Source of the DNA: a virus
Reading direction: 5' to 3' (one strand)
IMG/VR virus record: IMGVR_UViG_3300045988_179014
Span: 224,001 to 288,000 of that record
Length of the DNA stretch: 64,000 nucleotides
Under the pieces are notes generated by a model. That model had not been told where the DNA came from. It searched no databases and saw only the letters and a list, made by a program, of their open reading frames with translations. How positions within the stretch are numbered: position 1 is the first letter of the stretch; every line of letters starts with the position of its first letter. This document shows, one piece after another, positions 1 through 64,000 of this stretch. Position numbers and translations under genes: made by a program.

Positions 1-1111
1 TCCTTGCAGAAATCCAGACAAATGCCCTTATGGAGCATATGCCACACAAGAAGCATCCCAGAAAGCGTATGAAGCGTCCATGGCTTCCAAAACCACTATG
101 GGAATGTCGCGAACCAATAGCAAAGGTAGGACTCAAAAGGAACTCAACGAATGGGCCAAGAACTCTACAAATGTGGATGAGTTGCAACAAGTGGCCGAAC
201 AAGGAAAAGAACGTGCACTGAGAAACTTGGCAGCAAATGAACATGCCACCAGCGAACAGTTGCTTTTAGGCCGTAATAGAACCAACAATCCAGAAACCAA
301 GGAAAAGTTTGAACGGGCTGATAATTTCCCAGTTGAACACATGAGTGAGGAATTGTTGCAACATTTATTCCAACACAACTATGGCAACAAGTTGGAACAA
401 CGTAATGGTTTGAATGATGCTGGTGTTGACCGTATCATGGCTATGGGGGCTCGTGCGCTTCCGATTGCTGCCAACAGATACAATAAAGTTTCAGCTGCCA
501 AATTGCAAGAACTCACATCAGGTATGTCCAGTACTGACATTGGCTATGTTATGAGATGTAATCCACGTTATGTTCCCAAGAACATTGAGTCAATGAACAC
601 AAATGAATTAATCGCCATTGGGAGAGAATCCAATGATGCAGAGACTCTTCACCGAATAGCAACAGTTTTAACAAATAAAACTGACCGTGAACTTGAAACG
701 GCAGCTGAACAAATACTGATGAATCGAAACACATCAGATAAAACATTGAATATGCTGGTGCAACATCCAGGTATTCGTAACGAAAACAATTTTGTCAACA
801 TTTTCGCTCATCCAAATGCTTCAAATGCCACCAAACAAATAGCTGCCAAGAGGGACCGTCGTGTTGCCAGTATAGTGAAAATAAAAGATTTGGTTGCGGA
901 TAAACCCGAAACTATCAAACGTATTCAGGATACTACGCACTATGAATCTGATTACAGGAAATGTCGTTACCGCTTTGACCCTGATGTTTTGAAAGAAGCA
1001 GGATGGGATGACTATGATGTGGATACATATGTTCGTTACGAATTAAGAAACTATCTTTGGGGGCCACAATACAATTCAGCCACAGGAGAATATATCGGAT
1101 ATACGGATTAA
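1..1111 (+). CDS. Protein with shared N-terminal Cys/His module, 5'-truncated by the window edge; C-terminal domain unknown
   Basis: Frame 2 from position 2 reads PCRNPDKCPYGAYATQEASQKAYEASM in frame with ORF 80..1111. This matches the C-x6-C-P-Y..EEAQxAYExxM module seen in 7 other proteins in the window. Confidence 0.55.
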   Translation, partial: PCRNPDKCPYGAYATQEASQKAYEASMASKTTMGMSRTNSKGRTQKELNEWAKNSTNVDELQQVAEQGKERALRNLAANEHATSEQLLLGRNRTNNPETKEKFERADNFPVEHMSEELLQHLFQHNYGNKLEQRNGLNDAGVDRIMAMGARALPIAANRYNKVSAAKLQELTSGMSSTDIGYVMRCNPRYVPKNIESMNTNELIAIGRESNDAETLHRIATVLTNKTDRELETAAEQILMNRNTSDKTLNMLVQHPGIRNENNFVNIFAHPNASNATKQIAAKRDRRVASIVKIKDLVADKPETIKRIQDTTHYESDYRKCRYRFDPDVLKEAGWDDYDVDTYVRYELRNYLWGPQYNSATGEYIGYTD

Positions 1112-1127
1112 AGTCGATTCATCAATA

Positions 1128-1160
1128 CAAGAAGGTCAGAGTGTTTTATATTCTGACCTT
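1128..1160. terminator. Perfect 11-bp inverted repeat (AGAAGGTCAGA / TCTGACCTTCT) between convergent genes; likely bidirectional intrinsic terminator
   Basis: Hairpin read directly in the sequence, T-rich flank, lies between the stop at 1111 (+) and the stop at 1177 (-). Confidence 0.5.
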
Positions 1161-1176
1161 CTTTATATACGTAAAA

Positions 1177-1656
1177 CTATTTGTTTCTGACATTTTTCCA
1201 CGAATAATTTTCGATTCGAGCCTTTTCCAATAGTTCTACCAGTTGTTCGCGTTTCTGCTCACAATCAGCAATCTGCTGGTCCAATCGTTTAATTTGCCCC
1301 AAAACACCAAGCCTTTCTGTTTCCGCCAAGTATTTCTTGTGTTGACGAATACGGGAACGAATCATTGAAGCAAAACCACGGTCTGTCATCTGAATAATAT
1401 GTCGTTCCAATTTGATGTCTTGACGACCTTGAAAGCGGTCCTTCACTGTTATTACAATGTATTCATTTGTTAAATCTTTAATGGCAATGTTCTTAACGAC
1501 CCAAAACAAGTCACCTAGGTATTCCTCGTTCTTTTTATGGTAGGCGGAACACCCAAGGCTTTTCTCAACCACAGAGCGTCCCACTGCTTGTAAAGCTTGC
1601 AGTTTCAGAAAAACAAACTGACGAAACAATTTGGCATAGAACCGTTTACTGGTCAT
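1177..1656 (-). CDS. Hypothetical protein; tandem paralog of 1660..2241
   Basis: Shares DR(D/G)FASM(V/I)RSRI(H/R)QHK and LGDL(S/F)WV motifs with its neighbour. Confidence 0.5.
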   Translation of the reverse strand: MTSKRFYAKLFRQFVFLKLQALQAVGRSVVEKSLGCSAYHKKNEEYLGDLFWVVKNIAIKDLTNEYIVITVKDRFQGRQDIKLERHIIQMTDRGFASMIRSRIRQHKKYLAETERLGVLGQIKRLDQQIADCEQKREQLVELLEKARIENYSWKNVRNK

Positions 1657-1659
1657 TTC

Positions 1660-2241
1660 TTAGCTCCTTCTGTCAGGCTTTGGACTGCTTTCGCTCTTGA
1701 GTTTCTTGTGTGTACGTTGATTGGTGTAGTTAACTAAATCATTCACAGTTTTCTTGTACTGTTCCTGCAATGTTGTCAACTGGTCACGCTTTTTGAAACA
1801 ATCATGAATTATTCGCTCCAACTCTCGTATCTCAGTTCGTGCTTCAATCAACTGTTGTCTGGCAAGATGACTTTTATGTTGATGGATACGAGAACGAACC
1901 ATTGAAGCAAAATCACGGTCGCTTTTATGTATGATGTTGCGTTCTAAGCTGATTTCTTCATAATGTTGGTTATTGCTACAAACCACTGCAATATGTTCTG
2001 GCGTTAGTTCTAAAATGTCAATTTTGCCAAGAACCCATGAAAGGTCACCCAAAAACTCTCCATTGACTGTAGTCCAATGCTGTCCCAACGATTTTTGAAC
2101 CACCAATCTGCCTACCATTTGCAAATTTCGTAACTTGGTAAGAACGAAAGAGTTGATTTCTTCCTTCAAGTTGCCCCATTGGTTCTGCAACTGGTCTTGT
2201 CGAGTTAAAAGTTGCATATACTGTGATTTATTACTCATCAA
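1660..2241 (-). CDS. Hypothetical protein; tandem paralog of 1177..1656
   Basis: Clear similarity to the adjacent ORF; function unknown. Confidence 0.5.
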   Translation of the reverse strand: MMSNKSQYMQLLTRQDQLQNQWGNLKEEINSFVLTKLRNLQMVGRLVVQKSLGQHWTTVNGEFLGDLSWVLGKIDILELTPEHIAVVCSNNQHYEEISLERNIIHKSDRDFASMVRSRIHQHKSHLARQQLIEARTEIRELERIIHDCFKKRDQLTTLQEQYKKTVNDLVNYTNQRTHKKLKSESSPKPDRRS

Positions 2242-2576
2242 TATTTCCCATCATAAAGACATCAATAATAATCCAGTTGTTGATTGGTTCATTATAGGCA
2301 TCAAATGTTAACCAAGTTTGGGTTATGTGTCCTGTTTTAATGAGTCCCGTAGCACCACATGGTATAGGGGGACAGCAATTCAGCAACATGGCTATTTTGG
2401 TGTTAATATAGAAAAATTCAGGTTGCTGGGATGCAAAATCAATTATTGCATGAGCGACCTGATGCGTATGGGGCGAGGTTGTGTACGAAGTAACCTACAG
2501 CACAATGTTTCCTTTCATCTAATTAAAGTCAATGATAACTTTATCACTGACGTCTTCTAGTGATAACTTTATCATG

Positions 2577-2649
2577 GGTGCTTCTGGCGGGAATCGAACC
2601 CACTTACGCGGTTTTAGGGACCACTGCTTGACCATTAAGCTTCAGAAGC
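2577..2649 (-). tRNA. tRNA with anticodon CUA (amber/UAG-reading suppressor type); CCA not encoded
   Basis: Manual cloverleaf on the reverse complement: acceptor GCUUCUG/CAGAAGC; D-stem GCUU/AAGC with GG in loop; anticodon stem GUGGU/ACCGC with loop CCCUAAA; T-arm GUGGG-UUCGAUU-CCCGC; discriminator A. Position 33 is C, not the usual U. Confidence 0.6.
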
Positions 2650-2702
2650 CTCCGTGAGAAGTCAAATCAAAACTCCTCACTATTCACTAGAATACCACAA
2701 TT

Positions 2703-3482
2703 TCAACTGTTTGTAAAATCAGTTTCGGCTGTCAAAGCGGTTTTTGCCAGTCCTGGACGACGTAGTGGAGGATAGATTTCTGATGCGTCCCCTGCCCGAT
2801 ATAAGTCTGATGAACGTCCACCAACAATACTTGACGTGCGTTTTGTCCCCACCTCATACAGTAATCCTGGTACTGATTGAAGTTTACGACGAAAATTGCT
2901 TGGAATGATGGAAACTCCCCACACTATTTCATAGACTCGACGTAATTCTGACATGGTGAATGTTTCATCTTCCAAAAAATGATGAGCAATGGGGCTGTAC
3001 TTAATTTTGGCTCGAACCCGCTCCAGCCCATCATGAACAATGACATCATGGTCAAATGCCAACTCAAAATCATCACTGAGAACGTCTGCAACAGGGAAGA
3101 AATGAGCTTCTGCGGCATCATCTCCGGCTTTTGGCCGTTCTACTTGTGGAGCCAATGCCACATATGCTGTAGATACCACAAAACCTCGTGGGTCTCTACC
3201 AGGATTGCCGTAGGTTTTCAACTGTTCCAAGTAGCCATCTTCAATGGTTAAATTAGTTTCTTCCTTCAACTCGCGGGCAGCTGCATCATCCAACGATTCA
3301 TTGGTGTTAACAAAGCCCCCGGGAAGCGCCCATTTTCCTTTATTCGGATGGTCACCACGTTTTATCAACAAAATACATAGTTGCCCATTCCGGATTGTGA
3401 AAATTATCAAGTCAACTGTCACACCAACAGATGGATAGTCTGACATGTTATAACCAGCCAGAAAATCTTCTTCATCAATCAT
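2703..3482 (-). CDS. NUDIX hydrolase with C-terminal extension (ADP-ribose pyrophosphatase or NrtR-like)
   Basis: Nudix box GGFVNTNESLDDAAARELKEETNL (G-x5-E-x7-RE-x2-EE); adjacent to pncA and pncB. Confidence 0.65.
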   Translation of the reverse strand: MIDEEDFLAGYNMSDYPSVGVTVDLIIFTIRNGQLCILLIKRGDHPNKGKWALPGGFVNTNESLDDAAARELKEETNLTIEDGYLEQLKTYGNPGRDPRGFVVSTAYVALAPQVERPKAGDDAAEAHFFPVADVLSDDFELAFDHDVIVHDGLERVRAKIKYSPIAHHFLEDETFTMSELRRVYEIVWGVSIIPSNFRRKLQSVPGLLYEVGTKRTSSIVGGRSSDLYRAGDASEIYPPLRRPGLAKTALTAETDFTNS

Positions 3483-3551
3483 TGGTACTCCTTGTTCAAT
3501 AATGCCACTACTACTATTATATCGATAAGAATCAATATGATTATTAAGGTA

Positions 3552-3758
3552 CTACCATTGCTCTGATTGAGTGATTTTATGATTGAGTCGATGATGCCAT
3601 GTTATGTGAACAGTTCTATTGGCAACCAAAGAACCACATAGAACACAGATTGATAGCACAGGTGATTCTCCGGTTTTAGGATTCAATACTGGTAGCCTCA
3701 CAAATTCTGGAACTGGGAATGATTTGAGACCCCAAGGAGATTGGCTATCTTCATTCAT
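3552..3758 (-). CDS. Small Cys/His-containing protein (possible zinc ribbon)
   Basis: ATGA start/stop overlap with the pncA stop, suggesting translational coupling; CVLCGS...HITWHH. Confidence 0.3.
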   Translation of the reverse strand: MNEDSQSPWGLKSFPVPEFVRLPVLNPKTGESPVLSICVLCGSLVANRTVHITWHHRLNHKITQSEQW

Positions 3759-4345
3759 AGTATCTCAACGCCTGCTTTAAGAAAATCGTTAGTCAACAAT
3801 TTACGAACCTGTTCATTGTTAATTCCTACACAGAATCTTGACAAAATAGTAGTATGTAACCCTTCACGTACTGCATCCAAAGCCGTTTCTCGGACACAAT
3901 AATCAGTTGCAATACCCACGATAGCCACATTGTTTACGCCGAGTTCACGAAGCGCAGCAGCCAATGTTGTTCCATCTTCGGTCATTCCTTCAAAACCTGA
4001 ATAAGCTGCTGCAAACATACCTTTATGTACAGCAATAGAAACTCCACGTCCTCGCTCAGCATCTTTTCGTAATGCATTTGCTAAAGTTGGTACAAGACCT
4101 GCTCCTTCAGTATCAGCTACACAATGAACCGGCCAAGAATCAACAAAATCAGGGTTACTGGAAAAATGCGAACCTGGTTCAATATGCCAATCCTGAGTAG
4201 TGACCAGATAGTCATATTCATTCAAAGTCCCGTCATTAATCGCATCAGCCAAATCATGTGCAAGTTGAGACCCACCAGTAACGGCTAATGCTCCACCCTC
4301 TACGAAATCGTTCTGCACGTCCACAATAATCAATGCTGTGTTCAT
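3755..4345 (-). CDS. pncA: Nicotinamidase/pyrazinamidase (isochorismatase family)
   Basis: N-terminus ALIIVDVQNDFVEGGALAV is typical of PncA and isochorismatase-fold enzymes. Confidence 0.7.
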   Translation of the reverse strand: MNTALIIVDVQNDFVEGGALAVTGGSQLAHDLADAINDGTLNEYDYLVTTQDWHIEPGSHFSSNPDFVDSWPVHCVADTEGAGLVPTLANALRKDAERGRGVSIAVHKGMFAAAYSGFEGMTEDGTTLAAALRELGVNNVAIVGIATDYCVRETALDAVREGLHTTILSRFCVGINNEQVRKLLTNDFLKAGVEIL

Positions 4346-4346
4346 A

Positions 4347-4895
4347 TCATATTCCTGATTTTCTGCTTGTCCAGTTTAAATGTTCTTTCGCCCAGTCCAA
4401 TATACGAATGATATGTTTCAACTCAAGTCCATTGTGACTATTTGGTTGAATAACCAATGATGGCGCCAAGGTATTACCACGTACATGGTCTTCCCAAAAC
4501 TGTGGCGCTTTGTCATCTATCCAAACAAAAGGTCGTGGATTGTGTTGTTGGTGGTCTATGATGTAGTCTGCTTTCCACCGTGTCCAAGCTTTATAACCTT
4601 TTGTTTGAACATCAAAATTGGCAGGACTGTGTTGTGACAAATCTGCAAGACCCATTATTTCCGCTACTTTGCAAATATTGGCACCATCATTCCAAGTTGT
4701 GTGCCAAATGGAATCAAAACATCCAGTTGACAAAAGCTGCGATATCAATTGGACCGATTCCGGATTCCAATTGATTTGCGTTTTATGTGACAAAATTTCG
4801 CTATTATGTGTAGCGATACGTGCCCTAGTCGTGTTTGACGATGGCGTAATATTGTACACACCGTTGAAATCTGAGTATATTACAAAATTCATCAC
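4347..4895 (-). CDS. HAD-like hydrolase (degenerate motif I), function unknown
   Basis: IYSDFNGV resembles a DxDGx motif, with FVWIDD as motif IV; sits between pncA and pncB. Confidence 0.35.
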   Translation of the reverse strand: MMNFVIYSDFNGVYNITPSSNTTRARIATHNSEILSHKTQINWNPESVQLISQLLSTGCFDSIWHTTWNDGANICKVAEIMGLADLSQHSPANFDVQTKGYKAWTRWKADYIIDHQQHNPRPFVWIDDKAPQFWEDHVRGNTLAPSLVIQPNSHNGLELKHIIRILDWAKEHLNWTSRKSGI

Positions 4896-5211
4896 AGGTT
4901 CCTTAAATCAGTATCCATAATGTTTCCATTTTATCCCAGACCAGAGACAACAACAAAACCTGTGCATACTGTTCTTCAAGTTTCAAGTTTTCATGGTTCT
5001 AAGCGTCAAGGAAACATTTAGACACCTTGAAACCAGCATTACAACAATTTGTACAAACTGGAGTAAATCAGTCAACATCGTTTCCAATCACGACCACAAT
5101 GAATCACGCTACATTCGTTACTCGTTTCCAACATTGTCTCGACTGGAGAAATTAAATAATCTGTTGACAGCAATCATCTCTGAAATGTTTCATTGGTTGT
5201 TGTAATATGGG

Positions 5212-6507
5212 TTATTTTTCAACAACTTCAAACATGGGTTTTCCCGCAGAAGTCAACAATGCCTCTTTGGGCAGAGTACTCAGAGTGTACGCATGAAAAG
5301 CACGAGATTCCTCTATTGTTGGAATATGGTAGTTTCCTTCATTGACATACATTATTTGTACAGGATGAATTGAACCAGATGCGATATCGTCATGCTTCAA
5401 CGACCCAATTCGATAGTATTCACCAGTCATGATTCCATGGTCATAGGTGCGATAAGCTATTTTCAGCCCGCCAGTGGTTTTCTTCCCAGATGCATTTTTC
5501 GCTACTGGAACCATCTCTCCATTACTGTTTTCCCGTTCTACCAATTTGAACACCATTGAAGCAGTTGGATGACCTGAACCAGTTACCACACGAGTTCCGA
5601 CACCAATCCCATCAACTGGTGTTCCTTGGTCAACAAGTTCCGCAATAGTGTATTCATCAATGTCCGAGGAAAGAATAATTTTAGTGTTCACAGCTCCAAG
5701 TTCATCCAACAGGTTACGAGCTTTGACGGTTTCTTCATGCAAATCCCCAGAATCTATACGAATACCACCCAAACTAGGCCCAGCAACTTCTATTGCATTA
5801 CGAATACCTTGTTCAATGTTATATGTATCCACCAGTAATGTAGTTTCAACACCCAATGCATCAATTTGTGCTTGGAAAGCAGATTTTTCATCCTCAAAAT
5901 CTAATGTGAACGCATGGGCTGAAGTGCCAGTGGTAGGAATACCATAACACAATCCAGCTTCCAAATTTGATGTGGCACTGAAACCAGCAATATATGCAGC
6001 ACGAGCAGAATCAATAGCTGCCTTCTCATGAGTACGTCGTGAACCCATCTCAATCAGTGGCAGTCCTTGAGCGGCCACAACCATTCGTGAAGCAGCTGAC
6101 ATTACAGCAGAATCGTGGTTCAGGATGGACAATAGTATGGTTTCCAACAAAACAGCATCACCAAAGAACCCTTCAACTGTCAGAATTGGACTGTTGGGGA
6201 AATAGACGTCCCCTTCACGATATCCTCTGATACGTCCACTGAATGTATAATCACGAAGATAATCAATCGTATCAGAATGAATCATTGGGTCATTTTTCAA
6301 CAAATCAAGCTGTTCTTCTGTGAACCTGAAATCCTTCACTGCTTTAACCGCCCTGTTGACACCTCCCACAACCCCATAACGGCGACCTTTGGGAAGTGTA
6401 CGAGCAAACAAATCAAATGTGGCTTTATCAAATGCATGACCTGATTCCAAAGCCGCTTGCAGCATTGTGATTTCATACTTGTCTGTTTGAAAGGCTGTAC
6501 TTGCCAT
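5212..6507 (-). CDS. pncB: Nicotinate phosphoribosyltransferase
   Basis: 431 aa; N-terminus and overall pattern resemble the NAPRTase family (DKYEITM...); linked to pncA. Confidence 0.7.
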   Translation of the reverse strand: MASTAFQTDKYEITMLQAALESGHAFDKATFDLFARTLPKGRRYGVVGGVNRAVKAVKDFRFTEEQLDLLKNDPMIHSDTIDYLRDYTFSGRIRGYREGDVYFPNSPILTVEGFFGDAVLLETILLSILNHDSAVMSAASRMVVAAQGLPLIEMGSRRTHEKAAIDSARAAYIAGFSATSNLEAGLCYGIPTTGTSAHAFTLDFEDEKSAFQAQIDALGVETTLLVDTYNIEQGIRNAIEVAGPSLGGIRIDSGDLHEETVKARNLLDELGAVNTKIILSSDIDEYTIAELVDQGTPVDGIGVGTRVVTGSGHPTASMVFKLVERENSNGEMVPVAKNASGKKTTGGLKIAYRTYDHGIMTGEYYRIGSLKHDDIASGSIHPVQIMYVNEGNYHIPTIEESRAFHAYTLSTLPKEALLTSAGKPMFEVVEK

Positions 6508-6848
6508 CTTCGTCTCCTTGTTGTTTGTCCGGCGTTGGAGTTACCCGGTATTTTTATGACAATAATTGGTTGTCCCCGTATCCAGTGTACCATCAACTGA
6601 AAAACTACTCACCAATCAGGGTCAAGTCAATGTTTCGCAGCAAACGACGAATCTAACGTTACAAAACCAGTTTGATTACAAATAATCATATTCTGGCGGA
6701 ACAGTTAGCAATTTGAAACAATTAACATGTTGAAGTTATTCACAGATAACACTTTGACTAACGAAAACACCCGTCTGACAACACTTGATGAAGATGGCGA
6801 TGAATAAACCATGTTGATTTTTGACAAACCGGTGAATAGCCATTCTGT

Positions 6849-7352
6849 TTATTCAAGGTCTTCTGATTCCTGGGCGGAGTGTTTATCAAAATCTGGAACC
6901 TGCAATGATTTGTTAGCTTTGTCAATCATTGCTTCCAAAGATTTACGATACTTGGATTCAAACATGCGTAATTTTTCCACACGTTCCAACAATTCAGTTT
7001 CTTCCAGTTTCAAATCCTCTAATCTATCTTCTACTTCCTGCTCAGTGGTTTCGCGCCATTCTTTGATGTCATGATTTGCGGTCTCAATCATTTCGGCAGC
7101 TTTGGTTTCAGCCTCCAACACCAAATAGTCATGACGCTCCCGACCTTCGGAAACCAATCGGTCACGAGTTTCTTCGGCTTCTGTAATCAAAATTACGGCT
7201 TCTTCTTTGGCCTCATCAATCAATTGGTCATATATTTTCTGCACTGTATCCAACACCGTCACACTTTTATGGAAATCATTTTGGGTTGATTCTGTTGCAA
7301 TTTCAGACATAACCTGTTCAGAATTGGTTTCATTTTCTTCTTGGTTTGACAT
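6849..7352 (-). CDS. Acidic coiled-coil protein (DivIVA-like?)
   Basis: Highly charged E/K-rich heptad-like sequence; weak resemblance to DivIVA. Confidence 0.3.
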   Translation of the reverse strand: MSNQEENETNSEQVMSEIATESTQNDFHKSVTVLDTVQKIYDQLIDEAKEEAVILITEAEETRDRLVSEGRERHDYLVLEAETKAAEMIETANHDIKEWRETTEQEVEDRLEDLKLEETELLERVEKLRMFESKYRKSLEAMIDKANKSLQVPDFDKHSAQESEDLE

Positions 7353-7439
7353 GGCGTTTCCTTTCAGAATGCAAACAGGTCATCATGCAACACAATTGTT
7401 GTGACCATACTGTGTGCGAATATCACTCACATCTCACAA

Positions 7440-8642
7440 TCAATCCACGTTTTTCAGTTTCAACAATGCTGTCAAAGTCATTTCCGCATCTGCTAAAGCT
7501 CTATGCGCTCCTGTATAGGACTGTCCTGATGCTTCCACCAATGATTTGTTGGTGTTGTCAGGTGTTTCGGGCAGGAAGAATGTACTGACCATGCGAGTGT
7601 CCAATACTTCCAGCCCATTCGCTTGTAATGCATTGAAACCGAAAAGATTGTGCTGCAACTGTCCAATTTCAAATTTGGCATTATGCGCCACCATGACAGA
7701 ATCACTCAACATGGACAACACCTTGGTTTGCTTTTCTGGGTCATTCACGAAAACTTCTTTGTCTTTAATCTCATCCCATGAAATATGATGAACATGCTCA
7801 GCACCAGTACCATGAACTTTGGCGAAGTCTTGAGGAACTCCACTCATGAATGACATGGTTTCAACACGACCATCTGGATAACGTTTGACAATACCTACTT
7901 CAATGATGTTTGAATATGGACCTTTGTCAACATATCCACTCTCTTGAGAAGCGGCAACCTCCAAATCAATTGATACCAAAGGTTTATCTGTTCTCAAAGA
8001 CATATTGGCCCACATATGACGGTATGCCTCAGTGCGGGTCATTCCAGTTGCCATCAAATCATCAACTTGTTTCTTCACGTCTTCAGTTGACATGCCTGAA
8101 TACGAGGAAATCACTTGATTCGCGTCGGCCTCGTTTTCAGATGTGATATCAGGGTGGAAATTGTAAGGACCGTTCTTCTTCTTTTGTTGCCGTTTCCAAT
8201 CCTCAAATTTTGCTTGATTCAATGCTTTCTGGTCATCTCTTCGTTGTTGCAATTGGGCTCGTTCTTCAGAAGACATGTATCTTTCAGCTTCACGTTCTTT
8301 AGCTGTAGCCAAGAAATTCAATTGTTTGGCTTTTTGCACCGTCTGGAACCAACGAACACTGGCCAGAGCTTCTGGATTACCTTCAGCGGTTTTCAGTTCG
8401 TTGGCCAGTTTCCACATATTCCTTTTTGCAGCCCGAGATTTCAGAAACAACTCCTCTATTCGTTCAGCATTTGATGTTGAGGACTTGGACATTGTGTTCA
8501 CTACTTGATTGGACATTCTACGTTCATATGCGTCACGTGCTTCAGCTATAGAGTTGTAGTGGAACTCATCAGAATATGGGCATTGTCGTTTAGCAGAGCA
8601 ACGATTTACAACACCATTTTGAGGGTTTAAATGAAATAACAT
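7440..8642 (-). CDS. N-terminal Cys/His module fused to a DEDDh 3'-5' exonuclease (DnaQ-like)
   Basis: N-terminus NRCSAKRQCPYSDEFHYNSIAEARDAYERRM; C-terminus IDLEVAAS...HNAKFE...H-x4-D exonuclease motifs. Confidence 0.6.
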   Translation of the reverse strand: MLFHLNPQNGVVNRCSAKRQCPYSDEFHYNSIAEARDAYERRMSNQVVNTMSKSSTSNAERIEELFLKSRAAKRNMWKLANELKTAEGNPEALASVRWFQTVQKAKQLNFLATAKEREAERYMSSEERAQLQQRRDDQKALNQAKFEDWKRQQKKKNGPYNFHPDITSENEADANQVISSYSGMSTEDVKKQVDDLMATGMTRTEAYRHMWANMSLRTDKPLVSIDLEVAASQESGYVDKGPYSNIIEVGIVKRYPDGRVETMSFMSGVPQDFAKVHGTGAEHVHHISWDEIKDKEVFVNDPEKQTKVLSMLSDSVMVAHNAKFEIGQLQHNLFGFNALQANGLEVLDTRMVSTFFLPETPDNTNKSLVEASGQSYTGAHRALADAEMTLTALLKLKNVD

Positions 8643-8882
8643 GCCATCCTCCTATTTCAATCTTACATAGTTTGTATCTAACGATTCAACTACTCATGAT
8701 TCTTTCAAGAAGTACAGTTAACCGTGATTCTGACTGATAGTGAAATCGTAGCACGCAAACGAGCAATGTTGACTACAAAATAATATTGCGTTTCCTATTA
8801 TGCCCAAACCATCCTGAAATGACTCCAATGAATGCGTGAATATGCAATTATATTTCGAATTATGGAAAGCACAAACCAAGCT

Positions 8883-9025
8883 CCTAGAAGTGTTTTGAGC
8901 GTGATTTTGAAGGTATCACGAAGAAGCATTTCACGTAAAACTTCTTGAAAACACGAAAAACGCCCCCGAATAGGCTTGGTAGAATCTGGGCTATTCAAGG
9001 GGCGCTACAGAAAGCGATTTTATGG
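8883..9025 (-). repeat. Copy A of a ~150-bp repeated intergenic element containing an intrinsic terminator (minus-strand orientation)
   Basis: Aligns with 53573..53725 and 58233..58390; imperfect inverted repeat CGCCCCCGAATAGG...CCTATTCAAGGGGCG, followed on the minus strand by TTTTTCGTGTTTTC. Confidence 0.6.
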
Positions 9026-9051
9026 TTTTCTCATACACTCATTTTATGGTT

Positions 9052-19193: not shown

Positions 19194-19476
19194 GGTTTCT
19201 CCTATTACTGTTAAGCATGCAGCAATGTCACACATAATACGAATTACAAACAACATATAGTTTCTAAGGCGATGCATAGTTGTATCCAATACTGGTACAA
19301 CATGCTGAGGTTTCACAACATCCATATTCCCTTAGAACCTAGCAAAGTTATGTTACCAGTTATCGTACAAAGACTCAACACATGGAACTGTCAACATTGT
19401 TACAGTTACTTGGTTGTCAGTGTAATGTTTTGAGGCTTCTGAACCTCTACGTATCCCTCTATATGTTCAGATTCTT

Positions 19477-20219
19477 TCAGCAGCTTCCGCCACCAGCTGA
19501 ATTGCAATACTTTCCGTCAAATGCTGATTCTGGGATAGCGTTTCTTTCAAAAAAATACAACTCACGATAAAAATTCTCTCGTTCTGCATTTGTGAACAGT
19601 GTTCGTGGTAGGGAATGGTGCTCGTTCCGGTATCGATGACTCATTACAAAACTTCGTAATGCTGTTTTCAAGCTTTTAGCAACGCGGTCAGAAGATTTCT
19701 TGTTGCTAAAAGCTTTACTGACATCTGAACGAGCATGACGATATATTCGGTCCAAATAACGCCATTGATTGAAGCGTATGGCATTGTAATAAGATTTGTA
19801 CGGATTCCTGATAGTCACCAAACCTGAAGCATGAAGGCCAACTTCGGAGGGAATGCCTTTAAGTAATTAATGAGCTAGGTTGAATATTGAGGTAATACGA
19901 ACATCTACACCCTCGTTACTGAACACATGGTTAAAATCACGGTTTTGGATGTCGCTGTGATAATCAAAACATCTCGGTCACTGTCAGAATGATGCAGTCC
20001 GTAAACGCTCGAACCCAACAATCCATACCCCACAATATTGCCTTCCATTACCGGCAAAAGGCTTTTGTGGTGTTTCTGATAGTATCTTCTGCTGAGTTCC
20101 AACACCCATTCTGCTTCTGTCATTGTTGGTATTTTCAGAATCGGTTTCATAGGAGCATAAACTGTATTAGATTGATTGGGAATATCGTGCATAAAGGCCT
20201 CATAAATGATAAACAGCAA
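19477..20219 (-). pseudogene. Possibly split or frameshifted minimal nucleotidyltransferase (two ORFs, 19905..20219 and 19477..19821)
   Basis: Upstream piece carries hG[GS]-x10-DxD (LGSSVYGLHHSDSDRD) and ends with TAG soon after; the downstream ORF is in a different frame. Confidence 0.3.
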
Positions 20220-20371
20220 AATACTTGATTAAGGAGCTTATTAGAGATACAGTCCCACCATTGAAAGGAAACGTTTCAACAGTTGTTCAAACATAGGATA
20301 TACCCCTGAATAAGCGAGAATATAGCGAGCTTATTCAGGGGTATATATGTATGACTAGCCAATAGTTGCGT

Positions 20372-20797
20372 TCACATGTTGAAGCACATAAGTAGATGAC
20401 CCTTACGAGCCTCCATGAACTCACGGAGTACTTCTGGGAGAATCAGATTATCATAGTAGGAGTCATTTGGGACATCATAAGCATTCAGAGCCGATTCAAT
20501 CAGCTCGTCAGTAATTACATGGTATGACATCCCGTCACCCAGTACTTCAGTTAGTTTTTCGATTGGGTCAGGGATGTAGCCACCATCACCTGAAAGAGCC
20601 GCCTTTAGAGTGGATAATGAACCAACCTCCATATATCCAGAAGACTGGGCGCAAAACTCATGCAGAAGTTCGCTATAATTGGAACCATGGCTGAACAGTC
20701 CAGGCAGAATTTCTTCCACACCTTCAACCATAGTGTCTAGAAGACGACGGTTGCCAGGAGTATCAAGATTTGTAACCATTGTGTAATCTGCTGACAT
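20372..20797 (-). CDS. Hypothetical acidic protein
   Basis: ORF only. Confidence 0.35.
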   Translation of the reverse strand: MSADYTMVTNLDTPGNRRLLDTMVEGVEEILPGLFSHGSNYSELLHEFCAQSSGYMEVGSLSTLKAALSGDGGYIPDPIEKLTEVLGDGMSYHVITDELIESALNAYDVPNDSYYDNLILPEVLREFMEARKGHLLMCFNM

Positions 20798-20872
20798 TCT
20801 GCCTAACCTCCAAACTTATGTGTTCTGTACATTTAGCTTAGAGAAGAAAACTACAGATGTCAAATTTGTTTC

Positions 20873-22063
20873 TTGGAGGCCCATCCTATGTATCACATCA
20901 ACGATAAAGACGAATCGAAACGCTGTTATGCCAAAAGCATGGAAAGGTGTCGATTCTACCGTGCTGATGACCCTCGACACTATGAAACCGCAGAAGAAGC
21001 CCAACAAGCAGCAGAGGAAAGGATAAGAAAGAAAGCGTTGAAAGAAGGGCATGGAACCACCAATTCCTTGAGTAAACGCACCATGAATGAACATGATGAC
21101 AAAGACATTAATTTTGCTGGAATGGAACGTGATGAACGTACTCGCCAAATGCAGGAAACTCTTGACCGTGAGGTTGAACAACTAATCAAAGATGGACGAT
21201 TGGCAAAATTCTTGGATGCGATGTCCAAAAATGGGGTACAGAGATGGAGCGCCAACAACATTCTGTTAGCAGCTCTGCAATTGCGCTCATATCGGAAACG
21301 AAACGGATTACCAGTTACCAACAATCTATTTGACACCATAAATGAACTTGATGCTTGTGGAGCCAAACAATGGAATGAACGAGGACGTAAAGTCATCTCT
21401 GGAAAAGGTTCAGCTCTTTACATTCTGGCACCATTACAACGCAAATATCCTGTTAAAGACGCTCAAGGTAATCAATTAGTGGATGAAAACGGCCAACCAG
21501 TCATGCAACGTTACACATATGGTTGGCGTTCTGTAGCTGTTTTTGATGTCAGTCAAACAGAAGGTGAACCAGTTCCTCAGAATCCACTACAAATGAAACC
21601 CGTCACTACAAAAATCAAATCGCAATATGTGGATGACATGAAGAATGTGGTTCAATCATATGGATACAAAGTCGTTCATGCGGAAACAGCGTCAGACCCA
21701 GAAAGATTGAAAGGAACTTTGGGCGCGACCAATCCCACCACAAAAGAAGTGACAATAGACCCTCGTTTATCAGAAGCGCAACAAGCGGCTGTTCTAGCAC
21801 ACGAATTAGGCCATATTGCAATGGGGCATTTGGATGAGGATATGCAGGAATATGTAAAACATAGAGGAATTAAGGAAACTGAAGCTGAGGCGCTTGGTTA
21901 CATGTTGCTGCAAAGAGCTGGACTTGGACCAAAGGAAGGCGCCGCATTCTCAGCTCCTTATGTTGCAGGTTGGTCTAAAGGTGATATGAGTATGGTGCGT
22001 ACAGCTTTGAATAAAGTCACTAGTCGTTTCGGTAAACTGATGGATATATTGAAATGGGATTGA
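20873..22063 (+). CDS. N-terminal Cys/His module fused to an ArdC-like antirestriction / HExxH metallopeptidase (ImmA/IrrE-like) domain
   Basis: N-terminus MYHINDKDESKRCYAKSMERC...AEEAQQAAEERI; C-terminal HELGHIAMGH zinc-peptidase motif; overall ArdC-like architecture. Confidence 0.5.
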   Translation: MEAHPMYHINDKDESKRCYAKSMERCRFYRADDPRHYETAEEAQQAAEERIRKKALKEGHGTTNSLSKRTMNEHDDKDINFAGMERDERTRQMQETLDREVEQLIKDGRLAKFLDAMSKNGVQRWSANNILLAALQLRSYRKRNGLPVTNNLFDTINELDACGAKQWNERGRKVISGKGSALYILAPLQRKYPVKDAQGNQLVDENGQPVMQRYTYGWRSVAVFDVSQTEGEPVPQNPLQMKPVTTKIKSQYVDDMKNVVQSYGYKVVHAETASDPERLKGTLGATNPTTKEVTIDPRLSEAQQAAVLAHELGHIAMGHLDEDMQEYVKHRGIKETEAEALGYMLLQRAGLGPKEGAAFSAPYVAGWSKGDMSMVRTALNKVTSRFGKLMDILKWD

Positions 22064-22076
22064 GATAGGAAAGATT

Positions 22077-22223
22077 ATGGCAATTAGTGTAACAATTGAA
22101 CTACCTGATGGGGAAGAGAAAACATTCACAGGAGAAACTCAAGAAGATGTTGAGAATGAGATTGATTTATTCTTTTCACAAGAGTACCCTGAACCGGAAT
22201 CTGAAGAAGAATACCCCATTTGA
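22077..22223 (+). CDS. Small acidic protein (48 aa)
   Basis: Good RBS (GGAAAGATTATGG), followed by a strong hairpin terminator. Confidence 0.35.
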   Translation: MAISVTIELPDGEEKTFTGETQEDVENEIDLFFSQEYPEPESEEEYPI

Positions 22224-22236
22224 GTAGATAACTTAA

Positions 22237-22268
22237 AACAATAAGAACCCACTGATGAAAAATTCAGT
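22237..22268. terminator. Bidirectional intrinsic terminator (GAACCCACTGA...TCAGTGGGTTC followed by TTTATG)
   Basis: Perfect 11-bp inverted repeat between convergent genes. Confidence 0.55.
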
Positions 22269-22316
22269 GGGTTCTTTATGTCCCTAGTTGAGTGATACCT
22301 CATATCTTGGGAGAAA

Positions 22317-22928
22317 TTAACACATTCTAGCCCAGTTGTTTGGACGTTTGTCTTTTGTTACGTCCCATTCCGTCAACTCAGGGCAATCATCCAATACATC
22401 AAAGTCCATACTGTTGTTGTAAACTTGTGCCAAATTTTTGAGCGCAACTCGACGACGCTCGCGTGATGTTGGTGCTGGATGTCCACATGAAGGATATGAA
22501 CAATGATGACGCTGACGTTGTGAAACAACAGGTCGACATTCAGCACGTAATCCAGTACGAGTATCCTTTCCAGTTCTTGCATCATAATGAGCGATATCCG
22601 TACAATACGGGTTCACTTCTTGCGTGCGTTCACGATATACAGCGAACGCAATTGATTTAGGTCTGATTACGTCATTGTCAGCATAAATATTGTAATCAAT
22701 GCGTGCTGGTAGCTCCTTTTCCTCGTAGAAATATTCAGAACCTAGGTTATGTAAAAATTCGCGATATTGCGCCAAGGTTTTGGCATCAGCTTTTGGAATG
22801 ACAATAGATAGTTCGTTCATTTTTACAATGGAACGGTATGTATGACCTAAACATGAGTGGTCATGATGAATATGTCCTGACTTCATTGTACGTACATGGT
22901 AAGGAATATCTTTCTCTGTTCGAGACAT
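22317..22928 (-). CDS. Hypothetical His/Cys-rich protein
   Basis: GHIHHDHSCLGH and HHCSYPSCGH clusters; fold not assigned. Confidence 0.35.
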   Translation of the reverse strand: MSRTEKDIPYHVRTMKSGHIHHDHSCLGHTYRSIVKMNELSIVIPKADAKTLAQYREFLHNLGSEYFYEEKELPARIDYNIYADNDVIRPKSIAFAVYRERTQEVNPYCTDIAHYDARTGKDTRTGLRAECRPVVSQRQRHHCSYPSCGHPAPTSRERRRVALKNLAQVYNNSMDFDVLDDCPELTEWDVTKDKRPNNWARMC

Positions 22929-23119
22929 TGGAACTCCTCTCAGTCCTATTTATCAATGAAACTCTGGGGCTAGAATTGATGTCCAACAGCGAAACATCAT
23001 GAATCCAGTCTTTAGTTTCTAATCGACCAATGAGTCAACCTACAAAAACGTATGGGATTATTCTAACACACTCTCACGATTAACAAAAAATCTGACACAC
23101 TATTACAATAGTTCAACAA

Positions 23120-25084
23120 CTACCGCCTAACCATCGTATTGGATACATCATGGATTTCTTCATGGTCAACTGGGGTAGGGACGAACACCCCATTACGATG
23201 CAAAGAACTCTGAAAATTATACAACGCTTTCATCATCATTACCGTATCAGCTTCAGCAGCGTGTGCATCCACATATGGTACTCCATTGTCTTCTGAAAAC
23301 GACTGCAATGAGTTGTCAATAGATGTAACCATAAGATGAGATGCAATTTGTTTAGTATCCAAAATCAACAAACTACCATCATCCAACGCTTCAGCAAACC
23401 CTGGAAGATTCACTGCCAGAAACTCTTTTTCAAATGTGGCATTATGAGCTACAAGCACTGCACCATGAAGAGCGTCCCAAATAGCTGTCACATTGGCTTC
23501 ATCCTCAAATTCCGGCTTGTTTGCCACCATATCAGGAGTAATACGATGCAAAGACTCCAGTCCCACACCTACTCCATCAATCACGTCAGCACTTATCCCG
23601 TGAAGAGTAGACAGCAATGTTTCCACATTACCATCTGGAGACAAACGGACAATGGCGGTTTCCAAAATACGCCCTTTAGCAGGAGACGCTGCACTCGTTT
23701 CCAAATCAATACCAACTATAGGCTGGGTGCGGATTGACGGATTGTGCGCAGCGTACACAGATGTCAAAACTGATTGAATCTGTGTGGGGGAATAACTAGT
23801 GCCGTCTTTCTTGACTTTGGTGAAAGCATCGCGTACAACTTGATAACAATGCTCCACCGTATCCCCAGAGTATGCTGCTACTTTGTACGCCCAGTCTTTC
23901 ATATTGACACTCTTTGGGAACCCTTTATGAATCTTCTTTGCAAAACGATTCACCCCAGCCGCCAATTCCTCTTTGATGGTCTCTACTTCATGCCAGAATT
24001 CGGCTGCTGCGGTTTTCATGTGTTCCCACTCTTCAACAGCTCGTGGGTCATCCATGTTGAAGTGGTACTCGCGATAGTCATAATCATCCAAAACAGCTAC
24101 CAAAGTAACCGTTTTCAAACCAGCCAATCCCGCATACCAAATGGCTTGCTGTCGATACCCAACTGGCATTCCTGCAAAGCCATCTTCAGTGTCTCCCCAT
24201 TTAGAGCTATTGTGAACGCCTGTTTTGATTTCTACGATACCAACGGGAGTATTGGTATCATCAAGCTCTAAACCGTCAAAATTTGCATGACAGTGGGAAA
24301 ACTCGCCAGTCCCGGCCCATGAGGTTTTACAGAAAGCGATGCGTTTCCCAGAGTTCTTCATGTACATATGTCGGATAGCTTCTTCCCAAGCATTTCCCCG
24401 CCCTACAGCTGTTCGTTTGTCAAGACGGGAGTCATCATCAACAGGAAGAATGGACAATCCAACTTTCTGAAGAAGCAATGAATGATAATCTCGTGCTCCA
24501 TATTCTGGGTTGGATTTCAGGATTTTGTGGATATCTGAGCCACCAATGCCATTGTTACGCGCATGATGCCACTCAGCGCTACCAGAGACATAATCCCCTA
24601 CTGCTACCAAAGACCCAATGGTATCTTTGGTGTATGCCAGGAATGTCCCCTCCTCACGTTGTTGCTGTTCACGAATACGCGAAAAAGCTTCAGCCGCCAT
24701 AGCATTGAACGCTTTGTACTCATCAATATTTGTGTTCAGCAGCGATAACCGCTCAAACACTGAACGGTAGGGTAGCGTTGCTTCACGAATAGCAACATAT
24801 GACTTTCTTTTAGTTCCATCCTCATATGGAAGATACCCTTTTGCTCGTTTGATGTTAATGAGCAGATGTCGAAGTACTTTGTAAAAATTGCCCCTAACAT
24901 CAAGGGCGGCCTGGAATTCTGGAGTGTTACTACGTTGGAACACCCACCTCATGAGTACATCTGGGTCCTGTTTTTCCAGTAATTGGTCCAGTTCTGAAGC
25001 CGTACCCTCAGAATTGAACTCTGCTATTGACACTGGCCAATCCAAAACCTCAGAAAGGCTGTACTCAATGTCGTTGTCTGTCAT
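23120..25084 (-). CDS. Fusion protein: YqaJ-like (lambda-exonuclease-type) recombinase nuclease domain plus C-terminal DEDD 3'-5' exonuclease domain
   Basis: WHHARNNGIGGSDIHKIL (YqaJ signature) in the middle; C-terminal IVGIDLETSAAS...VAHNATFEKEFL (DEDDh). Confidence 0.5.
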   Translation of the reverse strand: MTDNDIEYSLSEVLDWPVSIAEFNSEGTASELDQLLEKQDPDVLMRWVFQRSNTPEFQAALDVRGNFYKVLRHLLINIKRAKGYLPYEDGTKRKSYVAIREATLPYRSVFERLSLLNTNIDEYKAFNAMAAEAFSRIREQQQREEGTFLAYTKDTIGSLVAVGDYVSGSAEWHHARNNGIGGSDIHKILKSNPEYGARDYHSLLLQKVGLSILPVDDDSRLDKRTAVGRGNAWEEAIRHMYMKNSGKRIAFCKTSWAGTGEFSHCHANFDGLELDDTNTPVGIVEIKTGVHNSSKWGDTEDGFAGMPVGYRQQAIWYAGLAGLKTVTLVAVLDDYDYREYHFNMDDPRAVEEWEHMKTAAAEFWHEVETIKEELAAGVNRFAKKIHKGFPKSVNMKDWAYKVAAYSGDTVEHCYQVVRDAFTKVKKDGTSYSPTQIQSVLTSVYAAHNPSIRTQPIVGIDLETSAASPAKGRILETAIVRLSPDGNVETLLSTLHGISADVIDGVGVGLESLHRITPDMVANKPEFEDEANVTAIWDALHGAVLVAHNATFEKEFLAVNLPGFAEALDDGSLLILDTKQIASHLMVTSIDNSLQSFSEDNGVPYVDAHAAEADTVMMMKALYNFQSSLHRNGVFVPTPVDHEEIHDVSNTMVRR

Positions 25085-25227
25085 GGAACCTCCAAATCTA
25101 CCTCATACCATTACACCATTCAAACACTGTGGTGTCAAATTGACTGATTCAACTTTGAATCATATGGAACCATGATTTGGTATTCTGAAATCAACATGAA
25201 TACAATACAAGGAATAATGGCAATACG

Positions 25228-25710
25228 ATGATTGAAGCGGTTATTGGACTTGGAATAGTCACTTTGGTGATGATACTAGTATTGTTGCTTTCTCTCTGGT
25301 CAGAACAGCCAGCAGAAGAAACAGGAGTAACTCCAACACAAACTCTATCAACCTCAAACAGTAAGTCATTATCTGACCAACTAAGTGTTTCTGTTTCATC
25401 AGTTCAGGAAGAGAATGAACTGAAAATTATCTCATTAAGCCTTGAAAATTTAGGTACTACCAGTTTGCATGTTGGTGTCACCAGAGTTGTTGGTATTATT
25501 GGCAGTCATCAGAAACAATTTGGTGAAAATGGCGTTCCTGACCGGTTAACAATTGTTTTGGCTCCTTCAAGCATTGAGGTGTTGAATGTGGGATTGGATG
25601 ATTACCCACAAACCACAGTTGCCATGTTGATAGAATTTGTGAACTTGAATACAATAAAACATGGGAAACTGTCATCGCGTGATTATTTGACCAAAACATT
25701 CACATTTTGA
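25228..25710 (+). CDS. Secreted or membrane-anchored Ser/Thr-rich protein
   Basis: N-terminal hydrophobic segment LGIVTLVMILVLLLSLW. Confidence 0.4.
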   Translation: MIEAVIGLGIVTLVMILVLLLSLWSEQPAEETGVTPTQTLSTSNSKSLSDQLSVSVSSVQEENELKIISLSLENLGTTSLHVGVTRVVGIIGSHQKQFGENGVPDRLTIVLAPSSIEVLNVGLDDYPQTTVAMLIEFVNLNTIKHGKLSSRDYLTKTFTF

Positions 25711-25814
25711 TGCCATTACGAGGTGAACGATTTCCACATCTATACTAATATGCAGTAGTTTTCAACATACTAAAAACTTATTGGAGGCAAAACAACTACA
25801 ATGTTGGAAACACT

Positions 25815-26792
25815 TCAATTTGAGTATTTGTTGATAATGTTTTGTAACCTGCTGGTAGTGTTGCACAATTGTTTCCATATCACAGCTTTACCACGTTCTG
25901 AAATTGGCAGATTCAGCTTCATCATGGAATGTTTGAAAACCTCTACTACTGGAAGATACTTGATAGCTTGTTTTTTCGTTTTGTGTCTTCGTTCAGGAAT
26001 GTCATTGTTGTAAAGCCCTGTTGCGTTGTCAATGAAATCGCTTACTTTTACTAAAAATACTCCAGGATGATTTTCAATTGCTTTGGCCACGTGGTCGTGA
26101 TAACGCTTGTTCTTGACTTCTGTTGACATGCGTGATTTGTCCTGGTCTGCAATGTAATCATTTGTCACTGCATCCACCAAATGAAGAACACGAGGACCAT
26201 AAGCGTCATTGATGTGTTGACGTAATGTGTTTCGTGCTGTCAATTCATCACAATCAGTTACCCCGTGAAATTTGTCCATGAAAACTCTTGCCCCATCTTC
26301 AATTGTGTCATGAAGAACAGCAGCAACAATTACATCTTGGTCCTGTGCACCCAAACGTATCAAACGTACCGCATTACGTAGAGGATGTTCAATATAAGGC
26401 GTGGTCGCAAAGTTACCTCGATTGCCTCTGATTTGATGTGCATGCAGGATAGTAGCCAAATCTACTGACGAATCGACAATTTCAGCATTCAAGCCCAACA
26501 ATGCTGCTTCATGCCGTAATGTTTGAGCCAGTTGTGCCGCATCCAGTTTTTTCAAAGGTGTTTCACGTAACACTTGCGCTGAACGAGCACATAATTCTTC
26601 TGCACTTACACTAATTGAGGAATGGGGATGGTTTCGGGGCTTTTTTAATGTTGGAATCATTGAGTGGGCCATCATGGATTCATGGTTTTGTTTTGCAGCA
26701 TCAGCAGAATCACCATGAACCAGAGGACAATGACCTTCGCGAGCATCACAGCGAACAGATTTTCCCAATGTCTCGCTGAAATGGTACCTCAT
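25815..26792 (-). CDS. N-terminal Cys/His module fused to a RelA/SpoT-type HD hydrolase ((p)ppGpp / alarmone hydrolase-like)
   Basis: N-terminus RYHFSETLGKSVRCDAREGHCP; EHPLRNAVRLIRLGAQDQDVIVAAVLHDTIEDG matches the SpoT hydrolase HD signature. Confidence 0.6.
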   Translation of the reverse strand: MRYHFSETLGKSVRCDAREGHCPLVHGDSADAAKQNHESMMAHSMIPTLKKPRNHPHSSISVSAEELCARSAQVLRETPLKKLDAAQLAQTLRHEAALLGLNAEIVDSSVDLATILHAHQIRGNRGNFATTPYIEHPLRNAVRLIRLGAQDQDVIVAAVLHDTIEDGARVFMDKFHGVTDCDELTARNTLRQHINDAYGPRVLHLVDAVTNDYIADQDKSRMSTEVKNKRYHDHVAKAIENHPGVFLVKVSDFIDNATGLYNNDIPERRHKTKKQAIKYLPVVEVFKHSMMKLNLPISERGKAVIWKQLCNTTSRLQNIINKYSN

Positions 26793-26875
26793 GATACATC
26801 CCTTCCATTATCCCCATTGTTAGCTTTTGAATGGTTCTCTAACAGAAGATTATCATACTAAGACTATTTAAAAGT

Positions 26876-27301
26876 TCACCGAATGTTTTTAAGAGAGAAT
26901 ACACACCCATTCTCTTCACGTTTACCAACTAAAATCCCTACATTGGATGCATCCCCAGTACGCCATGTTGCTGCTTGCACAGACCCTTGAAAATCTCGCG
27001 TACAAATTGGAGCCTTTCCTTCCAAAAGCTTCAGATTCGTTACATTTGTTGCAGTTTCTATTGTGGCAATAATATTCTCGTGATTATTGGTTCTGTTGTA
27101 GTGTGTGGCCAGTATGTAACATAATATTGTAGCCATCAAAACTGGAACCACTACAAGAGCTTTGGCAAGCGAATCAGTTTTCTGGGTTGCTGAAAAACTC
27201 AAATTGAAATAATGCGCGGTTATTACCATGCCAACAACAAGCACTATGATTGTTAATCCAAACGGCCATAATGACAGATGGTTAAAAGGTACTGTGGTCA
27301 T
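26876..27301 (-). CDS. Small integral membrane protein
   Basis: Two or three hydrophobic helices; preferred start MTTVPF at 27301, overlapping the upstream gene stop as ATGA. Confidence 0.4.
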   Translation of the reverse strand: MTTVPFNHLSLWPFGLTIIVLVVGMVITAHYFNLSFSATQKTDSLAKALVVVPVLMATILCYILATHYNRTNNHENIIATIETATNVTNLKLLEGKAPICTRDFQGSVQAATWRTGDASNVGILVGKREENGCVFSLKNIR

Positions 27302-27516
27302 CGTGGCATCACCATGATAGATAGATTCTTCACACTTGGTTGTCTCACACAACGTCCATACTCAGTCAAATATGTGTTAAACAATGTAGTCAGGAAATCA
27401 ACTGCCTGTTCTGGTCTCATTCTTTGTCGTCCCTTTAGAATAACAACGACTCGGACCTGCTCCTTGGCTTTCAAAAATTTCTGGGCCTGTGCCATTTTTC
27501 TATGTAAATCGTTCAA
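27298..27516 (-). CDS. Standalone translation initiation factor IF3 C-terminal-domain-like miniprotein
   Basis: DLHRKMAQAQKFLKAKEQVRVVVILKGRQRMRPEQAVDFL parallels the IF3-C pattern HD...K...A..FL..G.KVKV.V.FRGRE..H.E.G...L. Confidence 0.5.
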   Translation of the reverse strand: MNDLHRKMAQAQKFLKAKEQVRVVVILKGRQRMRPEQAVDFLTTLFNTYLTEYGRCVRQPSVKNLSIMVMPR

Positions 27517-27705
27517 CCCTATTTGAAGCGTGCATTGGATTGTTTTAATGATTTTCTCCTCTACTTGTGCTACTATAATATTGTTTCTACAGTTGTAATG
27601 TTATCATTATGCACATCTTGACAGAAACATGTCCCATACATGAATCATTCACAATAATAATTCAATACCATCTTTTATCTAGCAGTTTTCTTCTCATGTC
27701 TTACT

Positions 27706-28500
27706 TCAGTTTTCTATCACAGGTATTGGAGTAGTTGCATTAGGTGTTGGTGATGGGCTGGAAACAGGTGTAGGTGTTGCGGACGGAGACGGAACAGGTG
27801 TCAATTCTGTCTCGTCTGCTCGTTTCTTCGCTGTTTCTTCTGCTTGACGTTGCCGTTCCCTTGCCAAAGCTTCTTGACGTTCCCGCCTCGCTCTGTCCGC
27901 TTCACGTTGCGCATCTTTTCTTCTCTGTGCTGCAACAGAATCTTTAAGTTCTTCTGCCAAGTCGTCTTGTTTGGCTTTTTCAGTACTGTGAAGCGTTTTT
28001 TGCTGCTCATCCTGCGCAGCTTCATTGGTCTTGGTCTCATTCCATGTATCCAATGAATGCTTCAAATCCTCAAATTTAGGCTGAATGTCTGATATGGCTT
28101 GCAAAAACTTGTTTCTATTTGTAACCAATTCATCCATATTCGCTTCTGTAGACAATTCTGTATCCAAAAGGGAACGAAACACGCTAAGAGAGGTATGAAG
28201 GTTTGCTCGATTGGGAGTAATAATCTTACTGTCAGTATCTTTCAACAATTGGTCAGATTGTTCCACTAATTCTTGAAACATGTGACGAGTTTGTTGTTCT
28301 AATCGTTTAGCAGTGGCATGAATTGATTGAAGCGCATAAACGTAAGCTTGTTGTGATTCATGGTTGTGTTTTACCATCCCAGCTCCCACTATTCCGCTAA
28401 CGATGAAACCACACACAGCCATGAAAGCACTAGTTCCAACAACTGCCGTTTTCTTCTTTTTAGAAACTGATTGCCACCACCGTTTCATGTTCGTCCTCAC
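27706..28500 (-). CDS. Membrane-anchored coiled-coil protein with Pro/Thr-rich C-terminus
   Basis: TM near the N-terminus, long charged helices, and a PSPSATPTPVSSPSPTP tail. Confidence 0.4.
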   Translation of the reverse strand: MRTNMKRWWQSVSKKKKTAVVGTSAFMAVCGFIVSGIVGAGMVKHNHESQQAYVYALQSIHATAKRLEQQTRHMFQELVEQSDQLLKDTDSKIITPNRANLHTSLSVFRSLLDTELSTEANMDELVTNRNKFLQAISDIQPKFEDLKHSLDTWNETKTNEAAQDEQQKTLHSTEKAKQDDLAEELKDSVAAQRRKDAQREADRARRERQEALARERQRQAEETAKKRADETELTPVPSPSATPTPVSSPSPTPNATTPIPVIEN

Positions 28501-28749
28501 ATTTTCTCATGAATGAAACACTGTACTCTGCTATCATATTAGATTACCACAACAGTATCATTCAGCTTAGTTGTCGAGTTACTACCAAAACCAATATTTT
28601 CGCACTCATATCAGTATTCAAACCATAAATCAACAATGAACACACTTTAAAGAGATAGCGCCTAATATTATATTATGTGTTATGGAATGTTTGTTTGCAT
28701 TGGATTCAAAATTCACAGGTTGGTTGACAACAAATGATAGGATGATGAC

Positions 28750-29397
28750 ATGACTGGATTCAACGAGATATACATTTCTGTGGACATTGAAGCAACGGGG
28801 CCGATTCCTGGTCTTTACTCCATGTCATCTATTGGTGCCTTTACAGCCGGCGCAAGAACCTGTGATGGAACATTTGTACATTTCGACCATACAGAGACCA
28901 ATAATGTTTTCTATGCTGAGTTACAGCCAATCTCTGAGCATTATATTCCTGATGCTATAAATGTGGGTATTTTGGACGGATTTGACAATAGTAGACCAGA
29001 TATGGACGGTTCACGACATTTTCAGTGGATGAAAGAACATGGAGACGACCCAGCTGATGTTATGTCTGGTTTTGTCACATGGGTGATTGAACAAGAAAAA
29101 CACTACAAAGCTCCATCTGTTTTCATGGCTTATCCAGCATCATTTGACTGGACTTTCGTGTATTGGTACATGATTCGATTTGGAGTCGAATCGCCTTTCG
29201 GTTTTTCCCGAGTACTGGATTTGAAAACATTGTTCGCAGCCAAGTCGCACAAACCAATCAGAAAGAGTATAAAACGGTACATGCCAAAAAGTTTGTTCCC
29301 AAAGCTGCTGCATACTCACAGAGCTGACGATGACGCCATTGAGCAAGGTGTGTTAGGCATCAATCTGCTTCAGTGGGACGGGAAACAGCCATCATGA
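28750..29397 (+). CDS. DEDD-family 3'-5' exonuclease (oligoribonuclease/KapD-like)
   Basis: YISVDIEATGP motif I at the N-terminus. Confidence 0.5.
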   Translation: MTGFNEIYISVDIEATGPIPGLYSMSSIGAFTAGARTCDGTFVHFDHTETNNVFYAELQPISEHYIPDAINVGILDGFDNSRPDMDGSRHFQWMKEHGDDPADVMSGFVTWVIEQEKHYKAPSVFMAYPASFDWTFVYWYMIRFGVESPFGFSRVLDLKTLFAAKSHKPIRKSIKRYMPKSLFPKLLHTHRADDDAIEQGVLGINLLQWDGKQPS

Positions 29398-29452
29398 CCA
29401 TAAACGACGACAAAAGCCAATAACCTTGAATGTATCAGTGTGTAATGTTTCA

Positions 29453-30016
29453 TTATGGATACACAATGACAGAGGTGACAAAGCTCCAAGGAACATACTG
29501 GGTTAGAATCACATCATTCAAGGTTTTGTAAAACTTCAATCCTGCTGCTTGCATTGCATTACCATCAATGCTCAGTACAACAGGTATGCTCTTATGTTGA
29601 CGGGCAGCAGATAATGCTATTTTCTCATCTGATGACAAATGCACAAACAGTCGTGAACCAGGAACAATACCCCATTCACGGATAGTGCCTACTTTTGATG
29701 CTGTGGTGCCATGATAAATAGTTCCAGGATTGTCAACTGAATCTAATTCTATGGTTATTGGAATAGAATGTCCTTCAGTAGCCCAAACACGACCATTAAC
29801 AACAGCATAATGACCACTGCTATCTTCATCAACAATTTTATGAATCATGCTTTCAGAAGTGTTCAATGCTTTGGCTAAATCTGTAACTTCAACTGAACCA
29901 TCCTGGTGCATATCAACTTGATACTGTTCAGGAGCATGACATAGGGCCTGATTCATTTGTTGGGACAATTCAGTCAATTCCATGTCTCTCCTCAATTCCT
30001 CGATATCATTGTTCAA
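29453..30016 (-). CDS. kptA: RNA 2'-phosphotransferase Tpt1/KptA
   Basis: 187 aa; IYHGTTASKVGTIREWGIVPGSRLFVHLS matches the Tpt1 R-HGT-R-VHL signature. Confidence 0.6.
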   Translation of the reverse strand: MNNDIEELRRDMELTELSQQMNQALCHAPEQYQVDMHQDGSVEVTDLAKALNTSESMIHKIVDEDSSGHYAVVNGRVWATEGHSIPITIELDSVDNPGTIYHGTTASKVGTIREWGIVPGSRLFVHLSSDEKIALSAARQHKSIPVVLSIDGNAMQAAGLKFYKTLNDVILTQYVPWSFVTSVIVYP

Positions 30017-30141
30017 TATCCTATTCTGAACACTTGACTTGTTCGTATGGAATTGCCCCCATAGTCCAATTCAGTGATGAAGAGCCATTGTGTTTTTCGT
30101 ATTTGTGTATCTATGAACTCATCACAATAGAACAGGAATTT

Positions 30142-31467
30142 TCACGTTTTCAAGACTTCTCGAAGTGCCTTCAACATTGCAGGGGCTTTCCTCGGTTTTG
30201 TGCGTTGTTCTGGCGCATCAACCAGACTAATCAACAATGAGGGAGGCAAAGTGAAATCCATTTTTTCTTGTACAGCTTTCTGCCAATCAGTAAGTGTAGG
30301 AAGAGCATCATCATATTCCATTGCTATATCACCCAAACAGTGAATCAAATCAATGAAATCATTGGTTCCCAAATGTTGAACAGCTTCTTCAAAGAAACTA
30401 ATGGTTGCATGATAATTTCCTGTATTGGAGAAAGCGCTTCTATTTGCTAATACATAGATGAAAAGCATTACGTCTTGTGCTTTTAGTTCTAGTTCGGCTA
30501 CATGACGAATAATGGATTGTATGCGTGCTGTGCTTACTTGGTTGATTGTGACACGATTTATTTCATCAGTCATTTGTTTTGAACACATGTTTCGAATACA
30601 AGCTTCCATTATTGACGTTGCTTCCAACTTCGGAATTTGTACTATTGGGGTACGTGCAACAGCATCACGATACAAAAGTCTAAGTTCTTCCATCACTGTT
30701 GCAGAAGATGGCATCTTTTCTTCAACGCCGTCATGCAACCAAGCAATCATCATTTCCAGTTTATGGCTGAATGAGGATTTGACTGTACCTTGATACCAAG
30801 ATTTAGGCCCTTCAAACAGGGTTTTCATATCTTGGCGAGTCAAACTCTCAATGTTTGTATGGTCTTTCTTTTTGAGCCACCCATGATGAATTATTTGTGG
30901 ATATATGGGACTATAATAACTATTCCTACTGAAATTGAATGATTTAGCTAATTGTTCAGTATGTGGAAACAATTGAATATTGAACGATTGAAAATCCTCG
31001 TATATTCGGTCCCAATGCTCATCCAAATAATCCTTGTATGTTCGCTCCATCACGGTGGTAGACAAAAACTCATTCAAAGCAATAAACGAGAAAATCGGAA
31101 ATTCGTCGTAGTCGCTGCTGGCGTATTTGTTGAAGAAATACATTCCCACATCATGATTTTTTACACGTTCTATCACAAATTTTCTAATTGTTTCAGCAAA
31201 AGTCTGTTCAGATGCCCAAGTATTATTGAATTTGCCTGTTTTCCACATTCTCTTCAAAAACGAGAATGTGATAGGTCCCATTGTGTGGTAGGAATAAGGG
31301 ACTCCCACTTGTGCTAACTTCAAAGTTTCTGGTACCAGTACAATAGAATCGTAACGCTCTATGTTTTGACCCATTGCTCTCAAAGTCAAATAATACTTGT
31401 CTCGTTCATCTTCGGAAAGGTATTGAACCTCTTTCGAAGGCATGAACTTCAGGGATTTAGTTCTCAT
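30142..31467 (-). CDS. Member 1 of a 4-gene family sharing a C-terminal tail motif (DxLPTxxDW...PxSLLxxLV)
   Basis: C-terminus DDALPTLTDWQKAVQEKMDFTLPPSLLISLV. Confidence 0.45.
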   Translation of the reverse strand: MRTKSLKFMPSKEVQYLSEDERDKYYLTLRAMGQNIERYDSIVLVPETLKLAQVGVPYSYHTMGPITFSFLKRMWKTGKFNNTWASEQTFAETIRKFVIERVKNHDVGMYFFNKYASSDYDEFPIFSFIALNEFLSTTVMERTYKDYLDEHWDRIYEDFQSFNIQLFPHTEQLAKSFNFSRNSYYSPIYPQIIHHGWLKKKDHTNIESLTRQDMKTLFEGPKSWYQGTVKSSFSHKLEMMIAWLHDGVEEKMPSSATVMEELRLLYRDAVARTPIVQIPKLEATSIMEACIRNMCSKQMTDEINRVTINQVSTARIQSIIRHVAELELKAQDVMLFIYVLANRSAFSNTGNYHATISFFEEAVQHLGTNDFIDLIHCLGDIAMEYDDALPTLTDWQKAVQEKMDFTLPPSLLISLVDAPEQRTKPRKAPAMLKALREVLKT

Positions 31468-31600
31468 ACCTACATGCTTTCATTTAATAGCGACCAAAAC
31501 ACAAGTGTTAAAACTTTGGATTAATTATACAATAAAACCTAAACAGGGGACAACTATGAATAAATCTACTGTTGTAATTGTTATTACATTGCGTAATCTG

Positions 31601-32185
31601 TTAAAATGTCTGATACAAACGCCTGTATTCTGTTAGAACACTACAATTTGCCCTACGTTTGTCTGTTTCATCAATTGTTTCAGATGTCATAATCTGAAAC
31701 AATAGTGATGGCTCCAATGAAAAATCTGCGCCCTCTATGTTGACATAATTCTTCCAATCCTCAATTGTACAAAGAGGTCCATCATATGTCATGTAAACAC
31801 GGTGAATGAATCGAACCAACTCCACTTGATGCGGGTCTTTCTCAAGCAGAGTATGAAACAAATCCAATACGTCTTGTAAGCTAGCCATCTCACCATCAAC
31901 CAGAAGGCTTGGGTGAAGAACTGTAATCAGAAAAGACAACATTTCTGGTGGAGTCAATGATGTTTTTTCACGCCATAAAAACTCTGCTATTGCTTTGAAT
32001 GCTTCTTCCCTGGTTTCAGTTCTTAAAATACTATCAGCCTCACGAACGAAACGCATCAGAAGGTCCAAAAGCACTGTTGTATCCTTGAACCTATCAGCAT
32101 GATGCTCAATCGATTTGATAACTGACAGAACAAGAAGTTGCACTGTATCATTCATACGTTCTGATGGCTCATTCATAAATACCAC
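31601..32185 (-). CDS. Member 2 (short, 194 aa) of the C-terminal-tail family
   Basis: C-terminus YDGPLCTIEDWKNYVNIEGADFSLEPSLLFQIM. Confidence 0.45.
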   Translation of the reverse strand: MVFMNEPSERMNDTVQLLVLSVIKSIEHHADRFKDTTVLLDLLMRFVREADSILRTETREEAFKAIAEFLWREKTSLTPPEMLSFLITVLHPSLLVDGEMASLQDVLDLFHTLLEKDPHQVELVRFIHRVYMTYDGPLCTIEDWKNYVNIEGADFSLEPSLLFQIMTSETIDETDKRRANCSVLTEYRRLYQTF

Positions 32186-32276
32186 ATCAGTAAGGTTTGA
32201 TTAGTGTTCATATGGCACATCCTTTACTCAACTGACCACAAACCGTAGCTGGGTTGGCCTTGTTCTATGAGAACTG

Positions 32277-33602
32277 TCACAAATAAGGCTTCATGGCTGA
32301 TTTGAATTCCATGGTTCGTTGGTTGTTGTAACGTTTCAGCTCAGTTTTTCCTTCCCCAACCATAAGCGCAATAGCTAAACTAGGAACCAAGTCAAAAACA
32401 CTGTTGTCCGCACTTGACAAATTTTTCATCCATTCTCCATATGAAGCCAGAACATCATCATAGTCCAGAACCATTTCAGTAATGAATCTGACTGCTTCTA
32501 CAGTGTTGTGACTAGAAACCGCTGTACTGATAATGGTCAAGCTTTTCTCCAAATCACATGAACGAAATGCCATGTTACTATTCAAAATAGCCGCCAAAAC
32601 AGATAGGACTTCAACTGGTTTCAAATTGGATGCATTATTGTGTAATGCTGTAGCCATCGTGTACCATTTTTGAAGTCCTGCACTCAGCTTTTTTCCACAG
32701 TGCAACTCATCCAGCAAATAATGGAATTCGTTATACAGTGGTCTTGTTGAGAGCCCCCTACCAGTAATGTCATCATGATTGGCTGACATGCTTTTAATGA
32801 ATGTGCTTGACAACAAACTTTCAACATCAAAAGCAGAAATACTCGTAGAAACTTTTCTCACATCATCAATGAAGTTTTTCAGAGCACGTGTATAGTTTGA
32901 ATACGTGACTCTCTTTTTCTGAGAAGATGGCAGTTTCAAGTAACGAATAATCTCCGATTTGGTCAGAGATTTCACAAGCGGCCCATTTTTGTTCCATGCA
33001 CGGTTTCGAAACGCTATAGGACTTTTACGGTAACAATCCAACAAATCAGTTGTGTGCTCATTTTGGGTGAACTGGAACTTCACAAATTGTGTGTCCAGCT
33101 CTTTTTCGTGTCCTTCCATGTAATCACCCAATGACTCACTATTGTCTCCATGTGCTAGCAACTCATTGATACCCAGCAAATGATAAAGATAGTATTCGTC
33201 CCAAAGTTTATCTGTCTCTGCCATACCATCTTCTATGATTGTCGACATGTCATACACTTGTTCCTTGGAAAAGCCGTGTGCAGATAGAAGCTGATTAATT
33301 CTTCTATCATAGTAATGAGTCTTTTTCTCTCCCGGATTACATGTATGGCTCAATTGAAACGTTCCAATATTTGGGAACATGTAATAGCAGTCATAATATT
33401 TGTAACGCAAAGGCGACCCGTGTCTTTTTAGGTATTTCAAAGCATCATTTACCTGTTGGTCCAAGTTCTCATGATGGACGAACACCCCCGCAATATGAGG
33501 CGCATAGCTGAACATTTCCTTCAGAGCATCTGGAAGCTCTTGGGTACTTCTAGCGTCTTGTTTATAGTTTCTTGACGTGAAATGGTACTTCTTTAATTCC
33601 AT
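32277..33602 (-). CDS. Member 3 of the C-terminal-tail family
   Basis: C-terminus YDDVLASYGEWMKNLSSADNSVFDLVPSLAIALM. Confidence 0.45.
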   Translation of the reverse strand: MELKKYHFTSRNYKQDARSTQELPDALKEMFSYAPHIAGVFVHHENLDQQVNDALKYLKRHGSPLRYKYYDCYYMFPNIGTFQLSHTCNPGEKKTHYYDRRINQLLSAHGFSKEQVYDMSTIIEDGMAETDKLWDEYYLYHLLGINELLAHGDNSESLGDYMEGHEKELDTQFVKFQFTQNEHTTDLLDCYRKSPIAFRNRAWNKNGPLVKSLTKSEIIRYLKLPSSQKKRVTYSNYTRALKNFIDDVRKVSTSISAFDVESLLSSTFIKSMSANHDDITGRGLSTRPLYNEFHYLLDELHCGKKLSAGLQKWYTMATALHNNASNLKPVEVLSVLAAILNSNMAFRSCDLEKSLTIISTAVSSHNTVEAVRFITEMVLDYDDVLASYGEWMKNLSSADNSVFDLVPSLAIALMVGEGKTELKRYNNQRTMEFKSAMKPYL

Positions 33603-34027
33603 CAGTTCTCTCCCCGCTGCACAATAATTGATGTCTCAACGTAATCGGTTCCAATACGTCGCAAATATGCATTACCGCCATCAACTGACAATTGTCCACA
33701 TTTGCACGTCACAAAATCGTGTTGATGTTGAGACACTAATTCATTTTCACATTGTCCACATTTTGCCGAGTTTCGTAAAATGGCAAAACCACGGCGATTG
33801 AATTGGTAATCATCCGGGTCCACAACGAAACCCAAAGGAAACTCAGGACTATAGCGAACCATGTGTCCTTGTTTAAAACCTAACGGCAAATCACGGTACT
33901 CATGGTTTGATGGGTTGTGCAATGGACAGTATGCCCCATTACACTGAGTTTCATGATGGATGTGCGACAATTTGGTTCCATCAGCAAAGTACACAGTATC
34001 TCCCACTATGGAATGAGACATGGGCAC
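33602..34027 (-). CDS. Cys/His-rich small protein (probable Zn-binding)
   Basis: Multiple CxxC / HxH clusters (CNGAYCPLH, CGQCENE, CKCGQ). Confidence 0.35.
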   Translation of the reverse strand: MPMSHSIVGDTVYFADGTKLSHIHHETQCNGAYCPLHNPSNHEYRDLPLGFKQGHMVRYSPEFPLGFVVDPDDYQFNRRGFAILRNSAKCGQCENELVSQHQHDFVTCKCGQLSVDGGNAYLRRIGTDYVETSIIVQRGEN

Positions 34028-34092
34028 ACCTCCCCTGACATCTTATTGATACACACATCAATGCTAACAACTTATGTACTCAAAATCAATCA

Positions 34093-35436
34093 TCAAGACG
34101 TAATCAGACTGTTGGAATCTGACACACGCTCCACCAGCCGATTCACCTTGAAACGTACCTGCTCCTGAAACGCTCTACTGCGAAAATGCTTCCGGTCTTT
34201 TTGTTGGACCAATGTCAAAAGAAGACTAGCAGGAATTGATGAATCGATTTGCTGACCGTTATGTAACCAATTCTCCCAGTCAGAAAATGTTGGTAGTTCA
34301 TCAACGTTTTCCGTAACTGTATCTTCAATCAATGCCAGAAAAGAGAAAGCTTTACTTGATTTACCACAAAGGCCTTGCCAGATGATTTCCAATGCTTTTG
34401 AAGTTCCGGCACGATTGAACATGAGACGTGGGTGACTCAAAGCAACAATGAGTGTAAGAAATGTCCGTAACTGGATACTGTTTCTGTGTCTCCAGCAGAA
34501 TTTGAAAATCTCGTGTAACTGATAATTTTGTCCTTTGATTCCATTGATTAAAGTCAGTCTAATCCTATCCAAGAAACTGGACAAACCATAAGGTAACTTG
34601 GATTCAATTGCGTCATATATATAATGTTTCAGCAGTTTGTTGCATTGTTTGTTTAATTCGGTTGACTCAATTCTTCTTTTAGGATGTTTGAGTTCCTGCA
34701 TTGCATAAGACCACACACGCCCAAAATCTCGTGAAGAAGTAAAATACCGATAAGAATAGAACATCAGATGTTCTACCTCAATTTGGCGTAATGAGAGAAT
34801 TTTGTTTTTGTGCTGTTTTTCAACAACAGCATTCCAGCGTAAAATACCATCACCATGACTAGCAGTGATGAGTTTTAAAGTATGAACACCCCAATTCCAA
34901 TCCCAATTATAGAACCTGTCCAGTAGTGTTGACATATTCTGTTTCAAATATTCACCATAGGTATCATCAGACTTGTTCTCATGAATGAAAGCATTAAGAG
35001 TGAAGAATCGAAAAATGCTCTCATCATGCCAACATCTTTCATTCAACAACTGATGTCGCATGATTGGAGCAATAAATGACAACCACTCCTCTGGCGTTTT
35101 TGCTGAACGAATATTTGATTTGAAGTATGAAATGTTCACACTAATCGTAGTGTTAATAGTTTCAAATGACAATTTACCTACAGGAGGAAATGCAGCTAAA
35201 CGAAATGGAAACAAATTAGGGGAACAATTCTTTAAATCAGTAAGTAATCCATCATACAATGGGACATAGGAACCCGCTGCTACATGATTCCAGCCTTTGG
35301 AAAGCTTGTTTGAAAGATAAACAATTAAATCATTACTGGTTCCGGATGGAAAAACCAATTTTGACAGTGGAGTGTAATGTTTAACTTTCAATATGGGGTA
35401 AGTTTTCAGTATGTTAGTTGTTTCCAATGATTCCAT
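34093..35436 (-). CDS. Member 4 of the C-terminal-tail family
   Basis: C-terminus VDELPTFSDWENWLHNGQQIDSSIPASLLLTLV. Confidence 0.45.
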   Translation of the reverse strand: MESLETTNILKTYPILKVKHYTPLSKLVFPSGTSNDLIVYLSNKLSKGWNHVAAGSYVPLYDGLLTDLKNCSPNLFPFRLAAFPPVGKLSFETINTTISVNISYFKSNIRSAKTPEEWLSFIAPIMRHQLLNERCWHDESIFRFFTLNAFIHENKSDDTYGEYLKQNMSTLLDRFYNWDWNWGVHTLKLITASHGDGILRWNAVVEKQHKNKILSLRQIEVEHLMFYSYRYFTSSRDFGRVWSYAMQELKHPKRRIESTELNKQCNKLLKHYIYDAIESKLPYGLSSFLDRIRLTLINGIKGQNYQLHEIFKFCWRHRNSIQLRTFLTLIVALSHPRLMFNRAGTSKALEIIWQGLCGKSSKAFSFLALIEDTVTENVDELPTFSDWENWLHNGQQIDSSIPASLLLTLVQQKDRKHFRSRAFQEQVRFKVNRLVERVSDSNSLITS

Positions 35437-35592
35437 TTCATTATTCTATCAACCAACAAAGTAACCATAGAGTGACATTTCATCCAATAAAAACCCACAA
35501 CATGTATGAATTTCAAGTGTTCGTGTTGTGTTTGAATGATGATTTTGTGAAGTTACTCATCACTCAACAACGAAATGCTCAAAATTGTAATG

Positions 35593-36693
35593 TCAGACTG
35601 TCCATAATCTGTCAAAACGGTCAGGTCCATATGATTCAATTGCTACTGGACCCAACATATTTGGTTTCACAGGTCCATTGTTGGTCATGATGTTGGAAAA
35701 TTGGTCCAACCAGCTTATGGCAAGATACGTTGGTTTTACACGTTCTATTGACCATTCCAGCATGTTTTGGTCCCAAAGTCCAGTACGAAAAGCACCGGCC
35801 CATTCAGATGTTCCATTGTGTGGTTCTGGTACTGTTACATGATTCTCATAAGGCATTGGACCTGCACCATGACGGGTAGCATATGTTCTCAAACAACCAT
35901 ATACTGTCACATCCTCCACACCAGCTTGTCGCAACATTGTTCTGGCATTACTTGGGGTAGTAGTGCTCCAGGTGTTGTGAGGTGGTTGACCAAAGTTTTC
36001 ATCCAAAAGAAACCCTTGAGCGCCTTCAAACACAGTATGCCCCACAGTGAGTTCATTCAGAAAATGGTCATTGTCCACCACTTTGAAAACCTGACTAAAT
36101 GCATCCATCATAGTACGAGCCATTGCAAGATAGGTTCCAGGTTCTTGCTCTTCCAATCCCATGTTCTGACCATAAAATTGGAGAAAATCCAGGATTGTAT
36201 CTATTGAGAACATGTCTTTTGCACGTAAAGGAGTATTTCCATGGTATTCCCAAGCAACCGTTTCCCCAAAACCTGTGCCAGTGGAGCCATGACGTGCTTC
36301 TCCTCTGGCTTTTTCCCGAGCATGATTCACAAACACATGTAAAGGAGTAGTCACTTTCGTAAGTTCTGACACATGAATAAAGCGGGTATCTGTTGTCAAA
36401 ACTGGTTTCAATGCTGTTTGTTCTTGCAATGCTGACAATGGGTCAATAGTGCAATATTCTGAAATCCATGTTGGAACTTGTGAAAATGTCCCAGACCCGT
36501 AACTGGAAAAAGTGTGTGACAGTTTTCCAACTTGTACATTGTGTGCAGCTTGTTGTCCCCCATTGAAGCGCACCACTCTTTTGGCTTTGTGACGATGTGC
36601 CAGGTAATCAGTTGTTGCGCCTTTGCATTCATCACCCCAGCCCAGACCCACCACAATGTCAGCAGTGGGTCGGGATGGATTTTTGAAAGTCAT
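35593..36693 (-). CDS. Adenylosuccinate synthetase homolog (PurA-like; short form, possibly PurZ-like)
   Basis: N-terminus IVVGLGWGDECKGATTDYL parallels the PurA P-loop VVVGxQWGDEGKGK; 366 aa versus about 430 for canonical PurA. Confidence 0.6.
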   Translation of the reverse strand: MTFKNPSRPTADIVVGLGWGDECKGATTDYLAHRHKAKRVVRFNGGQQAAHNVQVGKLSHTFSSYGSGTFSQVPTWISEYCTIDPLSALQEQTALKPVLTTDTRFIHVSELTKVTTPLHVFVNHAREKARGEARHGSTGTGFGETVAWEYHGNTPLRAKDMFSIDTILDFLQFYGQNMGLEEQEPGTYLAMARTMMDAFSQVFKVVDNDHFLNELTVGHTVFEGAQGFLLDENFGQPPHNTWSTTTPSNARTMLRQAGVEDVTVYGCLRTYATRHGAGPMPYENHVTVPEPHNGTSEWAGAFRTGLWDQNMLEWSIERVKPTYLAISWLDQFSNIMTNNGPVKPNMLGPVAIESYGPDRFDRLWTV

Positions 36694-37634
36694 CGTAACA
36701 CCTTTGGACCAGCATCGTTTTTACGTGCTAAAGTCTTCCCAACTCGAAGTGCTATTTCTTTACCTGCTGTTTCAGTTAAATCTCGTTCGATAGTGGTACG
36801 GTCGGTTCCTTCCGCGAAACCAACAACTGCGGCAATGGTTTCTGCAATGTTGTTGGGGTCTTCCACAATCAACACTTGCTTTTCTCCAAACAAATTGGCA
36901 TAGAATTCATGTGACCGTTGGAATCGTGCAGCTGAATTGTCAATTAGTAGTACCCATACATGCCATTTCTCAGTTACGGCTTTGGCAATTGATTCATTGC
37001 TCAAATCATCCAACAATGGCTGTTTGTCCCCAATGACTTCACGTACATGGTCTTTGTCGATAGGCACTTGTTTCTCATCTGCTATCAAAAACAAATGTCC
37101 TTTGTGTTTCCGTTTTTCCCAGGAATCTGTCTCGGTGTGAGTTGCTGCATAGTAAAGGAGAAGATTGCTGGTTTCACCATTGTTTCCTCCACCACCACCT
37201 TCTAGGAACATGTTGTCCAAGGCATCATCTACTCGGTTGTCAGATTCGAATTGACCAAACTGTAATGGGACTGAATCGCAATGTGCATCACCATACGTGG
37301 CTACTGCAACTTGTGGGTCCTTGGCGTATCCTTTATCCACCAATAGTTTGAATACTGTTCCCAGTTTTTGTTGCATCACTCTTGGGACAGACCCCATGGA
37401 ACCGGTAGAATCAAATGCAACAATGATGGGAAGGGAATTGGGATGTTCTTTTGAGTCTCGTGATTCTCTAACGTTCAACCCTACTTTGTTCAACTTTTTG
37501 GGGGTCAAATCCTCATGAGCCTTGTACACTCCGGAACTACGAACTGACCGGTCGTAACCAAACGTTGCACCAGTACGAATTTTGCTACTTGTAACACCTG
37601 AATATGTAGCAGCACTCCAAACTCCTCCACCCAT
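36690..37634 (-). CDS. von Willebrand factor A domain protein (TerY-like)
   Basis: MIDAS motif DSTGSMG near the N-terminus; Ter-cluster context. Confidence 0.55.
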   Translation of the reverse strand: MGGGVWSAATYSGVTSSKIRTGATFGYDRSVRSSGVYKAHEDLTPKKLNKVGLNVRESRDSKEHPNSLPIIVAFDSTGSMGSVPRVMQQKLGTVFKLLVDKGYAKDPQVAVATYGDAHCDSVPLQFGQFESDNRVDDALDNMFLEGGGGGNNGETSNLLLYYAATHTETDSWEKRKHKGHLFLIADEKQVPIDKDHVREVIGDKQPLLDDLSNESIAKAVTEKWHVWVLLIDNSAARFQRSHEFYANLFGEKQVLIVEDPNNIAETIAAVVGFAEGTDRTTIERDLTETAGKEIALRVGKTLARKNDAGPKVLR

Positions 37635-37736
37635 GATGACACTCTCCTTGGTCTAGTGGTGAACAGCTATGCGTTAAATATCAGTTTGACCCTTAACACT
37701 GTCATTGTACCAATTTGAACCCGAAAATAACTTATG

Positions 37737-38579
37737 TCAAATGCCTTTAGAAGGTGGAGCAGGAAGAGGGTGCCATTTCGACCCACCAAAATCCTTCTTC
37801 AACGCTGCTTCCCCACGATGAACCGCTTTCTCCACAGGTATTGGACGAAGGCGCATCTCATACAAAAACTTCCCCAACGCTGGCGAAGTTTTTCCAGATT
37901 CCAGCAATAAAGCAGCACTCTGGGACACAGACAGTTCAGTATCAGTTGGATTCCCTGAAAGATATCTTGGCAAGGTGAACGCATATGGAGAAACTTCCAA
38001 TGATGCACCAAGAGGAACAGCAGTCCACCATCCATCCAGTCGTAAACCATGCTCAGAAGGAAGAAGCGCTACTGTATTGGCATTGATGTCTCCATGAACC
38101 CAACCCTCCTGTGCTGCCAAATGAATCACTGTCAGCAGTCGACGCCAAATCCAAGCAATCGTTCTCTCGTCCAATTGTTCGAATGCACTTAGTAACCACC
38201 ATCCAGGCCCGTAACGGCTCTCCAGGGTTAGTTTGTTTCGATGTGGCTCCGGAACCCACTGCACCGGCTCAGAAGACTTCCAGAGGGCATTCTGTGCCTT
38301 CTCAGCCCTATCCAACAAATCCGAGTTCACTGCATCAAAAGACCAATAGATGCTTCCACCGCCAAACTTGCCTGTGGCCAATCGAAGACTCACATCTGGC
38401 GCATGGAACAATGATTCCAATTTTGTAAAAGCAAGATTGGCCTGAGGGTGTTTGCACACATCCGGATGAACTCGAACTTGTGCTTTCCTAAGACCTGTTT
38501 TATCGTGCTCCAACCCCAATTGGTCCCAACTGGTAGCATTGAGAACAATATTTACAAAAGCATCCATGGAAAACTCCAT
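37737..38579 (-). CDS. Protein-kinase-like / phosphotransferase-fold protein with J-domain-like N-terminus
   Basis: VHGDINANTV resembles the kinase catalytic loop HGDLxxxN; the N-terminal LRKAQVRVHPDVCK contains an HPD-like motif. Confidence 0.35.
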   Translation of the reverse strand: MEFSMDAFVNIVLNATSWDQLGLEHDKTGLRKAQVRVHPDVCKHPQANLAFTKLESLFHAPDVSLRLATGKFGGGSIYWSFDAVNSDLLDRAEKAQNALWKSSEPVQWVPEPHRNKLTLESRYGPGWWLLSAFEQLDERTIAWIWRRLLTVIHLAAQEGWVHGDINANTVALLPSEHGLRLDGWWTAVPLGASLEVSPYAFTLPRYLSGNPTDTELSVSQSAALLLESGKTSPALGKFLYEMRLRPIPVEKAVHRGEAALKKDFGGSKWHPLPAPPSKGI

Positions 38580-38618
38580 CTGTTTACAATATTACAAATG
38601 ACAATTACATGATGCCAA

Positions 38619-39488
38619 TTATTGCATGTTTCCATGTTGATTGTTTTGAACAGTTTTCGCAAAATTGGTCCATAACGTTTGAGGGTCGTTGTCGCTCAAA
38701 CCTGACATGCAACCATCATTCAATTCAACCACAGCCCAGCTACCATCAGGGTATTCAGCCATGTCAATCACATAGAACCGCGCCAAGTGTTTTGTCCGGT
38801 CAATTGCATCCATTAAAGCTGTCATGTATTTCGTAAAATCAAGTGGCTGTACACCACTGTATTCAACATGATTGCTCCAATAGAACCCTTCAGAAAGAAT
38901 TCGTCCATCAAGAACAAACACACGTCTTTCATGAAAAATCGGCCTTGAATCCACTGCTTTCCCCAATAGCCGAAAATGCTGAAATGGACGAATCACAATA
39001 CGTTGACTCCCCACATATGTATCACTGAGAACATTGTTGATAATCCTCAGCAAATCATGTTTAGTCTCCGCATAAGCAGCATCAAACCATTTGTTCTTTA
39101 TGGAATTGGTCTCTCCCTTGACAAAATATTCTCCTTCAGGGAGTTTCGGAATATCTTCTATAGAATAGGCTTTCGCTGTCAACCCATCCAAAAGATGGAC
39201 CCATGCAAACAAATCAGCAATGTTTCTATGTTGACTATAACTGTTGACCAGATGACTTCCCAGTAATTGAACCTCTTTGTCCAACTCTGGCCCGAAAGGA
39301 ATTGCTCGGAAACGCGGAATCACCAATGACCCAGCGGGAATTTGGCTGACCATGGTTCCCATATGAGTTCCAAACACTTCTCGGGCAGCATCCAACTCAT
39401 CAGATTCCAAAATGCCTATTTGTGAATCAGAATAAAAATAGTATGGTTGCAGCATTATTTCCCCTTGATATTGTTCGCCAAATCTCAT
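38619..39488 (-). CDS. ATP-grasp family ligase (Ter-associated biosynthetic module)
   Basis: RRVFVLDGRIL...VIDMAEYPDGSWAVVELNDG, typical ATP-grasp C-terminal core. Confidence 0.45.
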   Translation of the reverse strand: MRFGEQYQGEIMLQPYYFYSDSQIGILESDELDAAREVFGTHMGTMVSQIPAGSLVIPRFRAIPFGPELDKEVQLLGSHLVNSYSQHRNIADLFAWVHLLDGLTAKAYSIEDIPKLPEGEYFVKGETNSIKNKWFDAAYAETKHDLLRIINNVLSDTYVGSQRIVIRPFQHFRLLGKAVDSRPIFHERRVFVLDGRILSEGFYWSNHVEYSGVQPLDFTKYMTALMDAIDRTKHLARFYVIDMAEYPDGSWAVVELNDGCMSGLSDNDPQTLWTNFAKTVQNNQHGNMQ

Positions 39489-39509
39489 TATGGGTATGAT
39501 GATGCTAAT

Positions 39510-39731
39510 TTATGGAAGAGTTGACCAAATTTCTTTGCAGGTCGGGCAAATAGGAAATTCCTTGTAATCTCCGAAAGGTACCCACTTTTTACCACACAAC
39601 GCGGTAGCCGGAATACCATCAAAAATGGCACGCTCCAGCTCATCTTTTCTCACATAATGGGCGAACTTATCGTGATTCCCATCATCATTCACAAGTTGCT
39701 TTTCTTCAACCAGCTCATCCAAAACAGTCAT
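39510..39731 (-). CDS. Small Cys-containing protein (DUF3039-like?)
   Basis: CGKKWVPFGDYKEFPICPTC motif. Confidence 0.35.
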   Translation of the reverse strand: MTVLDELVEEKQLVNDDGNHDKFAHYVRKDELERAIFDGIPATALCGKKWVPFGDYKEFPICPTCKEIWSTLP

Positions 39732-39987
39732 TCATACTCCTATCAATCAAAACCTTGAATCCATGATAACACTCCTTCACCACTTGAACAAGTTTGAAGT
39801 TGTCACCAATCAACAGCACTAGATAAACTCATTCCCCCGACCGAACCTGTTACAAGGCAAACACAATTGAATCCTCCTTCATGTATCTTGTGTTTTTGTT
39901 GAGATTATCAGAACAGGAGTGTGGATTGTTTTAACAAAATAGTTCCAAGCATGTGTTATTATGTTAGCTTCTCTATTATGTTATTCA

Positions 39988-40785
39988 TCAACAAACAACA
40001 TGGTCTCGAACAGTGCGCACAATTTCTACTGAAGCTGCCGAACCTTTTTCACAAGTGCGTTTCATGTTGCCAGCATTGTTTCCTTGATTCACGCCATGAA
40101 ACGGAACAATGAACTCAGCAACTTCATCAGCCATGGACAAATCCAGAATACTGTCTCCAGCAGCAAAACTATAACCATAGCCAAAACGAGCAATGATTTC
40201 GGCTACTGCACGTCCTTTACTGATTGGACGAGGAATCAAATAATGTTTTCTTCCTTGTCGTGAATACATTTGATTGTAGTCTTCAGCCATTGCAGCAATC
40301 ATTGTTTCCAGTTTTTGATGATATCCTAACTCAGTGACTACATATGCGAAAAACCCATCAGCATCATGAACTGCTCTGACCCCATCCAATGTGGAAAAAG
40401 TTTTCACAACTTGCTGCAAAACCTGACTTGGAGAATATTCTTCCTGTAGCACCAAGTCTTGCATCATTCGGGTCCAGTTCATGTCTTCCTGTCCATCAAT
40501 TAGTATTTTTGCACCATTGAGAATGATTGCACAATTGTATTGAATCTGCGGGAATTGGATTCTTTGGAATTGACGCATGGTTCGTGTGGTTGTTGGAATG
40601 AAATCAAAAACCTTGGCAGCATGGTCATGTAGAATCTGATATGTTTCCCAGGCCATATAACCTACTGGGGAATTATTACGTTCCTCAACCACCACATGAC
40701 CAGTTGTTTTCTGTCCATGTGAATACAACCCCCGCTGTGAAAAGACAAGAGTATCATCCAAATCAGAGAACAAAACAGTTTTCAT
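39988..40785 (-). CDS. HAD-superfamily phosphatase (Ter-associated)
   Basis: Motif I LFSDLDDTLVFS at the N-terminus. Confidence 0.55.
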   Translation of the reverse strand: MKTVLFSDLDDTLVFSQRGLYSHGQKTTGHVVVEERNNSPVGYMAWETYQILHDHAAKVFDFIPTTTRTMRQFQRIQFPQIQYNCAIILNGAKILIDGQEDMNWTRMMQDLVLQEEYSPSQVLQQVVKTFSTLDGVRAVHDADGFFAYVVTELGYHQKLETMIAAMAEDYNQMYSRQGRKHYLIPRPISKGRAVAEIIARFGYGYSFAAGDSILDLSMADEVAEFIVPFHGVNQGNNAGNMKRTCEKGSAASVEIVRTVRDHVVC

Positions 40786-41945
40786 ATTGCTGCCATTCCG
40801 GTGTGTCCAATGGCTCCACGACTGTATTGAGGATGAATTAAACCAACACAGGCATACGGCAAATCAGACTTTTCCTCCACAGGCACATTTCGTTGATGTG
40901 CCAAAAGTAGAACATGGGTCAATGCGGTTTTGTCTTCAGGTCGTATGAGAATCCGCCATGGTACTCGTCGCAATAAAACTCTCGTTGTCTCCCCTACCCC
41001 AGGTTTCACCAAGTTGACATCATGAATACCATATTCCTCACTGATTTGTTCCACCATGGTCCACCCCATCCAAGACGGTTCATCATATTCGTGAACTCTC
41101 AAAGCCTCATCCACAACATCAAACAATTCAGAACCAAAATGTTCAATTACAGCATCAATGAAATACTGTGACACATCCATAGCAGCAAATTTACGATAAA
41201 ACTTGGCTCCATGGTAATCATTAGGCCCAATACTGTGATTCAAAACAGTACGTGAAATCAAACCCGACACAGTAGAGTTCAAACATGCTGATGGAATCAG
41301 ATAATCCTCCCTGGTCCCATAAACACGAACGCAAGAACCAGGGTCCGCCAGAACTGCCAACTCACTGTTGAAAACAACGCCTTCCTGTTCTGCAAAAAGT
41401 TTCAACGCTTGTGAAAGTTCCTTCGTTATGGCTCCTTTACCCGTCCATCCATCAATGAAAACAACACAGTCAGGGTTGTGATGTTTTGCAATATAGCGCA
41501 ACGCATTGAAATCGATACCTTTTCCTCGAACAATACTGACCGCATAGTGTGGAACCTGTATCTGATAACGCTGCTCCAAATAACGTTTGACCAGAATTCC
41601 AACAGGTGTCCCCGCACGAGCCAACGACACCAGAACCGGATTCCCGCCTCGCAGAAACCGAACCTGTTCAGCTACCATGCCAACCGCTTTCGCCAGTTTC
41701 TCACTGTTTTGGGCAAGAGATGAAAAGAACAATTGAACATACTCGTCAGATGGTACATATTCCACAGGCAAGGATTCAGCATAGTGTGCTCTACCTGATT
41801 GTATTGCTTCTTCCCGTTCCTCAACTGATGCTTCCAGTTTGCTTCTGGACAAATCTTTCAACAACCAAGCAACATCATCAAAACAGTATGAACCGAACTG
41901 AGGGCCATGCAAAGGTTTCGGTAATATAACATCTTCTGGAATCAT
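40782..41945 (-). CDS. Ter-cluster-associated protein, possibly divergent PRTase-like
   Basis: CVVFIDGWTGKGAI weakly resembles a PRTase nucleotide-binding loop; gene overlaps both neighbours, so likely in an operon. Confidence 0.3.
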   Translation of the reverse strand: MIPEDVILPKPLHGPQFGSYCFDDVAWLLKDLSRSKLEASVEEREEAIQSGRAHYAESLPVEYVPSDEYVQLFFSSLAQNSEKLAKAVGMVAEQVRFLRGGNPVLVSLARAGTPVGILVKRYLEQRYQIQVPHYAVSIVRGKGIDFNALRYIAKHHNPDCVVFIDGWTGKGAITKELSQALKLFAEQEGVVFNSELAVLADPGSCVRVYGTREDYLIPSACLNSTVSGLISRTVLNHSIGPNDYHGAKFYRKFAAMDVSQYFIDAVIEHFGSELFDVVDEALRVHEYDEPSWMGWTMVEQISEEYGIHDVNLVKPGVGETTRVLLRRVPWRILIRPEDKTALTHVLLLAHQRNVPVEEKSDLPYACVGLIHPQYSRGAIGHTGMAAI

Positions 41946-43267
41946 ATGGATTGTCCTTCCGTCATTGTCAAAACTGTTATAGTACTGGTTCGCCCTTGAA
42001 ATGCTCTCAACAATGGTTCAATACTGTAATGCCCTATTTGACTGTGAACAGGTATGACAATATGGTCATAATCCCAACCAATGTTGTAAGCATAACGTTT
42101 CACATTGTCACATTCCAACAAATAACGAATCCGGTCTTTGATAGCATAATCATCCCTGTCAGCGCTGAGAACCGGCGACCTTGTGGTAGACGAAAAATTG
42201 ACATCATATCCGTCTGTTTCCAATGAAGAAGCCAACAGGAAAGGCAGGAACATGTCTTCCTCTATTCCCAATACCAGAACCTTCTCATCAGGACACACAG
42301 CGGTTTTCTGTTTCCATTCATCAACCAAATGAAACAAATTCCAGAAATCATCATTCTGCACACCTTGTGAAAGAGGTTTGTATCCACTATTGGTGACTTC
42401 ATGTCTATATACTGTAGTTTTGCGTTTAGTTTTTACAGGTTCAGGTAATTGTTTCAACTGATTCAACAAAGGTTGCGCTTTTTTCACTGAATCATTCGGA
42501 ACATTCAACTCCATGGAAAGCAATGAAACAACAGTGATTTGAATACCCAGATTGTGTGCAAACTGTTTGAAAACCTTGTGTGCTTTTTGAGTTCTTAAAT
42601 CCGTGAGTGTGGCAATATAATAATGAGTGTGATGCTGATGTGATTCAAACAGTTCAATGGTGTTCATAACTGTGTTCCCTGTGGTCAGTTCATCATCCAC
42701 CAAAACAATGATTCGTTCAGGTTCATCCAATATGTTTGTTGTTTCTGGTGTGATGTGATGAGAACTGGCATGAGAATGGGACTCTTCAAAACTGCCATAA
42801 TCTTGATACTCACTGATGGGGTAACGGGTGGAATGAATATAACTTGCTCTCAGATGTGATGCCACCAGTGCGCCCAAATTGGTGGCAGTTTCAGCATAAC
42901 CAAACACAGTTATTGGTGTTGACAGTTTGTGCAATAATGGTAAAGATGAGTAATGGCTCTTCAACGCTTTTTGCATCATATGAGCGGATTCCAGCTGTAG
43001 CATGAGTGAATCCACAGTGGGCGATGTGTGGTGGGCCTGTATCTGCCATGCCAGTTCTGCGGCTGCATGATTGATTATACTTGGTTTCTGCGGAACATGT
43101 TTCCCCAGAAGATTGGACACCAACAAATGTGCTCTTTTCGGGTTTTTACGTAATGCCATACCCAGAAATGACTGAAAAGCTTGAAATTGTGTAGTGTTTT
43201 TGGGTCTAATGTTCAAAGCATTGCTGACAAAATCACCAGACCATGTGTTGTGTAGTGTTTCAGTCAT
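41942..43267 (-). CDS. Phosphoribosyltransferase (type I PRTase domain with N-terminal extension)
   Basis: RIIVLVDDELTTGNTV is the canonical PRPP-binding motif. Confidence 0.6.
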   Translation of the reverse strand: MTETLHNTWSGDFVSNALNIRPKNTTQFQAFQSFLGMALRKNPKRAHLLVSNLLGKHVPQKPSIINHAAAELAWQIQAHHTSPTVDSLMLQLESAHMMQKALKSHYSSLPLLHKLSTPITVFGYAETATNLGALVASHLRASYIHSTRYPISEYQDYGSFEESHSHASSHHITPETTNILDEPERIIVLVDDELTTGNTVMNTIELFESHQHHTHYYIATLTDLRTQKAHKVFKQFAHNLGIQITVVSLLSMELNVPNDSVKKAQPLLNQLKQLPEPVKTKRKTTVYRHEVTNSGYKPLSQGVQNDDFWNLFHLVDEWKQKTAVCPDEKVLVLGIEEDMFLPFLLASSLETDGYDVNFSSTTRSPVLSADRDDYAIKDRIRYLLECDNVKRYAYNIGWDYDHIVIPVHSQIGHYSIEPLLRAFQGRTSTITVLTMTEGQSI

Positions 43268-43270
43268 TGA

Positions 43271-44443
43271 TTACACCATATATTGTTCCAGGAAATCAGC
43301 AAAACCCACATGTTCACGACTTACTCCAAACATTCGGGCACGGGATTGAATGTTTCGCGCCCAAGCAGTGTGTGGTTTGACTTCATTCATTTTGTTTCCA
43401 TATGTGGAAGCCATGACACCACCATTGTCGTCCCTGCTCAAAATGTCCATGGCATCAACATACTCTTCATGTGAAACAACCATCAGAGAATGAACAATGC
43501 CAACATGACTGGGGTGAATGACTGTTTTTCCTGTTATCCCGTTCAACTTGTCCAATTGTACTTCGCGAATGAAAGTGTCATTGCCTTCTGTCACCAGTTT
43601 TGCACGCAGGGTTTTGTCATGGGCAAAAATGCTTTCACACAACAATGGTTTGAAAGTACGTTCAGAAGGCGCAAAATGTTCCCAGACCGCGCCAGTGATG
43701 ACACGATTGTCTTCTGCTCGTCCCAACATGTTCACAATGTCCGAAATGGCAGAAGCAACAACATGGACATCATAAACAGTGAATTCTCGGGACCGGCGCA
43801 ACCCATACGCAGAAGACATGTCAGTGGCTCCAATACGTACTGCCAATAAAGAATCCATTGAATGGGCCAGAATACGTTGCACATGGGAGAGAGTGTAGTG
43901 ACGGGTGTCCTGATGAATAATCCGAGGCGACTCAATCACTGGCATGTAATACAAGCTGGTCGTAGCAGTTCTGTTGTAACACTGCAACACATCCACAAAT
44001 GCTTGACCACGAGACAAATCATCAAACTTGGGAAAAACAAAGCCAGTCAAACTTGATAGCAATATACCGTTTTGTTCAATAATGTGTTCTAAATGTTCAG
44101 GTGAGCGAACACGTACAAACAACAATGGCAAATCAGAATTACCAATTGCTGCTAATTTGCGTAATAATTCATACAAATTGTGCTCTGCTTCTTTCACCTT
44201 CTCGTCTGGTATCGAATCCTCCAAACAGAGAACCACCGAAGTGGTATCGTTCTGATAGGCTTTTTTCAAATCCTCTAACAAATCAGAACGTGTGGCAGGC
44301 ATATACAATGTTGCTCCCAAAGAATAACTGAGCAATTTTTTATCAGTATATTGGTTGAATCTTTCCGGGAGGCGATAGAATAAATCTTTTTCAGCTGGAG
44401 TGTTACGTAAAAAATTGAAATGTCTCACAATCAGTCCTATCAC
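43271..44443 (-). CDS. HpcH/HpaI aldolase / citrate-lyase beta-like TIM-barrel C-C lyase (Ter-associated)
   Basis: Size, position in the PRTase / HAD / ATP-grasp operon, and overall pattern; assignment is tentative. Confidence 0.4.
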   Translation of the reverse strand: MIGLIVRHFNFLRNTPAEKDLFYRLPERFNQYTDKKLLSYSLGATLYMPATRSDLLEDLKKAYQNDTTSVVLCLEDSIPDEKVKEAEHNLYELLRKLAAIGNSDLPLLFVRVRSPEHLEHIIEQNGILLSSLTGFVFPKFDDLSRGQAFVDVLQCYNRTATTSLYYMPVIESPRIIHQDTRHYTLSHVQRILAHSMDSLLAVRIGATDMSSAYGLRRSREFTVYDVHVVASAISDIVNMLGRAEDNRVITGAVWEHFAPSERTFKPLLCESIFAHDKTLRAKLVTEGNDTFIREVQLDKLNGITGKTVIHPSHVGIVHSLMVVSHEEYVDAMDILSRDDNGGVMASTYGNKMNEVKPHTAWARNIQSRARMFGVSREHVGFADFLEQYMV

Positions 44444-45180
44444 AAATGTGCGAAAAATGCTTGCACGCTATTGTCGTTATTGTCAGTGTTGATAGTTGAT
44501 GTTTCTTGTGCTGGTCTGTCCGTTATTCTAAAAGTTGCGTGAACACTGTGCCGAAACTGTTCTTGTCTCAATTCCAGTGCTGAATTAACTGTTGAAATGT
44601 AAAGAACTTGGTTGGGGCGATAATTCATTGAAACAGTTGGACTCTTAATTGTCCCCAATTTCAGGCTTGTGTCGTCTTTGGGAGCTATTACCATTCGGCG
44701 TAGTTGTTTGTAGTGCCGTAAAGACATCACCAGTGCACCTTTGTGAAATTCGATTAATGGACGATTACCGAATCTGGGTGGTTCACGTTCCGGTAATGAA
44801 GCTTGTATTCTCAGTTCGCCTGTAACGGCATCAACAACATTGGAGGGTGGTGGAGTAACCCCAGGAGCGTATAAGAACCCTGAGGCCCCATTCTGAGCCT
44901 CCCAGGCCACATAAGCAACCCCAGTTACCACCAGTGAACCAATAGCAGTTTGCCGTGTATTGAAACGCACCACTGGATGGTCACAGTCAAACACCCAATC
45001 ATGTTTCAATACAGGTACTTCATAACCAATTGAGACAGTAGTGTTTTCTTCAGAATCGTTTTTGGAAACAAGTTGGATTGAAGTTGATACCGATGGTGGC
45101 GAAGTTACCAGCTCTCCTGTTCGTAATCGTCTACGTATGTAGGTAATGAATGGTTTGGGGTCACGTAAATTTACACTCAT
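44440..45180 (-). CDS. Hypothetical protein in the Ter cluster
   Basis: ORF overlapping its neighbours (operon). Confidence 0.35.
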   Translation of the reverse strand: MSVNLRDPKPFITYIRRRLRTGELVTSPPSVSTSIQLVSKNDSEENTTVSIGYEVPVLKHDWVFDCDHPVVRFNTRQTAIGSLVVTGVAYVAWEAQNGASGFLYAPGVTPPPSNVVDAVTGELRIQASLPEREPPRFGNRPLIEFHKGALVMSLRHYKQLRRMVIAPKDDTSLKLGTIKSPTVSMNYRPNQVLYISTVNSALELRQEQFRHSVHATFRITDRPAQETSTINTDNNDNSVQAFFAHL

Positions 45181-45731
45181 TACAGAGACACCTTAAAATC
45201 ATTGGCCACTTGAACAATACCACCAGCATATCCTTGACCCACCGCACGGAACTTCCACTCAGTATTACGACGATAAATTTCCCCCATGAGAACTGCATTG
45301 ATGTCCGATGAGGATTGGGGCAACTCAAAACGAACCAATTCAGAAAGCGCACGGTCCATTATCCGCATATGAGCATGACGAACTGCACCAAAATTACCGG
45401 GATTACGAACTTCCGGGTCCACATATAGGAGAAAAACCATTTTGGACACATTTTCTGGCACTGCTGACAACGTTATTTCGATTTGGTCATTGTCTTCATT
45501 CCCTTCAACGTACTGAACAGTTCCATCAGTTGTTGACAATTGGTTGAAAAACAGAAAATGCTCATCACTCAAAGCGTGACCATTTTCCCCCACAAGAATA
45601 ACGGCTGGAACGATTTGCAGTTGTGGTCCTGAACCTTGAATTGTGTTCCACCCAAACCCAACCACCAAATCATTCAGTAAAGGGTTTTCTCGTGTGATGG
45701 ATACATTCGCGCCAGGTTGCAATGAGGCCAT
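45180..45731 (-). CDS. terD: TerD-family stress protein
   Basis: TerD-domain similarity to the two downstream paralogs (GWN...GENG, NFGAVRHAHMRI). Confidence 0.7.
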   Translation of the reverse strand: MASLQPGANVSITRENPLLNDLVVGFGWNTIQGSGPQLQIVPAVILVGENGHALSDEHFLFFNQLSTTDGTVQYVEGNEDNDQIEITLSAVPENVSKMVFLLYVDPEVRNPGNFGAVRHAHMRIMDRALSELVRFELPQSSSDINAVLMGEIYRRNTEWKFRAVGQGYAGGIVQVANDFKVSL

Positions 45732-45794
45732 AGTATCTCCTTATTCTAACGATTAACCTAATAATAGCACGAAACATATAATATGGCACATACA

Positions 45795-46268
45795 TCAGAG
45801 CGATTGAGAAAACCGTTCCTCCACAAAAGCGGTTTGTACATCAAGGTCTCGTTCCACTCGTTGTTTCATGGATTCCAACAACTCCAACATGCTTTTTTCA
45901 TAATTGTCACATTGAGTCAGCAATTGTTTGTCCGCAACACTGTCATCACAACGTTCTTCAGCTGGCAATTGATTGAAAAGATTCAAAGCATCAGGAATGT
46001 AGCTGGTCAAAGTGGCCTTGATTAAATATTCCTCTTCTGCACGAATATTATATGTTGTCAAGAAAGGACGGGTTTTACGTAACAAATCATTTATTCCACG
46101 TAATCGGGAATAAACTCTTGTGGATACATATGCTGAACATTCGCGTTCATACCAATCCAGCATATCCAACCATTCATCCATTTTCTGTACAAAAGGTACA
46201 ACAGGTGATGCAACTGGAGGAACAGGTTGCTGATTTTTCTTGCGAAAGAGTTTGTCAAACATTTCCAT
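45795..46268 (-). CDS. Hypothetical protein (Ter cluster)
   Basis: ORF only. Confidence 0.35.
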   Translation of the reverse strand: MEMFDKLFRKKNQQPVPPVASPVVPFVQKMDEWLDMLDWYERECSAYVSTRVYSRLRGINDLLRKTRPFLTTYNIRAEEEYLIKATLTSYIPDALNLFNQLPAEERCDDSVADKQLLTQCDNYEKSMLELLESMKQRVERDLDVQTAFVEERFSQSL

Positions 46269-46324
46269 GCCTTACCAGAAAAGGAGGGGCGAACATGAAC
46301 CACCCCTCCTCATCTCAAATAGAT

Positions 46325-47554
46325 TCAATTACCAAGCTGTTTCCTGGAAGAATCAGGAGCCGTCAAAACAGCATCTTCCTGAGATTTCATACGTGAAAGA
46401 ACTGGTTCAGCTCTATGCAATTCATTACCTAGAGCATTAATGGTTTGTGCCATGCTTTCATTTGCCTTTTGTTTGAATTGCTCCACTTCATCCAATGTGG
46501 CATAAATGTTGTCAAATGCTTTGGTCAGGGTTTCCACCGCTACCCCAGAATTCACAGCTTGTTCATGTACACGAGAAGTGTTCTGTCGCAACATAATAGA
46601 GGTCTGTTCAATGGTGTTGTTTGTTACAGTATTGACTGCATCGATTTGGTCCAACACCAGTTTTTGGTCATCCAGCGCTTGAGCAACAATAACCGCTGTC
46701 CGTAGAGCAAAAATGGTTGTGGTTCTGGCGCGGTCCACTCCTTTAATCAATTCCACGTTGTTCTTCTTGACCAAATCCATTGCCATGTACCCTTGAACTG
46801 CAACAGCCAATTGGGTCATCAAATCCTGACGCCGCTGACGAACTGGAAACAACAAATCTGATTCCACTGCGTTCGCTTCATCAATCCGTCCAGCTCGTTT
46901 CGACTCATCTATCTTTTCAACCAACGAATCGTCCATTTTCTCGGCAAAAACAATGTATTCGTTGAGTTCACCCATGTTTTTCCACAATAAGCGCTTCTCT
47001 TGTTCCAGCGAGGCATTGTCTTTCATCAACTCATCTTGGCCTGCTAGAAGAGATTTCACAATGTGGTCCAACTGTCCTTGTGCATTTTCGTATTTTTGGA
47101 AGTATTTACGAATTTTCTTACCGCCAGGAAACAAACCCAAGAATTTTTGAACACCGGTCAAATCAGCAGCATTGGGTGTTAAGTCCTCAACTGTGGAACG
47201 AAGTTCAGCAAGTGTTCCAGCAACTTTTTGTGTGGCATCCCCTGCATTATGTGAACCTGACACTGATGAAGACCGACTCTGCAACAAACGATTTGGGCCT
47301 TCAGAGGAACTAACCACTTGGTCATGCCCCAACGATTGAACATCTTTGACCAGTTGACCAAACTCTGGGGAATGCGGATTGAGGGTAATAGCATGACTCG
47401 CTAGTTGATTTGCTTGACTGCTGATTTCCAGTTCTCTTGTTTGTGTCAATGCTGGAATCAAACCAGAAGCTTTTTCAGGTGCAACTTTTTCAACTGGTTT
47501 CGTTGTTTCCAGTTGTAATGGTTGTTGAATTTCTTCAGGAGGTGTGAGTGTCAT
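46325..47554 (-). CDS. telA: TelA/KlaB-like toxic-anion-resistance protein
   Basis: ~400-aa largely helical protein between TerD genes; typical Ter/Kla operon context. Confidence 0.5.
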   Translation of the reverse strand: MTLTPPEEIQQPLQLETTKPVEKVAPEKASGLIPALTQTRELEISSQANQLASHAITLNPHSPEFGQLVKDVQSLGHDQVVSSSEGPNRLLQSRSSSVSGSHNAGDATQKVAGTLAELRSTVEDLTPNAADLTGVQKFLGLFPGGKKIRKYFQKYENAQGQLDHIVKSLLAGQDELMKDNASLEQEKRLLWKNMGELNEYIVFAEKMDDSLVEKIDESKRAGRIDEANAVESDLLFPVRQRRQDLMTQLAVAVQGYMAMDLVKKNNVELIKGVDRARTTTIFALRTAVIVAQALDDQKLVLDQIDAVNTVTNNTIEQTSIMLRQNTSRVHEQAVNSGVAVETLTKAFDNIYATLDEVEQFKQKANESMAQTINALGNELHRAEPVLSRMKSQEDAVLTAPDSSRKQLGN

Positions 47555-47654
47555 ATGAATTCCTTTTGATTCTATGGATTTTTATGCTGAAACGGATAGG
47601 GTGGAATTGGTTTTGCTTCCTTCCCACCCCATCCGCTTTGATTATTCATCACAA

Positions 47655-48236
47655 TCACACATTTACCCCAAAGTCACGTGCAATACCTGCCAGTCCACTG
47701 TTGTAACCCTGACCAATAGCGCGGAACTTCCAACCTACTCCATTATTATCACGATATAATTCAGCAAAATTCAAAGCAGTTTCAGTGGATGCGTCTTCAG
47801 ACAAATCGTATCGAACTACTTCGGCACCAGACAATGCGTCCAACAGCCGAACATAAGCGTTACGAACCATACCAAAATTCTGTCTACGTGTATCAGCTTG
47901 GTCGATGGATACAGCAATGACGATACGTTCTACATCTGTGGGCACTCGACTCAGGTCAATCTCAATAACTTCGTCGTCCCCATCGCCTTCACCAGTACGG
48001 TTGTCTCCCTGATGAACGACAGAACCACTTTCATGACACTTTTGATTGTAAAAAACAAAGTCGACATCACTGCGAACTTTTCCATTAGAGTCTAGTAGGA
48101 TGGCAGAGGCGTCCAAATCAAATTGGTCTCCTGATGTGGACCGAACATCCCAACCCAGTCCTGCCAATACCTTTGTTAATCCAGGAGCTTCTTTTGCCAA
48201 TGAAATGTTGCCACCTTTGGACAATGAAATAGCCAT
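47655..48236 (-). CDS. terD: TerD-family protein
   Basis: MAISLSKGGNISLAKEAPGLTKVLAGLGWD is the canonical TerD N-terminus. Confidence 0.8.
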   Translation of the reverse strand: MAISLSKGGNISLAKEAPGLTKVLAGLGWDVRSTSGDQFDLDASAILLDSNGKVRSDVDFVFYNQKCHESGSVVHQGDNRTGEGDGDDEVIEIDLSRVPTDVERIVIAVSIDQADTRRQNFGMVRNAYVRLLDALSGAEVVRYDLSEDASTETALNFAELYRDNNGVGWKFRAIGQGYNSGLAGIARDFGVNV

Positions 48237-48276
48237 GATTTTTCCTTTCGTATTTGATGTTATTGTTTAATCTATA

Positions 48277-48873
48277 TCATGCTACTAGTTGACGTGCTTT
48301 ATTCACCATGTCTTGAACTGTTCGTCCAGGAGCAAATTGACCAATAGCAGCAAACTCCCAACCTGAACCAACACGGGAAAGGCGAGCAATGAACACCCCA
48401 GTAGTGTTATGAGATTCCGCCAGGTTGTAACGAACAATCTCTTTCTCAGCGCCATCTGACAAATCAACCACCCGAGCGAAAACATTCTCCACATCATTAA
48501 AGGTTTGCCCACTGTATGAATTAATTGTGAATACAATATGTTTCACATTGGAAGCAACCTGATTCAGGTCCACAATAATTTGTTCATCATCTCCATCGCC
48601 TGAACCAGTGAGGTTGTCCCCAGTGTGTTTAACCGAGTGGTCCTGTGATGTCAAATGGTTGAAGAAAACTGTTTCAGCACGTGAATCTGAAGTCAACAGA
48701 ATAGCAGAAGCATCCAAATCAATTTCGGCGCCACCACTGCCACCAAAACGGAAGAATCCACGCTTTTTACGTTGAGCTTCATCCCAACCCAGCCCTAAAC
48801 GAACTCGTGTCAGTGTAGTACCATCGTTTTTCGCCAAGGAAATGCTCTGTCCCTTGCTTAATGAAAGTGCCAT
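48277..48873 (-). CDS. TerD-family protein (TerE/TerZ-like paralog)
   Basis: MALSLSKGQSISLAKNDG...LGLGWD; a GGSGG insertion. Confidence 0.75.
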   Translation of the reverse strand: MALSLSKGQSISLAKNDGTTLTRVRLGLGWDEAQRKKRGFFRFGGSGGAEIDLDASAILLTSDSRAETVFFNHLTSQDHSVKHTGDNLTGSGDGDDEQIIVDLNQVASNVKHIVFTINSYSGQTFNDVENVFARVVDLSDGAEKEIVRYNLAESHNTTGVFIARLSRVGSGWEFAAIGQFAPGRTVQDMVNKARQLVA

Positions 48874-48908
48874 GTTAAACTCCTTTTACAAATAGGATAG
48901 GTAATTGA

Positions 48909-50000
48909 TTATTCAGTAGTTTCTGTAATTTTTGCTTCGGAACGGTTACGAACAATTGACGAGATGAAAGCAGCCAGAATGAGCACAATACCTACTAAAC
49001 CTGTTACAACTTCTGGAACAGGAATGGCAATGCTGACTACCAGCAATACTGCCAAAGCACCAATCGCCCAGTGAGCCCCATGGTCCAAGTAAACATATTC
49101 ATTCAATGTACCTTTACGGACAAGATAGACTGTGATGGAACGAACAAACATGGCTCCGATAAGACCTAGACCAAGAGCTATAATGATTGGGTCCGTGGTA
49201 ATGGCCAACGCACCAATCACTCCATCAAAGCTGAAACTTGCATCCAACACCTCCAGATAGAGGAAACTGAAAAATGCAGCCTTTCCGACCAATTTGATGG
49301 CCCCCGATTTTTGCTGGGTTTCCTCATCTTCCTCCAAACGTTTCTCAAAGAAAGTCCCCAACCCGTTGACCAGCAAATAGGTGAGAAGTCCAGCCACTCC
49401 AGCAATCATTACAGTAGCAGCTTGCTCCTTCGCCTCCATAGATAAAACTATTAATGCCAACAGTGATACCAGAACAGCAGCATTGTCAAGTTTTCCTACT
49501 TTTGCCAAGAATTTTTCAATGGGTTGCAACCAGTGAAGTTCTCGTTCTGGGTCAAATACCCAATCCAGGAACAACATTAACAGGAACATGCCGCCAAATG
49601 CTGCGATTTGTGGGTGTGCTGCATGAAGAATGTATGCATATGTTCCTGGAGTCTCTATGGAACCTCCACGTAACGCCAACTCCCATGCTTCAACAGGCGA
49701 TAAACCAGTGGTTACACCAACAATAAGTATGGGAAACAGAATCCTCATACCAAAAACTGCAATCGCAATACCTACTGTCAAGAAGATTTTCTGCCAGAAT
49801 TCCGACATCTTCTCCAAAATACGAGCATTCACAACAGCATTGTCAAATGATACGGACACTTCAAAGGCACCCAGCAATAAAACAAGTAGGGCTCCTGTCC
49901 ATGACCCATAAAGAAACCCTACACATAGTGCAATAATAGACACCACACCCGACCAACCAAAAATTCGTAATGGATGGTCCGTGGATGATGTTTTGTTCAT
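48909..50000 (-). CDS. terC: TerC-family integral membrane protein
   Basis: Multiple TM helices; directly downstream of TerD genes. Confidence 0.55.
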   Translation of the reverse strand: MNKTSSTDHPLRIFGWSGVVSIIALCVGFLYGSWTGALLVLLLGAFEVSVSFDNAVVNARILEKMSEFWQKIFLTVGIAIAVFGMRILFPILIVGVTTGLSPVEAWELALRGGSIETPGTYAYILHAAHPQIAAFGGMFLLMLFLDWVFDPERELHWLQPIEKFLAKVGKLDNAAVLVSLLALIVLSMEAKEQAATVMIAGVAGLLTYLLVNGLGTFFEKRLEEDEETQQKSGAIKLVGKAAFFSFLYLEVLDASFSFDGVIGALAITTDPIIIALGLGLIGAMFVRSITVYLVRKGTLNEYVYLDHGAHWAIGALAVLLVVSIAIPVPEVVTGLVGIVLILAAFISSIVRNRSEAKITETTE

Positions 50001-50288
50001 GAATTTTCCTTCAAGTTGTTTGTGATGACATCATACCCCTGAATATAATGTAACATGAAAGTCACATAATACTGTGTACTGATGATTGATTGGTCCCTGT
50101 TAAAACTATATTTTACTAACTGTTTACAACTATGTTTGAAAATAGTTGAACATTGAAAGAGGCTCAAGCTAATCCTGAGCCTTTTCTGCAATCTGAAATT
50201 TTGTGTTCCAACTTCATCAATGTTTGTATTTTCAATTCAACATAATTATCATGTCTAACTATTGCGGTGAAACATGCATTATATGAAT

Positions 50289-50549
50289 TCACTTGAGATA
50301 TACTGAGCTGAATTCATGATTTGAAATTGCACTTACTGTTCCATTGGGCCAACGTACTACCCAGTCGCCTGGTTGAAACACCTGAATTGTACTTGTTGAC
50401 ATATTATCCAATGTCATACTTGGGCCTGAGTACATATGAGCTTCCACTGATGGTGCAGAAGACCATCCATTCTCTTCATGTACAGGATGAAAAACCTTTG
50501 CTTTAGCAGCATCAAAATACGCAGCGTCAAAATACGATGTTTCGTTCAT
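50289..50549 (-). CDS. Hypothetical small protein
   Basis: ORF only. Confidence 0.3.
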   Translation of the reverse strand: MNETSYFDAAYFDAAKAKVFHPVHEENGWSSAPSVEAHMYSGPSMTLDNMSTSTIQVFQPGDWVVRWPNGTVSAISNHEFSSVYLK

Positions 50550-50766
50550 AGCTCACTTTCGATAGTTGTCCCCATCATATTAACGTATTCACAGGTCAGG
50601 AGACACAGTCCAATTATCCAATGTTTATTTTACAAGTGAAAGAAAAATTCAAGACCATAATCAAACTATCATGCAAAAACTATAATAGAATCTGTGTTAA
50701 GTCCAACTGCTTCTAAAACTTGACAATCAGTATAACTCAATAATGTGTTTTAAACAACAATCTCAA

Positions 50767-51570
50767 TTATAGTGTACGAATTTGTTCTGGGAACCATGCT
50801 ATCCAATGCGAGGTTCCTTCTTGTTCAAAAGTGACATGTACTCCATCCCAACCAGTGTGTTTTGCCAGTGACCTACGGAATTTTTCAGCATTGTCACCAT
50901 CACCGAACAGTTCCTCCATTTGAGACCATGTAGCATTTTTGAAATGTTGTTCAAACATTCTCTCACGCATGACATCCAGTTCTTCACGACTCCACCTGTC
51001 TTGGTCCCAGAACTCTTCCACATAATCACCCAATGGATTCATATTGTCATCGTCGTCCGGTTGAGCATATATGTTGGGAACATCTTTCAACATCTCACGT
51101 ATCGCTGATGATGGTATTGTAATCTTATTGACACTCATATTTTCGTGACCGTCAATGATTACGGGGTTACGAATGTTCAAATGTACTGCTTTCACAAAAC
51201 TCCCATAACCCTTGGATGTTTCTTCATCTGTGTTGAAATAGAACCCGCTACCATAGGAATCATTGCCATGACCCGTGAATTCGCTGTCAAAATGGTCAAA
51301 ATCCACTGAACTCCCATGAAACACAGTCAACAATTTGCCATCACCATCACGAACCACTGAATCATTCCATTCTGTATCGGATGGACGAGTGGGAAGGTTG
51401 CCATTGAATTCCTCTGTCAGCATTTTTTCAGATGCTTCTGTGGCGGCTGCTTTGGAAGTGAAATGTTCTGGTATGGACCCATCTGATTGCTTGAATTTAC
51501 AATTGTTTTCAGTTTTTGCATGACATAATCCGGGTTCTTTTGTTTCAGGATTTATATGATAACGCGCCAT
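50767..51570 (-). CDS. N-terminal Cys/His module fused to a possible H-Y-E (PARP/DarT-like) ADP-ribosyltransferase-fold domain
   Basis: ARYHINPETKEPGLCHAKTENNCKF...ATEASEKM; LLTVFHGSS...YGSGFYFNTDE resembles the PARP HGS / GxGxYF elements. Confidence 0.35.
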   Translation of the reverse strand: MARYHINPETKEPGLCHAKTENNCKFKQSDGSIPEHFTSKAAATEASEKMLTEEFNGNLPTRPSDTEWNDSVVRDGDGKLLTVFHGSSVDFDHFDSEFTGHGNDSYGSGFYFNTDEETSKGYGSFVKAVHLNIRNPVIIDGHENMSVNKITIPSSAIREMLKDVPNIYAQPDDDDNMNPLGDYVEEFWDQDRWSREELDVMRERMFEQHFKNATWSQMEELFGDGDNAEKFRRSLAKHTGWDGVHVTFEQEGTSHWIAWFPEQIRTL

Positions 51571-51727
51571 GATTGTACATCCTTCATGAGATAAATGAAA
51601 TATTCAATTACTGCTTTCTATCCTTATCAGATTATTGCCCTTGTCAAACATCAATTGGTTTGGACATTTGGTTGGGTGCAATAGTCCATGGATAAAATGG
51701 AAGCATCATCACAATGAAGAAAGGCAA

Positions 51728-53425
51728 ACAGTGCTTGAAGAAATCACCATTGAAAATCTTGGGATAATCAATCATGCTCATTTACCTTTCACCCCAGGAC
51801 TTACTGTACTGACCGGAGAAACCGGAGCTGGTAAAACCATGGTGCTCTCAGCCATCAATCTTCTTCTGGGGAAACGTATCAATGCATCCAATGTAACAGT
51901 TGAAGGCAAACAGTTGAGCGTTGAAGGTTGCTGGCAGTTGGATGATGATTTGTCGCACACTGTTGAAGACACTGGAGCATCATTGGAGAACGGTCAATTA
52001 TTTGTTCAACGTGTGGTCAGCAACGACGGCAAAAGCAAAGCATATATGGGTGGAAAACGTATGACTGCCAGCACACTCAACTGTATAGGAAATCAACTAG
52101 TCAGCATACATGGACAATCAGACCAAGTAAGACTTCGTGACCCTCAACTTCAACGAGAATCATTGGATGCATTTGGTGGAACTGTACTACTTCAAACATT
52201 ACAGAAATTCCAATCAGCATACACATCTTGGAAAGAAGTGAACAAATTTTACAATGACGTAAAAGATAATGCAAACAGTCGTCGCAGGGAAATAACATAT
52301 TTGGAGAAACTGATTCAAGACGTATCACAGTTGGACCCACAAGAAAACGAAGACGAAATCCTGCAACACCAAATCAATAAACTGTCCAATCTGGAAACTG
52401 TCCGTGAATCATTGTTGAAAGCACAGGAGTGTATTACTCCAAGTGATGATGAAATACTTAGTCCTGTCACTCAGATACGAGAATTGCAACGTGTTCTGAC
52501 CCCAATTCTCAATTATGATGCTGAATGGGCTGAACTTCATGAACACGCGCAAGGAATAATCACTCAACTGTTTGAATTGGAAAATGAAATCTCAACTCAT
52601 GTGGATTCAATGGATGAAGACAGTTTGGAGCAATTGTACACAGCTCAGGAACGTGCTCAAGAAATCAAAACGCTGGTACGTAAATATGGTACAAATCTCG
52701 CTGATGTGTTACAACAAGCGGATGAAACACACAACCAACTGGAATGTCTATACCAACAAGACGTACCTTTGGAGGACATAGAAGTTGAACTGGAAACATA
52801 CAGAAAATCTATGATTGAAGCTGCGAACCAATTGACGGAACAACGTGTGAAAACTGCTGATTCGTTGTCTGAAGTCATCAATGCTGAATTGGCAGGGTTG
52901 GGAATGAGCAATAGTGTGTTTTCAATTGTCATCAATCCAGCAGATACAACATTTTCCGGACAGGATGAGGTTTTGTTCATGTTGGCTCATCAAGGCCATT
53001 CCCCAGCTCCAATTACAAGAATTGCGAGTGGTGGGGAATTGTCACGAATCATGTTGGCAATGGAATTGGTTTTGGCGAAAGGTCATGGAACATTGATTTT
53101 TGATGAAGTTGACAGTGGTGTTGGTGGTGAAACTGCGGTTGGAATTGGGAAACGACTGGCACGACTGGCACAAGATGTACAGGTTATTGTTGTGACTCAT
53201 CTTCCCCAAGTTGCTGCTTATGCCGACAATCATCTCAAAGTATACAAAGAAGTCAACAACGAACAAGTGCAAACATATGTGAAACAACTACCAGCTGATG
53301 AACGAATCGCTGAAATAACCCGTATGTTGTCTGGCATGGCAGATAGTAGTTCAGGCCAACTTCATGCATCAGAATTATTGAACATGGCGCAAGAATACAA
53401 AAACACCTTGATGACCAATCCCTGA
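51728..53425 (+). CDS. recN: DNA repair protein RecN (SMC-like ATPase)
   Basis: LEEITIENLGIINHAHLPFTPGLTVLTGETGAGKT matches the RecN N-terminus and Walker A. ORF track opens at a TTG at 51635; the true start is probably GTG or TTG near 51728. Confidence 0.75.
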   Translation, partial: TVLEEITIENLGIINHAHLPFTPGLTVLTGETGAGKTMVLSAINLLLGKRINASNVTVEGKQLSVEGCWQLDDDLSHTVEDTGASLENGQLFVQRVVSNDGKSKAYMGGKRMTASTLNCIGNQLVSIHGQSDQVRLRDPQLQRESLDAFGGTVLLQTLQKFQSAYTSWKEVNKFYNDVKDNANSRRREITYLEKLIQDVSQLDPQENEDEILQHQINKLSNLETVRESLLKAQECITPSDDEILSPVTQIRELQRVLTPILNYDAEWAELHEHAQGIITQLFELENEISTHVDSMDEDSLEQLYTAQERAQEIKTLVRKYGTNLADVLQQADETHNQLECLYQQDVPLEDIEVELETYRKSMIEAANQLTEQRVKTADSLSEVINAELAGLGMSNSVFSIVINPADTTFSGQDEVLFMLAHQGHSPAPITRIASGGELSRIMLAMELVLAKGHGTLIFDEVDSGVGGETAVGIGKRLARLAQDVQVIVVTHLPQVAAYADNHLKVYKEVNNEQVQTYVKQLPADERIAEITRMLSGMADSSSGQLHASELLNMAQEYKNTLMTNP

Positions 53426-53572
53426 TTCTTCACTATTGTGGATTATGTGTTGTTTTGTAATAGCGGATTCTCTATTGTGAATTTTTACAATAGAACACAT
53501 TTGTTGACTATTGCCTGTATGAACAAATTAAATTCATAATGTAAAAGGTTTTAGAGTTGAAGTCATGGCTTA

Positions 53573-53725
53573 CCCAGACGTGTTTTGAGCTTGATTTTTG
53601 TACTTCCTGATGCAAGTATCACAAACAAACATTTCTCCCAAAATATCTTGAAAACACGAAAAACGCCACCGAATAAGCTTGGTAGAATCTAACCTATTCA
53701 AGGGGCGTTACAGGACACAATTTGA
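53573..53725 (-). repeat. Copy B of the ~150-bp repeat with intrinsic terminator
   Basis: Aligns with copies A and C; lies 3' of the dCMP deaminase gene (minus strand). Confidence 0.6.
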
Positions 53726-53799
53726 GCTGTACACACAATGTCCAAATTATCAGAGTTTCAGGCCACTTAAAACAGCCAAAGCAAATTTTATCAGGATTA

Positions 53800-54207
53800 T
53801 CATGTGGTGTAATAGATTTTCTTCACACCACGAGCCCGCAAAGCTCGTTGGCACCTTTCACAGGGCTTGCTCAGCATCGGCTCCCCAAAAGCACCAATGC
53901 GAGCAATGTAGATGGTTGCATTAGACAAATCCATCTTACGGCACGCACGCAACGCGGCCTCTTCCGCATGAATGGTCGATTCTTGCTTGGGGTCACTAAC
54001 CACCGTTGGGGGGTTAATGGTTCGATTAATACCCACCCCGATGACTTTTCCATTGCGAACAATGACAGCACCATGCCGGAACCGCACCCGTGACTTGGTG
54101 GCAAGTATCATTGCTCGTATTAGGAATGCTTCATCCCGCTTGAAACGAACCTCACGAAACACCAACCCATCATCCAAATCCGGATAGTAATTCTTCTGGT
54201 ATTTCAA
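53800..54207 (-). CDS. dCMP deaminase (cytidine/deoxycytidylate deaminase family)
   Basis: HAEEAALRA and PCERCQRAL zinc-binding motifs. Confidence 0.7.
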   Translation of the reverse strand: MKYQKNYYPDLDDGLVFREVRFKRDEAFLIRAMILATKSRVRFRHGAVIVRNGKVIGVGINRTINPPTVVSDPKQESTIHAEEAALRACRKMDLSNATIYIARIGAFGEPMLSKPCERCQRALRARGVKKIYYTT

Positions 54208-54369
54208 AGTGCAGCTCCTTTTTGATATCGCTGTACTATAGCATACACAAGTTGGCGGAATGAATCAAATCGTGGCAACTGATGCCATCAACACAAATTT
54301 ACTCCCAAGAACACAAATAGACCCTGATTCTATTGGTGCTTGAATCAGGGTCTACGTATGATGTTTTAA

Positions 54370-54597
54370 TCAGGGCCTATGTGTGCAAAAATCCCAGAGG
54401 GTGTTCAGGGTCTCCAGCAACTGAGCAAAAATAGCCTTTGCCCTAGTATCAGTTGCTTCCACCATGGACTCTGAAGCCTCGACCCCAAGACTGCTCAAGA
54501 CCTCTCGCAGGTAGCACTCCCCATATTCGGGGTCTGCCAAAACACCGCGCACGGCTTCTACCGCTGCCTCATCAATAATCTGCTGTTCCTGGTCCAT
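54370..54597 (-). CDS. Hypothetical acidic small protein (ORF extends to 54711; likely start MDQEQQ)
   Basis: ORF only. Confidence 0.3.
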   Translation of the reverse strand: MDQEQQIIDEAAVEAVRGVLADPEYGECYLREVLSSLGVEASESMVEATDTRAKAIFAQLLETLNTLWDFCTHRP

Positions 54598-55030
54598 GTT
54601 CTTCTCCCTACTCGTGTTGATGTCTTGCTTCAAGCATAACACACAAAAACACGACTTGTCTACCCCATCACACAATTGGCAGTTGACAGTTGACATCACA
54701 AACGAACACACGAGCCCACCAGCTTGCGAAATCCTTCATCGCAACATAATTTGTAAAGTATTCAACGTTCTATCTGTAAGCCAGCTTCATCAAGCATGAG
54801 AACCGTTGCACACAAAAGCCACAAAAAGGAAGCACTCTGCCCAAGTTAGTAGTAGATATAGCGAACTCATGAACCAACCACCAACATCTTCAACAATCAA
54901 TAAAACCTTGATTAAAATGCTGAAAAATCAACAATGAACCCAACGTATAATGTATACAGCCAATCTTTGGACAAAAAATTAAAGGCCGGAAATTAATCCA
55001 GCCTTCAATTTCGGTTATTGTTCAAGAATT

Positions 55031-56098
<1,068 letters not shown>

Positions 56099-56372
56099 TC
56101 ATTTCACACGCATCTGTCAACAAGCCCTATTGTGGACAGAAGTATTCATTCTGAGAACTACAGTGTTTCTGATACACATTGAAAGGAACAATTCCATTAT
56201 TGCCATGAACCGAATCATAACCAGACTTGCTGTTCAGCGGTTTTGGAGACGTAACACATTGGTTGTATGAACATAAAGAAATAATTGCATATAGTGTTTT
56301 TAGTAAAGTGTTTTGTCCCCTATGGAAACCATCCGCCTCTGCAAACACTATACTCATGTCGTACTGTTGGAA

Positions 56373-57164
56373 TTATTTACTGATGCTCAACCCTTTGTAG
56401 GGCTGCACTTGAACACCAACCATTGTGGTCAAGTTTTCAACACCTGGTGGAATTGGTACTGCTGAGAACAATTTGACGCAGGCTGCAACAGCTTCCTGAC
56501 GTACTGCAATGTTTTCAGTTGTGTCCCGCATCATGTCATAAAGAGCATGAGCTTTGTCATTCAGGGCAATGGAATCCTCAGTATGGTACTGCAACTCAAA
56601 AGTTTCTCCCCAAGCTGTAGACCAACTTGTTAGAACACCTCTGTACGAACCACCTATTTGAAACGCACTCTTGATTTTGCGGCATACATTACCAGCATCA
56701 ACCAATGATTGTGCACTGACTTCCATGGTGCTCAAAAATGCATCATCTGAGGAAATGACACAACTGTAACGTACTATGTCATCCAGTTCTTCTACCAACA
56801 GTCGAGCGTTTTCCAATGTTGGTTCCAAACCGCGACGTTGCAGACGGTGCAGAATCTTTATGGCCACCGACAATGGAGACTTAACCCGATGCTCCAGATG
56901 AATATAACGTGTACCAACTATCCGCTGATTCTGCAAAATCCCACTGATACTATGTTCGGCGGCCAAACTGCGACACATTCGTTCCAATACGGCTTGATAC
57001 ACATTGAGTGGTACTGTAGTGGACGTAACCAACTGTTTCCAATCTGACTTCCACATCAAAGGTGCCGAAACATCTGACTCCAGTAGTTGTTCCATACGGT
57101 GGGTCAGGAGGGATAGTGCCACTGTTTGTTCAATCATGGTCATCATGTTGCTCTCCCTCCTCAT
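56373..57164 (-). CDS. Hypothetical protein
   Basis: ORF only. Confidence 0.35.
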   Translation of the reverse strand: MRRESNMMTMIEQTVALSLLTHRMEQLLESDVSAPLMWKSDWKQLVTSTTVPLNVYQAVLERMCRSLAAEHSISGILQNQRIVGTRYIHLEHRVKSPLSVAIKILHRLQRRGLEPTLENARLLVEELDDIVRYSCVISSDDAFLSTMEVSAQSLVDAGNVCRKIKSAFQIGGSYRGVLTSWSTAWGETFELQYHTEDSIALNDKAHALYDMMRDTTENIAVRQEAVAACVKLFSAVPIPPGVENLTTMVGVQVQPYKGLSISK

Positions 57165-57383
57165 ACCCCTACTATTGCCATCTGTTTAACTGACAAAAAC
57201 TTATGTTTTCAGTTTACATGATGAACTCCTGTTTGTATATAGTCCTGCCATGGATAAAATAGGGTAGTTGTTAAGAGAAACCATACTCATGTTGTGTTCG
57301 TCTCTTGTGGAAGTAAAAACTACTGAACTTGCCACATCTGGAACTAAACTATGGGTTTTATACTGTTAATTATTGTCGAATAG

Positions 57384-58058
57384 TTGATTTTTGTGAAACT
57401 TGTTGTAGCGGAATGTTCAGCCATCTATAGTGGTCGGGGTGATACCACACTGGCACGCGGTCGCAGAGCCATCATGATTAAAGGTGATGGTTCAGTCTCA
57501 ATTCACAATGATGTGGGCAACAAACCGTTGAACTACATGAAACAACCCACTTTCTCTGAAACATTGAATTCTGACGGAGAAAGGGTATGGACTTTTGATG
57601 CTCGTCATGAATCCTTATCCATCACACTTCATCAAGTTGTTTTGGAAACAGCAATGGATTTGATTGGTGAACATGACCCTGGTTTGGTACGTGATGGGAC
57701 TGAAAACCAATTACAAGCATGGATTGCCGAACACCCTGAAGTACTTGGTGAAGGTTTTAGTCTGGTGAAACGTGAATACCCAACAGAAAACGGACCTGTG
57801 GATTTACTGGTTTTGGACAACATGGGTCTTCCTGTTGCTGTGGAGGTCAAACGTGTTGCTATGTTGGGTGCAGTTGACCAAGCCAGAAGATACATGGATG
57901 CGCTGAAAAGCCAACCCTACAATCCTGAGCTGCCTTTTGATTTGACACGTACTCGGGCCATGATTGCAGCAGTTGACATCAGACCAAAAACGATAGCTTT
58001 GGCGGAAAAACGAGGAATCGCGTTACGAACCATTCCTAGTGATTGGAAAACACTGTAA
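57384..58058 (+). CDS. nucS: Endonuclease NucS (EndoMS mismatch-specific nuclease)
   Basis: MIFVKLVVAECSAIYSGRGDTTLARGRRAIMIKGDGSVSIHNDVGNKPLNYM closely parallels the actinobacterial NucS N-terminus. Confidence 0.7.
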   Translation: MIFVKLVVAECSAIYSGRGDTTLARGRRAIMIKGDGSVSIHNDVGNKPLNYMKQPTFSETLNSDGERVWTFDARHESLSITLHQVVLETAMDLIGEHDPGLVRDGTENQLQAWIAEHPEVLGEGFSLVKREYPTENGPVDLLVLDNMGLPVAVEVKRVAMLGAVDQARRYMDALKSQPYNPELPFDLTRTRAMIAAVDIRPKTIALAEKRGIALRTIPSDWKTL

Positions 58059-58232
58059 CAAACATTGACACAAAATATTTCACCAAACAGACTCTTCACA
58101 TTAGCTGATACATACTGATTCAGTTCTTCAGACATGTTGAAAATTGAAAGCATTACATGTTCTCTTATGAATTAATTTCAGGGATTCACCAATGTAGTCA
58201 GTTCAACATAAATCAACACTGATGCTTGCGTA

Positions 58233-58390
58233 CCCAGAAGTGTTTTTAGCTTGGTTTTTGTGTTTCCTGATTAGGTATCACAAACTAGGATTTCTAACAA
58301 AACCTCTTGAAAACATGAAAAATACCCCTGAATAAGCTAGGTAGAATCTAACCTATTCAAGGGGCGTTACAAAAAGCGATTATGGCTTTG
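58233..58390 (-). repeat. Copy C of the ~150-bp repeat with intrinsic terminator
   Basis: Aligns with copies A and B; lies 3' of the lipoprotein gene. Confidence 0.6.
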
Positions 58391-58519
58391 GAAGAAAACC
58401 CTCCAGCAACCAAAATATACATTGTGAACCATGCAATCGTCTTAGTCCTGCTAATAACAATATTTTGATTGTTTTACTTGTTGAATAATGACAATCCTCT
58501 GTATCTTCTGTTTGTACAA

Positions 58520-58999
58520 TCAACCAATTGTTTTCCACATCACTTGTATGGTTGAATAAAGTGGGTCGTCTTCAATGTTGTCATATTCACAGAAGAAAAT
58601 CTTTTTGGAGCCCCATTCAGAAACAACAACACCCATGTCTTCCTGTCCTGTACAGTTTGTTTCAGTAGGTGGGAGCGAAACAGCAGTTGGTATTTTGCTA
58701 TCACGCACGGCTTCTCGGTATTGCCCAACCAAATCCAAATCTACTGTAGCCCCCTTGGATGTACTACCGTCACTGTACAAAGCCACAGATTCCTCATCAC
58801 AATAGACAACATCACCTCGCATTTTGCAGGAACGTTTCATCAAAGTGGCAATGGTGTCCTCAGATGGTTTCGGAAATGATGATTCTGTCCCATATGATGG
58901 AGTTGGTTCAGGTGATGATGACTCTGCGCTGGAAGAACAACCACCCACTCCTATCAAACAACACAAACCAATCAATCCTGTCACAATTCGTTTCAGCAT
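58520..58999 (-). CDS. Lipoprotein
   Basis: Signal peptide with lipobox LIGVGGC followed by a Ser-rich linker. Confidence 0.55.
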   Translation of the reverse strand: MLKRIVTGLIGLCCLIGVGGCSSSAESSSPEPTPSYGTESSFPKPSEDTIATLMKRSCKMRGDVVYCDEESVALYSDGSTSKGATVDLDLVGQYREAVRDSKIPTAVSLPPTETNCTGQEDMGVVVSEWGSKKIFFCEYDNIEDDPLYSTIQVMWKTIG

Positions 59000-59046
59000 A
59001 AAACATGTCCCCTTCTTTTCACATACGATTGTTCTAAATATGCAGA

Positions 59047-59433
59047 TTACAATGATGCTTCGGCTAGTAAACGAGAAACCGCTACTATATCAAATCCACG
59101 ACTAAATTCTAGGTGAACTTGTCCTACACTGCTGTACCATAAATCCACTTCACTGTCCAAATCGACTGTTCCTGCCGTTTCAATGGACCAAGCTTGCAGT
59201 TTTTTGTACGGTAATGACGCGAATGCTTTCTTGGTGCCCGTCATGCCTTGAACATTCACAACAATAACGCGACGATTGGTAAAAACCACATAATCTCTTA
59301 TTCCTTTGGCAGCAATCATAATGGTTTCATGATTGACCAGCAAAGGTTGAATATTTGCTTGAACTTCAACAGGATTAACTGGACCAAGTTTTACCAATGA
59401 GGAGTTTTTGAAATCAATCATGGCTTTCTCCAT
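59047..59433 (-). CDS. Bacterial PH-domain protein (YdbS/DUF304-like)
   Basis: 128 aa; pattern of small bacterial PH domains (VVFTNRRVIVV). Confidence 0.4.
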   Translation of the reverse strand: MEKAMIDFKNSSLVKLGPVNPVEVQANIQPLLVNHETIMIAAKGIRDYVVFTNRRVIVVNVQGMTGTKKAFASLPYKKLQAWSIETAGTVDLDSEVDLWYSSVGQVHLEFSRGFDIVAVSRLLAEASL

Positions 59434-59624
59434 TTCCGTAAAAGTAACGAATTATAGTTAAATCTTTCAACACATAGATTTTCTGGCATCAAGCAGAAGA
59501 ACCACAAGTATTCAATATTGGTTTATGATGATTCGATAAATAGATTCATTTCATCATAAACAATTTGTCTTTAACATATCTTTTAAACCGCTTAAGGATA
59601 TCCTACAATTTGTTGATTATCGGG

Positions 59625-64000: not shown

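Follow-up and report, generated by a model that had tools for sequence, protein, structure and literature searches.

The window, as we call the whole stretch of 64,000 nt analysed here, encodes eight proteins of 177–400 aa that begin with the same module of about 45 residues (hereafter the head), each with one recognisable payload domain behind it. We infer a phage as the source of this DNA from gene content and relatives, rather than from capsid genes. Translation confirmed the heads of all eight listed ORFs, and a head HMM run against the 1,192 stop-to-stop segments of the window recovers exactly these eight (E = 3e-26 to 5e-9), the segment ranked next having E = 0.23. Since the eight score far above that segment, chance or compositional likeness is ruled out, and the N-terminal Cys/His module that an earlier note had described on eight proteins is borne out. 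The members are the following (E-values after the head positions are those of the head HMM):

Member 1, 1..1111, plus strand: 5′-truncated at the window edge; head at about 2–100 (head residues 12–44), E = 5.1e-9; payload an alpha-helical repeat region.
Member 2, 7440..8642, minus strand: head at 8487–8642 (aa 1–52), E = 2.6e-23; payload (aa 223–392) a DEDDh RNase T-type exonuclease (Pfam RNase_T, 1.3e-12; PHROG 192).
Member 3, 14179..14796, minus strand: 205 aa; head at 14674–14796, E = 4.3e-21; payload a 2H-SAK phosphoesterase (Pfam 2H-SAK, 1.1e-19).
Member 4, 16030..16563, minus strand: 177 aa; head at 16399–16563, E = 4.3e-25; payload a basic helical tail with no Pfam or PHROG match.
Member 5, 18321..19193, minus strand: 290 aa; head at 19026–19193, E = 3e-26; payload possibly Rossmann-like.
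Member 6, 20888..22063, plus strand: 391 aa; head at 20888–21046, E = 2.7e-22; payload an M78/ArdC-like zincin peptidase (Pfam Peptidase_M78, 1e-8; PHROG anti-restriction, 4.4e-6).
Member 7, 25815..26792, minus strand: 325 aa; head at 26643–26792, E = 3.2e-20; payload an HD_4 (RelA/SpoT-type HD) phosphohydrolase (Pfam HD_4, 1.4e-7; PHROG 990, 8e-15).
Member 8, 50767..51570, minus strand: 267 aa; head at 51400–51570, E = 5.2e-21; payload an ART-PolyVal ADP-ribosyltransferase (Pfam ART-PolyVal, 2.1e-14).

A ninth head copy is close to the window's eight. The window opens at head residue 12 of member 1, whose full gene (380 aa; L005:10546–11688) supplies the complete N-terminus, MYHTTPEGRTLPCRNPDKCPYGAYATQEASQKAYEASM. 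The likely starts of members 3 and 6 are, as in public gene calls, ATG 14796 (205 aa) rather than GTG 14811 and ATG 20888 rather than TTG 20873, respectively. Besides the truncated member 1, member 6 is the sole member on the plus strand. A protein identical to member 4 was found on contigs of 337–345 kb.

The motif proposed in the earlier note for all eight heads is mostly right, without being universal: member 2 has F-H in place of Y-H, member 8 has C-K in place of C-[PR], member 7 has H-G in place of H-[FY], and member 1 is devoid of the second His (CPYGAYAT), the presumed fourth ligand. Only the two Cys are invariant within the window's eight heads. As for the payloads, five of the proposed activities are backed by Pfam (RNase_T, 2H-SAK, Peptidase_M78, HD_4 and ART-PolyVal), the match of member 6 to ArdC-N (ArdcN) reaching only 0.048. 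The methyltransferase-like assignment of member 5 is not established: this protein has no match in Pfam or PDB sequences, its sole PHROG match (PHROG 19090) is of unknown function, and its low-confidence model (pLDDT 60) gives weak matches to Rossmann/methyltransferase folds (E at least 7e-3, TM about 0.2). The payload of member 1 has no Pfam match and groups with three other head proteins. The window also encodes three ADP-ribosyltransferases (ARTs) of the Alt/VIP2 type, none of them head-bearing in the HMM scan, and HAD_SAK_2 adjoins members.

A large family with a constant head and variable payloads

An exhaustive profile search with the head returned 3,912 representatives at E ≤ 1e-3. Among the best 150 of this search, 143 of the 149 genuine proteins have the head within their first 12 residues, and it starts at residue 1–5. 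Tandem heads occur in about 9% of members, proteins of 60–92 aa consist of the head only, and the head is occasionally C-terminal. Clustering of 305 members led to 194 unrelated payload groups, including 147 singletons, and a Pfam payload match of any kind was obtained for only about 12–26% of sampled members. A T4 Rnl1-type RNA ligase is the payload in about 15 of 107 members; others are a CCA-adding enzyme, 2H phosphoesterase, PNK-like kinase, RNase T, YqaJ, restriction-type nucleases and methyltransferases. The combination of a constant N-terminal Cys/His module with unrelated C-terminal enzymes, recognised in the window by the earlier note, thus defines a real family. Its view that the payloads are of the counter-defence or host-takeover kind also holds, considering the ART-PolyVal, 2H-SAK, ArdC-like peptidase, HD, exonuclease, RNA ligase and CCA-adding enzyme domains.

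The statement that the head is not a named domain was upheld across the libraries searched (Pfam-A 2025, NCBIfam 20.0, PHROGs v4 and PDB sequences). No match over the head was obtained for the eight window proteins (Pfam, E ≤ 0.1; PHROGs, E ≤ 0.01) or for a further 144 and 148 members (Pfam, plus NCBIfam), isolated heads matched no named family even at E ≤ 10, and the best result of a PDB profile search with the head was E = 0.42. Short head alignments returned almost nothing as homologue queries; a query of concatenated heads was productive. The exact head pattern gave no match in an IMG/VR scan and only five in GTDB genomes. A tblastn search of deposited phages and plasmids with the consensus head and a three-head protein gave no match, and the window DNA has no near match in phages.

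Conservation and predicted fold of the head

In 370 copies from many genomes, the H, C, C and H residues are conserved at 99, 99, 99 and 98%, respectively. The remaining conserved positions are structural (a turn Gly, a helix N-cap S/T and an Ala/Tyr/Met helix face), with semi-conserved basic residues at head positions 3, 16, 18 and 38; besides a semi-conserved Glu (84%), no exposed conserved patch marking a binding surface is clearly evident in these copies. AlphaFold predicts a compact hairpin-knuckle-helix for the head of member 4 (pLDDT 80.4), unchanged with only three sequences and followed by a low-confidence linker, and the H-C-C-H residues sit on neighbouring elements of this model. 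In this predicted fold, [YF]-H lies on a beta-hairpin, the knuckle has the pattern C-x-A-x2-3-G-x-C-P, and a short third strand bearing H-[YF] leads to a helix of 15 residues (E-A-x2-A-Y-E-x2-M); a flexible linker would separate the head from the payload. The H-C-C-H tetrad most likely binds a single zinc ion that holds the head together; a mini zinc-binding domain followed by a helix, as suggested earlier, is the most reasonable reading of the conserved tetrad and the predicted fold.

Such a domain could be a nucleic acid-binding zinc finger bringing each enzyme to its RNA/tRNA or DNA substrates. The predicted beta-beta-alpha, zinc-finger-like shape, the tandem copies, which recall finger arrays, the semi-conserved basic residues and the many identifiable payloads acting on nucleic acids (Rnl1-type ligase, CCA-adding enzyme, RNase T and others) are in line with this explanation, which we nevertheless consider unlikely. 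The conservation of structural residues, taken alone, fits equally well a partner-less cap acting in cis, that is, a zinc-stabilised folding nucleus that shields the N-terminus against attack by host proteases or against being read as an N-degron or, in an alternative form, a conditional degron or a zinc/redox switch timing effector activity. A cap would be consistent with the structural nature of nearly all conserved positions, with the N-terminal placement and with the occurrence of the head in any genetic context, chromosomal islands included; the ClpS genes near head arrays in two huge-phage loci are only suggestive. This reading does not easily explain proteins that consist of a head alone or heads in tandem, and selection in thousands of lineages, with ligands kept at 98–99% despite unrelated payloads, would not be obviously expected, which makes a cap distinctly improbable.

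Heads from one genome share 25–55% identity. Because they are as divergent within a genome as between genomes, and because the longest DNA word common to heads is 11 nt or less, the module is maintained by selection at the protein level, and recent duplication or recombination does not explain its retention. The same short words rule out that heads recombine as DNA cassettes, and the comparison gave no sign of concerted evolution with a genome-specific partner.

Genomic settings

Head genes form arrays in huge phages (contigs of 200–828 kb), with up to 8 of them in 14 kb and 10 in 21 kb. Their neighbours are of the early or nucleotide-metabolism type (rIIA/rIIB, PNK, Rnl, topo II, NrdD/G), and no virion head or tail family was found among the 25 families listed of the 118 matched. 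Conjugative elements that carry the head encode TraG/TrwB (coupling proteins of type IV secretion systems, T4SS), TrbL and FtsK-type proteins and no capsid; Gram-positive-type conjugative elements and islands have one or two head copies each. The head is also present in small chromosomal islands amid housekeeping genes. In a promoter scan, the number of sigma-70-like sites (53) did not stand out from that in shuffled sequence (49.7), and a k-mer analysis of the regions upstream of genes yielded no convincing promoter motif common to them.

These settings bear on a possible role of the head in capsid targeting or ejection, as a signal that would dock the effector on the scaffold, portal or inner body for packaging and injection with the DNA and would perhaps be clipped by the prohead protease, in the manner of the T4 capsid targeting sequence (CTS) or of MuF fusions, except that it would be a folded zinc domain. 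Prohead-protease sites are S/A/G-x-E in phiKZ-like and L/I-x-E in T4-like phages, and an A-x-E in the head helix resembles them. A constant N-terminus with a variable effector is also the architecture of trafficked effectors, the head has a strong N-terminal bias with many paralogues per huge-phage genome, and the payloads overlap domains predicted to be delivered together with DNA (ART-PolyVal, 2H-SAK and ArdC-like; PMC5512222, PMC9503650). However, the presence of the head in capsid-less conjugative elements and in islands, its occurrence in tandem, alone or at the C-terminus, and its early-type neighbours weaken the packaging or ejection reading. Moreover, Pfam gave no match to MuF or portal domains in the eight window members, and neither domain is among the families given for the sets of 144, 148 and 107 members, which for two of these sets are the commonest ones, 25 of 27 in one case. 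The heads do not show the co-variation with the genome that a capsid-specific ligand might predict, and no relatives were found among 50,697 deposited phage genomes. Altogether, a capsid signal seems unlikely.

The head could also be a self-association module through which different effectors would come together in a single non-covalent complex, as if covalent polyvalent proteins had been split: effector domains fused in the latter are here separate, head-tagged and numerous in each genome. Conjugative elements with a single member, and the low identity of heads within a genome, argue against such complexes, which appear very improbable.

The head as a putative adaptor

The best explanation as a whole, which we hold tentatively and at slightly less than an even chance, is that the head is an autonomous zinc-type adaptor of a polymorphic effector family. 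In this view, invading DNA elements carry a very large polymorphic family in which the head stays constant and the single effector behind it varies; the effector is frequently an enzyme with RNA/tRNA ends, nucleotides, NAD/ADP-ribose or DNA as its substrate, and usually a part without recognised function. As a common adaptor, the head would tether each payload to one shared partner found in every setting where these elements act, and simple fusion behind the head would suffice to gain a new effector. Since the head occurs in T4SS-bearing elements and chromosomal islands, its common function cannot depend on a capsid; we would look for the partner in the invaded cell or in the incoming nucleoprotein, and not among structures specific to capsids. 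The earlier note had proposed a shared targeting or adaptor head with virion packaging or ejection as an example; the generic adaptor is still the best reading, and the example has lost ground, the head being found in elements that have no capsid.

A more specific proposal, in our opinion quite unlikely, is that the zinc head is a ‘boarding pass’ loading free-standing effectors onto the DNA-transfer nucleoprotein or a pilot protein. If true, huge phages and conjugative elements would co-deliver customisable sets of enzymes into the recipient, in a modular equivalent of polyvalent proteins without covalent joining of the effectors, and the head would be the first delivery tag common to capsid-based and T4SS-based DNA transfer.

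Whatever its partner, the head, so far unnamed, is shared by thousands of largely uncharacterised proteins of huge phages and conjugative elements. As a short and easily searched marker, it points to as many as several thousand protein clusters, in most of which the C-terminal domain resembles no known family, and these clusters lie precisely in the genome regions that such elements devote to host takeover and counter-defence. New enzymes for anti-defence, RNA repair and the degradation of NAD or nucleotide signals could therefore be sought through guilt by association with the head. The binding target of the H-C-C-H domain would reveal how these elements organise or deliver early effectors and, should the head prove to be a transferable tag, it could be used for directing cargo.

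Comparison with known systems

The head resembles classical C2H2 fingers and small zinc knuckles in its hairpin and helix, its two Cys and two His and its occasional tandem arrays. It does not show the combination of C-x2-4-C in the hairpin, H-x3-5-H in the helix and beta-beta-alpha fold similarity that characterises classical C2H2 fingers.

In T4, the CTS is a short peptide, some 10 residues long, with cleavage at L/I-x-E. Like the CTS, internal proteins and Alt of T4, the head is placed N-terminally on proteins for early host action, and Alt-like ARTs are encoded in the window. The head, by contrast, is predicted to be a folded domain, has about 45 residues with a conserved H-C-C-H tetrad and occurs in conjugative elements as well as in phages, which argues against identity with the CTS.

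The constant N-terminus and variable C-terminal ‘warhead’ (194 groups for 305 members) are reminiscent of polymorphic toxin/effector systems and MuF-fused phage effectors. In contrast to polymorphic toxin systems, no known secretion or trafficking domain was found, the head occupying the very N-terminus; unlike both systems, the head paralogues are old and divergent, without DNA identity to drive cassette exchange.

The closest parallels in carriers (phages and conjugative elements), effector vocabulary (ART-PolyVal, 2H-SAK or ‘Swiss Army Knife’, ArdC-type metallopeptidase, HD, nucleases and GNATs) and presumed role (early counter-defence and host takeover) are with the polyvalent proteins (Iyer, Burroughs, Anand, de Souza and Aravind, 2017; PMC5512222), whose ART-PolyVal, 2H-SAK and ArdC-like domains these authors predicted to be delivered with DNA (PMC5512222, PMC9503650). 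The text of PMC5512222 makes no mention of a zinc ribbon or cysteine-based head. Polyvalent proteins string 2–15 effector domains in one giant polypeptide (PMC5512222); the head proteins have their repertoire and carriage without this number of domains, placing instead one payload behind a small common head in many genes side by side.

A shared N-terminal domain in eight window proteins

The earlier note had described a common N-terminal module of about 45 aa (the head, followed by a C-terminal payload) on eight ORFs of the window, and this module is indeed visible in the translation of each. When an HMM built from the aligned heads was searched against the 1,192 stop-to-stop segments of at least 30 aa in all six frames, these eight genes were the sole matches (E 3e-26 to 5e-9), the best non-member segment having an E-value of 0.23. 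All eight have a Shine-Dalgarno-like sequence in 5′. The member at 1..1111 is truncated at the window edge; in public assemblies of the same genome, it is 380 aa long and begins with MYHTTPEGRTLPCRNPDKCPYGAY. A ninth, degenerate head is located outside the window, about 8 kb beyond its start (public locus L005, 19336-20480, E 1.3e-6).

The payloads proposed previously are backed by Pfam in five members (RNase_T, 2H-SAK, Peptidase_M78, HD_4 and ART-PolyVal), and the Peptidase_M78 payload also gives a sub-threshold match to ArdC-N and a match to a PHROG 'anti-restriction' family. The payloads of 16030..16563 and 1..1111 match no family. The 'MTase-like' label of 18321..19193 fared less well, since the modelled payload appears to bear a weak likeness to Rossmann/methyltransferase folds and the model is poor.

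The head itself is not covered by any Pfam, NCBIfam or PHROG model in the window proteins, 144 homologues and 148 metagenomic members, and isolated heads match no named family even at E ≤ 10. When all PDB sequences were searched with the profile, nothing scored below E 0.42, and the matches were strand-helix units of a generic kind in RRM and WGR domains. These profile searches bear out the view that the head is no named domain, and we found no description of the module in the literature.

In a profile alignment of 370 non-identical copies, the putative ligands of the H-C-C-H module are conserved at 99% (His), 99% (Cys), 99% (Cys) and 98% (His), and an aromatic residue precedes the first His in 98% of the copies. 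Other conserved positions in these copies are the turn Gly (79%), the Ala following the first Cys (94%), the Pro following the second Cys (74%), the helix N-cap S/T (88%) and, within the helix, Ala37 (97%), Ala40/Tyr41, Glu42 (84%) and Met45. This pattern is typical of a small fold that is stabilised by metal, and we infer that the head binds zinc. The AlphaFold2 model obtained with a 69-sequence alignment (mean pLDDT 80.4) contains two strands (5-9 and 12-16), a short helix (24-27), a bridge (32-33) and a final helix (36-51); a 3-sequence full-length run gave the same head fold again, followed by a low-confidence linker. Foldseek analysis against viral models pointed to three uncharacterised proteins, all from the metagenomic virus 'Siphoviridae sp. 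ctHip2'. Their identity (25-33%) and TM scores (0.65-0.70) indicate that they belong to the family, and their contig is annotated as viral.

Source genome and gene content

On ENA ERZ27262748 k119_28504, the window maps in reverse orientation to about 58.1-122.1 kb, and its 177-aa member with a basic helical tail (16030..16563) is identical on 337,400- and 344,924-bp contigs from human oral metagenomes. Judged from sequence, the gene content appears to be that of the early/accessory region of a huge phage.

Features of the window other than head genes
2577-2649, minus strand: amber-suppressor tRNA with anticodon CTA, labelled tRNA-Pyl by ARAGORN
2703-6507, 9052-10095 and 10466-14064, minus strand: three tandem paralogues of Alt/VIP2-type ADP-ribosyltransferases (ARTs), with the neighbouring ADP-ribosylglycohydrolase and NAD-salvage genes
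14812-15966, minus strand: T4-type PNKP (Zeta_toxin/AAA_33 + HAD_PNKP), head-less
23120-25084, minus strand: 654-aa YqaJ + RNase T protein, head-less
35593-50000, minus strand: complete Ter-type stress cluster
56373-57164, minus strand: 263-aa protein, with a match to PHROG 7625 ('head morphogenesis', E 3.5e-9) that is confined to the C-terminal third of this PHROG

The three ARTs adjoin an ADP-ribosylglycohydrolase and a NAD-salvage set (NAPRTase, nicotinamidase, Nudix-NrtR, HAD_SAK_2). They have their own common N-terminus, MCR(LAS)IRRCPSHSDPVAIAARNARRR, with a C-x6/7-C-P-x-H motif and a basic helix; it resembles the latter half of the head, lacking the YH hairpin, and is not detected by the head HMM. 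The Ter cluster includes TerC, three TerD, TelA (which is found as a head payload in other genomes), a C-C bond lyase, PRTase_2/TRSP, StiP/PELOTA_1 and an ATP-grasp R2K protein, and the same region of the minus strand encodes a DUF3039 protein and adenylosuccinate synthetase. The window also encodes a SbcC-like ATPase, the beta subunit of ribonucleotide reductase and a ResIII+T5orf172 helicase whose closest relatives are found in gut phage contigs and Lak megaphages. The 263-aa protein has no Pfam match and possibly corresponds to an effector domain that occurs elsewhere as a fusion with a MuF-like head protein. The CTA anticodon hints at TAG recoding, reported from some huge and crAss-like phages, in part of the genome of about 340 kb; the window genes are readable as normal in code 11.

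Distribution of the head

HMMER, run exhaustively against 1.84 billion representatives, retrieved 3,912 proteins at E ≤ 1e-3, including 86 at E ≤ 1e-10. Among the best 150 of these 3,912, 149 are genuine head proteins; in 143 of the 149 the head begins at residue 12 or earlier, 13 proteins have it in two or three copies, and in a few it is C-terminal. Several proteins of 61-92 aa consist of the head only. No head was found in cultured-phage and plasmid collections. A degenerate DNA pattern for YHINPxTGxPxxCxA had no site in IMG/VR and five in 185,579 species genomes (one each in Gordonia, Paucilactobacillus, a Clostridiales MAG and two small MAG contigs). A slightly looser pattern, with the Pro codon dropped, identified 101 loci in JGI metagenomes; the contigs that carry them are in many cases 200-730 kb long.

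The six-frame scan of pattern loci revealed 208 heads across 104 loci, often in uninterrupted tandem arrays: eight genes in 14 kb in locus L025 and seven each in L014 and L056. An 828-kb contig carries ten in 21 kb.

Huge contigs with head arrays
L116 (JGI Ga0540622_0000002): 828,236 bp
L018/L044/L063 (Ga0308170_10000007): 727,102 bp
Ga0308157: 674-728 kb

The non-head neighbours resemble T4-like early genes (rIIA, rIIB, polynucleotide kinase, RNA ligases, topoisomerase II, NrdD/G, thymidine kinase, NAD-dependent ligase, DNA methyltransferases and homing endonucleases), which supports both the phage origin and the early-region setting. The phage nature of the source, deduced from gene content, is strengthened by these relatives and appears probable. 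T4-like early genes also surround the arrays on the 670-830 kb contigs. The largest phage genome known from the literature is about 735 kb; if these contigs are phage genomes, the largest would surpass this maximum. On two unrelated contigs, TnpB/Cas12f-like (OrfB_IS605) genes lie a few kb from head genes (L115, 3719-5017; L120, 2556-4133).

Other heads are carried by conjugative elements and islands. A conserved element present in at least nine loci encodes a single head protein of 256-272 aa with a helical-repeat payload; its gene is flanked by genes for a NERD protein and a DnaG-type primase and adjoins those for a TraG/TrwB-type coupling protein and a GHKL ATPase. Another member is flanked by TrbL/VirB6-like and FtsK/SpoIIIE-like genes. 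Paucilactobacillus harbours two members in a small island beside housekeeping-type genes identified by eye as ylqF, rnhB and dprA, and Gordonia one member near genes that appear, equally by eye, to be a serine recombinase and a Lsr2-like gene. Given these settings, any function of the head must be workable without a capsid.

Payload diversity and evolution

With heads masked, 305 members formed 194 BLAST groups, 147 of them singletons, and Pfam names the payload in a minority of members. RNA ligases, of the T4 Rnl1 type and others, account for about 15 of 107 long members; the remaining Pfam assignments include CCA-adding enzyme, 2H-SAK, PNK/zeta-like kinases, RNase T, YqaJ, HD/HD_5, ARTs, GNATs, methyltransferases, nucleotidyltransferases, AAA+ ATPases, TelA and the nucleases GmrSD_C and MvaI/BcnI. 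RNA-end repair is a visible theme among them. The window PNKP gene lies directly between the head-2H-phosphoesterase and head-basic-tail genes, and PNKP genes are again found beside head genes on the huge contigs L043 and L062. A homologue of the 654-aa YqaJ + RNase T protein, P0171 (586 aa), bears a head, indicating that the head has been gained or lost while the rest of the protein was conserved.

The head-payload fusions are old, and each is kept by selection on the protein. Mean head identity is 0.41-0.56 within metagenomic loci versus 0.41 globally, and the best match of each head always lies outside its own locus. Window heads are about 19-33% identical to each other. We saw no sign of cassette swapping, the heads being divergent and sharing runs of at most 11 identical nucleotides between any two in the window, nor of co-evolution with a genome-specific receptor, heads of the same genome being as divergent as those of different genomes.

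Possible functions of the head

At the descriptive level, it is secure that the head is a new H-C-C-H mini-domain of wide occurrence and the constant N-terminus of a hyper-polymorphic effector family of invading DNA elements. The mechanism that we favour, tentatively, is that of a shared adaptor, which would tether diverse payloads to one partner present in all settings. The targeting or adaptor role proposed earlier survives in its generic form, whereas its first example, a signal for packaging into the capsid, is weakened by the non-capsid settings and early-type neighbourhoods. Such a signal, conceivable for the phage members, is unlikely, given also that tandem, solo and C-terminal heads occur and that heads lack genome-specific co-variation. 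The many RNA and DNA enzymes among the payloads and the tandem head copies would suit a nucleic-acid-binding finger, but the head is slightly acidic on average (mean charge −0.9; 59% negative) and some payloads are not nucleic-acid enzymes, making this reading quite unlikely. We regard a stabilising or timing cap acting without a partner as very unlikely and a self-assembly tag as highly improbable. The head is a marker of high practical value for undiscovered effectors.

Comparison with known systems

The functionally closest system is that of polyvalent proteins (Iyer et al. 2017; PMC5512222), which have carriers and an effector vocabulary in common with the head family; however, the latter lacks their defining multi-effector architecture. 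The logic of a constant head and a variable warhead is common to the head family, polymorphic toxins and MuF fusions, but none of the trafficking domains of polymorphic toxins and MuF proteins was found in the eight window members or among the Pfam families listed for the other members. Identity with a C2H2 finger is ruled out by ligand order and fold score. From these comparisons, the head emerges as a new domain in a familiar architectural strategy.

Follow-up and report, generated by a model that had tools for sequence, protein, structure and literature searches.

A conserved phage tRNA with anticodon CUA in a jumbo phage genome region that uses TAG as an ordinary stop

The stretch of viral DNA analyzed here (64,000 nucleotides, hereafter the window) carries a tRNA gene at 2577..2649 on the minus strand whose anticodon, CUA, is of the amber-suppressor type. 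A first-pass annotation, which left the strand unstated, had reported a genuine tRNA with this anticodon, and the call stands. ARAGORN, which that annotation had proposed running, returns the gene (anticodon cta) as the sole tRNA of the window. The Rfam tRNA model RF00005 is matched end to end (model positions 1-71) by 2579..2649, scoring 54.4 bits (E 6e-09; the gathering score is 29). Folding by minimum free energy yields the cloverleaf (-24.8 kcal/mol; z = -3.2 versus shuffles). Syntenic homologues and covariation, described below, support the same call. The window protein adjoining the tRNA matches exactly on the ENA contig ERZ27262748 k119_28504 (337,400 bp; locus L014, the source contig), which carries phage-type genes, in agreement with the earlier suggestion that the tRNA is phage-encoded. 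With CUA at positions 34-36, a sound tRNA structure, and a location on this contig, the gene corresponds to what is known as a phage Sup-CTA tRNA.

The tRNA has the canonical elongator features of 7/4/5/5-bp stems, a 7-nt anticodon loop, G18G19, and a UUCGA T loop. The acceptor stem, GCUUCUG/CAGAAGC, is followed by A8 A9; the D stem GCUU/AAGC encloses the D loop AAUGGUC; the anticodon stem GUGGU/ACCGC closes the loop C32 C33 C34 U35 A36 A37 A38 (CCCUAAA); the variable loop is 4 nt long (GUAA); and the T stem GUGGG/CCCGC carries the loop UUCGAUU. The 7-bp acceptor, GG, TTCGATT, CCCUAAA, and C33 had thus all been read correctly from the sequence. The discriminator, A73, is followed by CCCA, so that the 3' end reads ACC-CA and CCA is not encoded in register. 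The tRNA departs from near-universal bases at A8 (instead of U8), C21, and C33 (instead of U33). C33 had rightly been called atypical, as U is almost universal at that position. It should be noted that U8 and U33, near-universal and both missing here, are conserved features of tRNAs and not criteria for membership in the Rfam family.

The tRNA is flanked on both sides by elements that recur in a diverged homologue from a metagenome, locus L017, which is introduced below. In a consensus scan, 2689..2717 on the minus strand matches a sigma-70-like promoter whose -10 element is of the extended type (TTTACA, 17 nt, TG-n-TATTCT; TGgTATTCT), ∼35-40 nt upstream of the tRNA 5' end and overlapping the stop codon of the neighboring Nudix gene. 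Upstream of the L017 tRNA lies the equivalent TTGACT-17-TGaTATACT (10749..10777), and in both lineages these are putative promoters identified as matches to the consensus. In an RNA fold of 2390..2690, a leader hairpin (GUGAGGAGUU...GACUUCUCAC) immediately precedes the tRNA at 2654..2680 (minus strand), and L017 has a hairpin in the equivalent place between promoter and tRNA (10796..10819). The 3' trailer (2528..2576, minus strand) was found by sequence search to hold two exact copies of the near-palindrome TGATAAAGTTATCA, at 2561..2574 and 2533..2546, 28 nt apart, a count reached by 0 of 100 shuffles. Copy 1 is kept in two close relatives (L015 and L016), while copy 2 sits inside a 10-bp hairpin followed by UUUAAUU, giving a terminator-like site at 2551..2528. 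Read directly from the sequence, the L017 trailer consists of a GC-rich hairpin and then a T run. The layout common to both lineages suggests a self-contained unit that would be transcribed by the host polymerase.

The paired copies of TGATAAAGTTATCA could be a protein-binding site or paired hairpins. An operator for the NrtR-like regulator encoded next to the tRNA is unsupported, since the motif does not occur upstream of the NAD genes and is confined to the tRNA trailer except for one site with a single mismatch in the helicase gene (62893..62906). A theta (HDV-like) ribozyme, a minimal HDV-like ribozyme directly downstream of the tRNA, has been described in association with suppressor tRNAs (PMC10879173). 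A permissive Rfam scan of 2200..2800 gave no ribozyme match, with the presence of a theta-ribozyme model in Rfam 15 unconfirmed.

The tRNA lies 54 nt downstream of a gene for an NrtR-like Nudix regulator (2703..3482, minus strand; Pfam NUDIX and NrtR_WHD) and has the orientation of the surrounding genes. The Nudix gene served as the syntenic anchor for fetching relatives and is treated here as context, outside the tRNA unit itself. The surroundings had been described as a mobile-element-like region, a description that did not hold: the tRNA is located where a jumbo phage genome encodes NAD salvage and auxiliary metabolism, and the source contig is an uncultured jumbo phage, not a small mobile element. 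A compact NAD+/ADP-ribose module (2703..14064, minus strand) comprises, in order, this Nudix gene, a conserved Cys-rich 68-aa ORF, a PncA-like isochorismatase, a HAD_SAK_2 protein, NAPRTase, an RNase_T-type exonuclease, an ADP-ribosylglycohydrolase, and three tandem ADP-ribosyltransferase paralogues (373-413 aa). The PHROGs label of the paralogues, 'head maturation protease', is wrong. The module core from NAPRTase to Nudix is syntenic in L017 and in two further metagenomic loci, L031 and L018. The remaining genes of the region include a RecE/DNA-polymerase-exonuclease-like protein, a ribonucleotide reductase, and a large helicase weakly similar to those of Lak phages, and the 17 kb added beyond the window contain metabolic and replication genes only. 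The window has a GC content of 41.6%.

Two further gene groups were observed. Genes for RNA repair, encoding a 2H-SAK phosphoesterase, a polynucleotide kinase-phosphatase (PNKP), and HAD_SAK_2, lie at 14179..15966 (minus strand) and 4347..4895 and suggest a defense against host tRNA/RNA nucleases. A Ter-type stress cluster at 38619..50000 (minus strand) consists of R2K ATP-grasp, StiP-PELOTA, PRTase_2/TRSP, C-C bond lyase, TelA, and TerC/DUF475 genes.

Relatives of the locus are sparse. A megablast search of window positions 1..6000 against a phage collection gave no match, deposited phage records contain no close relative and yielded weak protein matches only, and the tRNA body has no exact match in IMG/VR. 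Using the Nudix anchor, we retrieved from IMG/VR six loci of one clade (66-68% identity, contigs of 180-398 kb), and none of the six has a tRNA at the Nudix position. The same anchor retrieved 80 loci from a metagenome collection. There, ARAGORN detects a CUA tRNA directly after Nudix in the source contig L014, in L015 and L016 (98% Nudix identity), and in L017 (76%); L031 (75%) lacks it. The window, L017, and L031 represent three deep lineages at about equal mutual distances. The tRNAs of L017 and L016 score 54 and 61 bits, respectively, with the Rfam model. The L017 tRNA has the canonical loop CUCUAAA (U33), an encoded CCA, and a 5-nt variable loop, and has A8 and A73 in common with the window tRNA, whereas C33 is confined to the window sub-lineage.

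L017 corresponds to JGI Ga0308157_10000026 (681,631 bp), with a GC content of 34% compared to 42% in the window lineage, and its synteny downstream of the tRNA is wholly different from that of the window. If a single phage genome, it would rank among the largest known. It also encodes a 679-aa amidase (15862..17901) with a signal peptide and LGFP-like repeats, features that hint at a Gram-positive (actinobacterial-type) host. The NAPRTases of L017 (6509..7858) and L031 (6127..7437) are 69% identical and contain a perfectly identical stretch of ∼48 residues, GTELGGIRIDSGDLHEETVNARKLLDSLGAVNTKIVLSSDIDEYTIAE, which could be a recombination tract or reflect very strong constraint.

Covariation was evaluated in an alignment of the four homologues and one similar IMG/VR tRNA. 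Seven of the 21 pairs have changed on both sides, 96.2% of cells are standard-paired, none of 500 shuffles reaches these values, and no slid register comes close. The comparison indicates that the anticodon and the fold were kept while the flanking DNA turned unalignable. Because CUA, compensatory changes, and a promoter-like site are found in both lineages, the gene looks selected and expressed rather than like a decaying copy. In a scan of 185,579 genomes for a window-type body, tRNAs with A8 (G7-A8-A9-G10, GAAGCU) proved rare. Those confirmed by ARAGORN (loci L102, L103, L107, L109-L111, L114, L118, L124, and L126) come mostly from short MAG contigs, where 6-29 tRNAs stand in a dense array; these arrays are probably phage-derived and binned into MAGs. 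Their isotypes are Trp, Lys, Met/Ile, Arg, and Phe, with one CUA tRNA on a Thalassovita MAG contig (L129).

The first-pass annotation had named Gln, Glu, Lys, and Trp tRNAs as possible parents, each one anticodon mutation away. The part concerning Lys(CUU) and Trp(CCA) is upheld, as the body of the tRNA is closest to these two and to Thr, and also to Arg(UCU). Gln and Glu fit poorly. Recognition by GlnRS relies on a weak 1-72 pair (U1-A72), G2-C71, G3-C70, and G73, and the window tRNA instead has G1-C72, C2-G71, U3-A70, and A73, which resemble phage Lys(CUU) and Thr tRNAs. Gln tRNAs are also the least similar class in a reference set that is biased, having been selected with a pattern of our own. 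When the anticodon is masked, the nearest neighbors are mixed (Thr, Arg, Met/Ile, Lys, and Trp); given this mixture and the self-selected reference set, the isotype result reads as 'not Gln-like'. According to identity rules and engineered amber suppressors, U35 together with A73 would favor LysRS, and U35 alone would often allow GlnRS.

The anticodon arm, GGUC(U/C)CUAAAACC, is a tRNA-Trp arm in which C35 has become U, and tRNA-Trp genes of phages rank highest among the internal BLAST matches. The arm recurs in the Sup-CTA tRNA of phage Phass-1, in the tRNA(cta) of the Sinorhizobium jumbo phage Phosso, and in 29 IMG/VR loci. A37 A38 after A36 form what is outlined in the literature as an 'extended anticodon' that favors suppression (Yarus 1982, reviewed in PMC11231383). 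Since the Trp-type arm recurs in phage suppressors and contains the suppression-favoring A37 A38, the resemblance to tRNA-Trp may be convergent rather than inherited.

Whether TAG is recoded was evaluated in 81,265 bp, comprising the window and two flanking loci (contig ∼48,139-129,403; 24% of the contig); the remaining ∼256 kb, expected to hold the hallmark and late genes, lies outside the 81 kb analyzed. Greedily chosen standard-code ORFs cover ∼89-91% of the window. With TAG read as sense, the longest stop-to-stop frames in the window become barely longer, the coverage of greedy ORF sets gains no more than in controls with TAA or TGA as sense, and no large ORF pair is joined by TAG anywhere in the 81 kb, with one small-ORF exception (3552..3758 and Nudix). 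On these grounds, TAG recoding within the window was rejected. TAG ends 8 of 81 ORFs and 4 of 43 independently called genes (9-10%), among them a 285-aa methyltransferase (a called gene) and a 654-aa exonuclease-like ORF, and TAG stops are not depleted in the window lineage. The commonest stop is TGA (47/81 ORFs, 23/43 called genes), followed by TAA. The gene at 19905..20219 does end in TAG and meets a second in-frame stop after 9 codons, as had been reported, and the earlier statement that no clear read-through target was found in the window is confirmed and now extends to 81 kb. Over the 81,265 bp, we found neither in-frame TAGs in conserved genes nor a gain in coding density with TAG as sense, the signs of genetic code 15. 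Some code-15 phages also carry an accessory release factor 2 or an aminoacyl-tRNA synthetase; annotation of the 81 kb turned up no gene for any release factor or synthetase, and no recognizable virion or lysis proteins are encoded there. The 81 kb is written in the standard code, with TAG as an ordinary stop. An amidase/endolysin-type gene located 5 kb from the L017 tRNA is likewise intact in the standard code.

The small-ORF exception concerns the 68-aa ORF of the NAD module (3552..3758, minus strand), which has a TAG stop. Past this TAG the frame stays open and runs into the Nudix gene, which lies 23 codons downstream. Suppression at this TAG would give a 352-aa fusion with Nudix. Such a fusion was rejected, as the Nudix ATG is preceded within the spacer by a Shine-Dalgarno sequence and a -10-like box and the orthologous small ORF in L017 is a separate gene that ends in TAA. 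The arrangement is probably a coincidence.

We consider it likely that the window tRNA is a functional tRNA decoding UAG. For its use, our current and still tentative hypothesis, to which we assign somewhat less than an even chance, is that of a functional phage amber suppressor whose targets lie in the unseen sequence. Host RNA polymerase would transcribe the tRNA as its own small unit, and host enzymes would trim the transcript and complete its CCA end by addition or repair. Charging would then fall to an aminoacyl-tRNA synthetase of the host, most likely LysRS or GlnRS, because U35 and A73 are read by these enzymes and the signatures for Gln, Trp, and Thr are incomplete. The charged tRNA would compete with release factor 1 at UAG. 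As the 81 kb follow the standard code, the codons for the tRNA to read must be in the unseen ∼256 kb; if other partly recoded phages are a guide, they would most likely be TAGs lying in frame within late or hallmark genes. A strong association links suppressor tRNAs to recoding, with structural and lysis genes as the places where recoding is concentrated (bioRxiv 10.1101/2021.08.26.457843). In jumbo phages, recoding occurs in regions of hallmark genes, whereas most of the genome is free of it (PMC13037316). C33 probably makes the tRNA a weaker suppressor, which would fit a genome in which ∼10% of the visible genes end in TAG. A suppressor lacking targets would be costly with a tenth of the genes ending in TAG, yet the tRNA is conserved, and targets in the unseen genome are therefore favored. 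Several findings speak against this hypothesis: the 81 kb give no hint of TAG as a sense codon and use it regularly as a stop, release factor and synthetase genes did not turn up there, the L017 amidase gene is uninterrupted, the tRNA has unusual bases at A8, C21, and C33, and L031 and the 67%-identity clade lack it. A more specific version, which we regard as unlikely, is that a non-Gln suppressor (with a Lys/Trp/Thr-type body, A73, and A8) in a lineage of 0.34-0.68 Mb phages would support a partial reassignment of TAG to an amino acid other than Gln (e.g., Lys) in late genes, with C33 tuning suppression down so that TAG would act as a stop early and as a sense codon late.

A different possibility is that the tRNA is a stand-alone suppressor in a genome written wholly in the standard code, giving low-level read-through with no in-frame TAGs to serve. 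It may then be an early step toward recoding, buffer amber mutations, disturb host termination, or produce C-terminally extended variants. We consider this doubtful but deserving of real weight. The visible 81 kb with its standard code and 9-10% TAG stops is consistent with it, as is the attenuated activity that C33 suggests, and at many IMG/VR loci that have a comparable CUA tRNA, reading TAG as sense brings no local increase in coding density. Borges et al. propose that acquisition of a suppressor precedes recoding (bioRxiv 10.1101/2021.08.26.457843); however, TAG is not depleted in the window lineage, unlike in the pre-recoding state that was proposed. The price would be read-through of ∼10% of the genes with no obvious benefit, and such a cost, together with the retention of CUA across lineages at ∼76% identity, argues for a specific use. 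We also considered that the gene is non-functional or drifting neutrally, a former phage Lys(CUU) or Trp(CCA) tRNA that acquired a mutated anticodon and is decaying. CUA is one substitution away from either CUU or CCA, the body is nearest to the Lys and Trp tRNAs of phages, A8, C21, C33, and the missing CCA depart from the consensus, and related lineages lack the tRNA. We nonetheless find decay quite unlikely, as both diverged lineages have CUA, compensatory changes hold the stems, the Rfam scores are good (54-61 bits), the promoter-like sites are kept, and the L017 tRNA has U33 and an encoded CCA. A8, being common to both lineages, is a family trait and not a mark of decay.

Two further readings set aside the decoding of UAG by a conventional amino acid. 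We give almost no credence to a tRNA-Pyl that inserts pyrrolysine at UAG, for which the anticodon is the one point in favor; the label 'Pyl' that ARAGORN assigns is given to every CUA tRNA and reflects the anticodon only. A tRNA-Pyl has a 6-bp anticodon stem, a 3-nt variable loop, a small D loop without GG, no TPsiC sequence, and one base between the acceptor and D stems, with pylS/pylBCD nearby. The window tRNA contradicts all of these features with a 5-bp anticodon stem, a 4-nt variable loop, G18G19, TTCGA, and two acceptor-D bases, and no pyl genes are found among the annotated neighbors. Very unlikely, in our estimation, is a non-translational role, with the tRNA-shaped RNA or DNA acting as a site for recombination, a module boundary, a signal for processing, or a decoy against host nucleases that target tRNAs. 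The complete difference in downstream synteny between the window and L017 means that the tRNA marks a module boundary, and the RNA-repair genes (PNKP, 2H-SAK, and HAD_SAK_2) indicate that tRNA cleavage is contested. It is established that tRNAs encoded by phages can counteract anticodon nucleases (PMC10264068, PMC11464382), and the eLife paper on phage tRNAs against nucleases mentions neither position 33 nor suppressors. On the other hand, the neighborhood has no integrase, and neither a decoy nor a boundary would need a conserved CUA together with the suppression-optimal A37 A38. Replacement of a nuclease-cleaved host tRNA is ruled out, as a CUA tRNA decodes no sense codon and could take the place of the cleaved tRNA at none.

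Among the known ways in which viruses change genetic code during infection, suppressor tRNAs of phages are the principal one, and to our knowledge nearly all described cases read TAG as glutamine. Here, the tRNA is conserved, accompanied by promoter-like signals, and not Gln-like, and the visible genes of the jumbo phage still stop at TAG. Should the unseen late genes hold TAG codons in frame, the jumbo phage would be partly recoded, and the amino acid inserted might be a different one. If those genes hold none, it would be a clear example of a suppressor kept without recoding, which bears on how a code change starts. Either outcome would be incremental to existing work rather than a new principle.

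The closest points of comparison are the Sup-CTA tRNAs of TAG-recoded (code 15) phages, namely crAss-like phages, Lak, and Phass-1 (OQ749652.1). The Phass-1 tRNA is likewise phage-encoded with anticodon CUA, and its arm GUGGU-CUCUAAA-ACCAU compares with GUGGU-CCCUAAA-ACCGC in the window, while L016 also has ACCAU; the T arm GUGGG-UUCGAUU-CCCAC is a further likeness to the code-15 and Phass-1 suppressors. Suppressors of the Phass-1 type, however, carry the Gln acceptor signature (unpaired U1, G2-C71, G3-C70, and G73), from which the window tRNA differs in G1-C72, C2-G71, U3-A70, and A73 as well as in A8 and C33, and code-15 phages show in-frame TAGs, of which the 81 kb have none. Phosso (PV764938.1, 469 kb) provides a CUA tRNA in a cultured jumbo phage. 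Like the window tRNA, it has a GCUUC... acceptor start and A73, and its arm reads GCGGU-CUCUAAA-ACCGC; unlike the window tRNA, it has U8, U33, a 5-nt variable loop, and an encoded CCA. The overall similarity of the two tRNAs is modest, and the surrounding genomes have no detectable relatedness. The E. coli suppressor Su7/supU is a tRNA-Trp with anticodon CUA that retains the acceptor stem and G73 of tRNA-Trp and receives mainly Gln. Its loop CUCUAAA and GGUC...AACC stem represent the Trp-type arm with C35 changed to U, and L017 has exactly that loop, whereas the window tRNA differs from Su7 in its Lys/Thr-like acceptor stem and A73. Standard-code phages that acquired a suppressor tRNA have been reported as well (a relative of Agate; Borges et al., bioRxiv 10.1101/2021.08.26.457843). 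The Agate relative resembles the window in having a suppressor tRNA in a genome, or part of one, that is otherwise in the standard code, but its tRNA suppresses TGA in a low-GC genome depleted of TGA stops, whereas here TAG makes up 9-10% of stops at 41.6% GC. The literature already documents phage CUA suppressor tRNAs well, also in jumbo phages and, on occasion, in phages that use the standard code; what is unusual in the window tRNA is its non-Gln body, the rare A8, C33, and its coexistence with regular TAG stops.

Follow-up and report, generated by a model that had tools for sequence, protein, structure and literature searches.

Why would a huge, apparently phage-like element of the human mouth carry its own genes for nicotinamide recycling, and what would decide when they are used? 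Contigs of about 337 kb, recovered from at least three oral samples, carry the NAD salvage block considered here, which lies in a 64-kb stretch of DNA that was analysed as a whole and is called the window below. We argue that the block is probably a mobile, self-regulated nicotinamide-recycling module of this element. A preliminary description had read the region as a co-directional series encoding a NUDIX hydrolase, a small zinc protein, PncA, a HAD-like hydrolase and PncB; all five reading frames were confirmed, every one on the minus strand within 2703-6507, and each of the domain assignments proved right. The components are as follows.

5212-6507, minus strand: pncB, nicotinate phosphoribosyltransferase, 431 aa (NCBIfam, PDB match)
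4896-5211, no strand: spacer between pncB and the HAD gene, 316 nt
4347-4895, minus strand: HAD_SAK_2 phosphatase-like protein, 182 aa (Pfam, AF2 and Foldseek)
3755-4345, minus strand: pncA, nicotinamidase, 196 aa (Pfam, NCBIfam, structure alignment)
3552-3758, minus strand: 68-aa C2H2-like protein, C-x2-C-x9-H-x3-H (alignment, tblastn)
2703-3482, minus strand: nrtR-like gene, NUDIX plus NrtR winged helix (Pfam, NCBIfam, 3GZ5 alignment)

PncB scores 577 bits against NF006698 and 400 bits against TIGR01513, above the respective NCBIfam cut-offs of 531 and 297, and matches PDB 2F7F (E=4e-60). PncA matches Isochorismatase (E=5e-21) and aligns with M. tuberculosis PncA (3PL1, E=5e-48); D8, K96 and C138 and the metal ligands D49/H51/H57/H71 are identical residues in this alignment, so that neither the catalytic triad nor the metal site is impaired in sequence. 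PncA would deamidate nicotinamide to nicotinate, PncB would convert nicotinate and PRPP (with ATP) to NaMN, and NadD and NadE, supplied by the host or encoded in another part of the element, would complete the route to NAD+. Relatives of the element do carry nadE. Neither NadD nor NadE was found in the 64-kb window or in a further 20 kb or so of flanking DNA, which leaves the route to NAD+ incomplete here; of the NAD+ regeneration initially proposed for the block, the enzymes PncA and PncB are present and the last ones are missing from the window. In addition, pncA has lost an internal segment in L001, a 98%-identical strain, which implies that the element can at times do without the full route.

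Within the cassette, conservation is highest in NrtR and PncB (68-78% identity) and lower in PncA and the HAD-like protein (47-60%). The HAD-like protein scores 31.4 bits against Pfam HAD_SAK_2 (cut-off 27.5), and the best Foldseek matches to its AF2 model (pLDDT 82) are the cap-less HADs MDP-1, Lem4 and T4 PNKP, at TM values of about 0.5. In the alignment, its motif I reads DFNGV in the window versus DFDGV in relatives (DxN rather than DxD), and the gene is limited to a sub-clade of the window genome, L003, L019 and L020. The spacer upstream of it, only 96 nt long in L003, contains in the window a 70-codon plus-strand reading frame (4993-5205) and an imperfect palindrome (5039-5066). For the 68-aa protein, searches of Pfam, NCBIfam and PHROGs gave no family; alignment and tblastn across loci found it conserved in five lineages, always between pncA and nrtR. 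Both the HAD-like and the zinc-finger-like protein presumably have roles in the module.

Where would the substrates come from? An ADP-ribosylglycohydrolase, Tpt1 and several ADP-ribosyltransferases had been reported elsewhere in the window, and all were found.

9052-10095, minus strand: ADP-ribosylglycohydrolase
10466-14064, minus strand: three tandem ADP-ribosyltransferases
29453-30016, minus strand: Tpt1/KptA RNA 2'-phosphotransferase (Pfam E=1e-24; phrog_5470)
50767-51570, minus strand: ART-PolyVal ADP-ribosyltransferase (Pfam E=2e-14)

The Tpt1/KptA reaction consumes NAD+ and releases nicotinamide. Nicotinamide and ADP-ribose would thus be expected from the element's four ADP-ribosyltransferases and Tpt1, and also from host NADase immunity. 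Perhaps, however, the cassette has nothing to do with such immunity, and simply sustains the element's own NAD+ consumers (the four ADP-ribosyltransferases and Tpt1) and clears inhibitory nicotinamide. We regard this as quite possible, at somewhat less than an even chance: the window is rich in NAD+ consumers, and phage G also has Tpt1 inside its NAD cluster, but in other phages a counter-defence role of NAD+-reconstitution pathways is proven. NARP1, NARP2, NARP3 and NARP1-AP are phage-borne and restore NAD+ from breakdown products, as proposed for the cassette, and NARP operons can gain an accessory phosphatase, comparable to the HAD-fold protein of the cassette. The enzymes themselves differ, in that the NARPs use Adps and Namat, NAMPT and NMNAT, or PnuC and NadR, plus a Macro-domain phosphatase, whereas the window has the deamidating PncA/PncB pair and the HAD-fold protein; none of the NARP enzyme pairs occurs among the window ORFs scanned.

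How might the block be regulated? The preliminary description missed two non-coding regulatory elements, a pseudoknot and a palindrome, the former of which lies in the leader of pncB.

6584-6592, minus strand: promoter-like extended -10, TGGTACACT, upstream of pncB (read from sequence)
6512-6551, minus strand: candidate riboswitch, a 40-nt H-type pseudoknot in the pncB 5' UTR (covariation, conservation)

The extended -10 is a putative promoter, and its TGGTAnnnT form is also found upstream of the VWA operon, the tRNA and the L003 operon. The pseudoknot, present once in the window, consists of helix P1, CCGG(6548-6545):CCGG(6532-6529), and helix PK, CUCC(6540-6537):GGAG(6517-6514), in which GGAG is the Shine-Dalgarno sequence. 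It is kept in relatives despite diverged flanking DNA, with ten distinct copies in six lineages, placed exclusively ahead of pncB, nadE or leader ORFs of pncB operons. P1 changes from CCGG:CCGG to CUGG:CCAG and CCGAG:CUCGG, and PK from CUCC:GGAG to CUAA:UUAG and CUUC/UUCC:GGAG. Covariation is seen in both helices, with 92.6% of cells paired and five pairs changed on both sides, a result equalled by 0 of 500 shuffles in a set of only 9-10 sequences in which the PK double changes all come from one lineage. Moreover, the model (R1) recovered two copies outside its training set (E=3e-8 and 5e-11), each directly preceding a nadE gene, of L022 and L030, at a distance of 5-10 nt.

The pseudoknot appears to be a miniature RNA that has not been described before and that resembles the NAD+-II riboswitch (pnuC motif; PMC7749635, PMC10085692). 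The two share the order P1, GU, C-U-C-C pairing with the Shine-Dalgarno sequence (GGAG), A-C-G, P1', an A-rich strand and C-A before the Shine-Dalgarno sequence; both are linked to NAD metabolism genes and have a translational-OFF architecture. A manual alignment equates the invariant columns with NAD+-II G6, U7, C32, G33, C46 and A47 plus the PK bases, and the invariant bases map to the ligand-binding (site-1) core. The leader RNA differs from NAD+-II in lacking the P1a stem-loop and the bulged G11, in having two fewer adenines before the Shine-Dalgarno sequence, and in closing with a G:C pair at the position of the ligand-contacting C5:G34 of NAD+-II. It belongs to huge phage-like elements, in which it precedes pncB, nadE and leader ORFs, whereas NAD+-II stands before pnuC in Streptococcus, and a literature search found no paper pairing an NAD+-II riboswitch with pncB. 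Two versions of a fixed-P1 (CCGG) pattern, run against 185,579 species genomes, gave no true copy, one scan being empty and the single match of the other, within coding sequence, being due to chance.

Could the leader instead be bound by a protein, for example NrtR or the zinc-finger-like one, or serve translation constitutively, its likeness to NAD+-II being coincidental? The element matches no family in an Rfam search that included the NAD+-II model, its helices are short and the folding energy of the hairpin is unremarkable (z about 0), P1a is missing and the closing pair is different, the sequences are few, and the cassette encodes a small conserved putative nucleic-acid-binding protein. 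Nevertheless we find this reading doubtful, considering that P1 and the loop-Shine-Dalgarno pairing are both kept by covariation, that the never-varying bases are those forming the NAD+-II site-1 core, that placement is so restricted, and that an NAD+-II construct without P1a is reported still to assemble with NMN (PMC10085692).

The second element involves the NUDIX protein, which had been thought possibly NrtR-like; a search of its C-terminal domain did find the winged helix (NrtR_WHD E=1.6e-11, next to NUDIX E=2e-19). The protein aligns over its full length with Shewanella (S. oneidensis) NrtR (3GZ5, E=5e-36) and is 68-80% identical across the clade; fusions of PncA with NrtR, 445 aa long, also occur.

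3525-3547, no strand: 23-bp palindrome TTAATAATCA-TAT-TGATTCTTAT, candidate NrtR operator
37674-37696, no strand: second operator-like palindrome, TTAAATATCAGTTTGACCCTTAA (PWM)

The first palindrome adjoins a TATAAT (3516-3521) upstream of nrtR, and its clade consensus, TTAAGTATCA-N3-TGATAyTTAA, recurs at promoters of pncB operons, pncA, nrtR and nadE. Its size is typical of NrtR operators, which are 21-23-bp palindromes (PMC2330246, PMC6800001), although it is unlike the Mycobacterium or Streptococcus NrtR motifs and lacks the GT-N7-AC core that many NrtR sites share. A pattern search of the window gave 2 matches versus 0.06 expected. The second palindrome closely follows an extended -10 and precedes the VWA and PurA-like genes; it was left out of training and scored 21.1 bits with the PWM, versus a maximum of 19.4 in 200 shuffles. 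The pncB promoter in the window retains only a degenerate operator remnant with one base missing in the spacer, and so NrtR may not control pncB in the window genome. The palindrome at the cassette promoters appears to be a new regulatory element, to which the NrtR-like protein probably binds.

Alternatively, the NUDIX-wHTH protein might act mainly as an ADP-ribose pyrophosphatase rather than a repressor, removing ADP-ribose and yielding ribose-5-phosphate and AMP for PRPP and NAD+ synthesis. Its Nudix box (GX5EX7REUXEEXGU) is indeed intact but for the last G (RELKEET), versus the degenerate RKLAEKT of Shewanella NrtR. Such a main role is unlikely, however, when the winged-helix domain is kept and strongly conserved and the cassette promoters bear palindromes, and one protein can combine both activities. 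Synechocystis Slr1690 has ADPR pyrophosphatase activity. This same protein is an in vitro-validated NrtR that has also been studied biochemically (PMC2330246).

Does the block belong to a mobile element at all? Contigs of the window's own genome are repeatedly about 337 kb and extrachromosomal in type. Phage-type genes include a T5orf172 helicase, YqaJ/RecE exonuclease, PNKP, ART-PolyVal and an amber-suppressor tRNA, with PHROG matches to PNKP, Tpt1, ARH and a RecE-like exonuclease.

2577-2649, minus strand: tRNA, anticodon CUA, amber suppressor (ARAGORN and Rfam)

The tRNA lies directly downstream of nrtR, at the same position in L001, L003 and L020, and is adjacent to and syntenic with the cassette rather than clearly a pathway member. 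The roughly 84 kb around the cassette hold mostly unknown ORFs, ADP-ribosyltransferases, RNA-repair genes and a ter cluster, with no core cellular genes. The roughly 84 kb inspected showed no gene for a capsid, portal or terminase, so the element is only presumably a phage and might instead be megaplasmid-like; megablast against plasmids and phages gave no match to the window. Relatives with variable inserts carry the cassette on contigs of 44 kb to 697 kb (PncB identity 62-78%), and the gene order is kept in independent relatives, so that the genes have not come together by chance. Among named bacteria, the nearest pncB, from Dermabacteraceae, stands alone, without pncA, nrtR or other cassette neighbours.

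An ordinary host chromosomal pncA-pncB locus with NrtR, as in Lactobacillus or Clostridium, is thus a most improbable reading: nrtR-pncA-pncB operons are known in bacteria (PMC2330246), and PncA and PncB are closest to actinobacterial and enterococcal enzymes, but the reproducible contig size, the content of the neighbourhood, the suppressor tRNA, the neighbours missing at the nearest bacterial pncB and the lack of a true RNA copy in the species genomes scanned all argue against it. In keeping with the preliminary description, which placed it in an accessory region, the cassette does not belong to host housekeeping but is conserved throughout its clade as a feature of these elements.

The idea of phage NAD salvage is not new, having been preceded by Bacillus phage G and by the NAD-jumbo phages of 2024. 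Phage G, a cultured jumbo phage, has a similar co-directional NAD block, gp273-gp283 (NC_023719, 200.1-207.4 kb), with NUDIX+NrtR_WHD (gp273), isochorismatase/PncA (gp275), NAPRT/PncB (gp277) and Tpt1 (gp280) as in the window. Unlike the window, it has a complete route, with NadD (gp281) and NadE (gp283), and it is without HAD_SAK_2 and gives no match to the RNA model; identity to the window proteins is only 28-44%. In its annotation, gp273 is just a MutT/NUDIX hydrolase. The metagenomic NAD-jumbo phages (Microbiome 2024, PMC11662467) cluster the salvage/Preiss-Handler genes pncB, nadD, nadE and pncA and, like the window, have many NAD+-consuming enzymes; the window differs in being without nadD and nadE and in having an NrtR-like gene, NrtR being mentioned 0 times in that survey. 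The enzymes of the deamidating PncA/PncB route suggested earlier are therefore present, but with these precedents the route is less novel than it had seemed. Bacterial NrtR regulons (Rodionov 2008, PMC2330246; MsNrtR, PMC6800001) likewise link a Nudix+wHTH repressor to NAD genes, include nrtR-pncA-pncB operons and have ADP-ribose as anti-repressor, whereas the window places the system on a mobile element rather than a chromosome, with a catalytic Nudix box intact as described above. The regulatory elements are the more novel part, rather than the salvage genes.

How would the self-regulated module work? An NrtR-type repressor, the first sensor, would be expected to leave its 23-bp operator once ADP-ribose is bound, acting on nrtR and a second operon in the window genome and also on the pncB, pncA and nadE promoters in relatives. 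The second sensor would be the pncB-leader pseudoknot, whose loop CUCC pairs with the Shine-Dalgarno sequence. By analogy with NAD+-II, its ligand would be a nicotinamide nucleotide and its direction that of an OFF switch, the ribosome site being shut when the nucleotide is abundant and open when NAD+ falls. The benefit to the element would be either counter-defence or a supply for its own NAD+-consuming enzymes.

A block of five genes at 2703-6507 was proposed in the preliminary description to serve NAD+ salvage, a proposal that the analysis supports, and all five ORFs are present there, co-directional on the minus strand. Together with the RNA element at their head, they are:

2703-3482, minus strand: NUDIX gene, nrtR-like
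3552-3758, minus strand: gene for a 68-aa C2H2-like protein
3755-4345, minus strand: pncA
4347-4895, minus strand: HAD_SAK_2-like gene
5212-6507, minus strand: pncB
6512-6551, minus strand: RNA motif in the pncB leader, a 40-nt candidate riboswitch

PncB scores above two curated NCBIfam equivalog cut-offs (NF006698, 577.2 against 531 bits; TIGR01513, 400.3 against 297.4 bits). PncA is an isochorismatase-fold protein by Pfam, and alignment with M. tuberculosis PncA (3PL1, E=5e-48) finds the triad D8/K96/C138 and the metal ligands D49/H51/H57/H71 unchanged; it falls below the cut-off of NCBIfam NF008623 (103.9 against 174 bits), a model built on the E. coli type. The 68-aa protein matched no family in profile searches and keeps a C-x2-C-x9-H-x3-H pattern in five lineages. 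The deamidase step is not indispensable, because pncA of the 98% relative L001 (ERZ988510, 12163-12602) has suffered an internal deletion and a frameshift, with loss of the catalytic Lys and Cys. L001 also carries an Arg where the small-protein motif has its first Cys; both genes are intact in the other 98%-identical strain, L016. Across relatives, NrtR and PncB are better conserved than PncA and the HAD protein.

The HAD gene is limited to the sub-clade that includes the window. Its product matches HAD_SAK_2, the HAD domain of Swiss-army-knife RNA-repair proteins, barely above threshold (31.4 bits, cut-off 27.5), and motif I reads D-F-N in the window lineage versus D-F-D in relatives (the DxD nucleophile motif). 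An AlphaFold model (AF2, pLDDT 82) resembles the cap-less HADs MDP-1, Lem4, KDN-9-P phosphatase and T4 PNKP with TM of about 0.5, which is a generic cap-less HAD fold and nothing more specific; a sequence search of the PDB gave no match. That the protein might be a phosphatase with an ADP-ribose phosphate as its substrate, by likeness to NARP1-AP, is pure conjecture. The spacer between the HAD gene and pncB is 316 nt long in the window versus 96 nt in the related locus L003; it holds a 70-codon ORF (4993-5205, plus strand) and an imperfect palindrome (5039-5066), contents that look like a lineage-specific insertion.

Natural fusions among related proteins support the idea that the parts of the cassette are linked in function. 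Isochorismatase, NUDIX and NrtR_WHD domains are joined in P0190, P0192, P0197, P0200 and P0202 (445-447 aa), while P0100 (665 aa) is a PncB relative with an isochorismatase domain.

Could the block simply be host chromosome, with pncA and pncB in a housekeeping setting whose synteny is conserved among bacteria? The nearest named bacterial enzyme, a Dermabacteraceae PncB of 65% identity, argues against this alternative, since its gene has no pncA, nrtR or HAD neighbours. Human oral metagenomes hold copies of PncB with 98% identity, on contigs of 337,015, 337,400 and 343,299 bp, the window corresponding to about 58-122 kb of one such contig; the ~337-kb contigs include ERZ988510 k127_102411 and ERZ27262748 k119_28504. 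The ~84 kb inspected contain neither ribosomal genes nor other core genes of cells, and most ORFs there have no family. Recognisable genes there encode a T5orf172-helicase, a YqaJ/RecE-like exonuclease, PNKP and a 2H phosphoesterase, ART-PolyVal, a ter-type cluster, RNR-beta, NucS and a tRNA with anticodon CUA. Relatives with 62-78% PncB identity are on contigs of 44 kb to 697 kb, and relatives keep PncB, PncA and NrtR together beside PNKP/2H-SAK RNA-repair genes, with variable inserts. When 54 kb of the window were compared by megablast with phages and plasmids, nothing matched. From these observations, the carrier of the cassette appears to be an extrachromosomal element of large size, with a huge phage as the likeliest kind. 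We consider it very likely that the cassette is a salvage module on a mobile element, and quite probable that this element is a huge phage; the latter is an inference and not a demonstration, because no capsid, portal or terminase gene was seen in the ~84 kb, two flanks included. In the same ~84 kb of the ~337-kb contigs, pncB is present and nadD and nadE are absent; nadE is carried by the relatives L010, L022 and L030.

NucS is encoded at 57384-58058 (plus strand) and in the relative L032 at 15217-15368, where the gene runs past the fetched end. Elsewhere, this endonuclease is characteristic of Actinobacteria and archaea; along with an LGFP/Amidase_2 protein in L003, it hints at an actinobacterial host.

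The control of the cassette appears to involve both a protein and an RNA. The earlier guess that the NUDIX protein is NrtR-like was borne out by a domain search of its C-terminus, which revealed the NrtR winged helix PF21906 (44.6 bits, cut-off 27; E=1.6e-11) behind a Nudix domain (PF00293, residues 27-141, E=2.3e-19). The protein aligns over its full length with S. oneidensis NrtR (3GZ5, E=5e-36), but only the window protein retains the catalytic Nudix box (RELKEET). The NCBIfam NrtR equivalog NF050029 is its top-scoring family, at 158.5 bits versus a cut-off of 400. Judged by these alignments, it is a divergent member of the NrtR family.

A 23-bp palindrome with the clade consensus TTAAGTATCA-N3-TGATAyTTAA, or a TTCA/TGAA variant in some lineages, recurs at or just past the -10 element of promoters in these loci. 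Its positions, and those of three other recurrent features, are as follows.

Recurrent features in the window and related loci (L numbers)
Palindrome, at the pncB operon start: L003, L019, L007, L022
Palindrome, 5' of pncA: L010
Palindrome, 5' of nadE: L022
Palindrome, 5' of nrtR: L007, L008, L021, window 3525-3547
RNA motif, directly before pncB: window, L008
RNA motif, before short leader ORFs preceding pncB: L003/L019, L020 (two in tandem), L021, L022 (two in tandem)
RNA motif, directly before nadE: L022, L030
Leader peptide, directly after the RNA motif: L003 9094-9231; L019 1687-1830; L020 about 1656-1790; window without it
CUA tRNA, directly 3' of nrtR: window 2577-2649 (minus strand); L001 13711-13783; L003 14256-14331; L020 7202-7275

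The palindrome resembles experimentally defined NrtR sites (21-23 bp) in size and symmetry, although it lacks the GT-N7-AC core that many of them have. One further window site, at 37674-37696 and outside the training set, scored 21 bits, whereas the best of 200 shuffles reached 19.4; it lies just past an extended -10, upstream of the VWA/adenylosuccinate-synthetase-like gene pair of the ter cluster. On this sequence evidence, we lean slightly towards the palindrome being the NrtR operator. At the window pncB promoter there is only a decayed copy, with a spacer 1 nt shorter. Transcriptional control by NrtR in this genome probably covers nrtR and the operon at 37674, while pncB retains the RNA element.

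When intergenic DNA was compared across relatives, a single near-identical island emerged directly 5' of pncB, consisting of ACCGGGUAACUCCAACGCCGGACAAACAACAAGGAG followed by 6 nt and the AUG. The window has one copy, and 10 distinct copies were found in all, located only before NAD-synthesis genes or before leader ORFs preceding pncB. The nadE copies in L022 and L030 were recovered at E=3e-8 and 5e-11 by a covariance model trained without them. The predicted fold is an H-type pseudoknot, in which a P1 helix of 4-5 bp is combined with pairing of the loop strand CUCC to the Shine-Dalgarno (SD) sequence GGAG. P1 covaries from CCGG:CCGG to CUGG:CCAG and CCGAG:CUCGG, and the pseudoknot from CUCC:GGAG to CUAA:UUAG, with CUUC or UUCC also occurring through G-U pairs. 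Across nine sequences, pairing holds in 92.6% of cells overall (pseudoknot 100%, P1 86.7%), and in five pairs both partners have changed; 500 column shuffles produced nothing as good, and no slid register came close. The covariation is supportive rather than conclusive, because the sequences are few and the double changes in the pseudoknot come from a single lineage. Folding energy by itself is unremarkable. Taken together, the leader is probably a structured regulatory RNA that sequesters the SD.

No known RNA family in Rfam matched the leader. The segment 6516-6588 (minus strand) scores 11-21 bits against cow-rumen-1 (RF02946), below the gathering score of 53, and shares with it the string UAAnUCCAnCGCCGGACA; a relationship between this orphan family and the pncB-leader motif is possible. 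When 185,579 species genomes were scanned with two fixed-P1 (CCGG) patterns, neither yielded a true copy; one gave nothing and the other a single chance match in a myxobacterial gene. Pattern searches of IMG/VR returned chance matches in GC-rich coding DNA or none (a P1-free pattern, none), and the fixed-P1 pattern matched JGI metagenomes in this clade only. In three lineages, the pncB operon opens with the RNA motif followed directly by a conserved leader peptide of 43-47 aa (..HSL.IDL....VPQFDK[VI][VI][VI][LI]V.HG..).

What might such an RNA sense? We aligned the motif manually to the sequence and structure of the S. parasanguinis NAD+-II (pnuC-motif) riboswitch (PMC10085692). The layout of NAD+-II is AGAGC-GUUG-C(G)UCC-G-AAA-[P1a]-ACG-GCUCU-UUAAAAA-CAAAA-GGAG, and that of the window RNA is CCGG-GUAA-CUCC-A-ACG-CCGG-ACAAACAA-CAA-GGAG; the order of elements is the same, and a P1 helix and an SD-sequestering pseudoknot are common to both. 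In NAD+-II, site 1 comprises a G33:C46 pair that holds the nicotinamide, a G6:C32:A47:U7 quadruple and the pseudoknot (PMC10085692). The invariant columns of our motif are G and U after P1, C and G before P1', C and A before the SD, and U, A and G in the pseudoknot, and in the manual alignment the site-1 core bases G6, U7, C32, G33, C46 and A47 are the same in the matching columns.

The differences are nevertheless real. The P1a stem-loop is absent, with only 4 nt (A-A/U-C-G) between the 5' pseudoknot strand and P1' in all 10 copies; the bulged G11 is missing, the SD is preceded by two adenines fewer, and the closing pair C5:G34, of which C5 contacts the NMN phosphate in NAD+-II, is replaced by G:C. 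The Rfam NAD+-II covariance model gave no match to a 76-nt query even at E<=10. A two-strand NAD+-II construct without P1a still assembles with NMN (PMC10085692), which makes a natural P1a-less form plausible. By analogy, then, the motif may work like NAD+-II, yet we do not assign it to that family, because of these differences and the lack of an Rfam match, despite the P1a-less precedent. Sensing of a nicotinamide nucleotide is a serious possibility, to which we give slightly less than even chances. The ligand would be NAD+ or NMN, or NaMN judging by the controlled genes, and the switch would act in the OFF direction.

The NAD+/ADP-ribose genes claimed for the rest of the window proved real in domain searches: an ADP-ribosylglycohydrolase, three tandem ADP-ribosyltransferases (ARTs) and Tpt1, to which ART-PolyVal can be added. 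The ART paralogues occupy 10466-14064 (minus strand), the first two with a near-identical N-terminus, MCRLASIRRCPSH...RRRAAYAAKKA. The ter-type cluster (13 ORFs, 35593-50000, minus strand) includes TerC/DUF475, three TerD, TelA, a C-C lyase, PRTase_2-TRSP, StiP-PELOTA, a HAD protein, an R2K ATP-grasp protein, a VWA protein and a short, 366-aa adenylosuccinate-synthetase-like protein whose size is reminiscent of PurZ. At 30142-35436 (minus strand), three ORFs of 441-447 aa, interleaved with ORFs of 194 aa and 141 aa (DUF7695), have no PHROG match and no solid Pfam match (two have sub-threshold matches); they may form a paralogous family.

The tRNA with anticodon CUA, an amber suppressor labelled tRNA-Pyl by ARAGORN, is found at four loci of the sub-clade and has its own extended -10, TGGTATTCT. 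Of 79 long ORFs in the window only 5 end in TAG, the rarest stop codon there, which together with this tRNA suggests TAG recoding elsewhere in the genome. Right after the tRNA, a 17-nt inverted repeat (ATGATAACTTTATCACT / AGTGATAACTTTATCAT, 2532-2575) may serve as a terminator or as a binding site. The small ORF ends in TAG in frame with nrtR, with 23 sense codons between them and the suppressor tRNA after nrtR, so an amber read-through fusion was considered; it was rejected because the 98% relative has TAG-TAA at that point and nrtR has its own AAGGAG-N5-ATG.

How much of this is new? The enzyme content is not. Bacillus phage G, a cultured jumbo phage, encodes in one block a NUDIX + NrtR_WHD protein (gp273), an isochorismatase (gp275), NAPRT (gp277), Tpt1 (gp280), NadD (gp281) and NadE (gp283). 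A 2024 survey introduced the name 'NAD-jumbo phages' for phages whose gene clusters encode salvage or Preiss-Handler routes, pncB-nadD-nadE and pncA among them (PMC11662467), and bacterial nrtR-pncA-pncB operons were described in 2008 (PMC2330246). The experimentally proven phage routes for NAD+ reconstitution use other enzymes (NARP1, NARP2 and NARP3, the last being PnuC+NadR), and one such route has gained an accessory Macro-domain phosphatase. A Pfam scan of 55 window ORFs revealed none of the NARP gene pairs (Adps+Namat, NAMPT+NMNAT, PnuC+NadR). The relative L030 (Ga0377230_0000014, 211 kb; 4378-10435) has a NARP3-like pair, a PnuC-like NMN transporter and an AAA_28 (NadR-kinase-like) protein, adjoining the Preiss-Handler genes for PncB, NadE (with the RNA motif 5' of it) and PncA. 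The published huge phages LR756504 and LR745208 were rejected as carriers of the same cassette, having one homologue each, no cluster and no RNA motif. The newness is in the regulatory layer, above all the compact NAD+-II-like RNA.

A scheme for its operation can be proposed. Cleavage of NAD+ by the element's own ARTs and Tpt1, or by host NADases, would yield nicotinamide and ADP-ribose, and ADP-ribose would cause NrtR to leave its operators. As the nicotinamide-nucleotide pool fell, the pseudoknot would open and pncB would be translated (as would nadE in relatives). PncA and PncB would then convert nicotinamide to NaMN, with NadD and NadE finishing the route. Whether counter-defence is the main purpose of the cassette, as the preliminary description suggested it might be, we regard as doubtful. 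Likewise less likely than not, in our estimate, is the full reading, in which the leader would be a new minimal riboswitch and P1a-less NAD+-II relative, confined to a huge phage-like clade and reading the nicotinamide-nucleotide pool, and would form with an ADP-ribose-sensing NrtR a two-input detector of NAD+ cleavage that turns on resynthesis (pncB, nadE) only during NAD+ destruction.

Bacterial immunity against viruses has NAD+ depletion as one of its main themes, and the known viral answers, NARP1-3, have been described as enzyme sets and not as regulated circuits. The authors of the NARP2 study consider constitutive NAD+ synthesis to be wasteful and somewhat toxic. The present cassette suggests an answer under regulation, in which one module carries two sensors: NrtR for the product (ADP-ribose) and the riboswitch-like RNA for the pool. 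Among natural RNAs with the NAD+-II architecture, the motif would be the smallest and the first to occur outside pnuC leaders, and at 40 nt it is directly synthesisable. If the two-input reading is true, the element would encode a viral means of sensing NADase immunity, not a countermeasure that is always on.

Follow-up and report, generated by a model that had tools for sequence, protein, structure and literature searches.

In all bacteria the infC gene, which encodes initiation factor IF3, starts on AUU or AUC, and it is on this start codon that IF3 autoregulation acts (PMC5499595). [quoted passage not shown] An engineered E. coli strain with the CTD as its sole IF3, infC-delta55, grows slowly and with reduced fidelity (PMC9723500, its reference 24). 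Whether the CTD suffices by itself, and what the N-domain contributes, is still debated (PMC9723500). Full-length IF3 is also known from phages, namely as gp313 of Cronobacter phage GAP32 and in other Mimasvirus jumbo phages, where it is presumed to redirect or support host initiation (PMC7162821, PMC7824862). Full-length IF3 is further present in the huge phages LR756501 and LR756504 and corresponds to PHROG 9787. These phage proteins measure 168-183 aa, consist of IF3_N, linker and IF3_C, and start on ATG.

The gene analysed here lies on the minus strand of a 64-kb stretch of viral DNA (the window), whose source genome is probably that of a huge or giant phage. The ORF at 27298..27516 (-) belongs to a genuine gene, conserved among relatives, whose product is an IF3 C-terminal domain standing on its own. 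Its product is a phage-borne IF3 homologue like the full-length phage proteins but differs from them in being CTD-only, in having a putative AUU start and in belonging to a different operon. The first-pass annotation had described the 72-aa ORF as IF3-C-like, and profile and structure comparisons bear this out. The miniprotein matches Pfam IF3_C (PF00707) with an E value of 9.5e-13 and 48.3 bits against a gathering score of 34.8, over profile positions 3-81 of 86. In a phmmer search of the PDB six of the seven sequence matches are IF3 CTDs, the best being 2m71 (E 4e-6), and profile-profile alignment with hhalign pairs the miniprotein family with full-length IF3s over their CTD at 99.9% probability. 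The AlphaFold2 model is confident (pLDDT 94.4), with a beta-alpha-beta-alpha-beta-beta topology and secondary structure elements in the order E-H-E-H-H-E-E. Foldseek superimposes it on 2m71 with a TM score of 0.87 and an rmsd of 1.9 A, on 5lmn_X with TM 0.84 and on 1tig with TM 0.82; the top 18 matches are all IF3 or mitochondrial IF3 CTDs, the ribosome-bound 5lmn_X and 9fco_J among them. By profile and predicted fold this is therefore the same domain as that of bacterial IF3 (InfC; PF00707; 1tig, 2m71, 5lmn chain X). The D, F and GR(E/Q) signature columns are common to both as well, D14, F25, G40 and R41 of the miniprotein corresponding to the D, F, G and R that are invariant in the CTDs of full-length IF3s. 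Both are strongly basic, the miniprotein having a pI of 10.5 and a net charge of +10 compared with 9.85 and +6 for the E. coli IF3-CTD. Identity to bacterial IF3 CTDs is only about 20-30%. SepF, YhbY and SpoVS were rejected as candidates for the fold (TM only 0.43-0.54).

Unlike bacterial IF3, the miniprotein has neither the N-terminal domain nor the Lys-rich linker. An HMM built from 59 full-length IF3s and run against the six-frame translation of the window gave a single match, at 27301..27600 (-), which covers HMM positions 84-166 of 172; no match to IF3_N (PF05198) or to the linker was obtained in any frame of the window. Together with the stop codons that close the frame upstream, this upholds the earlier proposal that both parts are absent. 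A tblastn search of the window with the E. coli IF3 sequence proved too insensitive, missing the true locus itself. Comparison with phage IF3 leads to the same picture. The match to the 168-position profile of PHROG 9787 (E 1.7e-6) is confined to positions 85-157, and the only structural matches in BFVD are phage IF3s of 172-173 aa. The closest architectural parallels are other metagenomic standalone IF3_C miniproteins (for example P0051/P0024 and P0060), which have the same single-domain organization in 80-110 aa. They are about 35% identical to the window protein, start on canonical ATG or TTG codons, and have unrelated neighbourhoods (RecX/Bax1-I and SMC_N/ParA). Taken together, the metagenomic family of standalone IF3_C miniproteins spans about 65-118 aa. 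The infC-delta55 strain shows that a CTD-only IF3 can sustain initiation in vivo, and the window gene appears as its natural counterpart, except that the engineered protein replaces host IF3 whereas the phage miniprotein would act beside an intact one.

The ORF as first listed (27298..27516 (-), TTG start, 72 aa) is shortened at its N-terminus. It lacks the first beta-strand, IKTIQCTLQIG, which is encoded by the 11 codons upstream of TTG 27516 and is required by the Pfam IF3_C match. The frame upstream of the TTG is open back to three in-frame stops, TAA TGA TAA (27601..27609 (-)), and contains no ATG, GTG or TTG. Because the IF3_C match needs the upstream strand and no canonical start precedes it, translation most likely begins at a non-canonical ATT (27547..27549 (-)), 33 nt upstream of the TTG. 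The revised CDS occupies 27298..27549 (-), with 83 codons plus TGA, and its predicted 83-aa product is (M)KTIQCTLQIGLNDLHRKMAQAQKFLKAKEQVRVVVILKGRQRMRPEQAVDFLTTLFNTYLTEYGRCVRQPSVKNLSIMVMPR. A Shine–Dalgarno sequence, GAGGAG (27556..27561 (-)), can be read 6 nt 5′ of the ATT; the adjacent ATC (27550..27552 (-)) is a less likely alternative start. The GAGGAG is invariant in five close haplotypes, and a 1-nt indel directly 5′ of it shows that the frame is not preserved on the 5′ side of the Shine–Dalgarno sequence. In all seven readable lineages a GGAG-type motif is followed after 5-7 nt by ATT, ATC being found only in L012. Five of the seven (the window group, L009-11, L012, L013 and L014) have no in-frame canonical start upstream of the first beta-strand, and in L009 and L013 the open frame extends upstream by only 3-4 codons. 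In the other two (L007/L021 and L008) the gene caller picked an ATG or TTG lacking a Shine–Dalgarno sequence a few codons upstream, and the GGAG-like motif and ATT are still present.

It is very improbable that the real product is a shorter one, starting at TTG 27516 (72 aa) or at ATG 27495 (65 aa), in either case without the first beta-strand. These are the only canonical start codons, and the public gene calls of relatives begin at the equivalent ATG. Against this, the TTG reads TCG in the close relative L020, neither codon has a Shine–Dalgarno sequence at a usable distance, and the 11-18 upstream codons show synonymous changes while the residues they encode are conserved, and form the first strand of a confidently predicted sheet. 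The strand is present in those relatives for which the gene call begins further upstream, and family members at 53-65% identity retain it as IKT(I/V)Q. The TTG start of the first-pass annotation has to be abandoned. Domain identity, the standalone state and the overlap with the next gene all stand, and neither of the two refuting conditions named there, lack of a significant IF3_C profile match and lack of conservation, applies. Its functional suggestion, competition for the 30S subunit with altered fidelity, is a hypothesis. The third gene of the module and the known full-length phage IF3s had been overlooked.

An upstream extension of the ORF by amber suppression is excluded, since none of the upstream stops (TAA, TGA, TAA) is a TAG that an amber suppressor tRNA could read. 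The only gathering-level Rfam match in the window is a suppressor tRNA at 2579..2649, far from the IF3-C gene. Two overlapping sigma-70-like promoter matches, with 9/12 hexamer matches each, lie just 5′ of the Shine–Dalgarno sequence (27572..27604 (-)); given 9 such sites across the whole region versus 4.8 +/- 2.5 in shuffled sequences, they constitute weak, consensus-level evidence for a promoter. The 5′ leader RNA of the gene folds no better than shuffled sequences (z = -0.21).

The arrangement of a Shine–Dalgarno sequence followed by a putative AUU start parallels that of infC, with the difference that the AUU stands at the beginning of the CTD and not at that of the N-domain. It must therefore have newly evolved, or have been re-created after truncation.

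Among the five close haplotypes 15 of 23 variable codons differ by purely synonymous changes. These include Arg codons (AGA/CGG/AGG) between the TTG and the internal ATG, as well as ACG/ACT and CTT/CTC upstream of the TTG. This pattern indicates that the gene is under purifying selection in close relatives, and the ORF is conserved, as had been suggested for verification. The first-pass annotation had also allowed for a pseudogene fragment. The ORF would in that case be what is left, in decay, of a full-length infC that had been acquired from a host. The loss of N-domain and linker would be compatible with such an origin, as would a premature TAA at codon 70 in the low-coverage relative L019. 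However, the excess of synonymous change, the conserved Shine–Dalgarno/start context and operon, and the recurrence of the standalone architecture in at least seven lineages, one of them on a 727-kb contig, lead us to reject a pseudogene as extremely improbable.

The IF3-C gene does not lie in an infC-rpmI-rplT context. Its downstream neighbours are genes for a membrane protein and an HD_4 hydrolase, and a gene for a 264-aa protein lies upstream. As the first-pass annotation had noticed, the stop codon overlaps the start of a small membrane protein gene in an ATGA (27298..27301 (-)), with the TGA of IF3-C at 27300..27298 and the ATG at 27301..27299. The linkage recurs in six lineages (L001, L007, L008, L009, L010 and L012), the junction being either an overlap or a gap of 3-7 nt. 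The second gene of the module (26876..27301 (-)) encodes 141 aa, and its homologues, found directly 3′ of the IF3-C gene in six lineages, are only 21-28% identical. The protein has two predicted N-terminal helices of transmembrane-like hydrophobic make-up and a C-terminal beta domain of ~55 aa with two invariant Cys and one invariant Trp; the conserved motifs are C..(D/E)(Y/F)(Q/E)GS..A..W and G.L.G....C. No family match was found in Pfam, PHROGs or NCBIfam. Its AlphaFold2 model is of low confidence (pLDDT 58.7), the alignment being shallow since the homologue search returned near-identical sequences only.

The third gene (25815..26792 (-)) encodes a 325-aa protein with an HD_4 domain (PF13328, E 1.4e-7, 31.9 bits versus a gathering score of 27.2), which matches Rel hydrolase domains and MESH1 in the PDB. 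The HD metal-binding motif, in the form H..LHD(T/V)(I/V)EDG, is conserved in four orthologues. The score against TIGR00691 (spoT_relA; E 4e-12) is 45 bits and far below the cutoff of 499 because the protein holds only the hydrolase part, and on these similarities it is a candidate small alarmone hydrolase. In L007, L009 and L013 the IF3-C gene is followed by orthologues with 44-45% identity. Relatives, the 727-kb contig among them, have the three genes in the same order (IF3-C, membrane protein, HD_4 protein), while L013 and L014 have the IF3-C gene without that for the membrane protein.

That the gene is regularly accompanied by those for a membrane protein and a hydrolase could indicate that the IF3-C fold now serves a different purpose. 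The miniprotein would then no longer work on the ribosome but belong to the module as one of its subunits or regulators, for example an adaptor that binds RNA or nucleotides. We consider this distinctly unlikely, although the three genes do remain neighbours, stop/start overlap included, in lineages with no more than 21-65% identity. The score against the NCBIfam infC equivalog (TIGR00168), 25 bits, also remains below its cutoff of 60. In addition, several Arg residues of E. coli IF3-C that have been implicated in binding to the 30S subunit are replaced according to a hand alignment with the E. coli sequence: R99 by T, R112 by A, R129 by I and R147 by T, while R116 and R131 are changed to K and R133 is unaltered. 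The same positions vary among genuine IF3s too, as for instance in C. jejuni 2m71. On the other hand, the protein has kept the hallmark columns of IF3-C and a strong positive charge, the nearest structures are ribosome-bound IF3 CTDs with SepF and YhbY far behind (TM 0.43-0.54), and L013 and L014 retain the gene without that for the membrane protein. Moreover, an AUU start would be hard to account for if there were no link to IF3 activity.

We prefer a ribosomal role for the miniprotein. The strongly basic 83-residue protein would bind the host 30S subunit where the IF3 CTD sits and supply a minimal IF3 activity, keeping the subunits apart and supporting formation of the 30S initiation complex. 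The basic charge and the conserved signature columns lend such binding indirect support. Since AUU starts are disfavoured by IF3 activity, a fall of that activity in the infected cell would raise the amount of miniprotein, a logic copied from infC autoregulation. It would be co-expressed via the stop/start overlap with the membrane protein, followed by the RelA/SpoT-type HD hydrolase, and the module could plausibly sustain translation initiation during infection against a stringent-response or alarmone-based shutdown. As a joint explanation of the CTD-only IF3 translated from AUU, the minimal 30S activity, the IF3-dependent output and the initiation-sustaining module, this has in our view a somewhat better than even chance of being correct. 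The data show a real and conserved gene with an IF3-C fold and no N-domain, its start-site architecture and the conserved order of the three genes; we infer that the AUU is used in vivo, that the protein binds 30S subunits, that expression is sensitive to IF3, and which substrate the hydrolase has.

One aspect of this model calls for caution. CTD-only E. coli initiates more at AUU, so the miniprotein may fail to repress initiation at the AUU of its own gene, and a scheme of positive feedback would then be favoured instead. Here the CTD-only protein would outcompete host IF3 on the 30S subunit as a dominant-negative factor. Because the N-domain for start-codon and initiator-tRNA proofreading is missing, non-canonical initiation would increase, the gene's own AUU would be favoured and its expression would therefore amplify itself, shifting translation to phage messages. 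Both the AUU start and the missing N-domain fit such a scheme, and CTD-only E. coli and N-domain mutants indeed show raised AUU/AUA initiation and use of 3GC-mutant initiator tRNA (PMC9723500). However, no other Shine–Dalgarno sequence with a non-canonical start (ATT, ATC, ATA or CTG) was found among the 92 long ORFs of the window, so that no set of beneficiary genes is visible there. In vitro work summarized in PMC9723500 assigns fidelity functions to the CTD also, and effective competition would need high expression, yet the start codon is weak. We regard this positive-feedback scheme as unlikely.

A combination of the two schemes is about equally doubtful. The AUU-started CTD-only factor would sense a drop in host IF3 activity, accumulate and then displace IF3 from the 30S subunit. 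In the absence of a proofreading N-domain, positive feedback would lock a relaxed-fidelity state of initiation that favours the phage, and the co-transcribed alarmone hydrolase would lift (p)ppGpp- or (p)ppApp-based brakes on initiation.

Phage-encoded IF3 being already known, what sets this gene apart is the CTD-only form with a putative AUU start. A natural, conserved CTD-only IF3 would provide direct evolutionary evidence, and a ready reagent, on the question of CTD sufficiency. That an AUU recurs on a gene which has lost the 5′ end of the infC from which it derives suggests that IF3-sensitive expression has been selected for in a gene other than bacterial infC, and an AUU-started miniprotein would offer a simple, testable case of a virus that reads and adjusts the initiation-factor status of its host. 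Its conserved association with the gene for a Rel/SpoT-type hydrolase suggests a phage module that targets the initiation of translation during stress or defence responses.

Megablast of 25-30 kb of the window gave no match among GenBank phages, IMG/VR scans with the miniprotein and with the clade alignment returned no relatives, and the only, weak, match in GTDB genomes (33% over residues 1-42, in a Lachnospiraceae MAG) gives no clue to the host. The locus also holds a lesson for annotation, in that a non-canonical start hides the N-terminal part of IF3-C proteins. In five of the seven lineages the public gene calls of relatives are cut to 65-85 aa for this reason. Some metagenomic standalone IF3_C miniproteins are labelled 'translation initiation factor IF-3' by JGI.

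The open reading frame at 27298..27516 on the minus strand, 72 codons starting at TTG, which the first-pass annotation described as resembling the C-terminal domain of initiation factor IF3 without its N-domain, is real and its domain was correctly recognized. The protein, extended at its N-terminus as described below, matches Pfam IF3_C (PF00707) over profile positions 3-81 of 86 (E 9.5e-13, 48.3 bits, gathering score 34.8), and among solved structures its closest sequence relatives are C-terminal domains of IF3 (2m71 at E 4e-6). The 83-residue protein was modelled with AlphaFold2 from a 25-sequence alignment; the model has a mean pLDDT of 94.4 and the element order beta-alpha-beta-alpha-beta-beta, as in IF3-C. 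When this model was compared to the PDB with Foldseek, the top 18 matches were all IF3 or mitochondrial IF3 C-domains, the best being 2m71 (TM 0.87, rmsd 1.9 Å), 1tig and the ribosome-bound 5lmn_X; the next classes, the SepF and YhbY folds, reached a TM of only 0.43-0.54. When a profile of the miniprotein family was compared with one of 29 full-length IF3s, the probability was 99.9% across the C-domain; the four C-domain positions invariant among the full-length proteins (D, F, G, R) are retained in the miniprotein as D14, F25, G40 and R41. With a pI of 10.5 and a net charge of +10, the miniprotein is more basic than the C-domain of E. coli IF3 (9.85 and +6). In a hand alignment to E. coli IF3, several arginines implicated in 30S binding have been substituted; the overall charge and the GR(E/Q) loop are retained. 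The absence of the N-domain was likewise borne out. An HMM of 59 full-length IF3s, run with filters off against every six-frame segment of 40 aa or more between stops, had a single match in the 64-kb window, at 27301..27600 (minus strand) and confined to HMM positions 84-166 of 172, and no IF3 N-domain is encoded there.

The start codon of this gene had been misplaced. The frame remains open for 35 further codons upstream, up to three in-frame stops (TAA TGA TAA, 27601..27609, minus strand), and since none of these is TAG the ORF cannot be lengthened by the amber-suppressor tRNA of the window. The 11 codons immediately 5′ of the TTG encode IKTIQCTLQIG. Five close haplotypes (the window, L001-4, L018, L019 and L020) were compared, and synonymous variation was found both 3′ of the TTG, ahead of the internal ATG (AGA/CGG/AGG for Arg, AAA/AAG for Lys), and 5′ of the TTG (ACG/ACT, CTT/CTC), indicating that coding stretches upstream of both canonical start candidates. 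Moreover, the TTG is replaced by TCG in L020 and cannot be the start there. The 65- and 72-aa products are thus effectively excluded. A 1-nt indel directly 5′ of the Shine–Dalgarno motif GAGGAG (27561..27556, minus strand) shows that the frame is not kept upstream of this motif. Just two codons between GAGGAG and the first beta-strand are plausible initiators, ATC (27552) and ATT (27549), the latter lying 6 nt past the GGAG core, which is the canonical spacing. The gene model therefore needs extending to the ATT at 27549, with AUU as the predicted initiator in vivo. The same comparison bears on the suggestion that the ORF might be a pseudogene fragment: 15 of the 23 variable codons are purely synonymous, as expected of a live gene, and this alternative is effectively excluded. 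In L019 (4000-4252), a near-identical relative with a contig coverage of about 2.9x, a CAA to TAA change at codon 70 creates a premature stop, which reflects a sequencing error or else a natural knockout.

Searching 1.84 billion representatives exhaustively with HMMER yielded 46 relatives, mostly of 65-118 aa, and in a profile search of a 5.8-billion-protein set about 25 short IF3_C-only clusters were placed above ordinary full-length IF3s. We fetched the DNA of the closest lineages (L007/L021, whose contigs measure 109 kb and 727,571 bp, L008, L009-11, L012, L013 and L014), which show 53-65% identity, with L013 at about 35%. The strand IKT(I/V)Q is in frame in every fetched lineage. No in-frame ATG, GTG or TTG precedes it in the window group, L009-11, L012, L013 and L014, and the open frame upstream is just 3-4 codons in L009 and L013. 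A GGAG-type motif lies 5-7 nt before ATT in all lineages, or before ATC in L012. In L007 and L008 an upstream start has been called (ATG and TTG, respectively) that has no Shine–Dalgarno sequence, and the arrangement GAGGAG or GGAG, 6 nt, ATT is still present. Public gene calls in several lineages begin internally, at a conserved Met or Val, and give 65-85 aa; they would accordingly be truncated at the N-terminus. We conclude that the AUU start, whose use in vivo is predicted, is a family trait of the miniprotein. None of the 92 other long ORFs in the window combines a Shine–Dalgarno sequence with a non-canonical start, which makes this feature specific to the gene and not a habit of the genome.

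The TGA stop of the gene overlaps, as had been noted, the ATG of a 141-codon membrane-protein ORF (26876..27301, minus strand) as ATGA (27301..27298, minus strand). Overlap or near-abutment with a 140-162-aa protein recurs in L001, L007, L008, L009, L010 and L012. These proteins, just 21-28% identical, have in common a pair of hydrophobic helices at the N-terminus and, C-terminally, a domain in which a Cys, a Trp, a Gly and a second Cys are invariant; the membrane protein gave neither a family match nor a confident structural model. The third gene (25815..26792, minus strand, in the window) encodes an HD_4 protein, of 320-336 aa and 44-45% identical across lineages, whose relationship to the RelA/SpoT hydrolase domain and MESH1 makes it a candidate small alarmone hydrolase. 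It directly follows the IF3-C gene in L013, and in L014 the IF3-C gene is found without both partners. The HD_4 proteins of the window, L007, L009 and L013 also carry, before the HD domain, an N-terminal motif YHF..tG....C.A....CP..HG.S...A..N(Y/H)E that is conserved but has no family assignment and could act as a small metal-binding (Cys/His) or targeting element. Encoded at 23120..25084 (minus strand) is a 654-aa protein in which a YqaJ-like recombination exonuclease is fused to a DEDDh (RNase_T) exonuclease domain at the C-terminus; it is conserved beside the module in L001.

Bound to the 30S subunit near the P site, the C-domain of IF3 keeps the 50S subunit from joining too early and aids start-codon selection (PMC8266586). 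On its own it covers most of the factor's functions and keeps E. coli growing, full fidelity requiring the N-domain, and a crippled N-domain leads to more AUU initiation (PMC9723500). In all bacteria infC starts with AUU or AUC, the target of IF3 autoregulation (PMC5499595). The best reading of our data is that a phage-made minimal IF3 would fill the C-domain site on host 30S subunits, that its AUU start would make its synthesis vary inversely with the available IF3 activity, and that together with the alarmone hydrolase it would keep initiation running during infection. The main rival holds that the miniprotein is a competitor which lowers fidelity and so raises its own AUU initiation in a positive feedback; that no further gene with a non-canonical start was seen in the window speaks against a wide range of beneficiaries more than against this rival as such. 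A third possibility is a repurposed, non-ribosomal role inside the three-gene module. The miniprotein finding can be tested directly and is, in our view, of moderate to high interest.

Phage IF3 as such is already known, from huge phages (PMC7162821) and from group 2.2 jumbo phages (PMC7824862). The IF3s of GAP32, XbC2, LR756501 and LR756504 are, however, full-length: they have 168-183 aa, include an N-domain and start at ATG, whereas the window protein consists of the C-domain only. Structural matches in BFVD were solely phage IF3s of 172-173 aa, and PHROG 9787 is matched only over positions 85-157 of 168. None of the literature searched describes a standalone phage IF3 C-domain. What appears new is that this architecture is combined with a conserved, predicted AUU start and with conserved operon partners, a membrane protein and a putative Rel/SpoT-type hydrolase. 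A distant subfamily (proteins P0051 and P0060, about 35% identity) differs in having canonical starts and unrelated neighbourhoods. Separately, a putative phage scaffold from human faeces (L025, MT835497.1, 'Bacteriophage sp.') carries a high-GC full-length IF3 gene (stop-to-stop ORF 1240..1869) with no canonical start before the N-domain. It shows GGAG, 5 nt, ATC, a classical infC-type non-canonical start, unlike the ATG-initiated full-length genes of GAP32, LR756501 and LR756504.

The window looks like an accessory region of a very large phage. In the databases it is closest to human-gut phage contigs and Lak megaphages (24-31% protein identity); as no capsid or terminase genes were seen in the 64 kb, "phage" is a well-supported inference and not a demonstration. 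The only phage-database matches found for the window come from a 1062-aa protein with a T5orf172 (GIY-YIG-like) domain and a ResIII/SNF2 helicase (60779..63967, minus strand), which matches human-gut phage contigs at about 30% identity and Lak megaphages at 24%. RNA-repair and NAD/ADP-ribose genes are dense at 2703..15966, 28750..30016 and 50767..51570: a NUDIX hydrolase (2703..3482), NAPRTase (5212..6507), an ADP-ribosylglycohydrolase (9052..10095), two tandem ADP-ribosyltransferase paralogues (10466..12940), polynucleotide kinase (14812..15966), Tpt1/KptA RNA 2′-phosphotransferase (29453..30016), an ART-PolyVal protein (50767..51570) and several RNase_T-type exonucleases, including 7440..8642 and 28750..29397. 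A ribonucleotide reductase small subunit is also encoded. A full Ter-type stress/biosynthetic cluster on this phage-like element (35593..50000, minus strand) comprises an adenylosuccinate-synthetase-like protein (also PHROG 1211), a VWA-like protein, StiP+PELOTA, PRTase_2+TRSP, a C-C bond lyase, three TerD paralogues, TelA and a membrane protein (PHROG 30252). The amber-suppressor tRNA (anticodon CUA; 2577..2649, minus strand) was called tRNA-Pyl by ARAGORN and tRNA by Rfam (54 bits). TAG terminates 2 of the 58 long ORFs (TGA 36, TAA 20), and the scarcity of TAG stops together with this tRNA suggests that TAG is avoided or that a stop codon is recoded elsewhere in the genome.

Follow-up and report, generated by a model that had tools for sequence, protein, structure and literature searches.

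Ter clusters with a linked biosynthetic module were reportedly described by Anantharaman, Iyer and Aravind in 2012. Enterobacterial ter islands, which confer resistance to tellurite, phages and colicins, are represented here by the Klebsiella plasmid pKPNSF-2-1 (locus L136), in which terZABCDE lie together with genes for an ATP-grasp protein, a phosphoribosyltransferase (PRTase), StiP, an HpcH protein and TerY-P. The last of these is a triad of the vWA protein TerY, a PP2C and a Ser/Thr kinase (for the vWA and kinase composition, PMC11090510). A different three-gene cassette is found in Mycobacterium phage Tonenili (Bixzunavirus), where gp106-gp104 encode, on one strand, a kinase, a hypothetical protein and a 'PurA-like' protein (phrog_3043, phrog_2971 and phrog_1211); we found no reported function for these mycobacteriophage genes in the searchable literature.

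The DNA analysed here is a 64-kb stretch (the window) of a 337-kb contig whose context is jumbo-phage-like, with ART, PNK, RNR, NAD-salvage and suppressor-tRNA genes. Phage structural genes are absent from the window, and the label "jumbo phage" thus rests on gene content and on relatives in IMG/VR. Our subject is a 14.4-kb run, 35593-50000, of 16 ORFs on the minus strand throughout. An earlier, sequence-only reading had taken this run to be one Ter cluster with an expanded biosynthetic arm and a PurA homolog at its head. Our ORF check recovered all 16 of its genes at the same coordinates; because all are on the minus strand, however, TerC starts the run and the PurA-like gene ends it. We favor, with a probability of about 0.78, a different reading, in which the run consists of three modules side by side in an accessory region of a jumbo-phage-like genome rather than one expanded Ter operon. 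The features are collected in Table 1.

Table 1. Features of the minus-strand run in transcriptional order, followed by two hairpins and a distant Nudix gene (window coordinates).
Feature	Coordinates	Strand	Support or remark
TerC-family membrane protein, DUF475 type; opens run	48909..50000	-	Pfam DUF475 2.8e-122, TerC 3.5e-15
TerD paralog 1	48277..48873	-	Pfam TerD 5.9e-49
TerD paralog 2, most canonical of the three	47655..48236	-	Pfam TerD 2e-81
TelA	46325..47554	-	Pfam TelA 8.3e-81
157-aa protein without assignment, within Ter cluster	45795..46268	-	kept in strain variants
TerD paralog 3	45180..45731	-	Pfam TerD 2.4e-48
246-aa protein without assignment, immediately upstream of biosynthetic core	44440..45180	-	overlaps neighbours by 1 and 4 bp
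TIM-barrel C-C bond lyase, Ter-linked core	43271..44443	-	Pfam C-C_Bond_Lyase 2e-114, HpcH_HpaI 3e-07
PRTase_2 + TRSP phosphoribosyltransferase, Ter-linked core	41942..43267	-	Pfam PRTase_2 2e-58, TRSP 7.6e-23
StiP cysteine-protease-like + PELOTA RNA-binding domains, Ter-linked core	40782..41945	-	Pfam StiP 1.3e-104, PELOTA_1 1.2e-35
HAD-superfamily phosphatase, closes Ter module	39988..40785	-	Pfam Hydrolase_3 weak, 19.3 bits
DUF3039 small Cys protein	39510..39731	-	Pfam DUF3039 1.2e-22, phrog_8575
R2K.3-family ATP-grasp	38619..39488	-	Pfam R2K_3 5.4e-19, R2K_2 6.3e-11
K: J-domain (HPD) fused to compact protein-kinase-fold domain	37737..38579	-	
V: vWA-fold protein, MIDAS motif DSTGS, conserved MGxGxW N-terminus	36690..37634	-	
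P: divergent PurA-superfamily enzyme, last of run	35593..36693	-	Pfam Adenylsucc_synt 1.3e-44
G+C-rich hairpin, TerD2-TelA spacer	47591..47636	-	possible attenuator or terminator
Hairpin + U-run immediately 3' of TelA	46275..46311	-	intrinsic-terminator-like
NrtR-like Nudix protein	2703..3482	-	Nudix box GFVNTNESLDDAAARELKEE

The Pfam domain calls, which we judged against curated cut-offs, mark the region 39988-50000 as a Ter stress/defence cluster of the actinobacterial type, and the identification of TerC, three TerD paralogs, TelA and the linked core bears out the sequence-only reading on this point. The nearest sequenced example that we found is a locus of Nocardia farcinica NCTC11134 (L135), which has TerC/DUF475, TerD paralogs, C-C lyase, PRTase_2, StiP/PELOTA and HAD genes in the same order as the window. 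Identities are 47-64% for TerC, TerD, the lyase and StiP (59% for TerC, 64% for TerD paralog 2, 47.5% for the lyase and 59% for the StiP/PELOTA protein) and ~31% for PRTase_2 and HAD. The window differs in lying on a phage-like contig of ~41% GC and in adding TelA and two unassigned ORFs, and compared with known Ter clusters it is without a Ter-type ATP-grasp, TerB and TerY-P. The Klebsiella island has TerD (59% identity between TerD paralog 2 and TerD/TerE), TerC, PRTase, StiP, lyase and a HAD-like gene in common with the window, but its gene order is different and its biosynthetic core is only 25-34% identical (~30% for the lyase against enterobacterial plasmid copies). It also has TerA, TerB, a Ter-type ATP-grasp and the vWA-PP2C-kinase triad, none of which the window has, whereas TelA and a DUF475-type TerC are found in the window.

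The HAD gene scored below the Hydrolase_3 cut-off of 20.9 bits; its motifs DLDDT and GDSILD were found, and it has homologs in the HAD genes adjoining the core in four other Ter loci (L117, L118, L120 and L135). The Ter-linked set proposed from sequence stands for its PRTase, HAD and lyase members, and the TelA and HpcH assignments hold on profile search. One of the genes formerly listed as having no assignment proved to combine StiP and PELOTA_1 domains. The other two are still without a match: the 246-aa protein had no significant hit in any library searched, and the 157-aa protein had none in Pfam (E up to 5), NCBIfam, PHROGs, PADLOC or PDB. As annotated, the Klebsiella core is headed by its ATP-grasp gene; here the place upstream of the core is held by the 246-aa protein. 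If plasmid ter determinants are a guide, the cluster would most likely condition the infected cell for the phage, which could take the form of handling membrane or metal-ion stress together with excluding competing phages or colicins, and the biosynthetic core would make a phosphoribosyl-derived metabolite.

Between the Ter cluster and the PurA-like end of the run lie the DUF3039 and ATP-grasp genes. The latter is a genuine ATP-grasp, but the assumption that it belongs to the Ter-linked family was rejected, because Pfam places it in R2K.3 and returned no ATPgrasp_Ter match. This family has been described previously (PMC4431377), and the protein is a predicted peptide or protein ligase. It was absent from the other Ter loci and the other loci with the terminal three genes that we examined, whereas DUF3039 also lies upstream of those three genes in the nearest relative (L134), which is without a Ter core. 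Neither gene has a demonstrable link to either neighbouring module.

The three remaining genes, K, V and P (35593-38579), probably constitute an autonomous module that is separate from the Ter pathway, widespread and uncharacterised. We gathered ~190 loci through V from bacterial genomes, IMG/VR and metagenomes, using pattern-based retrieval with windows of ±10 kb, a span beyond which more distant Ter genes would escape. They include a set of 112 loci (108 reached via V and four obtained earlier via PurA-like homologs) and a further 80 metagenome loci. With few exceptions P comes after V. Across the 112, P adjoins V in 111 and K is upstream in 81. None of these loci from bacterial genomes and IMG/VR carries TerD, TelA, lyase, PRTase_2, StiP, HAD, R2K_3 or DUF3039, and a DUF475/TerC gene is present in a single distant one. 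The only one of the 80 metagenome loci with Ter genes (L137) is a 94-99% identical copy of the same phage, such that TerD, TelA and Ter biosynthetic genes are confined, among the ~190 V-centred loci and within ±10 kb, to this phage species. Conversely, Ter modules elsewhere are without the trio, in IMG/VR contigs, the GenBank phage record MT836648, the Nocardia locus and the Klebsiella plasmid; StiP/PELOTA relatives occur in only eight contigs of the 2.9 million in IMG/VR, and the trio is found in 0/8 viral Ter-core contigs. In L134, DUF3039, K, V and P are kept with a truncated TerC only, and there are no TerD, TelA or biosynthetic genes.

The company that the trio does keep is of another kind. 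In the neighbourhoods recovered it consists not of Ter genes but of an NrtR-like Nudix gene, joined in the nearest phage relatives by NAD-salvage genes. A Nudix gene precedes K in 29/112 loci, and jumbo-phage relatives (L005, L087-L092) have NAPRTase, (NadE), PncA-like, Nudix/NrtR, K, V and P in that order. The window has orthologous Nudix and NAD genes at 2703-6507, 32 kb from the trio, and its Nudix protein shares 66-68% identity with the one encoded immediately before K in L005 and L087-L089.

These patterns bear directly on the proposal that the PurA-like gene, together with the vWA, kinase-like and ATP-grasp genes, adds a step to the Ter pathway, namely GTP-dependent addition of aspartate to a nucleoside-like metabolite. 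It draws on the common strand and tight spacing, on the 4-bp overlap of V and P, and on the lack of a clear terminator from HAD to the trio, in an arrangement that is stable in strain variants. In classical ter islands, too, the biosynthetic arm has vWA and kinase genes as neighbours, and since the enterobacterial island carries TerY-P in that position, the analogy drawn earlier was not arbitrary. Two other phage contigs moreover have a DUF475/TerC gene 1-4 kb from the trio, truncated in L134 and full-length in L111, which could hint at a weak recurrent association between TerC and the trio. Against this, the trio occurs elsewhere without Ter and Ter elsewhere without the trio; in relatives the trio goes with Nudix and NAD-salvage genes; the ATP-grasp is R2K.3; P ends the run; and, as set out below, P has other residues at the aspartate-binding positions. 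On the sequence-only reading, related genomes should keep the PurA homolog and the Ter module together, which the ~190 loci do not show, and we consider the expanded Ter arm quite unlikely and already largely refuted by synteny.

A broader version would make K-V-P a TerY-P-like signalling or defence triad in which a PurA-like enzyme takes the place of PP2C, and hence a Ter accessory in a wider sense. Both are three-gene cassettes that pair a vWA protein bearing a MIDAS motif with a protein-kinase-fold protein, and in this phage the trio is placed where the enterobacterial island has TerY-P. The vWA fold of V has support from its structure model and motifs: although V scored 20.5 bits against Pfam vWA, below the cut-off of 23.8, its AF2 model (pLDDT 85) matched the vWA domains of integrin beta-I, SpaC, TFIIH p44 and RGLG1 in Foldseek, and the MIDAS motif (DxTGS) is present in 112/112 loci and the N-terminal MGxGxW in at least 102/112. 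The "TerY-like" label fared less well, since hhalign comparisons of V with TerY and of K with the TerY-P kinase gave probabilities of 12% and 6%, which reflect generic fold only. The third gene encodes a PurA-like ligase and not PP2C, the kinase has a J-domain where that of TerY-P has a zinc ribbon or OB fold, PADLOC returned no match, no Ter association is seen elsewhere, and many carriers are lytic phages. We thus regard a TerY-P-like triad as unlikely. The mycobacteriophage cassette has the same families in the same order (V matches phrog_2971 at 1.1e-50), with identities of 36% for V and ~36% for P; K-V-P of the window is much closer (45-75%) to versions in uncultured jumbo phages, Micrococcales or Bifidobacteriaceae. 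Within an autonomous module, K and V probably have a partner, scaffold or regulatory role, and V and P are translationally coupled.

P is a 366-aa protein with clear Adenylsucc_synt homology, and most members of its family are chromosomal genes of Actinomycetota. It resembles E. coli PurA (1ADE) and PurZ (6FM1, 6FKO) in its fold, P-loop GDxxKG, catalytic Asp and His, Q224, GAGP loop and guanine-specificity Asp. A residue table of 109 homologs retains equivalents of D13, K16, H41, Q224, T239, R272, G274, G276, P277, D333, G416 and P417. We take the roles of these and other residues in the GTP P-loop, catalysis (Asp13 and His41) and L-aspartate binding to be those of E. coli PurA, and judged by these equivalents the GTP P-loop, the catalytic Asp13 and His41 and some of the nucleotide pocket are preserved in P. 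On the same comparison, the PurA residues that bind L-aspartate are replaced throughout the family: T300 by an aromatic residue, T301 by Q or A and R305 by F, W, M or L, with the R303 equivalent deleted in 109/109 homologs. Further changes are N38 to Q, S240 to W, V273 to H and K331 to H, and P is without the C-terminal subdomain of ~57 residues.

Intact GTP and catalytic residues, a best PDB match to E. coli PurA, and the presence in the window of further genes for nucleotide metabolism (RNR and NAD salvage among them) would all suit an ordinary adenylosuccinate synthetase acting as an auxiliary metabolic gene that raises AMP supply in infection. We nevertheless find this very unlikely, as P reached only 122 bits against the NCBIfam PurA equivalog cut-off of 402, the T300, T301, R303, R305 and V273 equivalents are lost as described, the pairing of P with V is obligate across bacteria and phages and usually extends to K, and bacterial carriers are expected, on general knowledge, to have a housekeeping purA elsewhere. 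Alternatively, P could be of the PurZ type and synthesize 2-aminoadenine (Z) nucleotides for a phage with a Z genome. RefSeq and PHROGs do label phage homologs '2-aminooxy adenylosuccinate synthetase', and the short length of P would fit, as PurZ and archaeal PurA are also short. A PurZ-type role is nonetheless extremely improbable: P scored 36 bits against the PurZ cut-off of 300, the PurZ structures matched the family profile at only 1e-6 compared with 1e-55 for E. coli PurA, the family is largely chromosomal, and an unsystematic look at the window noticed no MazZ, DatZ or DpoZ. Instead, as part of the three-module reading, P is probably a neofunctionalised PurA-superfamily enzyme. Retention of the GTP and catalytic residues with replacement of the aspartate site suggests that its ligation probably uses a nucleophile other than aspartate, contrary to the aspartate-addition step proposed earlier; most likely P would carry out GTP-dependent phosphoryl activation and amine ligation on a purine-like nucleotide.

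Overlaps between genes, noted previously, were confirmed: four pairs overlap by 4 bp (V/P, StiP/HAD, PRTase/StiP and the 246-aa gene/lyase) and one by 1 bp (TerD3/246-aa gene). The widest gap inside the run, 256 bp, lies directly after the HAD gene. We found no convincing terminator or promoter from the HAD gene through DUF3039/R2K.3 to the trio, and together with the single strand and short spacers this means that the genes may be co-transcribed and that a phage-specific functional link may exist. The same Ter and trio arrangement was recovered in several contigs and samples, which shows that it is not an assembly artefact, and it is stable among strain variants. The setting had been described as low-GC and mobile-looking; the phage-like mobile context holds, but the GC contrast is small (0.42-0.445 in the cluster and 0.38-0.41 in the flanks). 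Within the Ter cluster, the hairpin in the TerD2-TelA spacer has a predicted RNA fold of -32.7 kcal/mol (z -4.81; 0/200 shuffles fold as well) with a weak U-tail, and the one 3' of TelA has a fold of -25.2 kcal/mol (z -3.97), followed by UUUUCU.

The vWA, kinase-like and PurA-like genes that adjoin the Ter cluster make up an autonomous module, both widespread and uncharacterised, and the gene that usually partners it is an NrtR-like Nudix in an NAD-salvage context. We refer to these genes as K (J-domain plus protein-kinase fold), V (vWA domain with a MIDAS motif) and P (PurA-like). Homologs of P with 48-62% identity, encoded by a genome of Antribacter and by phage-like contigs, are preceded by two ORFs without a Pfam match that correspond to the kinase-like and vWA genes of the window, and no Ter genes lie near these homologs; this gene order recurs in Mycobacterium phage Tonenili, where the annotations read kinase, hypothetical protein and PurA-like. 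When the viral and genome collections were scanned with the single V protein nothing was found, while an alignment-based scan detected relatives, which were confirmed in 168 stretches of species-representative bacterial genomes and at least 500 stretches of metagenomes, and also in mycobacteriophages that are well studied. What emerges is a conserved three-gene module that is uncharacterised.

For the synteny comparison we used 112 loci, of which 108 were reached with a V profile (80 from species-representative bacterial genomes and 28 from IMG/VR) and four had been fetched earlier via PurA-like homologs. Loci were retrieved through degenerate peptide patterns with a scope of ±10 kb; ORF calling in high-GC loci was naive, and the IMG/VR and metagenome sets overlap in part. 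Almost all of the 80 bacterial loci belong to Actinomycetota, including Nocardia, Gordonia, Antribacter, Galactobacter, Actinomyces, Micromonospora and Streptosporangium. Using tblastn with a panel of 21 window proteins, we recovered the PurA-like gene in 111 of the 112 loci, the remaining locus being cut at its end, and TerD, TelA, the C-C lyase, PRTase_2, StiP, HAD, R2K.3 and DUF3039 in none of them within ±10 kb; a TerC-like match occurred once, in a distant locus (L111). Profile searches on ORFs detected K in 81 loci, and the order K-V-P on one strand holds in most. The window trio likewise runs on a single strand from 38579 to 35593, with a 4-bp overlap of V and P that recurs in many other loci. 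A metagenome scan added 80 further loci, among which Ter genes were present only in L137, a copy of the window's own phage at 94-99% identity. These counts do not support the sequence-only reading, which had placed the PurA homolog in an expanded biosynthetic arm of the Ter cluster; the comparison that it had proposed, asking whether the homolog accompanies Ter clusters elsewhere, returned no co-occurrence outside the window's phage within ±10 kb. Nor does the gene stand at the head of the operon, as had been claimed, since transcription of the minus strand proceeds from TerC to the PurA-like gene, which therefore comes last. The PurA homolog is accordingly silent on Ter chemistry, and a tempting, unsupported extension of the hypothesis that Ter modules make a nucleoside-like metabolite is removed.

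The nearest non-identical relative of the trio, L134 (K 58%, V 74% and P 61% identity), carries in order a truncated TerC, an 85-aa ORF, DUF3039, a 68-aa ORF, K, V, P and an HD protein, and has no TerD, TelA or biosynthetic genes. Residues 2-166 of its TerC (3158-3892) are 85% identical to the TerC of the window, and the remainder is unrelated sequence. This gene order suggests that the neighbourhood of Ter and trio is older than the window's species, and the persistence of the trio beside nothing more than a TerC remnant argues for its functional independence. The identity of this TerC exceeds that of any trio gene (58-74%), though L134 seems much more GC-rich than the window as judged by eye from the alignment; the fragment looks like either a remnant of a recent deletion or the product of a recent exchange. 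A full-length DUF475/TerC gene with 41% identity also occurs in the distant viral contig L111 (V 32%, P 29% identity), at 15694-16710; it lies some 3 kb downstream of P, and other Ter genes are absent. Presence of DUF475/TerC near the trio in these two loci is too rare to count as an association.

The reverse search, in which IMG/VR was scanned with C-C lyase and StiP/PELOTA profiles, led to the same separation. StiP/PELOTA relatives were found in eight IMG/VR contigs only, and the trio was absent from all five contigs that were reached via the lyase profile and run through the tblastn panel. Their arrangements were either three TerD genes, HAD, lyase, PRTase and StiP, or dNMP kinase, lyase, PRTase, StiP and a PD-(D/E)XK nuclease. 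Two 244-kb contigs (L119 and L121, approximately 9195-14259) have the C-C lyase, PRTase_2 and StiP/PELOTA without TerD, flanked by the dNMP kinase and the PD-(D/E)XK nuclease, which hints that in some large phages the core serves nucleotide- or DNA-related chemistry. Two viral Ter clusters, L117 and L118, have a P-type cation ATPase between the TerD triplet and the HAD-lyase-PRTase-StiP core (6063-8687 in L117), and a GmrSD_N-domain protein downstream.

Considered apart from the trio, the Ter cluster is genuine: it belongs to a known kind and is of the actinobacterial type. The 16 minus-strand ORFs within 35593-50000, with short spacers or small overlaps, are borne out as first described, and most of the domain labels are confirmed by Pfam. 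Curated Pfam cut-offs are exceeded by Adenylsucc_synt, TelA (8.3e-81), the integral membrane protein of the TerC family (DUF475 2.8e-122, TerC 3.5e-15), PRTase_2 with TRSP, C-C_Bond_Lyase with HpcH, and three TerD-domain proteins (2.4e-48 to 2e-81). Three labels fall under the Pfam cut-off or have no Pfam match and are backed by other evidence; the HAD gene, for instance, has intact DxDxT and GDxxxD motifs and is homologous to the HAD that adjoins the biosynthetic core in other Ter loci. Pfam places the small Cys protein in DUF3039, and the ORF between HAD and PRTase, formerly labelled unknown, matches StiP and PELOTA_1. The linked biosynthetic core of PRTase_2/TRSP, TIM-barrel C-C lyase, StiP/PELOTA and HAD is therefore complete. 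Two ORFs, at 44440-45180 (upstream of the lyase and without a Pfam match) and at 45795-46268, gave nothing usable in permissive Pfam, NCBIfam, PHROGs and PDB searches.

The label that changed its meaning is the ATP-grasp, which had been taken as part of the Ter-linked module. Pfam ATPgrasp_Ter was not found, and the sole ATP-grasp of the run matches R2K_3 and R2K_2, scoring 69.4 bits against a cut-off of 26.3 for R2K_3; it belongs to the R2K.3 family (PMC4431377), a family other than the Ter-associated one. The Ter-type ATP-grasp appears to be absent or variable in other loci too (L117, L119). We rejected DUF3039 and R2K.3 as a conserved pair, as the sole phage match for R2K.3 (LR745208) has no other window genes nearby.

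The best plasmid-database match, a Nocardia farcinica replicon, has TerC and TerD followed by lyase, PRTase, StiP and HAD, the order of the core in the window; its TerC, TerD, lyase and StiP are 47-64% identical to those of the window, and its PRTase and HAD about 31%. Unlike the window, it is without the trio. The ter island of a Klebsiella plasmid (pKPNSF-2-1) differs: PurA is absent from it, and an ATP-grasp of its own and the TerY-P set of vWA, PP2C and kinase are present. Neither TerB nor PP2C is matched by Pfam in the run, which thus lacks the TerY-P triad of enterobacterial islands. RNA folding against shuffled sequences gave strong hairpins after the second TerD gene (z -4.81) and after TelA (z -3.97, with a U-run); the folds of the 256-bp gap between HAD and DUF3039 and of the stretch downstream of P did not surpass those of shuffles. 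A scan for consensus promoters and terminators found no excess over shuffles, and a k-mer search found no shared upstream motif. What makes the cluster notable is chiefly that it comes, biosynthetic core included, on a jumbo-phage-like genome. Such an element can carry an actinobacterial-type Ter cluster in full, which is rare, just eight IMG/VR contigs having the core, and which bears on the ways in which large phages condition or protect infected cells.

The neighbourhood of the trio points elsewhere. In 29 of the 112 loci, spanning several actinobacterial genera and seven jumbo-phage contigs (L005, L087-L092), the gene immediately preceding K is an NrtR-like Nudix whose Nudix box is intact. 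Neighbour clustering, noisy from antisense ORFs in high-GC genomes, identified Nudix as the sole other widely conserved gene; in a Gordonia genome a weak Nudix match follows P instead. The jumbo-phage contigs share the order NAPRTase, (NadE), PncA-like, Nudix/NrtR, K, V, P. In the window the corresponding genes form an NAD-salvage-type block 32 kb from the trio, so that K has no Nudix gene immediately upstream. The orthology of these distant genes indicates that in this lineage the trio was parted from its usual neighbours and now adjoins Ter. NadE, present in the block of the related contigs, was not seen in that of the window.

P has the PurA fold (Adenylsucc_synt 1.3e-44 in Pfam), and its family profile matches E. 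coli PurA in the PDB (1ADE, 1e-55). It falls far short of every NCBIfam PurA equivalog cut-off, the best score being 122 bits vs 402. An identity as PurZ was rejected, given an NCBIfam PurZ score of 36 bits against a cut-off of 300 and matches of only 1e-6 to PurZ structures. Among the annotated ORFs of the window, no MazZ, DatZ or DpoZ came to notice. We aligned 109 P homologs to E. coli PurA and tabulated residues in E. coli numbering. The GTP P-loop, the guanine-specificity Asp and the catalytic Asp13 and His41 are kept in at least 106 of the 109; among the residues retained by the family are G12, D13, K16, G17, H41 and E221-G225, including Q224, as well as T239, R272, G274, G276, P277, D333, G416 and P417. 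Other positions differ: N38 is Q in 107 of the 109 homologs, V273 is H in 108 and S240 is W in 100, T129 is C in most, and R303 is deleted in all 109. T300 is replaced by Y, W or F, T301 by Q or A, R305 by F, W, M or L, and K331 by H; R143 is not conserved, and the family lacks a C-terminal subdomain of about 57 residues. We take T300, T301, R303, R305 and V273 of E. coli PurA to be L-aspartate determinants, and their replacement or deletion across the family speaks against the GTP-dependent aspartate addition that had been ascribed to the PurA homolog. The combination of conserved and replaced residues suggests that P may keep GTP-dependent phosphoryl activation and use another nucleophile, possibly on a modified nucleotide substrate. 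With this systematically remodelled substrate pocket, P is a concrete candidate for new nucleotide chemistry, possibly in NAD or ADP-ribose biology.

For V, the sequence-only reading of a TerY-like vWA protein holds as to fold, a confident AF2 model matching integrin beta-I and other vWA domains; the relation to TerY does not go beyond the generic fold, hhalign probabilities being 12% for V against TerY and 6% for K against the TerY kinase. The MIDAS motif DxTGS is present in all 112 loci. The extreme N-terminus of V (residues 1-12, MGGGVWS...TY) is conserved as MGxGx-aromatic in about 110 of the 112 homologs and may be a docking or substrate peptide; such N-terminal conservation is unusual, and the segment is of low confidence in the AF2 model. 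In K, the motifs HGD and HGLxLD are kept in the close subfamily and the catalytic Asp is not retained in more distant members (such as Tonenili and L004), for which reason K may be a kinase under regulation, or else a pseudokinase that serves as scaffold and uses its J-domain to recruit Hsp70.

From residue patterns and synteny, P most likely catalyses a GTP-dependent ligation to something other than aspartate, with V and K probably as partner or regulator. In its fullest form this reading makes K-V-P, often with an NrtR-like Nudix, an undescribed nucleotide-ligase system of Actinomycetota and their phages; as a whole we consider it improbable, at roughly one chance in eight. P would spend GTP to activate a purine-type nucleotide and then join it to an amine that is not aspartate. 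This amine might be that of the N-terminal glycine, conserved almost universally, in the translationally coupled V, which would yield a covalent protein-nucleotide adduct; an NAD- or ADP-ribose-related metabolite is the other candidate partner. K would recruit host Hsp70 or regulate the reaction of P, and in phages the system might serve host takeover or counter-defence tied to NAD metabolism. On this reading, the trio beside the full Ter cluster would bring two host-conditioning systems, each independent of the other, together on a single accessory island of this jumbo phage. On the function of the trio the searchable literature yielded genome announcements only, and PADLOC returned zero matches for the trio, R2K.3, DUF3039, TelA, TerD and the unassigned ORFs of the Ter cluster.

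An ENA metagenome contig of 337.4 kb (ERZ27262748 k119_28504) carries the gene for the exact P protein, as do four similar contigs, and we rejected an assembly chimera because the same arrangement occurs in independent samples. Compared by megablast with deposited phages and plasmids, the 14.4-kb region gave just a 44-bp terE word match. Several window genes have their nearest relatives on IMG/VR contigs of 180-398 kb, and the gene content is of the sort typically seen in the accessory region of a very large phage; beyond the genes listed below, it comprises the RNR small subunit, helicases and a RecE/YqaJ-like exonuclease. As the window has no structural gene, its assignment to a jumbo phage is drawn from gene content and relatives, which support it well.

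Positions of the Ter cluster, the trio and other features in the window
Feature	Positions	Strand	Remarks
tRNA, anticodon CTA	2577-2649	-	labelled tRNA-Pyl by ARAGORN
NrtR-like Nudix	2703-3482	-	ortholog, 66-68% identity
PncA-like	3755-4345	-	ortholog of jumbo-contig gene
NAPRTase-like	5212-6507	-	ortholog; a 182-aa ORF also lies in the NAD-salvage-type block (2703-6507)
ADP-ribosylglycohydrolase-like	9052-10095	-	neighbour of the ADP-ribosyltransferases
Three tandem paralogous ADP-ribosyltransferases	10466-14064	-	ADPrib_exo_Tox/ART, Alt-like
T4 Pnkp-like polynucleotide kinase	14812-15966	-	RNA-repair-type
Tpt1/KptA RNA 2'-phosphotransferase	29453-30016	-	RNA-repair-type
Three genes of ~441-447 aa	30142-31467, 32277-33602, 34093-35436	-	without family; downstream of trio
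P (PurA-like)	35593-36693	-	
V (vWA/MIDAS)	36690-37634	-	
K (J-domain, protein-kinase fold)	37737-38579	-	
DUF3039 and R2K.3 ATP-grasp	38619-39731	-	
Ter cluster	39988-50000	-	TerC at 48909-50000
ART-PolyVal protein	50767-51570		just upstream of TerC
SMC_N/AAA_15/AAA_21-type ATPase (phrog_14451)	51635-53425	+	divergent, upstream of Ter region

Several further features deserve mention. RNA ligases, PNKP, Thg1 and 2H phosphoesterases occur near the trio in five loci (L003, L004, L005, L115 and L116). The domain set of the divergent ATPase is common in defence ATPases. The tRNA with the CTA anticodon is of the amber-suppressor type, and TAG could be recoded in part of the phage genome; the window ORFs are readable normally under the standard code. 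The three genes of similar length downstream of the trio show weak similarity to each other and to genes downstream of the trio in L134, and may be distant paralogs.
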